This document shows, in pieces, positions 1 through 64,000 of a DNA stretch of 64,000 nucleotides (positions within the stretch are counted from its first letter, which is position 1; each line of letters begins with the position of its first letter). A program made the position numbers and the translations under genes. The stretch spans positions 41,937-105,936 of IMG/VR virus record IMGVR_UViG_3300021560_000014. One strand, written 5' to 3'. Source of the stretch: a virus. A model generated the notes under the pieces. That model searched no databases. It was not told where the DNA came from and worked only from the letters and a program-made list of their open reading frames with translations.

Positions 1-540
1 TTCGAGTCGCAGGGCCGAGGCGTCATCCGGCCTCAGGAAATTTCATTCACCCGGCCTGCCAAGGGCACCGTCATCAACACCGCTGAGGGGGCTTTCCTCG
101 ACGACTTCGGCGAGGGCGTGGCCACGATTACGATGTCCGGGCACACCGGCTATGGCCAGGGCGGCGGCCTCCCGGCGCTCAAGCTCATCGAGCTGCTGAT
201 TATCGAGTATCACTCCCGCCGTCAGACGCTGCGCAACAGTGGAGCCGACCCCAATGCGATCCGGCTTTGGTTCCTGGACGCGCTCAACTATGAGGCGTTC
301 AGCGTCTACCCCATGTCATTCACGGTCCAGCGCAGCAAGGAGCATCCGCTGTGGGTCTACTACCAACTGCAAATGGTTGGCCTGGACGACCTGTTGTCCG
401 AGCTTGAGGGCTGGCTCGCCACCAAGATTGACGCGGGCCTTGGCGGTCTAATCGGTGGGGGAAACAAGCTGCTGCCCGCTCTGGGCGGATTGGCCAAGAC
501 GCTGGGCTCGCTGGAGGTCTCCTTCGGCAACCTGCTTTGA
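1..540 (+). CDS. Tail/baseplate-associated structural protein, 5'-truncated by the window edge
   Basis: Frame is open from base 1 (FESQGRGVIRPQEISFTRPAKGTVINTAEGAFLDDFGEGVATITMSGHTG). The DDFGxG..I..SG.TG pattern resembles tail-tube-initiator/hub-like proteins. Confidence 0.55.
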   Translation, partial: FESQGRGVIRPQEISFTRPAKGTVINTAEGAFLDDFGEGVATITMSGHTGYGQGGGLPALKLIELLIIEYHSRRQTLRNSGADPNAIRLWFLDALNYEAFSVYPMSFTVQRSKEHPLWVYYQLQMVGLDDLLSELEGWLATKIDAGLGGLIGGGNKLLPALGGLAKTLGSLEVSFGNLL

Positions 541-550
541 GGAACAAGAG

Positions 551-1228
551 ATGAAACACTTTGCCTGCGGTGCCGTTTCCTGCCCACCCAGATGTTCAGT
601 GAGCGCGGTGATTGTGCGCGCTAATGGCTACCGGGAGGACCTGGGCGAGATCGCCTTTTGGGACCCCAGCCTGCTGAAGCGGCTGCAATGGCGCTGGCGT
701 AAAGCCCGCTCGGGCGCGTTCTTCCTGGCGGCTGACCCGGTCGGCGGCCTCATTACCACGCTGGGTCCGCTCTTCCTGGCCGCGTTTCAGGTTACTGGGG
801 GCCGCGCGGTCGTCACGGGCCGTCTGCTCGGCACGACGCAGCCGTCACCACAGTACATGAGCTGGGGGACTGGGCCAGGTACAACCGGGCAGGGTGATAC
901 CACGCTCTTTGCCGAGACCTACTCGACCTTCAACAACGGCACCGGCAACCAGCGCATCATTGGGGTCATGACGCAGCAGAACATCTCCACGCCCAATGAC
1001 ACTGAGCAGGTGGTGGCGACGATTGCAGCGGCACAGGCGCAAAACGGCGTGGCCGGGCAGCTCAATGGCGCGATTGCCGAGGTCGGCCTGTTCGACAACA
1101 TCGGCACCTCGACCGCGCTCAGCGCCGCGCCCTCGGGCGGCAATATGTACTTCAAGGCTGACTTCGCGGCGGAGGTCCTGGCGCTTAACGATTCGATCAC
1201 CTTCACCTGCCAGGTGCAGTACACCTGA
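551..1228 (+). CDS. Putative virion structural protein (tail collar/fibre-attachment-like)
   Basis: ATG at 551 after GAGGAAC. WGTG...DTTLFAE...IAEVGLFD...GNMYF pattern seen in phage tail-associated proteins. Start uncertain. Confidence 0.55.
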   Translation: MKHFACGAVSCPPRCSVSAVIVRANGYREDLGEIAFWDPSLLKRLQWRWRKARSGAFFLAADPVGGLITTLGPLFLAAFQVTGGRAVVTGRLLGTTQPSPQYMSWGTGPGTTGQGDTTLFAETYSTFNNGTGNQRIIGVMTQQNISTPNDTEQVVATIAAAQAQNGVAGQLNGAIAEVGLFDNIGTSTALSAAPSGGNMYFKADFAAEVLALNDSITFTCQVQYT

Positions 1229-3078
1229 TGGCCAACTTCAACGTAACCGTTACCGCGCAAAGCGGGTCCAGCGCCAGTGTCAGCACCCAGGTGCAGCAGG
1301 TGCTTGGGCTTGTCGTCCAGGCCACGTCCGGCTCGCTGGCTGCGCTGCAAATGTACGTCACGCGCGCCCCGGCGTACAAAATCACGCCGCCGCTGGTCGA
1401 AGCCTATCTGCGCGGCTCGAAGGTGCGAGGGCCGCAAATTGTCGCCCAGCTGCAAGCCATCCTCCAGCTGGTGGCCTCCTCGCCGGTCAATCTCGCGCCG
1501 GTCGTGGGGCCGGTCGTGCTGCTTGAGCAGGCGGTCTGCAAGGTCATGAAGACCGTGGCGGCCTACATGATGAACGACCCCAATTATCCGCACCTGCCGC
1601 TCGCCATGCAGGACTCGATTGCGCAGGCGGCGGTCTCCTGGGCCGAGCTGTACGCGGTGACCGGCAATGTGGCCTTCTACGACAAGTTCCCCAACGTCAG
1701 CTCGCTGCTCACTACCTCGCCCTCGGCCCAGCTCTTCAGCGCCCAGGCGCGGGCCGTGGCCACGGCGGTCGATGTCAGGCTGGAGAGTTTCCTCAATGTC
1801 CCCATCCTGGCCGGGCTCACGGTGCAGACCTTCTGGTCAACCACGCAGGAGGCGGTGGAATCGCTCAGCCGCCTGCTGGTGATCGACTATGTCATCGGCA
1901 GTGACCCGACCATCTATTACGGTCCCAACGCCACGGTGCAGAACATCGTCGAGGACGCGCGGCGGGTGTTCCTGGGCATCGGGCCGCTGGTGCCGGACGT
2001 GCAGGCGGTGCTGACCCAGATCAGAGCGGCGGTGGCCTCTGGCTACGTCGATACTTCGGCCCTGACCATCACCTCGCTGCGGATGCCGTCCAATGCCAGT
2101 CTGCAACAGCTGGCCGCGCAAATCTACGGCAACCCCGATCTCTTCAAGCAGCTGGCGGATTTCAACGGGCTGGTCTATCCCTACGTCTCCGACGACCCGA
2201 TTGCCAAGCTCGGGCCGCCCAAGCAGCTTGGCGTGCGGCTGGCGGCTGACGTGGTGCAGGGCAGCAGCAGGTTCGCCATCACCAACGTCTCCAACTTCGC
2301 CCAGGACGACCGCCTGCTGTTTCAGTACGATGGCCACATACAGGTGGTCACCATCACGGGCATATGGGCGGTCGCGAGCCTGCCCTCGTGGGACGCCATC
2401 GGCGGCATCGACGAGCTGCCCGACATCGACACCGGGGCCGGGATTATCAACATCGGCAGCTTCGACTGGAACACGGTGCCGCCGCAATACTACGACCGCG
2501 AGGCGCTGAACTTCACCATCCAGGTCTCGCCGCCGACCGACATCGCCTACGCTGCGGCTAACACCGTGGTCACGCTCTATCCGTCCACTTATGACGGCGG
2601 CGTGGTGCTCGGGACCGGTGACACGCTGCTGGTGCCCAATGTGCTCGGGCAATCGACCGCGCTCATCATCGACAACAATTACACCGATGCCCAGCGGCTG
2701 GGGACCGACGCGGCGACCGATCAGGACGGCAATCTGAACATCGCCAACGGCGACCTCGCCACCGTGACCGGCGTGCCGAACCTCAAGCAGGCGCTCATCA
2801 ACCGCTTCAAGGTCGAGCGCGGCATGCTCATCCATCACCCGACCTATGGCACCGGCCTCAGGGGCTACCTCGGCAGGGTGATCGGGCCGGGGTCGGCCTT
2901 CCTGGTCACGGTCGATGCCACCCAGACTGCGCTGGCGGACCCGCGCGTTACCGGGCTCGCCCAAATTCAATCGCTGCTGATCGCCGATGCGGTCAACATT
3001 GAATTCAACGTCGCCTTGGCCAATGGAGTGCTGGCCTTTCCGACCAACCTGGAGCTGACCGTGCCGACGGGCGGGTGA
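1228..3078 (+). CDS. Baseplate wedge protein with C-terminal gp25/GPW-like domain
   Basis: C-terminal GDLATVTGVPNLKQALINRFKVERGMLIHHPTYGTGL...DPRV is gp25-like. Central LQQLAAQIYGNPDLFKQLADFNGL is LysM/tail-X-like. Confidence 0.7.
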   Translation: MANFNVTVTAQSGSSASVSTQVQQVLGLVVQATSGSLAALQMYVTRAPAYKITPPLVEAYLRGSKVRGPQIVAQLQAILQLVASSPVNLAPVVGPVVLLEQAVCKVMKTVAAYMMNDPNYPHLPLAMQDSIAQAAVSWAELYAVTGNVAFYDKFPNVSSLLTTSPSAQLFSAQARAVATAVDVRLESFLNVPILAGLTVQTFWSTTQEAVESLSRLLVIDYVIGSDPTIYYGPNATVQNIVEDARRVFLGIGPLVPDVQAVLTQIRAAVASGYVDTSALTITSLRMPSNASLQQLAAQIYGNPDLFKQLADFNGLVYPYVSDDPIAKLGPPKQLGVRLAADVVQGSSRFAITNVSNFAQDDRLLFQYDGHIQVVTITGIWAVASLPSWDAIGGIDELPDIDTGAGIINIGSFDWNTVPPQYYDREALNFTIQVSPPTDIAYAAANTVVTLYPSTYDGGVVLGTGDTLLVPNVLGQSTALIIDNNYTDAQRLGTDAATDQDGNLNIANGDLATVTGVPNLKQALINRFKVERGMLIHHPTYGTGLRGYLGRVIGPGSAFLVTVDATQTALADPRVTGLAQIQSLLIADAVNIEFNVALANGVLAFPTNLELTVPTGG

Positions 3079-3123
3079 TCACCTTCGTTGCGGCCCCGTT
3101 TCCTGCCCACACCAGAGAGGAAG

Positions 3124-4278
3124 ATGGCTTTTCAATTCAGGAGTTCGGCGACGATTACGGCGGAGATGATCGCGCGCATCACGGCGATGGCCCCGCAGAT
3201 TACGGACTATACCGAGGGTGGTATTGTCCGCTCGCTGGCCGAGACCGTGGCCGATGAGTTGCAACAGCTCGACGAGGCGGTTTATGCGGGCCTGCGCGAG
3301 GCGATCAACACGGCGGTCTACAAAGCCTTCAGCTTCAATCGCAAGCCTGCCTCCTATGCACTGGGGATCGAGCGCTTCGTGGCTATACCTGGCATCATCG
3401 TCCCGGTCACCATCCCGGTCGGTACTCCGGTGATGGTGCCTGGTTCGGCGATTCAGTACACGGTGACGCAGCAGGGCGTGATCAATCCCGCTCCGGCCCC
3501 GAATTTCATCGACCTGCCGATTATGGCCTCGGTGCCAGGGTCGATAGGCAACACTCCGGCCAACACCATCACGCTCCAGGGTGGAGTTTTCAATATCCAG
3601 CTGGTCAGCAATCTTCAACCAGTCGTCAGTGGCCAGGATCAGGAGTCCGATCAGCAGCGCTTCAACCGTTTTCAGAATTATATTGCAGGATTGACTCAAG
3701 CCACGCTGCCCGCGATCCGGGCGCTGGCGCTGTCCACCTCACTGACTGACGCCAACGGCAACATCTACGAGGGGGTGCAGAATGCGCTGGTGGAAGAGCC
3801 CTTCCTGGAGGGGCAAGCCTTCCTCGGCCATGTCCTGGTCTACATAGATAATGGGACTGGGAGTGCTTCACCGGCCCTGGTGGCGGCGGTGACTAACAAC
3901 CTGGCGGGTTATACTGACTCGCAGGGCGTTGAACACCTGGGGTCGATTGGCGCGGGGGTTGATTTTCAGGTGCTGCCGGTGACGCCGATGCTGCTGTCCC
4001 TCACGGTCGGCATTATCCTGCTGCCTGGAGCCGACCCGGTCGGCACTCCGCAGCTGGTGCAGACTGCGGTCATCAACTACCTCATGAGCCTGCGGGTGAA
4101 CGACGAGGCTGTGCTGAACCAGATCGACGCGGTGGTGATCGGTGTCGGCGGGATTCTCGATGATCAGCTGGCAACTCCGGATGGCATCGTGATGACCACG
4201 AACGTGATTCCGCCCAACGGTTACCGGATCACGCCGGGAGTCATCACTGTGGTCGTGGTGGGGAGCTTCGGGTCCTGA
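3124..4278 (+). CDS. Baseplate J-like protein
   Basis: ATG at 3124 after GAGAGGAAG. ITDYTEGGIVRSLAE, PGSIGNTPANTI and SGQDQESDQQRFNRF motifs typical of Baseplate_J. Confidence 0.9.
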   Translation: MAFQFRSSATITAEMIARITAMAPQITDYTEGGIVRSLAETVADELQQLDEAVYAGLREAINTAVYKAFSFNRKPASYALGIERFVAIPGIIVPVTIPVGTPVMVPGSAIQYTVTQQGVINPAPAPNFIDLPIMASVPGSIGNTPANTITLQGGVFNIQLVSNLQPVVSGQDQESDQQRFNRFQNYIAGLTQATLPAIRALALSTSLTDANGNIYEGVQNALVEEPFLEGQAFLGHVLVYIDNGTGSASPALVAAVTNNLAGYTDSQGVEHLGSIGAGVDFQVLPVTPMLLSLTVGIILLPGADPVGTPQLVQTAVINYLMSLRVNDEAVLNQIDAVVIGVGGILDDQLATPDGIVMTTNVIPPNGYRITPGVITVVVVGSFGS

Positions 4279-6242
4279 TGGCTTCGACACTGATCGGTAA
4301 CCAGCGCATGGTTGATGCCCTGATGGCAGCCAGGGTCAGGCCGGTCTCTGCCGCTCCGATGCTGGCCGCTCCGGTGGCAGCTGGCGGTTATGTGCCTCCT
4401 GCGGTGCTGCTGCGGCTGCTCGACCCGCGCCACCTGACTGACGCGCTCAACAAGGAGCCCTCCGGCGACGGCATGATGCTGCCGGTCAACGCCCTGCTCT
4501 CGATGCAGGGCTATGATCCGCTCACCAACATCGCAGCGGGGATTCAGCTCGTGTACACGGGCGACACTCTGGCAACAGTGACCGTGCGGCACTATCACCT
4601 CATTACCTCAACGGCGGCGGGATTCAACCTCTCACTCGACCTCTCGGTCATCCCTACCCTCTCAGCCCTGGTGGCGCAGATAAATGCCACCACTGGCTAT
4701 TCAGCTCAACTGGATGCCGGGGCCGACCCCAATGCCTCGCCGCTGCGCCTGATCGAGATGGACCGGCAGAACATCGGGACGCAGGCGCTCAGGATGTTCG
4801 TCTCGACCTCGGTGCTGTGGTCGATTATGAAGGCCGTCGCCTGGGCGATTGAGGATTCCTACGTCAACCTGGTCAACGGCCTGCTCGAACTCGAACCGGC
4901 CACGGCGGATGGCCGCTGGGTCGATGTCTGGGGCAGCACCTACGGCAACGTCATCAGGAACGCGGGCGAGTCCGACAATGTCTATTCGACCCGCATCATC
5001 AAGGAGGTCGTGCGCCAGCGGCTGACGGTCGCCGCGCTGGAGCTAATCCTGCCGCAGGACCTCGGCTTCCCTGCCGGGTCCGTGACCGTCTCCGGCAATC
5101 TTTACCCGCTAGTCTTCGTCGTTGGCCAGACCAAGGTCGGCAGCAAGATCCTGTGCGACCGGATTCACTGCCGGACGGTGTTCTTCGTCAATATCGACCA
5201 GGCAGTCACTGAGGCCATGACGCCTGCGCAGTGTCAGGCGTTCCCTGCGATACTCAATCGCAACCGCATGGCGGGCACACTGCCGGTCACTCCCTGGCTG
5301 CCATATGTGGTGTGGCCAGCGGGCTCCTATGTGGTCTATGGGGGTTACATTTTCCATGCCGCAGCTGATGCGCCAGCTGGCTTGAGTCCGATCTTCGACT
5401 CGGTCGGCGAGGCCAATAAGTGGGGCGTCTCCATCAACTTTGGCGATCTGACCAATATCGCGCCGCTGGTGCCTTATCCATGGTTCATCCTGACCCCGCT
5501 GCCAGTCGGGCCGATTACACCTCCGGGGCCTCCGGGGTTGCAGTTCACCGCCCCGGTAATCAGTACGGCCAGCGTGAGCATGACCGTCACGACGGCCCCG
5601 ATACCTTACAACACAGTCGTGCTCAATGACGGTCCTGCCGCCTTCTGGCCTTTGGATGATGGAGCTGGTTCGAGTTCGACGCGGGAACTCGTCGGCAATG
5701 TAACCGGGACACCGACCAACATCACCTTCGGCGCAGCTGGCGCGACCAGCGACGGCGCTACAGCTGCATCATTCGATGGGGCGACGAGTCAGATCACGAT
5801 CCCCAACCTGTGGGGAGGCAATCAATTTCCTCTGCTGCCGATCACTGTCGAGTTCTTCGTCAAAGGCTCGACGACGAGTCCAATCGGCATTTTTGACACC
5901 TTCCCCTCTAGCGCTGGTATGCGCAACTACCCGGCAGGTCAGTACGGCTATGTCAGCTATGCCACCTATAACCTCGGCCTGCCGGACACCAACTGGCATC
6001 ACGTCGCTTTCGTCATGTACTACACGACGCAGCGGATGCTTGATTATTACCTCGACGGTGTGCTCGTCCGCTCGACTTCCGACACTTCAGGCAACAACTA
6101 CACGGGCTTCGGCACGCCGGGCATGCTCGGCAACATCAACACTGGCGGCGCGGGCTGGTTTGCGGGCTCGCTGGCAAAGGTGGCGATTTACAACAAGCAG
6201 CTGACTGCGACGCAGATCGCGAATCACTACGCGCGCAGATGA
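4278..6242 (+). CDS. Baseplate wedge protein with C-terminal LamG/concanavalin-like domain
   Basis: ATADGRWVDVWG..YGNVIRNAGESD..Y..RII motif directly after BpJ. C-terminal AFWPLDD...WHHVAFV...YLDG...FAGSLAKVAIYNKQLTATQI is LamG-like. Confidence 0.75.
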   Translation: MASTLIGNQRMVDALMAARVRPVSAAPMLAAPVAAGGYVPPAVLLRLLDPRHLTDALNKEPSGDGMMLPVNALLSMQGYDPLTNIAAGIQLVYTGDTLATVTVRHYHLITSTAAGFNLSLDLSVIPTLSALVAQINATTGYSAQLDAGADPNASPLRLIEMDRQNIGTQALRMFVSTSVLWSIMKAVAWAIEDSYVNLVNGLLELEPATADGRWVDVWGSTYGNVIRNAGESDNVYSTRIIKEVVRQRLTVAALELILPQDLGFPAGSVTVSGNLYPLVFVVGQTKVGSKILCDRIHCRTVFFVNIDQAVTEAMTPAQCQAFPAILNRNRMAGTLPVTPWLPYVVWPAGSYVVYGGYIFHAAADAPAGLSPIFDSVGEANKWGVSINFGDLTNIAPLVPYPWFILTPLPVGPITPPGPPGLQFTAPVISTASVSMTVTTAPIPYNTVVLNDGPAAFWPLDDGAGSSSTRELVGNVTGTPTNITFGAAGATSDGATAASFDGATSQITIPNLWGGNQFPLLPITVEFFVKGSTTSPIGIFDTFPSSAGMRNYPAGQYGYVSYATYNLGLPDTNWHHVAFVMYYTTQRMLDYYLDGVLVRSTSDTSGNNYTGFGTPGMLGNINTGGAGWFAGSLAKVAIYNKQLTATQIANHYARR

Positions 6243-6267
6243 GATTGGGTTGGGTTGAGGGTCCTCT

Positions 6268-9200
6268 ATGAAGAAACTAATCGCGCTCCTTTTCATGCTC
6301 GTGGCCACGCTCGCGTGGGCGCAGACTGAGACTCCTCAGCCGTACAAACCCATCCCGAATTACACCGGAGTGGGGGCCGGGCAGAAGCTGCTCGATGATA
6401 TAAACGGCAAGCTCGCAGGCCCGGATGTCGTCCAGCCCGCGCTGGTCAAGCTCTATTTCGCCCATCTGCCAGCTGAGAAAAACGGCCAGATGTACTATGT
6501 GATCGACGGCATGCCGGGCAGCAGCCCGTGCACTGGGGGAGGGGGTGGTGCAATCGCGACTGGCATAAGTGGCCAGTGGTCCTGCAGTGGGGGAGGGGGA
6601 GGTGGTGGTGCGATGCCGGTCCCCTGCATTGGGAACATCCCGCTCGTCAGTGGGGTCGGGGCTTATACTGCCAGCTGTGTGGGCACTGCCAGCTATTGCT
6701 CTTGCCGCGATACGACCAATCCCGCATTCACCTGCTATACTGGCAACCCTGTCACGGGCAGCGTCGCGGTCACTGGCAACGGCAATGACAACGCCCAGGT
6801 CATGTGTTCGACCACCTCGCCGACGTACCCGAGCGTCACCAACTACGTCGGCCCGGTGAACATAGCTGGCAACTCGGCCAATGGTACGGATGTTATCTCG
6901 GGCGTCAACGGCGTCTTACCCAACGCGCTGAACATGCAGGCGTTTGGCTATAAGACCGATGCGCGCAGTGACATTACGTGTGCTATCAATAACCTCGGCG
7001 GCAGTCCGGGGACCGTTACTGGCTGCACCGTGCTGGCCCTTACCTCCGCTGACGTTGGCCATCCGTTTCGGGCAGTCTGGCCAGGCTCGCCTTATGGCGC
7101 GAACGTCTCTGGTAGCGGTACTGGTAACCTCACGCCGTGTATTGCCTCAGTCACCGACGTGGCAAGTTTTGTCTATGGTGTGATCACTCACTGGACGCCT
7201 TCCTCCGTGATCGCGACTGGCAAGACCATCGAGGACTCCAATGGGAACACTGAGACAGCCACTACAGGAGGCACTACGGGAACCTCCAAGTGGGGACCAA
7301 CCTGGCCTGTCACGCAGGGGACGACTACCACTGACGGGTCAGTGTTGTGGACGTTGACCTCCCTGGGCTCGACTGGGGCTTGTCAGCAGGCGCCCTACCC
7401 CGGTACGTCGCAGACTGGCGTTTACGTGCAGACTGGCACTGACGACTTGTGGCCCATAATGCGCGCCGTGTTGTCGGTCGGGCCTGTGGGCAGTAACGCA
7501 GTCTATCCCATAAAGCTCTTTTTCAGCAGTGGTGTAGGCATGATAACTGACACCATTGAGCTGCGAGGGCGCAGTGGCGAGATCGGTGGCATCGGGTCGT
7601 TCCAGAGTTCGGCGCTGGCGACGCTGGTGTGGGATGGCCCGCGTGGGCATCCGGCCATGCGGGTGCATGGTGATACTGGGCTGTGGGTCCATGACTTTTA
7701 CTTCATTCCCAACAGCAGCTCCAACAACCGATGGTCAGCCTGCGTTGACACGTTGCAGGACACACAGCTGAACGCGTTCGACCGAATCGAGCGCATCAAC
7801 TGCAATCCCGACTATGGCCCTCAGCCGGACTGGGGGTATGTCAACAACCTGCCGACACTCAAGTATGGCACCTATGGCCTGGAGTTCGACCCTGACAGTA
7901 CAGGGCAGAACGACCGCCTGCAGATCAACCAGCTGAGCACTGGGCGCGATGAGACCTGCTTCTTCGTTGGACAGCAGCAGATCGATACCGACGTAATCAT
8001 GGATAGCACCTGCACGGCGGGGAGCAATACCTGCTTCGTGGACGATGCCGGAGGCCAAATCACCTTCCGCGATAATTCCTGTCTAGGCAATGGGTTGAGC
8101 TACTCCTTCGGTGGCGGTGTCAGGGTGTTCATTGACATGCCGACTTATCAGGCCGGTCCCGCGTGGCAAGGCGAGCAGATACCGTTCAGCCTGCAGCTGC
8201 TCCGTTTTGACAGTGGAGCTACGGTCGGTATGAATGGTCAGGCACCCGTGTCCGGCTCGCACACGCCGGATAATGGCGTCACAATCGACACCGCAGGCAG
8301 AGGCATTCTCCCGGTTTATCCTGGCAACAGCGCTACGGTGGTGGCCAATCAGGTTGTTCAGCTGGCACCTAACTGGCCTGACTGGGAGCCTTCCCTGGGC
8401 GCTGCCCTGCCGAGCTTCGAGGCGTGGTGGCCGTCGAGTCCGTTCGGCAGCCGGACCATCATCCTGCCAGTGAACAATAACCCCAACTTGGATTACTTCA
8501 TCGTCAATCCGATCCCTTCCTCCGCCAGCCCCATCGGCATCACCGGCCTGACTGAGCCGAATTGGAACAGCATCTGTCCGACCATCGGCATGAATTGTAC
8601 TGACTCACAGACTGGCCATGCGGGTATCACATGGACCAACTACGGGCCGATTCCACCGCAGTACGTTGTAGTCCCCAGCGTCGGCAACCCTGGACGCTTC
8701 GCCTTTCTGCTTACTGGCAGTGGGACGACTGGAACTGCTCCGCCCATATGGCCGCAGGCGGTGGGGTCACCAATCGTCGATGGGACAGCCAATTGGCTCA
8801 ACATCGGCGTGCTGCCGACCAATCCCGGCCTGTTCGCCTTCCGTGCCTCGGCGGCCTGTACTACTGGCTCGACTCCGCCCACAGCGTTCTCTCAGGCGCT
8901 CAATGGCACTACGTCTGATGGCGGCTGCTCTTGGGTCACTACTTACGGCGGAGTGTTTACCAATGGTATCTGGCAAGGCACGAACGCCACGACCACGAAC
9001 GTGCTGGATATGGCAAATGCCGGTATCGCTCAGGGTAGTGGAGGGACTGGCGACGCGGCCTCGGTGGCCGAGACCTATATCGACATGACACCGATCAACG
9101 GCAACTCCAGCCTGCCTCACACTGCCCTTTATGCTGGGTCGCAGTACGGCTTTGGCAAGCCCGGCGTCCTGCGCATCCGTACTGGTCTGGACAACAGCGG

Positions 9201-10344
9201 CACGAGCAACCGGCAGAACCAGATCATCTACCGGCGCGGCACTTATGGCGCATCGGCGGCAGGAGAGGTCACGGAGGAGACGATACCAGGGAATAGTCAG
9301 GTCTTTCAGACTTACCGCAGAGACTTGAATGGTAAGGTCAACGTAAACGGCGGCCCGCTCGCGCTCAATCAGTTGCCTGCTCCTACTACTCCGGCATCGG
9401 GCACCTGCATGGTCCCGGCCTGGGTTGCCAGCACTCCAGTCTTCAACCGCTGGGTGATAAAGCCGACAGCTGGCAACGCTGGTGCCTACTTCTTTCAGAA
9501 CCAGACCGGGGCGACGTTCACTACTGGCACGACTCAACCGGCCACCTGGAATCAGACCGTTGGCGGCACGACATCGGACAATGGCAATCTCTGGACGAAC
9601 GTGGGCAGCGGTGCGTCTGGAAGTCCCGGCGTTGGGGCTGCGGGGCTATATCGTGTCAAGACTACCTGGCGCGCTGGGACTGGCGCGCTGCCGGGGGAGA
9701 CGACTGCGAGCCCTGAGGCGACTGTCGCCTGTGGCCCGACTGACTCCCAGGTTCCGTCTGCCACGACTGGTGTCCCGACCACCTATGGGGTCGCGATCAC
9801 CTTCACCAATTATGTCGTGCAGGGGCCTGACTCAATTGGAGTCTACGCCACCACTGGTGCCGCGAACGCGGAAGCACTCAGCGTGATCACGCCGCTCGAT
9901 ACCTTCGGGGGCAATGGCAATACCGGGGGCTCGTTCAACCTGCCGGTCGCCCGTATAGTGCCGCCGCCGTGGGTGGTCAGTACGGTCCATGCAATCAACG
10001 ATGTCATGAAGCCTGTAAACAACAATGCGGGCGGTTTCACTTATGTAGAGGTCAATCCGTACTGCCGTTCGAGCACCACCACGGAGCCGACCTGGTCGCA
10101 GGTTATTGCCGCTGCCACTACAGATGGCGAATGCTCGTGGGTCAATATCGGGCTGGGTACGCCGCCGACAGTCAACTCGACTACACCGCTGCAATGGGGC
10201 ATCCCGGACGTTGCGCTCGGGGGCGGCGCGGCTCCGACGTTGGGCACGATTGGCGGCAGCGGCCCGGCTACGGCTGCACAGAATTCATGGCTTCAGCTGA
10301 AGGACTCAACTGGCGCGAACGTCTGGGTACCGATCTGGAAGTGA
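6268..10344 (+). CDS. Large fibre/tailspike-like protein (1358 aa) with N-terminal signal peptide
   Basis: MKKLIALLFMLVATLAWA-Q signal peptide; G/T/S/N/C-rich; beta-helix-like central region; repeated P.W....G.T..DG...W modules; located after the baseplate genes. Confidence 0.6.
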   Translation: MKKLIALLFMLVATLAWAQTETPQPYKPIPNYTGVGAGQKLLDDINGKLAGPDVVQPALVKLYFAHLPAEKNGQMYYVIDGMPGSSPCTGGGGGAIATGISGQWSCSGGGGGGGAMPVPCIGNIPLVSGVGAYTASCVGTASYCSCRDTTNPAFTCYTGNPVTGSVAVTGNGNDNAQVMCSTTSPTYPSVTNYVGPVNIAGNSANGTDVISGVNGVLPNALNMQAFGYKTDARSDITCAINNLGGSPGTVTGCTVLALTSADVGHPFRAVWPGSPYGANVSGSGTGNLTPCIASVTDVASFVYGVITHWTPSSVIATGKTIEDSNGNTETATTGGTTGTSKWGPTWPVTQGTTTTDGSVLWTLTSLGSTGACQQAPYPGTSQTGVYVQTGTDDLWPIMRAVLSVGPVGSNAVYPIKLFFSSGVGMITDTIELRGRSGEIGGIGSFQSSALATLVWDGPRGHPAMRVHGDTGLWVHDFYFIPNSSSNNRWSACVDTLQDTQLNAFDRIERINCNPDYGPQPDWGYVNNLPTLKYGTYGLEFDPDSTGQNDRLQINQLSTGRDETCFFVGQQQIDTDVIMDSTCTAGSNTCFVDDAGGQITFRDNSCLGNGLSYSFGGGVRVFIDMPTYQAGPAWQGEQIPFSLQLLRFDSGATVGMNGQAPVSGSHTPDNGVTIDTAGRGILPVYPGNSATVVANQVVQLAPNWPDWEPSLGAALPSFEAWWPSSPFGSRTIILPVNNNPNLDYFIVNPIPSSASPIGITGLTEPNWNSICPTIGMNCTDSQTGHAGITWTNYGPIPPQYVVVPSVGNPGRFAFLLTGSGTTGTAPPIWPQAVGSPIVDGTANWLNIGVLPTNPGLFAFRASAACTTGSTPPTAFSQALNGTTSDGGCSWVTTYGGVFTNGIWQGTNATTTNVLDMANAGIAQGSGGTGDAASVAETYIDMTPINGNSSLPHTALYAGSQYGFGKPGVLRIRTGLDNSGTSNRQNQIIYRRGTYGASAAGEVTEETIPGNSQVFQTYRRDLNGKVNVNGGPLALNQLPAPTTPASGTCMVPAWVASTPVFNRWVIKPTAGNAGAYFFQNQTGATFTTGTTQPATWNQTVGGTTSDNGNLWTNVGSGASGSPGVGAAGLYRVKTTWRAGTGALPGETTASPEATVACGPTDSQVPSATTGVPTTYGVAITFTNYVVQGPDSIGVYATTGAANAEALSVITPLDTFGGNGNTGGSFNLPVARIVPPPWVVSTVHAINDVMKPVNNNAGGFTYVEVNPYCRSSTTTEPTWSQVIAAATTDGECSWVNIGLGTPPTVNSTTPLQWGIPDVALGGGAAPTLGTIGGSGPATAAQNSWLQLKDSTGANVWVPIWK

Positions 10345-10360
10345 GCGGGAGGGGAAGGTC

Positions 10361-12181
10361 ATGAGATACCTTGCGGCGATACTAGTCACGATCTGCGTTC
10401 TGCTAAACCCTCACCCAGTCAGGGCTGAGATCGGCGGTGGTGCGGGCATCGGCAATTTCACCGGAGCGGTCGGAGTCACTGGCAACTCGGGCAATGGCAG
10501 CGATCACATCAACAAGGTCTGCCGCGATGGCGTTTGTCCGGTGACCGCGTTTGGGGCAGTCGGCAATGGCACTGCGGATGACACCGCAGCGGTGCAGGCA
10601 ACCTACAATGCGTGCGCCTCGGGCCAGCGGGTCTACTTCCCGCGTGGGAATTACAAGATCACTTCCCAGGTGACGATCCCAACTGCTGCGGGCACTGGCG
10701 TCTGTCCGACGGTCGGCGATGACTGGACCGGCCTGGTGACTGGCTATGGCCAGACCCCCAATGTGCAAGGCTCGGTGATCAACTGTGCCATGACCTCGGG
10801 GACCTGCCTCGATTATGAGCCCCCTGGCGGCTACGGAGCGCCGCTGGTCTTTCGCGGCATCGTGTTCACGGGGCCTGGTACTGGCACGGCGACCTGCTTC
10901 CAGGACGGTAACTCCACTGGCGCGGCGTCGGATAATTTCGGGAAGAAGGAACACGTCGGCTTCGTCAACTGCGCGGTCGGCTACGCCTTCAATGGCGAGG
11001 ACAACGAGCTTGACCATCTGGTGTTCTGGGGCAACAACGTCGGCATGCTGTGGGCGCAGACCACCGCGAATGAGAATACGCTGCCCGCGCTGGAGCTGAA
11101 CGGCAATAACACCGGGATGTCAGTCACCGCGACCAACTACGGCAACCGGATTTTAGGCGGCCTGATACAGTCCAATGGCACTGGCATCTCCATGACCATG
11201 GCCTCCTTCGCGGTGTCGTGGGACATCCGCATCAATGACATGGAGTCCAATACCAACCACGGGATGCAGCTGAAGCTGAAGGACAGCATCGTCAACGTGG
11301 TCCATGGAGGCGTATCGAACTGCAGCACGAACCCCTGCACTGGGGACACGGTCGAGTTCACGGGGACCTTCTCCACGGTGCTGGAGGAGTCGCTGCTGTC
11401 TCAGGGTGCGCTGCAATGCACCGGCTCCCAGCTCCTGATGATCGCGAACTACACCCAGGGGATAGTCAACTCCGGCTGTAACCTCCAGAACTGGGGTGAC
11501 TTTGGCATTCCGGGGCTGAACTTCAGGAACGGTACCGGGAACGTGGTCCCGCCCTGGTACGCGAGCGGCCTCGAACTCTCAAACCTGAGTGCTTCAGCTA
11601 CCAATGCGGTTCGGGCGTTTGGCTCCACTACCGTCTCCGGCGAGTTGGACACGGTGAACGCAGGCGGCGGTCCTGTCGGGGTCTCATACAACGGCAGCTG
11701 TGGCCACGTAGTGATTCAACCGGGCACCTTTACCGCGACCTTTACCGTCCCCACCCCTCAGGCGGCCTGCAATAACACGACCAGCTGTACCCTCAAGGAC
11801 GACGGCGCTACCAACCTGGTGAACACTGGTGCTGGTCAGTCCTGGCTCTCCACTGGCTATGTCGCTTATGGCCAAATCTCGGGGGCCTGTTCCTGGTACG
11901 TGGCGACTGGGCTGCCGATCAATACTGGGTCGAACGCCGCAACCATTGGTTACAGCTGGGGCTCAGCCGGGAACATCATTGGGCAGAGTGGATCGAATGT
12001 GCAGCTGGGCAATTCGACCACCTTCCTCCAGCCGATGAATCCGCTGACCGCCCTGGGCGGCGGCGCTGCGCCGACCCTCGGCACAATCGGTGGCACTGGT
12101 CCGGCGACCGCCGCGCAGAATACGTGGCTGAAGATGACGGATTCCACTGGGGCGAGCTTCTTTCTGCCCGCGTGGAAGTGA
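10361..12181 (+). CDS. Pectate-lyase-like beta-helix tailspike-like protein with signal peptide
   Basis: VTAFGAVGNGTADDTAAVQA...VYFPRGNYKIT is a Pectate_lyase_3-type start; MRYLAAILVTICVLLNPHPVRA signal peptide; C-terminus shared with the upstream gene. Confidence 0.7.
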   Translation: MRYLAAILVTICVLLNPHPVRAEIGGGAGIGNFTGAVGVTGNSGNGSDHINKVCRDGVCPVTAFGAVGNGTADDTAAVQATYNACASGQRVYFPRGNYKITSQVTIPTAAGTGVCPTVGDDWTGLVTGYGQTPNVQGSVINCAMTSGTCLDYEPPGGYGAPLVFRGIVFTGPGTGTATCFQDGNSTGAASDNFGKKEHVGFVNCAVGYAFNGEDNELDHLVFWGNNVGMLWAQTTANENTLPALELNGNNTGMSVTATNYGNRILGGLIQSNGTGISMTMASFAVSWDIRINDMESNTNHGMQLKLKDSIVNVVHGGVSNCSTNPCTGDTVEFTGTFSTVLEESLLSQGALQCTGSQLLMIANYTQGIVNSGCNLQNWGDFGIPGLNFRNGTGNVVPPWYASGLELSNLSASATNAVRAFGSTTVSGELDTVNAGGGPVGVSYNGSCGHVVIQPGTFTATFTVPTPQAACNNTTSCTLKDDGATNLVNTGAGQSWLSTGYVAYGQISGACSWYVATGLPINTGSNAATIGYSWGSAGNIIGQSGSNVQLGNSTTFLQPMNPLTALGGGAAPTLGTIGGTGPATAAQNTWLKMTDSTGASFFLPAWK

Positions 12182-12192
12182 GGAGGGGTCTA

Positions 12193-15100
12193 ATGATTAA
12201 GCGGCTGATAATCGCGGCGGTGCTCCTGCTGTCATTCCATGTGCCAGCTCATGCGCAGTACCAGAACATCCCGAATTACGGCAACAACTGCACCATCCTG
12301 CCCGACCAGCCGGGCAATGCAGGCTATTGTTTTCGCTCCGACGTGAACGGCAACGGCTCGGGCGCGCGGGCGACCTCGCCGCAGCTGGTGCATCTGTATG
12401 CCAATCAGCTGCCAGCGACGGTGGTCAACGGCCAGATGTACTACATCAATGACGGCACGGTCGGCTCGCCCTGCACAGGTGGCGGCACTGGTGCAATCGC
12501 GCAGGGCATCAATGGCGTATGGGTCTGCACCGGATCTGCAGCACCTCCTGTACCGCCGAGCCTGGTCTCGACCACGGTCTGGAATCCCTGGCAAACCTCG
12601 AAGGCGGAGCGGATCGGGACGGGCACCGGCTCGGCTGGACCGTACAACCTTACGCTCGCGCATACTGCGGTGATTGGGGGCCTGGGGGCCGCACAGCCTG
12701 TCACCTTGTATGTCAACGGCGTGGCGCAGGGCACGGACTATTGGGGAGCTGGCCAGATCACGGGCTCGGGCATCTCCGGTACCTCCTGTGGCATTGACTA
12801 CGAGCTGGGGACGCTGAACAACTGCACGTTCACAGCCGTAGTCGGCTCCGGCGTGGCCATAACCATAAGCTATACCTACGCGATGCCGCCCTCGACGCAG
12901 ATCGCCGGGTATGTCGGACAGATGCAGGGCCTTTCCAACGTCACCGCGTGGGGTGCAGTGGGTAGCGGCAACGGCATCGGATGCACCGCGACAGCTGGCA
13001 GCGCGGTGCTGCCGTGTAGCGGAGCGATACCCGCCAACCTCGTGACCAACCGCTACGTCGAGGTCGTCGGGGGCGGCTCGAATGCCGCCTGGAACCCCTG
13101 GGGCACTTACACACCGCCTGCGCCGAACACGGCGGCAATCGTTGCGGGTAGCCAGACCATCACGCTGACAACGTCGGAAGTCGTGCCGAAGGGCGAGCCC
13201 ATCACGATTGCTGGCAATGGCATTGTGGGCGGACCTCTTACCACCTTCACTACAGGCAACTGCAACCCCTGTACTTCGCTCACGATTAACGCACCGCCGC
13301 AGGGCGCGAATGGCACCTATGCCGTGACCTTTGGCCCGACTGTCTCGCCCAAGACGTGGACACGCGTCCCCATTACCTTCCCGCAGTTCTTTGCCCCGAT
13401 CAACACTGCCCAGGGCGCGGGCAACGACTACGGCTCCTATGAGGGATGCACTATCGACGCGGCGGCGAGTCTGCCTGCATTTCAGAATAATCATGCCTAT
13501 GCCGCTGGTGATGTGGTCGGCGCGGCGATCTCGATCACTGACCGTGCAGGACAAAGCAACCCAGCAACGGGTATTTATTATGTGCCAGCCAATGGAGCTG
13601 GTACCTCGGCGACGAGCGGCGCACCGACCTGGCCCACCGTATGGGGCAACGCTGTCCTGACTGGTACAGCGCACCTTTCCCTGGTGGGCCTGGCCGCACC
13701 TTCAACCAATAACACGGCGAACACCGGCTGTGCTCAGGTCTACGGCTATCGCTTCTACCCGGTCGATCATCTCGGGCGTATCGGCACGCCGAGCCCGATC
13801 TACTACACCACCCATCAGCCGGTCATGAATTCGGACGGGCCAGCGGTATTCGGCACTGACAACCGTATCCTCCTCCAGTGGACCGACCCGCCTGACCCCA
13901 TGCTCTACGCCAACATCATCACGCGCTGCAAAGGCTCCGGCTGTACGCCGACGACGACCATCCACGCAATTGTGCCCACGCGCTTCGATAACCTGACCAA
14001 CTGGCTGTGGGACATGACCAACTACGACACGGGCACGAGGGTCGATCCATCGGGGACGCGTCAGATAACCGTCCCGGCGACGCTGCCATCGCCGCAAAAC
14101 GTCAATGGCGTCTATATCGTCACGCAGTCGGGCACCTCGCTGACGCTCTCCGCGCCAATGACGACCTCCGGCCCGGTCTATGTCATGTCGGATGACTGGC
14201 CCGCCGCGCAGGCAGCAGTCCGTTATGGCTGCGCGGTCGAGCGGATCAAGAGCGCGGGCAATCCCTCGGTTTACTTTCCGGCCAGTGCTGGCTGGCTCCT
14301 GGGGCAGCCGCTGCAAATGATTGGCTGCAATGGCCCCCACGTCTATGGCGCGGGCGGCGCGATGGGGACCGGCTCGGGCGCGACGACCATCAACTATATC
14401 GGGCCTCCGGGTGGCGTGGCACTGGATGTCGATATGGCGCGCGACGGTGAATATGACCACATGAACCTGTCGAACAACAGCGGCAACAATGCTGATGTGT
14501 CGCTGCCCGGTTTCTGGATCGATGACGACCGCTATGGCTATTCGGGTGTCACGAACACCGCCAACAATTATCACGACATGAGCTTTGGCGCGGCAGGCGA
14601 TCACGTCATCGACATTTCGCGGGCCAACCCTACGGGTAACGTCGAGAACCACCTGTTCACCAACCTGGAGATGCACTGCCGCTTCGGCCTGACCACCCAG
14701 GGCATGGGCTGGAGCGAGAGCGCCATCAGCATCAACAGCTACCTCTCAGCAGCTGGACAGACCAATCTGGAGAAATTCAAGAATGTGTTCCCGACCTGCT
14801 CCTCAATTGGCTGGGCGTCGTACTTTTCCGGTGAAATCGAAATCGACAACCTGAACGGCTGGGGGAACTCATCGAGCCTCACTCCGCCCAATGGCGTCCC
14901 GTTCATCTTCCTGCTCGGCTCGGCCAAGCAGTTCCTGATAAAGGGCGCATATGACGAGAATGGCGGCAAGCTCGCGGAGATCTACGGGGTCGTGAACATG
15001 CTGTTCCGTATTCAGGACTCCGACTGGATCGGCAACGCGGTGACGCAGCCTGACAGCTCCTTTCCCATCATGATTACCGGCACTGGTAGGGGAGATGGCG

Positions 15101-15678
15101 GCTTCCTCGACCTTGACCACATTGAACTGAACCACACACTGGGCACGCCGATTTATCCGAATTTCGTCTGGGCGAATCTGGTAGGCAGCGCCACCCTCGG
15201 CCAGCCAGTCGGTGCCAGCTACCACAGCTTTTACGCCAACTCGGACCCGTTCGCCTCAGCCCTCATGCCCGCCGTTGGGCAAAACACGGTGCAGGAGCTG
15301 GCCGATGTCGGCAACCTGAGCGTCGCCAATGGCGGCTGGGCATTCGTCTTCGCCAACGCGATGGCAGGCCATTACAACTGCATCGGGCTCGGGCCTCCGG
15401 CGCTTTCAACCGGGGCGCTCAGCATCACGCCGACCTCGACCGACGCCTGCGGCAAGTTCACCGTGGTGAGCACCAATCCGACCACCTCGGCGACCATCAC
15501 GTTTGCCCTACCCTACGGCACGCAGCCGCATTGTTCCTGTTCGGAGGACATCGGCGACGCGACCCAGCAGTTCATCGCCTGCGGCGGGAATGCCGCTGGC
15601 ACCCAGCTGATCGCCAAGGTGCCGACCGACTTCCACAGCGCCAACATCCACTATAGCTGCCAGAGCAATGGCAACTGA
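12193..15678 (+). CDS. Large fibre/tailspike-like protein with signal peptide
   Basis: ATG at 12193 after AGGAGG. MIKRLIIAAVLLLSFHVPAHA-Q signal peptide; NVTAWGAVGSG and DDWPAAQAA...VYFPA beta-helix motifs; N-terminal module shared with the 6268 gene. Confidence 0.6.
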   Translation: MIKRLIIAAVLLLSFHVPAHAQYQNIPNYGNNCTILPDQPGNAGYCFRSDVNGNGSGARATSPQLVHLYANQLPATVVNGQMYYINDGTVGSPCTGGGTGAIAQGINGVWVCTGSAAPPVPPSLVSTTVWNPWQTSKAERIGTGTGSAGPYNLTLAHTAVIGGLGAAQPVTLYVNGVAQGTDYWGAGQITGSGISGTSCGIDYELGTLNNCTFTAVVGSGVAITISYTYAMPPSTQIAGYVGQMQGLSNVTAWGAVGSGNGIGCTATAGSAVLPCSGAIPANLVTNRYVEVVGGGSNAAWNPWGTYTPPAPNTAAIVAGSQTITLTTSEVVPKGEPITIAGNGIVGGPLTTFTTGNCNPCTSLTINAPPQGANGTYAVTFGPTVSPKTWTRVPITFPQFFAPINTAQGAGNDYGSYEGCTIDAAASLPAFQNNHAYAAGDVVGAAISITDRAGQSNPATGIYYVPANGAGTSATSGAPTWPTVWGNAVLTGTAHLSLVGLAAPSTNNTANTGCAQVYGYRFYPVDHLGRIGTPSPIYYTTHQPVMNSDGPAVFGTDNRILLQWTDPPDPMLYANIITRCKGSGCTPTTTIHAIVPTRFDNLTNWLWDMTNYDTGTRVDPSGTRQITVPATLPSPQNVNGVYIVTQSGTSLTLSAPMTTSGPVYVMSDDWPAAQAAVRYGCAVERIKSAGNPSVYFPASAGWLLGQPLQMIGCNGPHVYGAGGAMGTGSGATTINYIGPPGGVALDVDMARDGEYDHMNLSNNSGNNADVSLPGFWIDDDRYGYSGVTNTANNYHDMSFGAAGDHVIDISRANPTGNVENHLFTNLEMHCRFGLTTQGMGWSESAISINSYLSAAGQTNLEKFKNVFPTCSSIGWASYFSGEIEIDNLNGWGNSSSLTPPNGVPFIFLLGSAKQFLIKGAYDENGGKLAEIYGVVNMLFRIQDSDWIGNAVTQPDSSFPIMITGTGRGDGGFLDLDHIELNHTLGTPIYPNFVWANLVGSATLGQPVGASYHSFYANSDPFASALMPAVGQNTVQELADVGNLSVANGGWAFVFANAMAGHYNCIGLGPPALSTGALSITPTSTDACGKFTVVSTNPTTSATITFALPYGTQPHCSCSEDIGDATQQFIACGGNAAGTQLIAKVPTDFHSANIHYSCQSNGN

Positions 15679-15690
15679 GGAGGAGAGCCC

Positions 15691-15900
15691 ATGATTGCCT
15701 GCCTTATCTCGATCCTGATCGTCCTGCTGTTCCTGCTGGTCTTCGAGCAGATCGTCGAGTGGGGCCTGGTCTGGGTCGGCCTTGCCACGCAGCCGCCGAT
15801 AATCAACATCCTGCGGCTGATATTCGTGCTCGTCTTCCTGCTCTACGCTTTCTCCTGCCTGCTGGGCTGGGGAGGATGGACGCCCATTAGACTAAGATAA
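15691..15900 (+). CDS. Small two-TM membrane protein (holin-like candidate)
   Basis: 69 aa, two hydrophobic helices, basic C-terminus, GAGGAG RBS. Confidence 0.45.
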   Translation: MIACLISILIVLLFLLVFEQIVEWGLVWVGLATQPPIINILRLIFVLVFLLYAFSCLLGWGGWTPIRLR

Positions 15901-15901
15901 G

Positions 15902-15979
15902 GGTGGGCAGGAAACGGCACCGCAACCAAGATGTGTACACGGCCTTACCTTTTGGGCGGACCCCCGTTTCCTGCCCACC
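15902..15979. repeat. Inverted pair of the dispersed motif (16-bp perfect arms)
   Basis: GGTGGGCAGGAAACGG (15902-15917) and CCGTTTCCTGCCCACC (15964-15979), with TGTGTACACG in the loop. Confidence 0.9.
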
Positions 15980-15995
15980 ACGTAGAGGTTAATCA

Positions 15996-18014
15996 ATGCT
16001 GACTCCGCAACGTGGCAGTTATTACAATCGTAAATATGGCAGGGTGGTCTGGGCGGCGGGCTACACTGACATGGACTACGCGCGCAACCAGGAGCAGGCG
16101 CTCCTCGCGCTCGAAGGCCAGAATCTGGGCTCGTCGATCTGGAACAACGGCGTGGTCGGCGGCGGGTTGCAGCGGACCATCTCCGGCAACACCGTCACCT
16201 TCACCGATGGCACGATTGTCACCGGGGGCAGGGTATATCAGGTCGGTGGCCAGTCGGTGACATTCAGTCCGCTGGACGATCAGTGCGTCGTCATCGCCCG
16301 GATCACGGTCTCGCAGATTGACAGTACGCTCGACCCGACGCTGGTGGACCCCAATACCGGCGACCCGGTACAGGACCGGCTGGAGGCTGACGTGCAGCTG
16401 ATCGGTGCCAGGCTCGTTGCTGGCAACTGGCCGGGCATCATCGGCGGCGATGTCATCAACGAGGGCTGGGGCGCGTGGCTGGATGCCCGCGACATGCACA
16501 CCACCTGCGGAGTCAATCTGCCCGGTCGCCCGATGGTGCCGGTCAGCTCCTCCGGATTCGGCCCCTACACGATAGTAAGCGGCGACCCGCTGGCGTTCCG
16601 CATGGCTGAGGAGGCGACGCGGGACACCTACGGCATGGGCCGGGGCAACGGAATGCAGCTGCTTCATACCCATGGGGTCGAGACCGCGCTCAGCGTCACC
16701 CCCTCGCTGCAACCCAACACGCTTTATTATGTCTATCTCGACCTGCGTACCAAGTACGGCCAACCCGACCTGACTCCCGACGCCAACGGGTTCTTCGTCT
16801 CGATCAACCGCGCGGCGACCGGTGGGCCGGTGTCAGGAGGGATGACGAATTACTGCGGGACGCTCGGCGGCGATACCCTGCTGGGCGGCTTTAACCGCAC
16901 CACGTTCACCTTCACTTCGGACGGCTCCGCCAGTCCGGTCACGATTACCCTGGGCATTCCAGCCAATGCCCCGACCACGCAGATTTACGTCTCCTATTTC
17001 CTTGTCACCGCCCTGCCGCTGGCCCCCAATGCGCAGACCCGCCGTGATCTCTTCATGTTCGGCACTTCCCAGATGACGCTCTGGCAGCAGCCGCGCACCA
17101 CCCTGCCGGAGATGACGGTTGACACCATCTACACGCAGAAGCGCTACCTGATAGGCGACAAGTTCGGGATCACCTACCCCTACTATTACTGGTATCAGAT
17201 CACCTCCACCCTGGTGATCACCGGCAATCCGATTGACGACTCGGTCATGCGGATTCCGGCCTACACCGGGCAGGGACCGCAGACCTGGCTGCTCGACATT
17301 TCAAAGGCAGGGCCGGTGATCAATGGCCGCGACCAGGCGCTGCCGTTTACGCCCTGGGACGGCCACGGCAACGGGCTGATCGATGTCTTCATGGTGTCGG
17401 CCTCCAACCAGATAGGCTATCCCGCTGCGCCGGGCCTGATGGCGTCCACTAGAGGCAAGATCAAAGGGCCGATCATGCCCTTCCCGTACAATCACTATGC
17501 CTATCTATGCACGCTGATCGTCGATCAGAACGGCCACCTGTATCAGACCACAGTCAGAAACAATCATGCCTGGCTGCAGGGACCGGACAATCCCTACCGC
17601 ATCCTGCTGGCCAGCTCGTACTCGAATACCCCGGCCCCAGTGGTCGGCGGCGTCTATGTGCTGCCGCAGCAGTGCATGGAGTTCACCGCCCAGGGTGAGA
17701 TCAACATCAATAACGATACCGGGGCGGTGCAGTCGGGCTTCATCGACATCATGACGAGTCCCTATGCCACACCCAACGGTGAGTTCGGCTACGTCAAGAG
17801 CTTCGCCTTCTGGGTGCCCAGCACCGCGACCACGGCCAATGGCGGCTTCATGGTGCTGTTCGACGCGCGCATCCCGAACGTGCCGACACCAGCTGCGGCG
17901 TACAATTCATTCTATTATCAGTTCAGGTGGAACGGGGCGGGAATAACAGCCCCCGGAGCGGCAACCATCAGATTCCGGCTGCTCGACTTCACCATGGACA
18001 ACGGCGCAATCTAG
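15996..18014 (+). CDS. Baseplate/tail fibre protein (DUF4815-like N-terminus)
   Basis: N-terminal KYGRVVWAAG...NQEQ...LGSSIWNNG.VVGG and DPTLVDP.TG resemble large-myovirus baseplate/fibre proteins; last gene of the + structural arm. Confidence 0.5.
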   Translation: MLTPQRGSYYNRKYGRVVWAAGYTDMDYARNQEQALLALEGQNLGSSIWNNGVVGGGLQRTISGNTVTFTDGTIVTGGRVYQVGGQSVTFSPLDDQCVVIARITVSQIDSTLDPTLVDPNTGDPVQDRLEADVQLIGARLVAGNWPGIIGGDVINEGWGAWLDARDMHTTCGVNLPGRPMVPVSSSGFGPYTIVSGDPLAFRMAEEATRDTYGMGRGNGMQLLHTHGVETALSVTPSLQPNTLYYVYLDLRTKYGQPDLTPDANGFFVSINRAATGGPVSGGMTNYCGTLGGDTLLGGFNRTTFTFTSDGSASPVTITLGIPANAPTTQIYVSYFLVTALPLAPNAQTRRDLFMFGTSQMTLWQQPRTTLPEMTVDTIYTQKRYLIGDKFGITYPYYYWYQITSTLVITGNPIDDSVMRIPAYTGQGPQTWLLDISKAGPVINGRDQALPFTPWDGHGNGLIDVFMVSASNQIGYPAAPGLMASTRGKIKGPIMPFPYNHYAYLCTLIVDQNGHLYQTTVRNNHAWLQGPDNPYRILLASSYSNTPAPVVGGVYVLPQQCMEFTAQGEININNDTGAVQSGFIDIMTSPYATPNGEFGYVKSFAFWVPSTATTANGGFMVLFDARIPNVPTPAAAYNSFYYQFRWNGAGITAPGAATIRFRLLDFTMDNGAI

Positions 18015-18199
18015 CTCTGTGGTGGGCAGGAAACGGCACCATAGTAACGGGTGCGCTGCTTTGCTGCCAGCTCTTTCCGGTGGGCGCTGCGGTACTTGGC
18101 TTTTTGCAAGCGCAGGCACGTGCGGCACTGGTGGCTGCCGTTGGGGTTGACGTAGACATTGTCCGCCGTCAACGGGTGCTTGCGCTTGCAGACTGCCAT
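18011..18199 (-). CDS. Small Zn-finger protein
   Basis: MAVCKRKHPLTADNVYVNPNGSHQCRTC resembles the Cys/His module often appended to phage HNH proteins. Confidence 0.55.
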   Translation of the reverse strand: MAVCKRKHPLTADNVYVNPNGSHQCRTCLRLQKAKYRSAHRKELAAKQRTRYYGAVSCPPQS

Positions 18200-18471
18200 C
18201 AGCGGTACGCCTTGACCTTGTCGAGCACGGCCCTGGGCAGGTCCTTCTCGGGGAAGAACCGCGCCCGCTTTATGCCGTCCACCCAGTCCACCGACTCGTT
18301 GCACTCGAACTCGGGCCGCACCCGGATGGTCGTGATGGGCAGCCCGTCGTTGTGCATTGGGTAGTATAGTGCCATAGGCAGGCCGTTGAACTCGCCATTG
18401 CCGGTGAAGGTGGCCTGCCCGATGAATAGATATCTATTGAGTTTGTAGTGGATATATACTCCAGGTTGCAT
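18199..18471 (-). CDS. DUF1653-like protein
   Basis: PGVYIHYKLNRYLFIGQA...MALY..RVRP pattern. Confidence 0.55.
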   Translation of the reverse strand: MQPGVYIHYKLNRYLFIGQATFTGNGEFNGLPMALYYPMHNDGLPITTIRVRPEFECNESVDWVDGIKRARFFPEKDLPRAVLDKVKAYR

Positions 18472-18622
18472 TATTCGACTCTTCCTTTGGTATTTAGTCC
18501 GTTCTTCTTGGCCAGCTCGATGAAGTCGCGAAGGATCTGATAAGCCTGTTTGCTGCTTGGCACATCAGCCGCGACGTATTCGTCGGTCGGGTCCTCGGCA
18601 GGATAAAGAATTACTTTGGGCA

Positions 18623-19141
18623 TCACTCTTTCACCTGTCCCAATTTCCCCAGCTGCTGCTTCCAGGCGTTGCGGCCCGCCCACTTATGCACGACGCACAG
18701 CATGGAAGGGAAGCCCGGCGACCGCTGGCTCCGCTCGGGGTCAGGGTGGACGTACCTGATGCGCTTGTCGAAGAACAGCACCATGCGCGAGTGTGCCAGG
18801 ATGAACTGCCCCCAATTCGTCTCCGTCCTGACCGGCAGCAGCACCGTGACCACGGGCCGCGACTCGTGCTGGGCCTCGATCACCACCTTGATCATCCAGT
18901 CATAGAGGCCATCGCCGAACGGCGGGTTGAGCCAGATTGCGCGGGCGGGCTGCCAGGGCACCATTAGCGCATTGGTTTCCTCGTCGATATAGCGCTCGCA
19001 GAGGGCGTCCTCGCTGTCGGCGGCGGCGTCGAGGTCATAATGGAAGATGCCGTCGAGCCGGATGAACAGCTCACGCGGCGTCCGCCACTTGCCGTCGCCG
19101 GTCGAAAACAGCCCCTTCAGTTCAGCCTTCGACAAGCTCAT
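18623..19141 (-). CDS. Phage DNA N6-adenine methyltransferase (Dam family)
   Basis: WRTPRELF, LDAAA, IWLNPPF catalytic motif IV, LLPVRTET.W. Confidence 0.88.
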   Translation of the reverse strand: MSLSKAELKGLFSTGDGKWRTPRELFIRLDGIFHYDLDAAADSEDALCERYIDEETNALMVPWQPARAIWLNPPFGDGLYDWMIKVVIEAQHESRPVVTVLLPVRTETNWGQFILAHSRMVLFFDKRIRYVHPDPERSQRSPGFPSMLCVVHKWAGRNAWKQQLGKLGQVKE

Positions 19142-19344
19142 GCCACCACCTCGTGAAGCTGCCATCGAGCGTGTAATCCACGATCAGTTTCATGCCGCCC
19201 AGGGGCGTGGCCTTGACGATGTGGTGCAGGCAGAGGTCCTGCTCGCGGTCGTCGGGATAGCAGAAGCAGCCCTTGTCCAGCGCAAAGCGGGCGACCGCCT
19301 CGCCATCCGTAAACCTGCATTGCGGCCCCGTTTCCTGCCCACCA

Positions 19345-20637
19345 TTACTTTTTGTGCCATCCATAGGGGTCTTCCTCATCGACTTCGGGCGACTCGATTG
19401 ACAGCTCATCCTTGCTCAGCGTGATCGCGCGGGCGTCTTCCTTCCAGATGAAGACCGGGTTGATCACGGTGCCGCCGTCGCTGCCGACACGGACTTCGAC
19501 CTGTCCGGCCTTCTCCAGGGTGGCGCGGACTTCGTCCATGCGCTCGGCGGTGATGTCGAGGTGCTTGATCAGGTGGTCCGTCCGCATCTTCTTCACCCGT
19601 CGCAGGATGGCCCGCGCCCGGTGAACGGCCTCGGTCTCAGGCGTCGCTCCGGCGAATACTACCAGCTCGGACAGCCGGTTCATCAGGCCCCGGCTGAGCC
19701 GGGCGGCATGCGCGAAGTCGTCGCTGGTGATGACCTTGCGCTGGTCGGCCAGCGCCAAGTCAGTGCCCAGCTTCAGGATGAAGTCGTGTTCACGCTTCCA
19801 GCTGGGCGTTAGCGGGTCGTCGGGGTCCGGCGCTTCACGGCTGTAATACCAGTGTTCCATTGCATCCCGCGCCTGATTGGAGAGCTTCATCTCCACGTCG
19901 CGGAGCTGGGTCAGTTCGAGCAGCCGCTGGCGTAGATGATTCAGCACCTCGTCATGGTCGGGCGGCCTGGTCGGCTCGAAGTTGCGCTTGTTGAGGTTGT
20001 AGTCGCCCATCACGCAAACGCACCTTGCCAGGAAGCCGCCGTACAGGCTGGCCCTCGATATGGAGTCGAGCATCCACTCCTTGGTGCTGCCGCAGAGCCA
20101 GTTGACGCAGGGCATCGGCATCGAATGCTCGCCGCTCATGCGGGTGCCCTCGTCGATGATCTCCTCGGGACTACCGGAGTAGAGCCCGGTCATCAGCTTG
20201 ACGAAGTCGTCGGCCCTTGGCCCGGTGCCTATCGCCATGCTTAGTTCGGGCATGATGACGAACAGCTTCGACCAGCTGTAGGTCTTCGGCGCATCCCGGC
20301 TGGTGCTCTTGTCGGGCCGGGTCATCAGGTCGAGCAGCGACTTCGAGGATCGCATGGTGTGAATCCAGTGCAGCGGCTTCACCCGTCGGCCAATCTTGCC
20401 GACCGAGTTGATGGCCTCGCCCTTGCCCAGGCCCGAGGGTCCGATCAGGAAGACATACAGGTTCGGGAACAGCTGGTTGCCCATCTTCCTGACCCATACG
20501 TTGTTCTGCACGCTCGCGGAAATCAGCGAGATGCAGCTCCAGAACAGGAACTCCTCGGGCACCTCGATCTCGCCGGACATGCTGATGTGCCGGTACAGCT
20601 CGATGAAGTTACGTGTGGAATCCAGTTTGCTGCTCAT
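19345..20637 (-). CDS. DUF3987-like P-loop protein (primase-associated helicase-type)
   Basis: PNLYVFLIGPSGLGKGEAI P-loop, GGFLARC; adjacent to the DNA polymerase. Confidence 0.7.
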   Translation of the reverse strand: MSSKLDSTRNFIELYRHISMSGEIEVPEEFLFWSCISLISASVQNNVWVRKMGNQLFPNLYVFLIGPSGLGKGEAINSVGKIGRRVKPLHWIHTMRSSKSLLDLMTRPDKSTSRDAPKTYSWSKLFVIMPELSMAIGTGPRADDFVKLMTGLYSGSPEEIIDEGTRMSGEHSMPMPCVNWLCGSTKEWMLDSISRASLYGGFLARCVCVMGDYNLNKRNFEPTRPPDHDEVLNHLRQRLLELTQLRDVEMKLSNQARDAMEHWYYSREAPDPDDPLTPSWKREHDFILKLGTDLALADQRKVITSDDFAHAARLSRGLMNRLSELVVFAGATPETEAVHRARAILRRVKKMRTDHLIKHLDITAERMDEVRATLEKAGQVEVRVGSDGGTVINPVFIWKEDARAITLSKDELSIESPEVDEEDPYGWHKK

Positions 20638-20842
20638 CGTACTGCCTCTTGATGAAGATCCTGAGTGCCCGTTCCCGCAAGTGCATATTCTTGGGCAGGC
20701 CCATCTGCCACAGCTTGCGTAGCGCGTGGCGTTCGAGCTGATCGACTCCCTGCCTGCTGATTCCCCATTGGTCGGCGGCCTCCCTCATTGTGACGTTGTG
20801 GCGTTGATAGTTGCGTAGCTTGGAACCCCCTTCCCTCTTCAT
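20609..20842 (-). CDS. Sigma70 region 4-like HTH protein
   Basis: TMREAADQWGISRQGVDQLERHALRKL. Confidence 0.7.
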   Translation of the reverse strand: MKREGGSKLRNYQRHNVTMREAADQWGISRQGVDQLERHALRKLWQMGLPKNMHLRERALRIFIKRQYDEQQTGFHT

Positions 20843-23361
20843 GCTGCCTCCTTATACAGCTTCCCATGAAGTCCATAGGCGACTTCTTCGTACTCGCGCT
20901 TAGTCGGGAACTTCTTGAACTCGACATCTCCGGCCCAGCTGATGCCGAGTTTGGGTGTGGCTGGCACACTCAGTGGCTCGCCCTCGTACTCCCGCACCCT
21001 TTCCAGCGACTCGCAGATGAATTTGCACAGCTCATAGCTGTCCGGCCTGACGCTGAGCAGCAGGCTGTCGTGGACCTGGGCGTTCAGGTGGGCGTCCACC
21101 CGGTTGCGTTTGATGTAGTGATAGGCCGGGATGAGCCCGTACTGATTGAGCAGCCCGGCGTTCTCGCTCTGCGGGCCAAATGCGTACGCACGCCGGTAGA
21201 GGTCGTCGCCCAGCTTGTCCCACTTGAAATTGATGGTGCGCCCCCAGGAGTTGGTTAGGGTGCGAGTCTCGCGGACCTTGGCCGCCACCCGATCCTGCCA
21301 GGTGCGGATGGCCGGGAAGCGGCCCACGTAGGTGTCGAGCATGGCCTGACATTCGACCGGGTCGCGGATGATGCCGTCGAGCAGCAGCAGCTCGGACAGC
21401 TTGATGCCGGTCATCCCATAGGACGTACCGTGAACCGTGCGCTTGGCCAGATAGCGCTGGCTCTTGCTGACCTTGTCGTCATCGACACTGAAGATGATAC
21501 CGCCGTTGTAGTTGTGGATGTCGAACTCCCACGGCTTGGAGCGGCCCAGCTCCATCAACCCCTCGTCGTGGGTGAACATGGTCATGATGCGCCATTCCAC
21601 CTGGGAGAGGTCGATCTCCAGGAAAATGTAGCCGGGGTCGGGCATGAAGATGTGGCGAATCTCACGGTCCTGGTTCTGCAGATTACCGCCCGTCCGCATC
21701 GGGCTCTTGGAGCTGGTCAGCCGTCCGGTCTCAGTCGAGTAGCCAAACTGCGTACGCATTTTGGAATCGTCGTCGAGCCGGGTCTCGGGCAGGAATAAGG
21801 AGAGCTGGTAGGTGCGGCGGTGGTCAAGAATTAGATTTAATGCCTTGACCCCCTGCTGGCCCTTGGCGATGTCCTCTATCGTGCGCAGCCGGGTGCTCTC
21901 GCGCATCAGCGGGCGGTCGAGCCCGTCGGAGTGCAGCTGGAATTGCTGCTGCTTGATGCGGTTGGTCAGCCGGATCAGCAGCCTGCGCAACGCGACCTCC
22001 TTGGTCGTGGGCTCGCCGGTCGCCCGGTTGATCATCTTGGGCAGGCCCAGGGTGGTATATAAGTATTTCTTAATCTTGGCCGTGCTGAGCGTCTTCTTGG
22101 CGTGCAGCGCGAAGCCCGCCATCTCTTGCAGCTCTTCCTGGATGTCGAGGTAATGGATCATCAGGTCGGCTAATTTGCGGCGGCGCTTCTTGTCGTCCAT
22201 CATCACGCCGTTGAGCATCATGTCGAGCAGCGGCTGAAAGGTGGCTGTGTAGTGGTCGAAGTAGAACTGCTCCTGGCCACGCTCGCGGACGCGCGCACGG
22301 TAGAGCTTCAGCAGATCCTGGGTGACTGCCGCGTCAGTGGCGTTGTACTGCCAGAATGTGTCCCAGTTGCGGATGACGCCCTTGCCCTTCAGCTCGGCGT
22401 GAACGTCGTCCTTATGGTACTGATGCCTCAAATCAATCGACGCCATGTAGCCGAGGCTGTGCTCATCGGTCGAGTCCAGGCAGTGATGCAGGCAGAGGGT
22501 GTCCCAGACCCAGCGCTGCGTGTTCACGCCGTACATGCGCAGCCAGAAATTGTCGAACAGGCCGTTCTGAAAACCTTTCGCGCCGGGCAGCTCCTCCAGC
22601 AGGTACTTGACGATCCCGAGCGCCCATTGCCGGTCGTGCGAGTTCGGCCAATACTCCTTGTCGTCCACCGGGATGCTGATGGCTTCATCCTCGCGCCAGC
22701 TGAAGCCAACGCAGACCATCTTGTCCTTGGGCGTCTCGATGTCGCAGACCAGGGTGAAGTCCTCATCCATGGAGTGATCGAGGCATTCCCGGACCCAGTC
22801 CTTGATGACGGCCTTGCTCGGATGGATGATGTAGCGGCGCTCGGGAATGTTGAGGTCATGAAACTTGCTATCGCTGGCGATGCGTTGCCAGTCGATTCTT
22901 ATCCGCCGTTCAATCGACGGCTGGCGGAAGACCGCTGCCGGATGAATGGTCGGGATGACTTTCAGCTGGCGGTTCTTGCGGTCGATGTACTTGTAAATGC
23001 TTCCCCGGCGCTTGGTAATGCGGTCGAGCCCGAGTAAGGCATTGAGTGCCCAGTTGCCCTGAGGCACGACGACTACGGGGTTTCTCAGGTCCGCGATCCG
23101 CTGATGTAGATCCTCGGTCCAGTACGCGATCTCATCCTTGGGGATGCGTTTTAAATTATTGTCAGGTGGCCGGTAAGGCCGGAGGTTGTCGATTCTTATC
23201 TGTGGACGCAGTAGTCCAGCGCCGCGTAGGAAGCTGTCGAGCAGCTCACCAGCTGGCCCGACGAAGGGCTGCTTCAGCTCATCTTCCCTGCTGCCTGGGG
23301 CCTCGCCCAAAGCCACAATGCTGGCGTCGAGCGGCCCTACTCCCGGAACGTAGTTTGACAT
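20839..23361 (-). CDS. polA: Family A DNA polymerase with N-terminal family-4 uracil-DNA-glycosylase-like domain and 3'-5' exonuclease
   Basis: GEAPG..E....PFVGPAG and HPAAVFR (UDG4); CDIET exo I; motif A DLSQVEWR, motif B RYLAKRTVHGTSYG, motif C QVHDSL. Confidence 0.93.
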   Translation of the reverse strand: MSNYVPGVGPLDASIVALGEAPGSREDELKQPFVGPAGELLDSFLRGAGLLRPQIRIDNLRPYRPPDNNLKRIPKDEIAYWTEDLHQRIADLRNPVVVVPQGNWALNALLGLDRITKRRGSIYKYIDRKNRQLKVIPTIHPAAVFRQPSIERRIRIDWQRIASDSKFHDLNIPERRYIIHPSKAVIKDWVRECLDHSMDEDFTLVCDIETPKDKMVCVGFSWREDEAISIPVDDKEYWPNSHDRQWALGIVKYLLEELPGAKGFQNGLFDNFWLRMYGVNTQRWVWDTLCLHHCLDSTDEHSLGYMASIDLRHQYHKDDVHAELKGKGVIRNWDTFWQYNATDAAVTQDLLKLYRARVRERGQEQFYFDHYTATFQPLLDMMLNGVMMDDKKRRRKLADLMIHYLDIQEELQEMAGFALHAKKTLSTAKIKKYLYTTLGLPKMINRATGEPTTKEVALRRLLIRLTNRIKQQQFQLHSDGLDRPLMRESTRLRTIEDIAKGQQGVKALNLILDHRRTYQLSLFLPETRLDDDSKMRTQFGYSTETGRLTSSKSPMRTGGNLQNQDREIRHIFMPDPGYIFLEIDLSQVEWRIMTMFTHDEGLMELGRSKPWEFDIHNYNGGIIFSVDDDKVSKSQRYLAKRTVHGTSYGMTGIKLSELLLLDGIIRDPVECQAMLDTYVGRFPAIRTWQDRVAAKVRETRTLTNSWGRTINFKWDKLGDDLYRRAYAFGPQSENAGLLNQYGLIPAYHYIKRNRVDAHLNAQVHDSLLLSVRPDSYELCKFICESLERVREYEGEPLSVPATPKLGISWAGDVEFKKFPTKREYEEVAYGLHGKLYKEAA

Positions 23362-23411
23362 CGGCCAACCCCCTGCCCTTGCGGCCCCGTTTCCTGCCCA
23401 CCACGAGAAGA

Positions 23412-23651
23412 TCAGTCCGGAATTTTTGTACGCTCGGGATTTTCGCCTTGCCAGGCAAGGAACTTTTCAAGCGCGCTACACGCTCCGGTAATCTTGGCCT
23501 GGTTCACTTGCAATCGGGTGGCCTCCGCGATCCAGGCCGACAGTGCCTTGACCGCGATCAGGTCGGCGGCCTTCAGCACGAAGATTGGCATGTCGTCAGT
23601 GGCTTTGTTCAGGCAGCTGTTCGGATCGGACACTTCATCTTTCTTGAGCAT
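23412..23651 (-). CDS. Phage hypothetical protein
   Basis: SCLNKATDDMPIFVLKAAD; good RBS; bracketed by two copies of the dispersed motif. Confidence 0.6.
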   Translation of the reverse strand: MLKKDEVSDPNSCLNKATDDMPIFVLKAADLIAVKALSAWIAEATRLQVNQAKITGACSALEKFLAWQGENPERTKIPD

Positions 23652-23835
23652 GACCCACCTTTGTTGCGGTGCCGTTTCCTGCCCACACCGGGCATGTCCG
23701 CGCGAGGAGAGCAGCTTCCGCTGCCCGCCAGCAGCACTTCACCGCTCCACTCTCCTCGCGCACCCCACAACCCCTCACCTTCGTCAGCCTCCACTACCCC
23801 CACACCTCTTCAACCCCACCACCCCCACACGTTTG

Positions 23836-24693
23836 TCAGGCAGCGCCGCCATCGCCGACGGAGTCGCCGCCCGCCGTCTCAATCCCGCACACGTTCATGT
23901 GCGCGCGAAGATCATTGGGTCCACTGATCGGGAAGTCCTTCTGGCAGAGGGGGCACTTCTTCACCTCGACCTTGAGGGCCGCCTTCGGTTTGGTCTCAGC
24001 TGGCACGTCGCCCTCATCGACCTGTGCTGCGGCCTGCCGGGGCCGCTGGGCGGTGCTGGTCTTGGGAGCCGTCTGAGCGGGCTGGGCCTGCCGTGCTGCG
24101 TTTGCTGGCGGCCTTGCACTTGCAGCTGGTGCGGCTCCGTTGGACGTGGCCACGTCGTCGCCGCTGTCATGGAAGGCCAGACCAGGGCTGCTCTTGAGCT
24201 GGGTAATGCGCCCGCCCTTGTCGCTGTCGTCGAGCCCCGGCTCGCGTTCGCCGAGGGGCATGTAGCGCGACACCTGATTGCGGTCGTTGCCGGTCTCACG
24301 GTCCTTGCCGAGCGTCATCTTGAGCATGACCTGCTGGCCCTCGGCGGTCCTGCACATGGTGTCGAGCTTCTCGTCCAGCGGGATGTCGAGCGCCTTGAAC
24401 AGCCCCTTCAGCTTCTGAAAGCCAAACGACCGCCGCCGCAGCTCCTGGTCCTGGGCGTTGGGATCTTCCTCGCTGCCCAGGGAAAAGTAATCGAAGATGT
24501 AAAAATTGACGTACTCCTGGGGCTCCTGCACGATGAACGTGCCCTTGTACATGAGCGTGTGTTTTTGCTTCGAGTAACTCGCTTCGAGCGCGTCAATGGC
24601 CACCTGATAGTAACCGCTGGGAACTATTCCGCTATCCGGGATGTCATCCCAGTTCACCAGTAACCCTGACTGTGCTCTTTGTTGTTCTGGCAT
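23836..24693 (-). CDS. Single-stranded DNA-binding protein (DUF669-like)
   Basis: IVPSGYYQVAI...RNQVSRY OB-fold-like N-half, low-complexity tail; adjacent to the Sak4-like ATPase. Confidence 0.65.
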   Translation of the reverse strand: MPEQQRAQSGLLVNWDDIPDSGIVPSGYYQVAIDALEASYSKQKHTLMYKGTFIVQEPQEYVNFYIFDYFSLGSEEDPNAQDQELRRRSFGFQKLKGLFKALDIPLDEKLDTMCRTAEGQQVMLKMTLGKDRETGNDRNQVSRYMPLGEREPGLDDSDKGGRITQLKSSPGLAFHDSGDDVATSNGAAPAASARPPANAARQAQPAQTAPKTSTAQRPRQAAAQVDEGDVPAETKPKAALKVEVKKCPLCQKDFPISGPNDLRAHMNVCGIETAGGDSVGDGGAA

Positions 24694-24706
24694 ACCTCAC
24701 CTCTTC

Positions 24707-25510
24707 TCATTTTCCATTGCCGTTTTTGCTCCAAAGTGCCTGATAGTACGCGGGGCAGGGGTCGGGCGGGATCGGACGCAGACGGCTGGCAGCCATCCAC
24801 ATGGCGTCACCCTGCGTCTGAAGCCAATACTCCCGGTTGCCGTGGCTATCCCGCGAAACGTAGCCGTGGTAAATCTCCGAGTATGCGTCCGCCAGTCCCT
24901 TGCGCATGCGGCCCGGCGCTTTGATGGTCCGCACCATGCTGCCGCTGAACTCGTCCTTCTGCTCGTCGATATGCGCCAGCACCACCACGTTGTGGCTGCG
25001 CAGGTTGGCCATGCGCGTGGCGATGTAGCGCTCGATCATCGAGGTGGTCTCACCAATCCACTGCCGGGGGTCCTTAGCGCCAGGATTGCGTAGGAACTGC
25101 TCGTAGTAGGTGAACGTCCGGGTCAACCCGGAGATGTGGTCGATCACGAACGTCCGCCACTGGTTGTAATGGTGATGCAGCCCAGCCAGCCGTGTCTTGA
25201 AGCGTGCGGAGCCGATGGGCCGCTCGGGGTCCTCGTCCAGGTAGTGCTCGATCTGAATGATCAGCTGGCCCTGCTTGTTGAATACCTGCTGGCCAGTGAG
25301 GCCCTTGATGCCGGTCACTTCGCTGAGGTCGAGAATCTCACTGACATCGCCGCCATAGTCGAGGCCCCGGTCGAAATAGGGCTGCTCCTTGCCAGCCGTG
25401 TCCAGGAACATCACGCACATGGGCTTGGGGAAGGTCGCGGCGAAGGTGCTCTTCCCGGCCCCTGGGTCGGCGTAATCGAGCAGACGGATGGTGGGATGTT
25501 CTTCTGCCAT
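24707..25510 (-). CDS. AAA_24/Sak4-like ATPase (recombination)
   Basis: YADPGAGKSTFAATFPKP Walker A, FVIDHIS Walker B, VVVLAH. Confidence 0.8.
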   Translation of the reverse strand: MAEEHPTIRLLDYADPGAGKSTFAATFPKPMCVMFLDTAGKEQPYFDRGLDYGGDVSEILDLSEVTGIKGLTGQQVFNKQGQLIIQIEHYLDEDPERPIGSARFKTRLAGLHHHYNQWRTFVIDHISGLTRTFTYYEQFLRNPGAKDPRQWIGETTSMIERYIATRMANLRSHNVVVLAHIDEQKDEFSGSMVRTIKAPGRMRKGLADAYSEIYHGYVSRDSHGNREYWLQTQGDAMWMAASRLRPIPPDPCPAYYQALWSKNGNGK

Positions 25511-25515
25511 GATGA

Positions 25516-25773
25516 TTAACGAGCCCGGTAAAGCCGGGAAGGTTGTTCGAGCGGGTGAAGGTCCGGCTCTTTCCTGCGGGTCGGCCTGATGAGCGCGCTC
25601 ATGCCGAGCAGCAGCGCGAAGACGAGCCACGCGTCGAGCGCACATACGGTGGCATGGATGACTGCCTGCAACGGGACCGCTGCCAGCTGAAAGCTGTAGC
25701 AGGTAAGCAGGGCGGCGGTGGCCAGGGTCAGGCCGAACGCGATACAGCCGGTGGCGAAAGTTATGATGGTCAT
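25516..25773 (-). CDS. Small membrane protein
   Basis: Two hydrophobic segments; ATGA overlap with the upstream gene. Confidence 0.5.
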   Translation of the reverse strand: MTIITFATGCIAFGLTLATAALLTCYSFQLAAVPLQAVIHATVCALDAWLVFALLLGMSALIRPTRRKEPDLHPLEQPSRLYRAR

Positions 25774-26765
25774 GCAGCGGCCTCTATCATTTCCAGCTGG
25801 TCGGGCTGCCACTCGCTCTGGTCGATCAGGTAGTTCTCCAGCGCCTCGGTAGGACGGCCTTTGACACAGAAGTCCTCGAATGGGCAGAACTGGCAGTGCC
25901 CGGTAAAGATGCCCTCCTGAGGCAGGGCGTGAATATGCTCGGGGTCCTTGACGAATTGCAGAATCTGCCCGAACTTGCGCGCGTGGTTGATGGCCGTCCG
26001 CCGCCACGAATTTAACTGGTATTGCGAGCGGTCCAGCTCAATCATGCGGAAGCCCGCATGCAGCGGATAGCACTCATCCTTGTTTCGATATTCCTTGTGC
26101 TCCCGGCAGCGGGCCTCGGGCTCCCGGCTGGGCTCGGGAAATTCAATCGCATTGATGATGACGGTCGCAACGGTCTTGTCCAGCTGTGTGGCAGCTGCAT
26201 AGTAGTAGCCCGACATCTGGCTATTGCTTCTGAACTTCCTCTGCCACCAGTAAGTAATCGAGCGCGTGAACTTGTGATCGACCACGTGCCATGCGCCGAC
26301 CTTGGTGTCCTCCGGCACGAGGTCCATGCGGCCAATCAGAACGATGTCGCCGTCAGGCGTGAGCGGTACGGAGAAGGGGACTTCGACGAAGTCCTCGCTG
26401 ATCACGTCGAACGGAATGGCCTCGAACGGATGCTCATCGTACCATCGGCTCAGCACCCGGCTGGTGTTGTGATAGCTCAGCCGCTCTTCGCCGATGTTGA
26501 TGTTGTCGTCGGCCCAGTCCTTGTAGTTCTCGCGGAAGGCGTGCATGGCCATCGCCTTGCTGCGGGTGCGGAAGTACGCTTCGAGCGAAGCGTGGCCACC
26601 GACTCCGGCCATTGCAGGCGCGGCCTCGCGCTGAATTCCCAGTTTGAGGGCGTAGCGCAGTCCTACCAGGGTCGAGCATTGCGCAGCGTGCAGCGCACCA
26701 TCGGAGACGAGCAAAACCCCATCGTCCCGGAATCCAGATCGCTCTGGACCAGTTCTATAAAACAC
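25770..26765 (-). CDS. PD-(D/E)XK Cas4/RecB-like exonuclease
   Basis: IGRMDLV...VVDHKFT...QMSGY and C-terminal CQFCPFEDFC. Confidence 0.85.
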   Translation of the reverse strand: MFYRTGPERSGFRDDGVLLVSDGALHAAQCSTLVGLRYALKLGIQREAAPAMAGVGGHASLEAYFRTRSKAMAMHAFRENYKDWADDNINIGEERLSYHNTSRVLSRWYDEHPFEAIPFDVISEDFVEVPFSVPLTPDGDIVLIGRMDLVPEDTKVGAWHVVDHKFTRSITYWWQRKFRSNSQMSGYYYAAATQLDKTVATVIINAIEFPEPSREPEARCREHKEYRNKDECYPLHAGFRMIELDRSQYQLNSWRRTAINHARKFGQILQFVKDPEHIHALPQEGIFTGHCQFCPFEDFCVKGRPTEALENYLIDQSEWQPDQLEMIEAAA

Positions 26766-26928
26766 ACCGATACCTCGACCGCGCGGGCGGTCAATTAACG
26801 GTCGCTATGTTTTAGAAGGGTACAAACAGGCATTCAGGCATTACTCCCCTTCCACTTCCACCACACGAGCACCGGAAACCGCAACTCTTGTCCCCGAGAC
26901 GCTGCTCCCGAATTCCGGCGCAAGGGGG

Positions 26929-26958
26929 ATTATTGTTCCCCAAGATACCGAATGTCAA
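26929..26958 (-). promoter_or_regulatory. Putative sigma70 promoter upstream of the recombination/replication genes
   Basis: TTGACA-18 nt-AATAAT on the minus strand; lacks the GCCAGCTG element. Confidence 0.45.
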
Positions 26959-26999
26959 GTAAATCGACGCGTGCGATTGAACGCCGCGAATCCCCTGGA

Positions 27000-27218
27000 T
27001 CATTTGCTTGTGGATAACCCGGCGTTGCTCTGAGCGAACATCCAGGCGTCGATTGACTTCTTGTCAGATCGCCAGTCAGCGCCAATTTTCCACGCTGGCA
27101 GAGCGCGTTTCTTGATCAGGCGATAGACTGTGCTGCGATGGATGCGCAGGTAGTAGGCGATATCCTCCACCGTGAGGATTTGCGGAAGGCTCTGGAACCC
27201 GGTTTTTTCAGCCGCCAT
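27000..27218 (-). CDS. Excisionase-like HTH_17 DNA-binding protein
   Basis: ILTVEDIAYYLRIHRSTVYRLIKKRALPAWKIGADWR. Confidence 0.85.
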   Translation of the reverse strand: MAAEKTGFQSLPQILTVEDIAYYLRIHRSTVYRLIKKRALPAWKIGADWRSDKKSIDAWMFAQSNAGLSTSK

Positions 27219-27250
27219 TTTTCCCTCCCACATTGAGCAAAGGAAAACGC

Positions 27251-27607
27251 TCAGGTTGACAAACTGTTTAGCTCCTTCACGAGCGTGGCCACGCGCGGGT
27301 CAGTTGCAATCAGCTGGCAAATCCGCTTGTAGCTGTACTCGGCCATGTCGGTGCTGCGGCGCATCGCGCCGCCGATGGCACGGAAGGTGTGGCCCTCCAG
27401 GCGGAGCAGGTATGCTGCGATCTGGCGGGCGAACGCCTGCCGTGGGTGGTAGCGGCACTGGATACGTGAGCGGAAGGCGATGGGGTCGAAATCAAAGCGG
27501 CGGGCGACGGCCCGCAGGATGGGGTGGTTGCGGAGATACTGACGGCAGTGGGAGCAGCGGACAGGTTTGCGGCCAGCACCCCGGCGAGGGCGGCCAACAT
27601 CGACCAT
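27251..27607 (-). CDS. DnaA C-terminal-like DNA-binding domain protein
   Basis: ARQIAAYLLR....TFRAIGGAMRR.....YSYKRI resembles Bac_DnaA_C. Confidence 0.7.
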   Translation of the reverse strand: MVDVGRPRRGAGRKPVRCSHCRQYLRNHPILRAVARRFDFDPIAFRSRIQCRYHPRQAFARQIAAYLLRLEGHTFRAIGGAMRRSTDMAEYSYKRICQLIATDPRVATLVKELNSLST

Positions 27608-27955
27608 CTAACCGGGATTCTTCAGAATTTCGTCGATGTCGAGCGCCTCGCCTGGAGGGGCGACTGGGCCGAGGGCAGCCTTCTTTTCAAAGGTCACGGC
27701 TGCGGCGCTGCCTACGATTGCGGGGGCCGTGGCCGAACGCTCCTCGAAGATTTTAAGGATTTCGGGCGTTGGTTCCTTAATATCGTAAAGCGTGGACACA
27801 CCGTCCACATTGAGCTTCAGCGCAGTGGCACCGCTATGGACTGGCACGGCTGAGACCAGCTCAGTGCCCTGGCGTTTCACCAGGATCGGGCTGCCAGTAT
27901 GCCAATCGGTGAACTGAAGAACCTTTTCGTTCATCTTAGTGCTCCCGTTCGTCAT
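27608..27955 (-). CDS. Hypothetical protein
   Basis: ORF with GGAG RBS, co-oriented with neighbours. Confidence 0.5.
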   Translation of the reverse strand: MTNGSTKMNEKVLQFTDWHTGSPILVKRQGTELVSAVPVHSGATALKLNVDGVSTLYDIKEPTPEILKIFEERSATAPAIVGSAAAVTFEKKAALGPVAPPGEALDIDEILKNPG

Positions 27956-28838
27956 TATGGCCTATTAGGTGTGGGCAGGAAACGGGGCCGCAAGTAAGGG
28001 GGTGCTACCTTGCCTTGCCGATGTTGACCCAGAGCGCGCCGCCGTCGCGGATCATGTCGCCGACGTGACAGCCGTCCGCATTGGGGTGCTTCCCACAGTC
28101 AGGAAAGGGGTTGATCGAGCCGGTCTGGGCTGAAGGGTCAGGGTGTGGAGTCGAAGGGGGCTGCTGGGGGCAGCTGGTCAGGGACAGCGCGATGGCCGTG
28201 CTGATGAGAATTATCCCTGACCCCGGCCACGGTTTCAACACCAAAGTGAAATTTTCCCCCAGGCTAGCCGCCGTTTTATAGATTCGTATTCCATAAGTTC
28301 TCGTAGGAAAGCGAAAATGAGGTCGGGAGGGAGTGATTTGAACACTCGCGGCGGGAGCTGGCGAGGACGCGCGCATCCTCCAGGGGCTCCCGCCGACCGG
28401 AGTTCGGGTCCGGCGCATTCATCCAGGCTCTGCCACCTCCCGAGTGATTACGGCTCCGGAATACTGGCAGCCAGGATCGCTGCTACGATCATGATGGCGT
28501 TGTGCTTCCCCTCGGTAATGTCGTCGCCAATGTATCCTTCTGCTACTAGGGCCTCCATGACGGCATCGAACCTCTCAACCTTCGCTTTGGCTTGGCTTTT
28601 GAGCACTATGGTGTCATGATCCATGGTGATTACTTTCTTCCGCATTCGAGGGCCAATTTCGCGACCAGCTTCCCCATCCAGCGCGGCTGATTTTCCTCGA
28701 TCCACACCTCGGCGGCCTTGCGGTCGTCAAACCTATGCTGGCTCGAAACAGAGAACCAGACCGGGCCGTCCTTGATAGCGGCGCACCAGGGCGAGGCGGT
28801 GGCGCGCACGGTGGCGTCAATCGGGTTGGGCTGCTTTT

Positions 28839-29648
28839 TCATGCCTCGGCCTCCTCGGCGGTCTCATAGCTGTCCACCGGGTATTCGATCACATCAATGC
28901 CCTCGCCGAGCAGCAGCTTGATTTCCTCGCGGCGGGCCGGGTCGGCTTTTCCGAACGTGCGGACCAGGGCGGTAATCTCGCCGTCCTTGGTGGTCAGGTA
29001 GTCCGGGTTGACCTTGCTGATGTCGCGCAACTCCCACTTCCAGCGGATCTGCTGAATCCGGCCATTGAGCTGAATCGGCTGGGCCTTGATTTCCTGCACG
29101 TCCGACGGAGCGGCCAGCAGCCGGGCGGCCTCGGCCTCTTTGCCCTGAATGATCAGATCCGCTGCCGCCTTGCGCCGCTCGCGCTCCTCTGCAATGCGGG
29201 CGGCCTTGGTGGCATTGACGGCGGCCTTGCGCGCGATTTCCTTGAGCTTGTCCTCGCACTGCTCGTTTTTGTCCCGCAGCATGGCGATGGCGTCGGCCAG
29301 CGGGCCGGTTTTGTCATCCCTGGCCTTCCGGATCTTGGCCAGGGTGTCGCGGGCCGATTTCAGCTGGGGCTCATAGTCCTCTTCAATCTTGCCGACCAGC
29401 GCCTTCAACACGCCGATGAGGTCGGTGGCCTGCTGCATGGTGGCGCGGTCAACCACCTCCAGGTCATATGCCTGCCTAACTGGCGTGCGGGCTTCCTTGG
29501 GGACCAGCGCGAGCGGCAGCTGGTTGTCCAGCACCTTCTTCTCGCTGGCGCTCAAGGGTTTGGCTTTGGCAGGGGAAGGGCGAACAGTTGCGCCTTTGCC
29601 TGTGCCAACTCCTTTTTTGGTTTGTTCTACCCTTCCCTGCTTTTTCAT
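28839..29648 (-). CDS. Coiled-coil phage protein
   Basis: ATG at 29648 after AGGATAGGAAG; long helical region and RWKWEL.DI.KV..YL motif. Confidence 0.6.
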   Translation of the reverse strand: MKKQGRVEQTKKGVGTGKGATVRPSPAKAKPLSASEKKVLDNQLPLALVPKEARTPVRQAYDLEVVDRATMQQATDLIGVLKALVGKIEEDYEPQLKSARDTLAKIRKARDDKTGPLADAIAMLRDKNEQCEDKLKEIARKAAVNATKAARIAEERERRKAAADLIIQGKEAEAARLLAAPSDVQEIKAQPIQLNGRIQQIRWKWELRDISKVNPDYLTTKDGEITALVRTFGKADPARREEIKLLLGEGIDVIEYPVDSYETAEEAEA

Positions 29649-29686
29649 CTTCCTATCCTTTTGAGAGTTATGCTGCATTTTTAACG

Positions 29687-30865
29687 TCATGCTATGGCTG
29701 TCTGATCCGTTCCCCATGCTGTACGTTTCCACCACTCCAGCACCCTTGTGATCCACTGGGCCACCCTCCAGCCCTGGGGCTGGGGTTCAGGCTCTGGTGG
29801 GGGCGCGTGGTTGGCGACGGCGTTGGCGATGTGTCTGTCGGAAACGTAGGCGCATTGCAGCCGGACCTGGATGCCAGCTCCTCGAAAGAGCCCGTCGCCG
29901 CTGCCCAGCAGGTTCTCAGCACCACCCTCGTTAATCACAGTACGGCTGTCGAAGATGCTGGGCAACCGGAAAGTCAGTCTAGCTGGCAAATTTGCCTTGA
30001 CCACACCGGTCACGACGTTGACCGAGGGCCGCTGCGTGGCCACGATCAGGTAGACGCCAGCCGCGCGGGCCTTGCCGGTCAACTTGCGCAGCACCCGCTC
30101 GAACGCCTTGCGGTCAGCGCTGCTCGTGGTCAGGTCGGCCAGCTCATCGATCACCACCACGATATTAGACAGCCCGAGCGCGCTTGCCTTGCGGACCCCG
30201 GCTTCGGCCATCTCCTCATAGCGCTCCTCGACTTCGAGCGCGAGGTCTTCCAGGGTCTCCAGGGCCTCGGCGGAGTCAGTGACGAAGTCGCGCAAGTAGT
30301 TGTGCAGCTTGCGGTAGGGGGTCAGCTCAACCATCTTGGGGTCGATCAGGACCAGCTCCAGTTGTCCAGGCTCGTTGCGCGCCAGCAGCGACAGAATGAT
30401 CGAGTGCAGCAGCATCGACTTGCCACTGCCGGTGGTCCCGGCGACCAGCAGGTTCGGCAGCTGCGTAAGGTCCACGAGCACTGGCTTGCCGTGGGTATCA
30501 ACCCCGAGAGGCACCGTCAGCCGCTGACTGCGTGGAATCGCCTGGACCTCGCGGCAGCTTGCCAGCCCTGCATAGTTGACGATCTGACGGTTGCTATTGG
30601 GGTACTCGATGCCGATGGCCCCCTCGTCAGTCGCTGGGAAGATTCGCACCTGCCCACGGGCCGCAATCGACAGGTCCTGGGTCACGTGCTGAAGCTCACC
30701 GATGCAGGTCCTGCCCTCGGGCGTGAAGAGTGCAGTCGATACCGTCGGGCCAGTGTGAACCGTGGTCACGCTGCCCTTGATGCCCAGGGTCTTCAGCTTG
30801 CAGATGATCGCCTGGAGGGCCGGGTCCTGGACCAGAAGGATTGGGCTTTGGAGTAGTTGTGCCAT
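29687..30865 (-). CDS. FtsK/SpoIIIE-family DNA translocase (motor domain only)
   Basis: LLVAGTTGSGKS, LIDPKMVEL, VVVIDELADL, ARAAGVYLIVATQRPS, GAENLLGSGD. Confidence 0.92.
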   Translation of the reverse strand: MAQLLQSPILLVQDPALQAIICKLKTLGIKGSVTTVHTGPTVSTALFTPEGRTCIGELQHVTQDLSIAARGQVRIFPATDEGAIGIEYPNSNRQIVNYAGLASCREVQAIPRSQRLTVPLGVDTHGKPVLVDLTQLPNLLVAGTTGSGKSMLLHSIILSLLARNEPGQLELVLIDPKMVELTPYRKLHNYLRDFVTDSAEALETLEDLALEVEERYEEMAEAGVRKASALGLSNIVVVIDELADLTTSSADRKAFERVLRKLTGKARAAGVYLIVATQRPSVNVVTGVVKANLPARLTFRLPSIFDSRTVINEGGAENLLGSGDGLFRGAGIQVRLQCAYVSDRHIANAVANHAPPPEPEPQPQGWRVAQWITRVLEWWKRTAWGTDQTAIA

Positions 30866-30867
30866 AT

Positions 30868-30945
30868 TAGTTCACGCTCGTATAGTGGGTTTCGGGTAAG
30901 GTTTGGCTCGCGCACATAGAATGGGTTTCGCTGGCCCAATGGCTA
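30868..30945 (-). repeat. TIGR-like array 1 (2 units)
   Basis: 36-nt units at 30868 and 30904 (+ strand TGGCTCGCGC-N8-TGGGTTTCGC-N8), filling the KTSC-FtsK intergenic gap. Confidence 0.75.
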
Positions 30946-31221
30946 CTTGCTGGCCTTCTTCGCGGCCTTCCCGCCGATCTGCCGAAAGCTGTAGCCGGGC
31001 TTAATGATCAGGTTGAGGAACTGGCCCAGGCTGCTGGCGGCCTCGAATTCCCGATAAACCTTGGCGGGTACGCCGTCATAGGCGTAGAGCCGCCCGCCGT
31101 GGAATTCGACAAAAAGCGTCTCACTCGCCGGGTTGTAACCGACCCGGTTGATGTTGGAGCTGGTGACTGCCTTGAGGTGCCTCTCGGCGATCTCGTTTTC
31201 GTTGGCGACTGGCTTTTTCAT
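30943..31221 (-). CDS. KTSC domain protein
   Basis: VTSSNINRVGYNPASETLFVEFHGGRLYAYDGVP..VY..F..ASSLGQFLN..IK. Confidence 0.9.
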   Translation of the reverse strand: MKKPVANENEIAERHLKAVTSSNINRVGYNPASETLFVEFHGGRLYAYDGVPAKVYREFEAASSLGQFLNLIIKPGYSFRQIGGKAAKKASK

Positions 31222-31228
31222 ATGACCT

Positions 31229-31257
31229 ATTTTGCCAGCTGTTGGCAAAATTGTCAA
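31229..31257 (-). promoter_or_regulatory. Sigma70 promoter with GCCAGCTG element
   Basis: TTGACA-17-CAAAAT; TTTGCCAGCTG overlaps the spacer and -10. Confidence 0.65.
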
Positions 31258-31280
31258 GCAGCTAATTCAGCTGGTGGAAA

Positions 31281-31504
31281 ATAATCGCGCTCTCCAGATG
31301 GGTTTCGCCCCCACAATGGCTCGCGCGCCACGGATGGGTCTCGCTTTACTGTTGGCTCGCGCTCGGGCATTGGGTCTCGTGCTGAGAGTGGCTCGCGCAT
31401 CAAGCATGGGCTCCGCTTGTAAGCTGGCTCGCGCTAACTCCTCGGGCTTCGTGCGTATTATGGCTCGCGCACTTCATACGGGCTTCGCGACGAAAATGGC
31501 TCAC
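31281..31504 (-). repeat. TIGR-like array 2 (6 units)
   Basis: Edge repeats at 31281, 31317, 31353, 31389, 31425, 31461, 31497: exact 36-nt period with unique spacers. Confidence 0.92.
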
Positions 31505-31752
31505 CTTCACTGCGGCCCCGTTTCCTGCCCACACCTAAGGGTGAGTGACGCAGGGGTTGTGGTACGCCGGGTGGTGGAACTGGGGCGACTCGAATGACCA
31601 GTCCCCGCACAGAAAGCAGACCCATACCGGGAAATCCCGGCGCAGGATCAGATGGCGGCCTGGCAGGTGGACCTCGGCCTGCTCCAGCCGCCACCAGTGG
31701 GGATCGGGCGGTGGCTTCTTCGTTCGATCACTGAAATTAACTTCGCTCGCCA

Positions 31753-31980
31753 TTACAGAATCTCGTAGCGTCCAGGGCTGACCCGGCGAAAGCGCGGCTG
31801 CCGCCCCTGGCGCACGGAGTCGCCGGTCTCCTCCGCGAAGCTCGACAGGACCGTGCTCAGGTAGTTGGGCGAGTAGTCATCCCCGTAGATCTCGCGCAGC
31901 TGGCGGAAGCTGACGACCTGTCCCTGGCCAAGGCCGTTGATCAGCCGGTCGAACAGCGACTTGTCATACTTTACAGCCAT
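31753..31980 (-). CDS. Small winged-helix-like protein
   Basis: MAVKYDKS...VSFRQLREIY...FRRVSPGRYEIL; AAGGAAGG RBS. Confidence 0.5.
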   Translation of the reverse strand: MAVKYDKSLFDRLINGLGQGQVVSFRQLREIYGDDYSPNYLSTVLSSFAEETGDSVRQGRQPRFRRVSPGRYEIL

Positions 31981-32310
31981 ACACCTTCCTTGCGGCCCCG
32001 TTTCCTGCCCACACCTAGAGCCGGTGGCCGTTGGTGATGTGGACACAGCCTGAAGTCTCCCTGGGCGGCCCCTCGCACTGAATGCAGTAGGGCAGCTGGA
32101 GGTGCAGCACCGCGCCAGAGCCCGCGCAGACCTGGGCGACCACGCTGTGGATGCTGATGGCCCCGTCGGTGTGCATGATCTGGGTGTGGCAGGCGTTGCA
32201 GTTGTAGACGGGGCCGTCCTCATCGAAGCCGTGGCTATGACAGCGCTGGCGGTAGTAATTCACAATCATCTCGATCAGCTGGTCGGCGTTGACCATCCGG
32301 GGTGCGTCCA

Positions 32311-32559
32311 TCATACCCTCCTGGGGTGCTGGCCACCCTTTCTGCCAATGGCGGCCATGTGCTCGGGGCCGTTATTGGTGACATTGGCCTTGCCCCCTCG
32401 ACGGCCCAATTCCTTCATATAGCGGCTGCCCATCTTCTCGGCGGTCCTCGGTTTCGGGGTGGGCAGGAAACGGGGCGTCGCGGGTGGTGTGTCCACGGGC
32501 TCGATCAGGCTGGCAAACATCTTGGGCCGGTCCTTCAGGCTTCGGCGGTGAACTTTCAT
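32311..32559 (-). CDS. KGG-repeat small protein
   Basis: MKELGRRGG and EHMAAIGRKGG repeats. Confidence 0.6.
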   Translation of the reverse strand: MKVHRRSLKDRPKMFASLIEPVDTPPATPRFLPTPKPRTAEKMGSRYMKELGRRGGKANVTNNGPEHMAAIGRKGGQHPRRV

Positions 32560-32562
32560 GCT

Positions 32563-34716
32563 CTATCCTTTCAATAGTTGTTGCAGCCGGGTGAACCGGG
32601 TTGTATTTCCCTTGCGCCTGATCATCTCGATGATTTCCTGGCGCTGCCCGACCAGCACGCAGAGTTTTCTGGCCCTGCTGATCGCGGTGTAAATCCAGGG
32701 CCGCTGGCAGACTCTGGGACCGCCCGAGACATGCACCGGCACGATCACGACTGGGGCCTCACTCCCCTGAAACTTGTGACAAGTGATGGCATAGGCCAGC
32801 TCCAGGTCATTGCCGTGAAGCGGCAGCTCGACCTCCCGGATGGGAGTCTCGAACCGCACATAAATCGACTTGCCGACGATGTCGAGTACCCGCCCGATGT
32901 CGCCGTTCATGACCCCGTGCTCGTAGTCGTTCCAGCACTGGATGACCTTGTCGCCCTGCTGGAAGACGCCCTGCTCGGGCTTGCCGATCAACGCCTCCTG
33001 CAATATCGGATTGAGTTTCTCGCAGCTGAGCGCGACCGACACCCGGCGCGGTACGATGATTTGAATGTCGTTGATCGGGTCCAGCGGCTTCAGCCGGTCG
33101 TACTCCGGGATGCGCTTGAGCAGGGTGACGACGGCGGAGGCGATGCTCTCCTCGTTGCTGCGCGGGATGAACATGAAATCCAGCTCGGGGTCCGGGTGGG
33201 GGATTTCAATCGGCTGGCCGTTCTTGATGCGGTGGCAATTGGTGATAATCAGTCCGGCGTCCTGGCGCTTGATTGAGTCTAACTCAGTTGTCGGCACGCC
33301 CGCTGAAATGAGGTCCTTCAGGATGTTGCCCGGCCCGACACTGGGTAGCTGGTGAACGTCGCCAATGAGTATCAACATCGTGCTGGGAGCGATAGCCTGG
33401 AGCATCCGGGCGAATAGCCAGTTGTCCAGCATTGAGGCTTCGTCGCAGATTATTACATCGGTAATAATCGGATTGTCGGCGTTGCGCCGGAAGTCCCAGT
33501 GGCCCTTGCCGGTCAGGTTGGGCGGCAGCGGCTCCAGCGCGCGGTGAATGGTCGAAGCCTCAACCCCGGTCTGCTCCTGCATGCGCTTGGCGGCCTTGCC
33601 GGTGGGCGCGACCAGCGTAATGTGCAGCCCCTGGGCGCGGTAGGACTGGATGATATGACTGGCCAGGAAGGTCTTCCCGGTCCCTGGCGGCCCAGTGATG
33701 ACATAAATCCGGGTCTGGCCGCGCGCCATGCTCTCAAGCGCCCCGGCCTGGTCCTCCTTCAGCGAGCCATAGAAGGGCTGCACCTTGGTGAAGGGCCGCT
33801 CCAGCATCAAGCGCACGCGGTTAGCGATATAGTGCTCGTCGGCGAGGGTTTCCTTGTAGTAGACATGGCCCTCCTCTTCGACAATTGGCGAGCGTTCAAG
33901 CCCGCTGACGAGCCCGTCGAGGACCGGGATGAGCTTGGACTGCTCGACCTTCAGCGTGGTTGCGGCCATCGCTGTGACGTACAGCCGGGTGAAGCAGACG
34001 TGGCCTTCCTGCGCCGTGCTCTGCTGAATGGTGTAGATAATCCCGGCCTTGAGCCGGAAGGGGTCGTCCAGCTTGATGCCGAGCTTGCGCGCGACGCTGT
34101 CGGCCATCTGAAAGCCGACCCCCTTGAAGAATTCGATCAGCGCGTAGGGGTTCTCGCGGATGAGCTTGGGGGCGTCGTCGCCCCAGTCGGAGGCCACGTG
34201 GCTCAGGATGGGCCGCGTGATGAGCGTCCCGGCGAAGATCGATTCGAGTTCGACCAGCAGCCGCTCGGCCTTCTGCTTGGCCTTCATCTCGATGGAGATT
34301 TCCATCGCCTTCTCGACCGAGATGCCGGGAATTTCGGCGGCGACGTTGACCGGATAGTTGCGCAGCATCTCAAGCGTGCGCTCGCCGAATTTGATCATCA
34401 GCATGTTCGAGCGCACGGGACCCAGCCAGCGAATGTTGTTGCGCAGATAGCGGCTGATGCCGTCGAGGTCGGTGGGATGAATCATCGCGAAGCTGGTGAC
34501 GGCGAACTGAAGGCCGTAGCGCGGATGCTCCTCCCAGCCGCCGCGCAACTCATAGGGCGTGTCCAGTGAGATGGTCCCGATGGTGCCCTTGACCGCGAAG
34601 CTGGTGTTGTCGTCCGTGTCCACGAGCCGCGCAATACCAATGGCGAACCCGTCGGGAGACCTGTACTTGATGCGCTCGATCACCGCCTTGATGGTTTCGG
34701 CCTTGCTCTCTTCCAC
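32563..34716 (-). CDS. recD2: RecD2/TraA-like SF1B helicase
   Basis: HPRYGLQF, ENPY...GVGFQMAD HhH region, TGPPGTGKT, APTGKAAKR, DEASM, GDVHQLPSVGPG, AYAITCHKFQGSE, YTAISRA. Confidence 0.93.
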   Translation of the reverse strand: MEESKAETIKAVIERIKYRSPDGFAIGIARLVDTDDNTSFAVKGTIGTISLDTPYELRGGWEEHPRYGLQFAVTSFAMIHPTDLDGISRYLRNNIRWLGPVRSNMLMIKFGERTLEMLRNYPVNVAAEIPGISVEKAMEISIEMKAKQKAERLLVELESIFAGTLITRPILSHVASDWGDDAPKLIRENPYALIEFFKGVGFQMADSVARKLGIKLDDPFRLKAGIIYTIQQSTAQEGHVCFTRLYVTAMAATTLKVEQSKLIPVLDGLVSGLERSPIVEEEGHVYYKETLADEHYIANRVRLMLERPFTKVQPFYGSLKEDQAGALESMARGQTRIYVITGPPGTGKTFLASHIIQSYRAQGLHITLVAPTGKAAKRMQEQTGVEASTIHRALEPLPPNLTGKGHWDFRRNADNPIITDVIICDEASMLDNWLFARMLQAIAPSTMLILIGDVHQLPSVGPGNILKDLISAGVPTTELDSIKRQDAGLIITNCHRIKNGQPIEIPHPDPELDFMFIPRSNEESIASAVVTLLKRIPEYDRLKPLDPINDIQIIVPRRVSVALSCEKLNPILQEALIGKPEQGVFQQGDKVIQCWNDYEHGVMNGDIGRVLDIVGKSIYVRFETPIREVELPLHGNDLELAYAITCHKFQGSEAPVVIVPVHVSGGPRVCQRPWIYTAISRARKLCVLVGQRQEIIEMIRRKGNTTRFTRLQQLLKG

Positions 34717-34856
34717 TTCCCTCTCCTTCAGCTGGCTTCGATGATACAGCTAGCAATCCTCACAGCCAATATGCAAATAATAGCTGGATGCGGGCCGAGA
34801 GGCAGGTAAACCGCTCCCGGTGTGGGCAGGAAACGGGGCCGTAAGTCACATTAACG

Positions 34857-35490
34857 GCGTAGCCCATTGGTTGAGCGCGAGCCAGATCGTAAGCGGAGCC
34901 CAGACGAAGCGCGTGTTCATGGGGTGGGCAGGAAACGGGGCCGCAACCGTGGTATCTGCGTAGCCCATTGGTTGAGCGTGAGCCGAAAAACAAGCTGGAC
35001 CCCAAGAGCGGGCGCGAGCCGGAGGACAAACCGAGGCCCGTTTGGTGCGCGTGAGCCGTCATGTTGGCGAGACCCGTACATGAGGCGCGAGCCATATAAG
35101 AGGCGAAGCCCAAAAGACGATGCGTGAGCCGTGAAAAGTGCGGGACCCTAAACTGAAGCGTGAGCCGTGGGATGGCCGAGGCCCATTGTAGAAGCGCGAG
35201 CCAACGGAGACGCGGAACCCGTCCGTAGCGCGCGAGCCATTCGTTAAGCGAAGCCCATTCATTACGCGCGAGCCGTGGAAGGTGCGGAGCCCAGCGTACT
35301 TGCGCGAGCCGTGGAAGGAGCGAGGCCCAACAGCAACAGCGCGAGCCAGCTACGTCGCGAAGCCCACAAGCTAAGCGCGAGCCGATAATCCTGCGAGCCC
35401 CGATGAAGGCGCGTGAGCCAGTAGCGTGGCGAAGCCCAAGCAAGACGCGTGAGCCGACCAATCAGCGAAAACCATTGCAGAGGCGCGGCT
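34857..35490 (+). repeat. TIGR-like array 3 (about 15 units, opposite orientation to the other seven)
   Basis: GCGYGAGCC edges at 34875, 34976, 35012, 35049, 35085, 35122, 35158, 35194, 35230, 35266, 35302, 35339, 35375, 35411, 35447 (period 36-37), alternating with GCGRRRCCC-type loops and 9-10-nt spacers. Confidence 0.95.
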
Positions 35491-35780
35491 TTTTGGCACA
35501 GCTCTTGCTCCTATTCTTTAGAATGCCCTCCGGGGCATTTTACCCTTGCACGCAAGGTCCCTCACCATCTCGCGAAATATATAGGGGCCTCCTCCTCTTG
35601 GCGGAATTCCTCAACAACCACGGGGAAGCAGGGGTGTCAGCGCTACTCGACGTGCAGGGGGCTGTGAATTTTCCTGTTGATTTACCTGCCTTTCCCTCTC
35701 TGTTGTTGTAGGCTCCCACTATTCTCATACAGATAGAGGTGCCCCTGTGTGGGCATAGATAAGATGGGAGGTCGTTGAGG

Positions 35781-36476
35781 ATGACTATCGTGGAGCAGCA
35801 GCTATGGCTCAAAGCCCGCAACATTATTACCCAGGCCCAGCGGCGGAGGGGCCACAACGTCAGCACTACTGTGCATCTGCTGGGATGCAGCCGGTCCACT
35901 CTCCAGAAGTGGCTGGAGGATTCCTGCAATCCGTTCGCCCCGAAGGGCAGCCGCCGTTATTGCAGGGCCATTGCTGATTATTGCGGCCTGACTCAGGAGC
36001 AGGCTCGCGCTGCATGGGAAGGCTGGCGGCAAGAGCGGGTAGCCATGAGGGCTGATCTGGACGAGCGCGTGATGAGTCACTACCCGGAGGCCGAGGAGCG
36101 GATCTCATTTGGCATCGACGCTATAAGCCTGGAGCGGACGAGGAAGTACAAGCCCGACCCTGAGAAGAACTTCGTGTACCGGCTGCTCGTCCTGAAGGAC
36201 GGCCTCAGCCCTCGTGGAATTGCTGACGAGCTGAATGGCATTGGCAGCCGGAACCCGGTCACGCCGAGTCAGGCATCCTATGTGACGCAGGGAATGGTGA
36301 GCAGCTGGTTTGCAGGCCGGAGCCTTCCCTGGCACCACGCTGGTGGGGCGGCCTTCAAAAGACTGGCTAAGTGGACAGGTCTTGAGGAGACGATGCTAAA
36401 GCAACACTGGGCGGATTGGCTCGACAGCCGGTTTGGGGGCTCCAATGAAGGGAAAGCTAAGGGCGCTCTCGCCTGA
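35781..36476 (+). CDS. HTH transcriptional regulator (two XRE-like modules)
   Basis: TVHLLGCSRSTLQKWLE and LSPRGIADEL...VTQGMVSSWFAGRSLP; GGGAGG RBS. Confidence 0.6.
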   Translation: MTIVEQQLWLKARNIITQAQRRRGHNVSTTVHLLGCSRSTLQKWLEDSCNPFAPKGSRRYCRAIADYCGLTQEQARAAWEGWRQERVAMRADLDERVMSHYPEAEERISFGIDAISLERTRKYKPDPEKNFVYRLLVLKDGLSPRGIADELNGIGSRNPVTPSQASYVTQGMVSSWFAGRSLPWHHAGGAAFKRLAKWTGLEETMLKQHWADWLDSRFGGSNEGKAKGALA

Positions 36477-36801
36477 ACAGGAAACGTGGCTGCTGAACAA
36501 CCCGTTGTGGAAGTGGCGGCGGCTTCGAGGGATCAGCCGGAACTCTCTGATCGAACTCCTTAAAGAGGACGCGACGAGACAGGGCAAGACCAGCCTGCGT
36601 CACCCGTACACTGCCGAGCTGATTAGGAGGTGGGAGCGCGGCTGGGACCGCCCCTGGCTCCACATCAGCGGCTGGAGTTTCGTCTTCCTTTGCCAGCGCA
36701 TCGGCGTCGAGGAGGATGACTGGGTCGCGGTCTGGAATCTGTGGTATGCAGCAGTACCGGAAGAAATAAAACCCCGGCTCTGGTGGAAGCCGTTTGATTG
36801 A
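36445..36801 (+). CDS. XRE-like HTH protein
   Basis: LWKWRRLRGISRNSLIELL...AELIRRWERGWDRP. Confidence 0.6.
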   Translation: MKGKLRALSPEQETWLLNNPLWKWRRLRGISRNSLIELLKEDATRQGKTSLRHPYTAELIRRWERGWDRPWLHISGWSFVFLCQRIGVEEDDWVAVWNLWYAAVPEEIKPRLWWKPFD

Positions 36802-37159
36802 CATTCACTCCGTGGCCACATAATCTCTAAGCTGTTTCACCCGGCCAGGGTTTGCCAGAGACGATGTGGCATGTGATGCCGGTGGTGGCCCGAAGCTACC
36901 CCCTTCCCTCCACCGGCCTCCAACCTCCCCAGTTGTAAAGCCCTCCTCCCCATGATAAGCACTTCGTAGGTGCTGATTGATGCGAAACAAAAGCAGCAAA
37001 TCTATCGCCTGTCGCTCTTAGGGCTCCCCCTTCACATAACTTCTCAGCGCGCGGGCGTTAGCTTGCCGCTGTTCCTCGGCCTCTACCGCTCGGGCATCTT
37101 CCATGCACGGCTTAAAGCCCTCCGCATGCAAGCTGCACGTGCAGAGGAGGCTAGGGCAC

Positions 37160-38473
37160 ATGCCTAGAACCTCAGCCCGTGTGAAGGACCTCCCGCCAGG
37201 GGTCCATCCGTTTCCCCCACAGGCCGCCCTGGTCCGACCGGGGCGGCGTCCCAAGCCTGCGGCCCCGTTTCCTGCCCACACCGATGAGCCCCGGCTCGAA
37301 ATTGTTGAGTGGCCGGTGGCGGACATCGTGGTTTATGATCGAAACCCCAGGATTAACGACGATGTGGTCGGGCAAATGGCCGACGCCATCCGACGGTATG
37401 GCTTCACGGTGCCGATGGTGGTGCAGGAACTGGGCAATGGCAAAGCGCAGATCGTTGATGGGCATCTCAGATTTAAGGCAGCCTGCCTCCTGAAGCGCCG
37501 CACAGTTCCGGTGGTGATAATCCCGCCGACGGCGACCGAGAAATATGTGCGTGGCCTGCGCATCTCGATCAACCGCATGGCCGAGGCCGCCGACTGGGAT
37601 GAAGCCCTGCTCGCCGAGGAACTGAAGCAGCTGGAGGCCGATGGCGCAGACGACCTCGCTGCTGCCAGCGGTTTCGACACCCGCGAGATTAACGCCCTGC
37701 TGGAGCTGGCAGATGATACGACAACGGACGACGATGCCCTGGACCGGAGGAAGGGCGAATACCCGGTCCCCGATCCCGACCAGGACTGGGAGGGTGTGGG
37801 CCAGTACGACCTCCCCGCGCTACGGGTTGACCGTCTGCTGGATTGCCCAGCCCCTAGCACTTGGGCTGGCACAGGAATCACAAACGGCCCCCCGCCGTAT
37901 GCCTATAACTTCGATGCGGACAGCTCGGATGGGCTCGATTGGAAGCAGGCCATTCTCTGTTTCCATTCCGCCGATCACAAGATCGACTGTTGGTGGGCGC
38001 AGCCCGACACGTATGTTGGGCGGTTCCTGGAACGTGGCACCACTCGCGCTGTAACTCCGAATTTCTCGGTCTTCGCCTTCTGGCCCTTTGCCCGGCGTCT
38101 GTTCAACACCTTCCGCTCGCGCTGGGTGGGCCGCTATATGCAGGAAGCCGGGATGATGGTCGTCCCCGATATCTGCGTCGCGCTGCAGGACCTCGACTGG
38201 GCGTTCGACGGTATTCCGGGCCGGTCACCCCTCAGCATCAATTTGTGCGGCAAGTACGGCAAATTCACCAAGAAGGAAATCCGCGACGAGACCCGCGTGA
38301 TCGAGGCCATTCTCGACTTCCACCCGGCCCGGCTGTGGGTCTACGCCGACAAGAAGAAGCTCCAGACCTTTCCAGTGCTCCGTAAAAAGCAGGCTTTTCC
38401 GGTTGAATTCATCGAGCCCCGGCTGGTAGTACGGAAGCAGCAACTGGAGGGGTTCCAGAATGGCAGAGGATGA
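37160..38473 (+). CDS. ParB/Srx N-terminal domain fused to a DUF4417-like domain
   Basis: RNPRIND...IRRYGFTVP..IVDGHLRFKAA...NRMAEAADWD; C-terminal FHSADHK...TPNFSVF...FRSRWVGRYMQEAG..VVP. Confidence 0.8.
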   Translation: MPRTSARVKDLPPGVHPFPPQAALVRPGRRPKPAAPFPAHTDEPRLEIVEWPVADIVVYDRNPRINDDVVGQMADAIRRYGFTVPMVVQELGNGKAQIVDGHLRFKAACLLKRRTVPVVIIPPTATEKYVRGLRISINRMAEAADWDEALLAEELKQLEADGADDLAAASGFDTREINALLELADDTTTDDDALDRRKGEYPVPDPDQDWEGVGQYDLPALRVDRLLDCPAPSTWAGTGITNGPPPYAYNFDADSSDGLDWKQAILCFHSADHKIDCWWAQPDTYVGRFLERGTTRAVTPNFSVFAFWPFARRLFNTFRSRWVGRYMQEAGMMVVPDICVALQDLDWAFDGIPGRSPLSINLCGKYGKFTKKEIRDETRVIEAILDFHPARLWVYADKKKLQTFPVLRKKQAFPVEFIEPRLVVRKQQLEGFQNGRG

Positions 38474-38571
38474 GGTTGAGGTGAGGAAGCCAGAGCCCGT
38501 GTACACGCGCAAGGAGCGGGTGATCGAGATACCTTCGTTGAGGTCCCGTTTCCTGCCCACACCAGAGCGAT

Positions 38572-38862
38572 ATGGCCAAGGCGACAAGCCAGGACAAATC
38601 GACCCGCCGCGCCGGTCGTAAGCGCGGAGGGCGGAAGGCCAAGCGTCCGACCAGGGCGCGGGCCGGTCGAGCGCGCCGGACAGGTGCGTCTCCGAGGCGT
38701 GGCCGTGTCCTCGGGCGCGGCAGCCGGACCCTGGGCCGCCTCCGTCGGCGCATTGGCACCGTGATCCGGGGCAAGAAGCGCAAGCTGCCGAAGAAGGCCA
38801 CCCGCACGGCTAAACCCAAGGCCGCCACCAAAGCCAAGCGCACCAGGAAGCCGCGCAAATGA
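38572..38862 (+). CDS. Highly basic Arg/Lys-rich protein (protamine/H1-like)
   Basis: 96 aa dominated by R/K/A/G, only one acidic residue. Confidence 0.6.
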   Translation: MAKATSQDKSTRRAGRKRGGRKAKRPTRARAGRARRTGASPRRGRVLGRGSRTLGRLRRRIGTVIRGKKRKLPKKATRTAKPKAATKAKRTRKPRK

Positions 38863-39563
38863 TGAAGGGTAAGCATCGGGTGCCCGGTGGCGCAGTAACC
38901 CGCCAGGACGTGGCCATGGCCCGTGAGCGCGAGGCCCGCGTCTGGACTCTCATCAGTCAGGGTAAGTCGGTGGCCTATATCGCCCAGGCGCTCGGCTACA
39001 AGGTCGCCTCGGTCTATGCCCTCATCCGACGGGTCGAGGCCCGGTACAACGAAATCACTATCGCCTCGGTCGCGGAAATGAAGGCTAGGCAGGTCCGCAT
39101 GCTCGAACAGGTGGCCGACCTCGCCCTGGCATCGTTCGAGGATTCCCGAAAACCGAACACCAAGGTCGTCCGCGAGACCGGCACCATGGCCGGGAAGGGC
39201 GGCGAGTCCGAGGTGGACCTGACGAAGAAGACTGTAGAGCGATCAATTGGCGATCATCGCTTCCTGGCCGAGGCCCGAGGTGCGCTCGCCGACATCCGGT
39301 CGATCTACGGCCTGGATGCGCCCAAGCCGCTGACCATCCCTGGGATGACCGACCTCCCCAACAGCTCCGGCAGCTACAAGGTCGAATGGTCGAACGAGCC
39401 GGTCGGCCCCAAGCCGGTCGAGCCCATCGACGACCGCTATCTGCCTCCAGATAGCCCTCCAGCGCCCGAGAATCGCGATATGAGCCCCGATTCGGAGTTG
39501 GGCGACCTGACGGACTGGCCAGACGAGCCAGGGGACGAATCTGACGGCGGCGAGGTGGAGTAG
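38859..39563 (+). CDS. Terminase small subunit-like HTH protein
   Basis: VWTL...GKSVAYIAQALGY HTH, GDHRFL..A...L..IRSIYGLDAP, acidic tail. Confidence 0.55.
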   Translation: MMKGKHRVPGGAVTRQDVAMAREREARVWTLISQGKSVAYIAQALGYKVASVYALIRRVEARYNEITIASVAEMKARQVRMLEQVADLALASFEDSRKPNTKVVRETGTMAGKGGESEVDLTKKTVERSIGDHRFLAEARGALADIRSIYGLDAPKPLTIPGMTDLPNSSGSYKVEWSNEPVGPKPVEPIDDRYLPPDSPPAPENRDMSPDSELGDLTDWPDEPGDESDGGEVE

Positions 39564-39856
39564 CCTTGTCCTGCTCCTGACCCTGCCTGGGTGCGTGACC
39601 ACGTACCGCGTGACGGTCATGCCACCGCTCTGCCCTGACAATTCCCTGGCTGACACCCTCCTGGTGGACCCTTGCCCCCATAATCCGCGCGCCTGCGGCC
39701 TGGAGCCCAAGCTCTATCTCTGTCACTGGCGTCAAGTAGAAATGCCAGCGCACAACTACGGCGTGCGCTGGCATTATGTCGATCAGCGTCCGGGTGATCC
39801 GATATACTGGGTGGGATACTGAGGGTGACAGAGCGGCAACTCCGTCACCCATCTGG

Positions 39857-40777
39857 TTAGACCTCGATTTGCGCGAGACCCTTGCGCGTGTCGAAGCGAA
39901 CGTCCTTGACCGGCCTGCCAAGGCGGTAGGAGTTCCAGCAATTCACGCAGCCTTGGTACACCTGCGCTGGCTTGATTTCCTGGAGCGGCTTGGGGCCGTT
40001 CCCTTCGAGGACTACAAGGAGCCATGCGTCCAGTGCTGTGCTGGGGTCGGTGAGGTCGTTCGGGTCATGGCCGTTGCGGGCTACGTCGAGCCAGAAGGCG
40101 CGGGCCTCGTGCTCGTTTGCGAGGAAGCAGCCGTACATCGCGGCAACGATTTCCGGGCGCTTCAGCTCTTTCGTCTTGACGCTGACGACCGTACCGAGCC
40201 ACTCGACGAACGGCTGGTATATTGCTTTCCAGTACATCTCATAAATGTCGTCGCCTTTTGGCACGGGTAAGCCATCGACCCGGTGCATATGCCAGACGAT
40301 CCCTTCAATTGCCAGCTTGGCCGTGGGCTTGGCGACCTTCCCTAAGGAGGGAATGACCCCCTGGTACGCGCCGGACACTTCCAGCGGGGATCGGGCGGAT
40401 GCCCGGTCGTCATGCTGCCGGAAGATGAGCGCCATGTCTTCGATGGCGTCGATTGCGTAGTGGGTGAGATAGACGACGGCGTCCTTTGGCCGGTTGCCGT
40501 CCATACGGCAAATCGCGTCGGACGAATTCGAGCCATTGACCCGCAGGTTTGTGCCGTCCGGCAGCGTGGCATAGGACCAGATGAATGGCACGGTGAGTCC
40601 TTTCTCGAATTTCTCCTTGAGGTACTTAACGCGCTTCTCCAGCCGCTCGCGTTCCCCGGCCCAGGGCTGCATGTCCCGGAAGAATTCGGGCAGCTCAACC
40701 TCTGGCTTGCCGTTGTCCGATAGCTTCTTGTCAAAGTCCGTCGCTATCGCTTCAAGAATCTTGTAGCTCATAGACAC
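39857..40777 (-). CDS. Hypothetical protein (possible divergent ParB-like N-terminus)
   Basis: 306-aa ORF; ERERLEKRV..L...LRVNGSNSS resembles a degenerate DGQH-type motif. Confidence 0.45.
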   Translation of the reverse strand: MSMSYKILEAIATDFDKKLSDNGKPEVELPEFFRDMQPWAGERERLEKRVKYLKEKFEKGLTVPFIWSYATLPDGTNLRVNGSNSSDAICRMDGNRPKDAVVYLTHYAIDAIEDMALIFRQHDDRASARSPLEVSGAYQGVIPSLGKVAKPTAKLAIEGIVWHMHRVDGLPVPKGDDIYEMYWKAIYQPFVEWLGTVVSVKTKELKRPEIVAAMYGCFLANEHEARAFWLDVARNGHDPNDLTDPSTALDAWLLVVLEGNGPKPLQEIKPAQVYQGCVNCWNSYRLGRPVKDVRFDTRKGLAQIEV

Positions 40778-40817
40778 TCCAGGTTAGGACCGATTTCAGC
40801 GCCGTCGGTCAGAACGG

Positions 40818-59133: not shown

Positions 59134-59820
59134 CTATAATTCCTTCACGCCCTTGGGGGTGGCCACATGCCGGTGCGGATGATGATGCCGTTGTGGCTGT
59201 GGCTGGGCCGTCCGTGGTTCAGCCAACACCTTGCTGCATTGATCGGCAGTGGCGCTGACGAAGCCGGACGCCAGATAATGGGTGGCGTCAAACATCGCCA
59301 GGGTCTGTTCAGCTGAATCTCCGGCACTCTCCCTGGTCCAGGGGGTCTCCGCTAAGCGCTGCAGGTCTTTGGCCAGCGCATAAAATAACTCGGTGCTCTC
59401 CGGCGTGCAGATGGCTTTGAGCCGCCCTGCGACGTAATTCGACAGCACGGCTGCCGCGCCCGCCATCTCAGGGTCGGTACGCCGCGTGGTGGTGCTGTAG
59501 GAATCCAGCACGTTGCAGATGGTGTCAATCACCTGGTCGTGGTTCATGGCGGTTATCGTGTTGATTGCCTGCGCCCGCGCCTCTGGTGACACTGTCACCT
59601 CCTCATTGGGGTCGGGCGGTGCAGGCGTGGCCTCGGGTGTGGGTTGCGGTGCTGGTTGTCGCGCCGCCATATCAGCTTCAACCTGACTGGCGATTTCCTG
59701 CGCGGTCGGAATGTGCGGCAGATACACCGGTTGCGGTGGTGGCTGGCTGGAGCAGCCCGCGAGCAGCAGCGCGCCAGCGGTTGCTTGACGCCATAGGCGT
59801 CGGCGCGGTAGTCTCTTCAT
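59134..59820 (-). CDS. Lipoprotein
   Basis: MKRLPRRRLWRQATAGALLLAGC: Arg-rich n-region and LAGC lipobox, then a Pro-rich linker. Confidence 0.75.
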   Translation of the reverse strand: MKRLPRRRLWRQATAGALLLAGCSSQPPPQPVYLPHIPTAQEIASQVEADMAARQPAPQPTPEATPAPPDPNEEVTVSPEARAQAINTITAMNHDQVIDTICNVLDSYSTTTRRTDPEMAGAAAVLSNYVAGRLKAICTPESTELFYALAKDLQRLAETPWTRESAGDSAEQTLAMFDATHYLASGFVSATADQCSKVLAEPRTAQPQPQRHHHPHRHVATPKGVKEL

Positions 59821-60676
59821 GGTCGTAAACCTCGTTCCGGGTTGATGCGCGCCAGGGTCTAGCCACTCTGGCGCGCGCACTCATTAGATGCCCTCCATCC
59901 CGATATAGCCGTCGATCCTCCTGGCAGCCTGCGCGTGTACATCACACATCAGCTCGTGTACACGCGCCTCCCTATAGGCGAAATGCACGATCCAGCGTGC
60001 GGCCTTGCCGCAGCGACAGTGCAGCAGTCTGCGCCCTGCAAGCCACTTGCGCGCGTTCATCGCGAGACGCCCCACAGCTTGCGCTCGCGTGCGTTCAGAT
60101 AGTTGCGCCCGAAATGCCGGGCCGCCTGGGGGTGTCGGCTCCAGTCAGGGGCAAAGCCGCCCTTCTGTAGCCACCCGCGCAGCGCCTGACAGCTCTCGCG
60201 CACCTTCGCCGTGTCCTGGCTCACAATGCCAGCTGCAATGTTGGCTAATGCAATATCAGGGTCCATCTATTTGTCCTCCGGGGTGCGGGTGATGGCCTGG
60301 CCCAGCTGCTGGTAGCGCGCCCGTGTAGTCTTAATCCGTTTGGCAATGAACGCTTCGCGCTCAGCTTCACTCTTAAACAACTGGCGCGGCTGACTGGCGC
60401 CGTAAGACCGGCCATTGCGGGTGACTTGGCAGTTGACGGCCCAGTAGGTCACGTCCAGCTCGAAGCCCTCGGGCACGATGTACCAGCAGCCGATCCTGCC
60501 GCTCTCGCCCGCCTGGGGAGGGTTGCGGTAAGTCACGCGGTAGCGGCTGACGCGCAGGCCGATGGCGCGGCCTTTCTCGTCCAGCAGTCCCAGGTCAACC
60601 TGGCTGCTGTCGCGTCCGCTGTCGATGCAATCCTTGCAGTATCGTTGAGTGTCCATTAGCGTTACCTCCATCGCCC

Positions 60677-60718
60677 ACTATCCGCTTTTGCCAGCTGCAT
60701 GTCAATACAGCTGGCAAA
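60677..60718 (-). promoter_or_regulatory. Sigma70 promoter with inverted operators
   Basis: TTGACA-tgcagctggcaaaagcg-GATAGT; TTTGCCAGCTG inverted repeat around the -35. Confidence 0.75.
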
Positions 60719-62598
60719 TATTATTTGCGGGCGGTGCGCTTGATGCAGCCGCAGCCGACCAGCTCCATCTGCTGAAAGGTCAGCTCGCGCTGGTGGTCGG
60801 CCAGCGTGGCCATCACCGCGTGATTGATCTGTCGCTGGTAGTAGCCCGCCTTCACGACCAGCACCAGGTTCAGCAGCAGCACGACGAGAAGGACGATTTG
60901 CATTTTCATTTGCGTCCCAAATATGCCCGCACCAGTTCCATGGCCGGGCCATCGAATACCGATGCCAGCACCACCTTGCCGCCACTGTGGACGGTGCGCC
61001 GTGGGTCACTCCAACGTACCGCCGTCGGATAGGGGCTCGAATACTCGTGGTCCTCCGCGCCGTAGCGCAGGCAGACCTTCTGCACCCCTTCTGCGGGGTC
61101 GTGATATAGATACACATCCACCAGCAGGCCGCTGGTGGGGCTTACCGTGGTCCCCACAAAGCCGCCGTCGCCGAGGTGGCCGCAGCGGTCGGGATAGTGC
61201 GGTTCTTTCATTTGCTCTCCTCGAATTTGAGATACTGTCCGCGCTCGTCCTCGGCGTGGCTCAGATAGCCCTTGACCCGCTTGCCCTTCACCACGCGATA
61301 GCCGGGAATGGTCCAAAACGTATCCGAGATGCCCGCGTGGACGAGGCGCAACTCCCCGTCACACATGGCCAACGCCCTGCGGGTCATGCCGCCAGCTGGA
61401 TAGGCAAACTCCTCGCCCTCGATCCAGGTGCCGGAGCCGCACTCGACATTGACGATTTCAGCGCCCATATAGCGCCCGTGCCGTGGCTTTGCTGGTTTCA
61501 TCGGCTCAGCTCCTCCGACCATTTGAGACTCTTCAAATCCTCAGGCGTGGCCACGGTCAGCGCCTGCAACAGCTGTTTGCGGATGGCCCACAGCTCCGCC
61601 TTGGCCTTTAACCATGGCTCCTCGGGCAGATGCGGCAGCCCGCCCAGGGTGTGAGCAGCGACATCGACGCCGTCGAGCAGCACCAGGATATTGCGCGCGG
61701 CAGCTGTCAGCCCCACGCTCGCAGACGAGCCACAATCTCGATCCCGCTGCGCCTGCCACTGCGCACTGGTCACCCAGCGCTCACTGTAGCCGCCGTCCTT
61801 GTAATAGGTGACGATGATGTTCGGGTGCAGGGTGCTGGCCTTGACCTCGGTCACCTTGCGCGGCTTGGCCGGACGGTCGGTGATGCTCGCCTCATAATCC
61901 GGGCCATATGCCGCTTCCAGCTGCGTGGCCAGATACGCCTTGCGCAGCTCCCCAATGAATTCATCCACGCCAAAGCCGTGCTGGTCAGCATATTTCTGGG
62001 CATTCCTCGACGCCTCCAGCACTGCGTCGCCAGGGTTGCCCACGGCCTCCAGTTCGGTCGCGACCGCGAGTTTCACCGCCTGCTCCAGCGTAATCTCCGT
62101 CTGCGCCTCAATCGCTCGCTCATACGCCTCAATCGACGGTACGGCCTGGGCGATGGCTTCATGCTCAGCCTGCCTGACGCTTGCCGTTTCCTGCCCACCC
62201 TGACGCGCCCGCTGGGCCAGGATTGCGCCGACTGACGCGCTGCCCTGGCCGAATGCCTTACCTTCACTGACGCTTGCCGTTTCCTGCCCACCCTGGCGCG
62301 CCCGCTGAGCTTTCTTCTGCTCCTCGATCAGCCACGTGATATGGCCATAGTTCTTCTGAAGGTGTGGCACCCCGTACCCCTTGATGCCGTAGACAATCCC
62401 ATCCGCCTTGCGGACCATGTACATACCGGACCAGCTATCCGGGCCATTGTCCTGGTCGATGCAGATCCATTTCTGACGCTCTTTCACGCGTTTGGTGCAG
62501 CTGTAGCCGCAGCGCCCGCGCTCAGCAATCGCGTTGGCCTGCCACAGCCGGGCAAATTCCTCGCATTGCTCATATAGGTTGCTCATGACTCCCTCCTG

Positions 62599-62904
62599 TC
62601 AGCGGATAAATAGCCGGGCGGCTTCCAGTGCCGAGAACAGCGCAAACAGCATGACGCCCACCCGGATGGTCAGGTCTTTCACTGCCAAATCGATCTTGCC
62701 GTCGAGCAGCTCGATTTTGTGCTCCAGCTGGGTAGCAACGCCCCTGGTGGCGGCCTCCAGCCGGGCAATGTCGGCCCTGGTGGCCACGCTCTCGTGCAGC
62801 GCCGCGTCCATCGCCTCGGTATGCGCGCGGGCCTGGGGTTCGGGAATCCCGCCCCTGGTCAGGCGGTCGATATACGCCAGCTTGTCAAATAGCAGCTCAC
62901 TCAC
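62599..62904 (-). CDS. DUF1640/CCDC90-like coiled-coil membrane protein
   Basis: FDKLAYIDRLTRGGIPEPQARA...VATRADI...C-terminal hydrophobic helix. Confidence 0.75.
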   Translation of the reverse strand: MSELLFDKLAYIDRLTRGGIPEPQARAHTEAMDAALHESVATRADIARLEAATRGVATQLEHKIELLDGKIDLAVKDLTIRVGVMLFALFSALEAARLFIR

Positions 62905-63433
62905 TGGTCTTCCTCCGCTTCGCTGGTGCGTATTACACACACCGTGGTTAGCGCGCCGTGGTATCGATCATGGTCGTGGGCCTCGCGCTCGGCCTCGGCC
63001 TTGTCATCGGTGCAACACACGCAGGTGTCGCAGCGGTCGCAATAAACCTCATGCTGAGTCATCAGGCCGACCCCCGGAGACCTTCCGGAAACGTGAAGCA
63101 CTGCTCGCATTCCTGAAACACCGGGAAATGACAGGCGGCCACGGCCTTGTGCCGAAACACCTTGCCGCACTGCCCGCACTTGTGCTGGCAATCAGCGCAG
63201 TGGGCGAAGGCGGCCTTAAACCTGGCAAACCTGACCGGGCCGGTGCCCCTGCTTACCTGGGACATGGCGTCACCTCCTCGCCGCAATCGACGCAGCGAAA
63301 CGCGGACACAAACTGCTGATCGTTGCCGCAGCTGGGGCAGCCTTCAGGAAAGGTGATTTCCCTGGGCGGTGGCGGCGGCTGCTTGCTCGCGGACGAGCGC
63401 TGCACATCAAAGCCGAAGTCGTTCATAGCGCTC

Positions 63434-63483
63434 ATTATAAGCATGCAGCTGGCATATGTCAAGCAGCTATTACAGCTGGCAAA
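63434..63483 (-). promoter_or_regulatory. Consensus sigma70 promoter with operators
   Basis: TTGACA-tatgccagctgcatgct-TATAAT is a perfect consensus; second TTTGCCAGCTG upstream. Confidence 0.9.
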
Positions 63484-63509
63484 AAATAATGGCGGGCAGG
63501 GATGGGATT

Positions 63510-64000
63510 TCAGCGGCAGGGGAGGGTAATCCGGGATGGCGTGCTGATGGTGCGCTCGGGGCTCCAGCCTCTGGCCAGGCGCTGTACCAGAACAGCTGAG
63601 ACGGCATTGGCGCGCACACCTTTAATCTTGCAGCGTTCATCCCGCGCCCAGTCGGCCAGGATTTTGGTTTCTCCGAATGCCGTGATCCATCGGGTGCGCC
63701 TCGTGTTGCGCTGTTGCTGGTTGGCTGGAATCCAACGGCAGTTCGCCGGGCTGTAACCCTTGTCATTGTCGCGCCGCTCAATGGACAGGCCGGGCTGATA
63801 GCCGTGGCTCAGCGCCCAGCGCTCGAAAACATCGAAGTCGTTCCATGCCGCGCAAACCCGGATGCCGCGCCCGCCATAATCCTTATAATGCTCGACGTGC
63901 GGATTGTTGCAGCGCTTGCGCATAATGCGCCAGACGGAATAGAGCGGCTTGCGGATACGGGCGTCGGGTTTTTTACGCCGTGGGAAAATTCGGGTCTTGG
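63510..64000 (-). CDS. HNH-family homing endonuclease-like protein, 5'-truncated
   Basis: MRKRC.NP....YKDYGGRGIRVC..W..F..F..WA...GY...LSIERRDNDKGYSPANCRW....QQRN. Confidence 0.85.
   Translation of the reverse strand, partial: KTRIFPRRKKPDARIRKPLYSVWRIMRKRCNNPHVEHYKDYGGRGIRVCAAWNDFDVFERWALSHGYQPGLSIERRDNDKGYSPANCRWIPANQQQRNTRRTRWITAFGETKILADWARDERCKIKGVRANAVSAVLVQRLARGWSPERTISTPSRITLPCR

Follow-up and report, generated by a model that had tools for sequence, protein, structure and literature searches.

We examined a 64,000-nucleotide stretch (the window; positions below refer to it unless given for the contig) of a 106-kb viral contig from an uncultured soil phage. Its genes lie in two convergently transcribed arms, one structural (left) and one carrying replication and accessory functions (right). 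Both arms contain the non-palindromic 15-bp word CCGTTTCCTGCCCAC, which occurs in 24 exact copies in the window (18 on the plus and 6 on the minus strand) against an expectation of 0 from 100 shuffles; the number, strand split and places given in the initial annotation were reproduced exactly. Scanning the window with up to three mismatches allowed yielded no extra copy. The entire contig holds 39 exact copies, split 31/8 by strand. A 22-mer searched against 241 million metagenome records had a sole match, L253, an adjoining 2.8-kb piece of the same phage, which joins the contig by a 10-nt overlap with the ribonucleotide reductase (RNR) frame continuing across, and which adds three copies for a total of 42. 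All 42 are letter-perfect, antisense and protein-coding ones included; nhmmer detected a single diverged copy, at contig positions 6267-6302.

A check for a host or generic repeat, set beforehand, covered 2.9 million viral contigs and 32 million genome contigs (GTDB) and revealed only chance-level single copies among the matches listed. The outcome favors the finding: a host or generic repeat was rejected on these matches, although a rare genome with several copies is still conceivable. A 16-mer half-site had 11 matches, all in unrelated coding contexts. Megablast, peptide words from the polymerase and TasA, and a survey of 80 TerL-related loci detected no relatives of the phage, in a search that left out the 25-kb contig with the closest TerL (59% identity).

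The strand sign given below for each copy is that of the strand reading GTGGGC.. (as for 573-587), and the 18/6 split above counts CCGTTTCCTGCCCAC. As initially described, most copies lie at gene junctions. In the structural arm, copy 573-587 (-) is antisense and intergenic between two plus-strand virion genes, and copy 3096-3110 (-), also antisense, lies 17 nt past the stop of a baseplate gene, with the ATG of a baseplate wedge gene following 13 nt later. The stretch from 3111 to 15902 is empty, in agreement with the claim that the long structural gene bodies are free of the word; elsewhere on the contig, one copy lies within a 1772-aa gene. Two copies 61 bp apart then stand face to face, and the pair folds into a stem of 16 bp: its left arm, 15903-15917 (+), is sense and lies 2 nt past a stop codon, and its right arm, 15964-15978 (-), is antisense and lies 17 nt before the start of a 672-aa gene. 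Copy 18022-18036 (+) is situated where the two arms converge and points into the ends of minus-strand genes.

In the right arm, many copies are sense and precede genes. Copy 19328-19342 (-) has an ATG 21 nt downstream, ahead of a Dam methylase block; 23387-23401 (-) lies 25 nt upstream of the start of a UDG-PolA DNA polymerase; 23672-23686 (-) is 20 nt upstream of a 79-aa gene; and 31998-32012 (-), 2 nt past a stop codon, is 17 nt ahead of the start of a 75-aa gene. Similarly, 48843-48857 (-) and 49750-49764 (-) precede genes of 104 aa (13 nt downstream) and 132 aa (17 nt downstream). Two further sense copies are 42440-42454 (-), overlapping the end of a 136-aa gene, and 56086-56100 (-), 1 nt past a stop codon. 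Two antisense copies are 27971-27985 (+), intergenic with minus-strand genes on both sides, and 38546-38560 (-), just beyond the ParB gene.

Sixteen of the copies lie within called genes, and the different reading frames noted earlier (PRFLPT, GGQET and AVSCPP) were all recovered; the commonest frame, APFPAH (8/16), had been missed initially. In the window, these include 32459-32473 (+), antisense and in frame (PRFLPT) within an 82-aa gene, and 37265-37279 (-), antisense and in frame (APFPAH) within the ParB_N-DUF4417 gene. A 362-aa gene carries 62184-62198 (-), sense and in frame (GGQETAS), together with its 93-nt tandem duplicate, 62277-62291 (-), likewise sense and in frame. The RNR gene holds four antisense copies, with three more just upstream; a linker insertion of about 37 aa that holds copies is absent from 13 homologues. 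Copies also occur as a triple tandem at 39-45 bp spacing.

Five TIGR guide arrays, among about 17 scattered through the phage genome, start directly after the element, a link absent from the initial annotation. The tail of the sense copy 31518-31532 (-), GGCCGCAGTGAAG, continues into GTGAGCC, the edge repeat, truncated at its 5' end, of the array at 31470-31300. In a divergent region, two tandem sense copies flank a 1.5-unit mini-array, headed by 34822-34836 (+), and the second copy, 34924-34938 (+), heads a 14-unit array (34976-35473) that ends at an intrinsic terminator (35525-35541). Copy 47065-47079 (-), sense and 1 nt past a stop codon, heads an array-tasA-array operon, comprising an array at 47026-46686, tasA (46684-45650) and a second array. 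The sense copy 55881-55895 (-) lies at the start of a 103-aa gene whose operon is closed by an array at 55271-55011. In all six unambiguous cases the array is on the tail side of the element, on either strand, and at the 3' end of three arrays an element points back into them. The element as a target of the phage's own TIGR-Tas guides was rejected: among 87 parsed units, no adjacent 9+9 nt complementary to spacers A and B of a single unit were found, and the two single-half matches, each with one mismatch and in different units, are at chance level.

Aligning the copies revealed that the element extends past 15 bp, as gGK-GTGGGCAGGAAACGG-(GGCCGCA/CACCGCA/CAAGCGT)-N3-6-aGGtG, or, simplified, GTGGGCAGGAAACGG-GGCCGCA-(SD). 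The conservation profile runs from -3 to +22 and contains about 23 near-identical base pairs, asymmetric, with a G after an A/T-rich stretch. Core changes amount to 0 of 585 positions, versus 28% non-consensus in the adjoining tail. An unchanged core beside a diverged tail indicates selection on every copy, antisense and in-frame ones included, and it acts at the nucleotide level, as the initial annotation had proposed. The extended similarity that it saw between copies 3096-3110 and 38546-38560 also holds, with one indel.

The alignment bears on whether the element is a selfish or templated mini-cassette (stop codon, core and SD-like tail) that was duplicated into sites able to tolerate it, perhaps through the process by which the TIGR arrays spread. 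Tail subfamilies are common to distant copies, antisense copies retain an SD-like tail of no use to them, and both the RNR linker insertion and the constant position of arrays on the tail side fit such copying. The 28% per-site divergence of the tails beside an unchanged core, however, speaks for selection per copy and not for recent spread. Moreover, genes for a transposase, recombinase, HUH or HNH protein did not appear in the Pfam and PHROGs scans of the phage proteins, the element borders carry no target-site duplications, and most copies are solitary and do not form inverted ends. We consider a mini-cassette improbable, and on these same features a MITE or IS-type mobile element was rejected.

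Orientation does not strictly follow transcription, as had been claimed: 20 copies are sense and 22 antisense (n = 42). It is skewed with respect to the physical strand (34:8, p = 7e-5; 24:7, p = 0.003 with clusters collapsed), the element keeping one physical strand across both arms, a genome-wide polarity that the initial annotation had not seen. Relative to transcription, the two arms are opposite (13:2 versus 5:11; Fisher p = 0.003). Intergenic copies in the right arm are sense in 13/15 cases, begin 1-4 nt past the upstream stop and mostly precede the next start by 13-25 nt, and the majority of copies in the structural arm are antisense. Because the arms are transcribed convergently, a single physical orientation would place GUGGGCAGGAAACGG in right-arm mRNAs, by ribosome sites, and its exact complement in left-arm mRNAs. 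Transcripts of the two arms might therefore pair, or a hairpin might form on one RNA, followed by cutting or silencing. Strict invariance is what would be required if many partners had to pair with one another, and the opposite arm orientations and the 16-bp stem of the face-to-face pair agree with it. Yet an RNA pairing tag would leave the array-heading and divergent-region copies unexplained, and the eight copies in the minority orientation show no systematic pairing with a partner; this role, too, has a low probability.

Right-arm copies lie just upstream of start codons and carry an SD-like AGGTG in their tail, which raises the question of a translation-start element acting on the next gene. 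In Cluster K mycobacteriophages, start-associated sequences (SAS/ESAS) are confined to the non-structural half of the genome, share a single orientation and lie 3-7 bp before the start codon (PMC3203893). Like them, the element is an asymmetric repeat upstream of non-structural gene starts; an SD is close by, and in some cases the repeat includes the upstream stop. Unlike them, it lies mostly 13-25 nt from the start, occurs on both strands, in both arms and within genes, and precedes non-coding arrays. About half of the copies have no downstream start codon, and five head arrays that encode no protein. Action on the translation start is thus very improbable.

Stoperators offer a second comparison. 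In Cluster A mycobacteriophages, these sites, bound by repressors such as L5 gp71 and that of TipsytheTRex, have an orientation fixed with respect to transcription and are inactive when reversed (PMC9283540). The element resembles them in being a short, asymmetric, phage-specific site that recurs more than 20 times, chiefly in the short gaps between genes, and is absent from host genomes. It differs in its mixed orientation relative to transcription and in being an invariant 15-mer with a tail instead of a degenerate 13-mer, and although the phage has HTH proteins, no homologue of the two-domain repressor was recognized among them. The likeness to stoperators and SAS suggested initially therefore stands as a resemblance, whereas membership in either class fails on defining features.

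More generally, a phage protein other than RNA polymerase could dock on double-stranded DNA at the element, using it as a polar site: either an orientation-dependent, stoperator-like roadblock repressor, or a DNA motor guided by the signal, such as the phage's own FtsK-type translocase. Copies would then be placed wherever the 23-bp word is tolerated. The physical-strand bias and the retention of the core in all copies, intragenic ones included, are in line with docking. KOPS and SRS are 8-bp polar words, frequent inside genes, that are read by the gamma domain of FtsK/SpoIIIE. As with these, the element is a G-rich polar word with a strong physical-strand bias in a genome that encodes an FtsK motor, and GGGCAGGA within the core equals KOPS at 7/8 positions. 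The FtsK, ParB and RecD2 genes called earlier are real. The FtsK/SpoIIIE-type protein (29687-30865, minus strand; 392 aa), which might make use of a polar DNA site, has a Pfam FtsK match and aligns to the alpha-beta motor as far as residue ~349 (2IUU, E 4e-67), followed by a Pro-rich linker of about 40 residues and a Trp-rich helix. However, no Ftsk_gamma match was found in the 392-aa protein, so that the proposed FtsK loading site fails for want of a KOPS-reading domain in an otherwise bona fide motor, and the invariant unit here is 15-23 bp. A parS site also fails: the word is no palindrome, and the sole protein with a ParB fold, a ParB_N-DUF4417 fusion, lacks the parS-reading HTH. ParB_N-DUF4417 is a phage-enriched fusion, distinct from HTH-bearing ParB. 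In short, the element lacks a defining feature of stoperators, SAS, parS and KOPS alike.

Other candidate readers at a docking site are an XRE-type 231-aa protein and a double-HTH 272-aa protein, for which the atlas gives weak leads; the phage HTH proteins had no sequence match in PDB. The 34:8 strand skew is real, yet GC3 skew shows no replication-type strand asymmetry; a replication-linked strand bias is thus not supported, and the point also weighs against docking. A docking site would further leave unexplained the minority-strand copies where plus-strand units begin and the arrays on the tail side, and a polar roadblock would act in one arm only, yet the copies of the other arm are equally invariant. 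Overall, docking is a possibility that we judge unlikely.

Our best explanation, which we hold tentatively, is that the element is a phage-specific promoter-type signal, whose antisense copies would produce anti-late RNAs. Each of the two large divergent regions (contig 9054-9498 and 76653-76911) contains two copies, and these face the unit that runs in the minority direction and needs a promoter of its own. The element is not a host promoter, since the sigma70-type promoters of the phage are a class apart (TTGACA-N17-ATAAT-like). It has no intrinsic fold (z = -1.45 and +0.48) and is therefore read as linear sequence; with no Rfam family or tRNA match either, a structured RNA was rejected. Sigma54 or ECF-sigma spacing was dropped by eye, since the start would probably fall beyond the SD.

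As a promoter, the element would be recognized over about 23 bp by one highly specific phage-directed factor. We envisage some 16 conserved bases ending in an A-rich GAAAC, then an invariant GG as the putative transcription start, a semi-conserved initial transcribed stretch (GGCCGCA or CACCGCA) and the Shine-Dalgarno-like AGGTG, with firing in the direction GTGGGC->. In the replication and accessory arm it would drive genes such as the DNA polymerase, as well as the five TIGR guide arrays, from within operons begun by ordinary sigma70-type promoters, as middle promoters do. In the structural arm, antisense RNAs from opposing copies may keep late genes down early in infection.

T7-type single-subunit RNA polymerases are encoded by the phage itself, and their promoters are all co-oriented with the genes. 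The element shares with them a near-identical, asymmetric unit of about 23 bp, an A/T-rich stretch just before a G-start (here an inferred one) and a position between or inside upstream genes without terminators (PMC11880802). It departs from them in its antisense copies (22 of 42). Nor did Pfam or PHROGs reveal a phage RNA polymerase or sigma factor among ~75 proteins scanned in 108.7 kb, every called protein of 400 aa or more included, with the contig 76% complete. A polymerase hidden in the large virion proteins was rejected, as no ORF contains an Asp triad. Both points count against a promoter, as do the face-to-face pair and the triple tandem, which are odd arrangements for promoters, and the three arrays into which a 3' element points back. 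Antisense units of the kind predicted for the left-arm copies are described in Pseudomonas phage PAK_P3, where early antisense RNAs cover the structural region, mostly inside genes (PMC4933390); in PAK_P3 the RNAs were observed and are not known to share an invariant promoter word, whereas here the word alone is observed.

Exact motifs dispersed over gene junctions recur in phage genomes. The present element is unusually constrained, with 42/42 exact copies on one prevailing physical strand over two convergently transcribed arms, and it is physically fused to the starts of arrays that have no known promoter, leader or expansion mechanism. Indeed, the TIGR literature gives no leader or promoter for the arrays, and their emergence and expansion were called an enigma by their discoverers (PMC12045711). 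One far-reaching reading, which we consider decidedly improbable, is that the 23-bp element is a landing pad or seed where TIGR arrays are born and dispersed, growing from its tail side, as in the six unambiguous cases and with the mini-array between two tandem copies. Isolated copies, whether at junctions or in protein linkers, would represent empty or spent pads, and the element would be the first sequence-level clue to how these arrays emerge and expand. Should it be a docking site on DNA, it would amount to a new polar lattice spanning the genome. Should it be a promoter, it would show how about 17 scattered guide arrays are expressed along with replication genes and would point to a built-in antisense program against late genes, run from one signal. 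Promoter or docking site alike, it provides a 23-bp bait for the protein that reads it.

A 15-bp motif that the initial annotation had reported in 24 mismatch-free copies, 18 in one orientation and six in the other, was recovered in exactly these numbers: the 15-mer CCGTTTCCTGCCCAC occurs 18 times on the + strand and six times on the - strand of the window, for which shuffled sequences predict none, and allowing up to three mismatches added no window copies. The window is the final 64 kb of a 105,936-bp IMG/VR viral contig with an estimated completeness of 76% (CheckV). Exact copies number 39 over the whole contig, 31 on one strand and 8 on the other, and a profile search added a single diverged copy of the element at contig 6267-6302. 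Scanning 241 million metagenome records for a 22-nt form matched one contig of 2.8 kb, L253 (Ga0126371_10105611, 1-2814), with three further copies. L253 shares exactly 10 nt with the contig start, and the ribonucleotide reductase (RNR) reading frame continues across the junction, completing the gene; because of this overlap and continuity, L253 is the adjoining piece of this phage's genome rather than a relative. It lengthens the genome by 2.8 kb beyond the contig start, which lies 41.9 kb before the window, giving a total of 42 copies in ~108.7 kb, 34 of them on one strand. Our searches of viral, genome and metagenome records found no relative of the phage in which the element could be compared. 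Separately, a distantly TerL-related IMG/VR phage with a GC content of 45% (L174:6391-8063) carries four copies of CCATGCAAGGGGG in 1.7 kb, which may be a junction motif of that phage itself.

The phage, a large myovirus, encodes baseplate wedge proteins, a T4-type TerL, a portal and a head protease; its nearest isolate is an acidobacterial phage with 40% TerL identity. The two arms converge, with rightward packaging and structural genes at contig 1-60 kb and leftward replication and accessory genes at 60-106 kb. Its other products include RecD2 and UvrD helicases, a PD-(D/E)XK nuclease and a family A DNA polymerase fused to an N-terminal domain of the uracil-DNA glycosylase (UDG) superfamily (w20839-23361, - strand; w denotes window coordinates). 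Further genes encode Dam, a class II RNR, a ParB_N-DUF4417 protein, a SAM lyase and an FtsK alpha-beta motor, the last a 392-aa protein (w29687-30865, - strand) with no membrane anchor or gamma domain and a Trp-rich helix at its end.

Read on the other strand, the element takes the form gGK-GTGGGCAGGAAACGG; behind the invariant core come a semi-conserved tail, GGCCGCA in the majority of copies and CACCGCA or CAAGCGT in the remainder, then 3-6 nt and a purine-rich AGGTG. In the core, 0 of 585 positions had changed, versus 28% non-consensus bases at eight tail positions; were the core as free to diverge as the tail, its constancy would have P ~1e-83. This contrast shows selection at the nucleotide level, as proposed earlier, on every copy, antisense and protein-coding ones included. 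Our own gene calls place 23 of the 39 contig copies between genes and 16 within called ORFs, where half (8/16) are read as APFPAH. Four of these eight fall in the class II RNR gene (contig 1-2010): an alignment with 13 homologues revealed a ~37-residue insertion in the linker before the TSCPD domain, built from element repeats read as APFPAH, and the fourth RNR copy lies in the second hypervariable linker. A 362-aa protein of unknown function (w61498-62586, - strand) contains a 31-residue tandem duplication with the element in frame in each copy (ARQGGQETASV). Neither orientation of the element gave a significant fold (z = -1.45 and +0.48), and an Rfam and tRNA scan of the window returned no matches.

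Orientation does not strictly follow transcription, as had been stated: 20 copies are sense and 22 antisense to the local genes. Relative to the physical strand, the copies are biased 34:8 (p = 7e-5), or 24:7 with clusters collapsed (p = 0.003), and intergenic copies are 13:2 sense in the right arm versus 11:5 antisense in the left (Fisher p = 0.003). In both arms GC3 skew tracks the coding strand, which leaves no replication-type asymmetry for the motif merely to follow. Beside this strand bias stands the reading of the element as a polar docking site on DNA, which is possible but unlikely. That the element is an RNA pairing tag seems improbable to us. Two sites suggested by the initial annotation fail: for a parS-like site, neither the symmetry nor the kind of ParB protein fits, and for a KOPS-type FtsK loading signal, the phage FtsK lacks the gamma domain.

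In the right arm, GTGGGC typically follows a stop codon after 1-4 nt, and a further 13-25 nt mostly separate the core from the next start codon, a layout that also precedes the DNA polymerase gene. This position resembles that of start-associated sequences (SAS), yet SAS (PMC3203893) and stoperators (PMC9283540) each keep one orientation relative to transcription. Since the element does not, membership in either family was rejected, and a SAS-like role in translation is very improbable.

The element is also linked to the phage's TIGR arrays, the guide-RNA arrays of TIGR-Tas systems, of which we re-mapped 17 segments through the alternating repeats GCGYGAGCC and GCGRRRCCC. A putative TasA (w45650-46684) weakly matches TaTasR 9MTY (E = 6e-4). 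Of the 39 contig copies, seven have an array within 150 bp, versus 2.4 expected at random, and wherever the relation is unambiguous (six of six cases) the array is on the tail side. In two sense-oriented cases, w31518 and the diverged copy, the tail passes directly into a 5'-truncated first edge repeat (...GAAG-GTGAGCC). Copies at w47065, w34822 and w34924 also lead arrays: a 1.5-unit mini-array (w34837-34923) lies between the last two, in tandem, and w34924 leads a 14-unit array ending at a canonical terminator (w35525-35541). These two arrays have an identical first unit, GCGTAGCCC-ATTGGTTGA-GCGYGAGCC. In the left arm, the element lies at the 3' end of three arrays and is directed back into them. 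For array ends, the TIGR papers report terminators and truncated edge repeats; a leader or promoter is not described. No spacer pair matches the element, which rules it out as a target for guides that the phage itself encodes. The reading of the element as a mobile or array-seeding cassette has in our estimate a small chance of being correct.

Our best reading, held tentatively, is that the element is a promoter-type signal. Transcription would start at the invariant GG and proceed in the GTGGGC direction, and transcripts would begin GGGGCCGCA or GGCACCGCA. Two copies lie in each of the two large divergent regions, at contig 9054-9498 and 76653-76911, and face the minority-direction unit, namely an isolated beta-helix gene and an array/HTH/ParB block, respectively; these units require a promoter of their own because they run against their arm. 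The conservation profile, with GAAAC closing a stretch of ~16 conserved bases, then an invariant GG and 6-8 semi-conserved nt, would resemble that of a single-subunit-polymerase promoter. Among ~75 scanned proteins, including all called proteins of at least 400 aa on this 76% complete contig, there was no RNA polymerase or sigma factor; none of the ORFs carries the Asp triad sought, and structural matching of HTH proteins yielded nothing informative.

The phage has a separate sigma70-type promoter class (TTGACA-N17-ATAAT-like, flanked by CAGCTGGCA palindromes), and the element sits within operons begun by these promoters. T4 middle promoters likewise lie inside operons begun by other promoters. 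Intergenic sigma70-type promoters were located on the - strand at w ~31241, 45399, 50187, 51747, 53408, 57630, 60697 and 63446, as TTGACA-N17-ATAATC/ATAGTG/CATAAT; the inverted repeats TTTGCCAGCTG...CAGCTGGCAAA around the -35 box look like an operator palindrome, and also form strong hairpins at some array ends. Three small genes (w ~51690, 57580, 59030) share a near-identical 5' region, GGAGGCAACGCTGATGAACACTCC, and appear to be paralogues, each behind a sigma70-type promoter.

A promoter reading sits awkwardly with the four antisense copies inside an RNR gene, with the face-to-face pair spaced at 61 bp and with the triple tandem repeat. In phage PAK_P3, 15 of 20 antisense RNAs lay in the structural region, almost all within genes, and were made early (PMC4933390), providing a precedent for the antisense copies. 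The element is real, strongly selected and phage-specific, and is classed here with the dispersed control motifs of phages.
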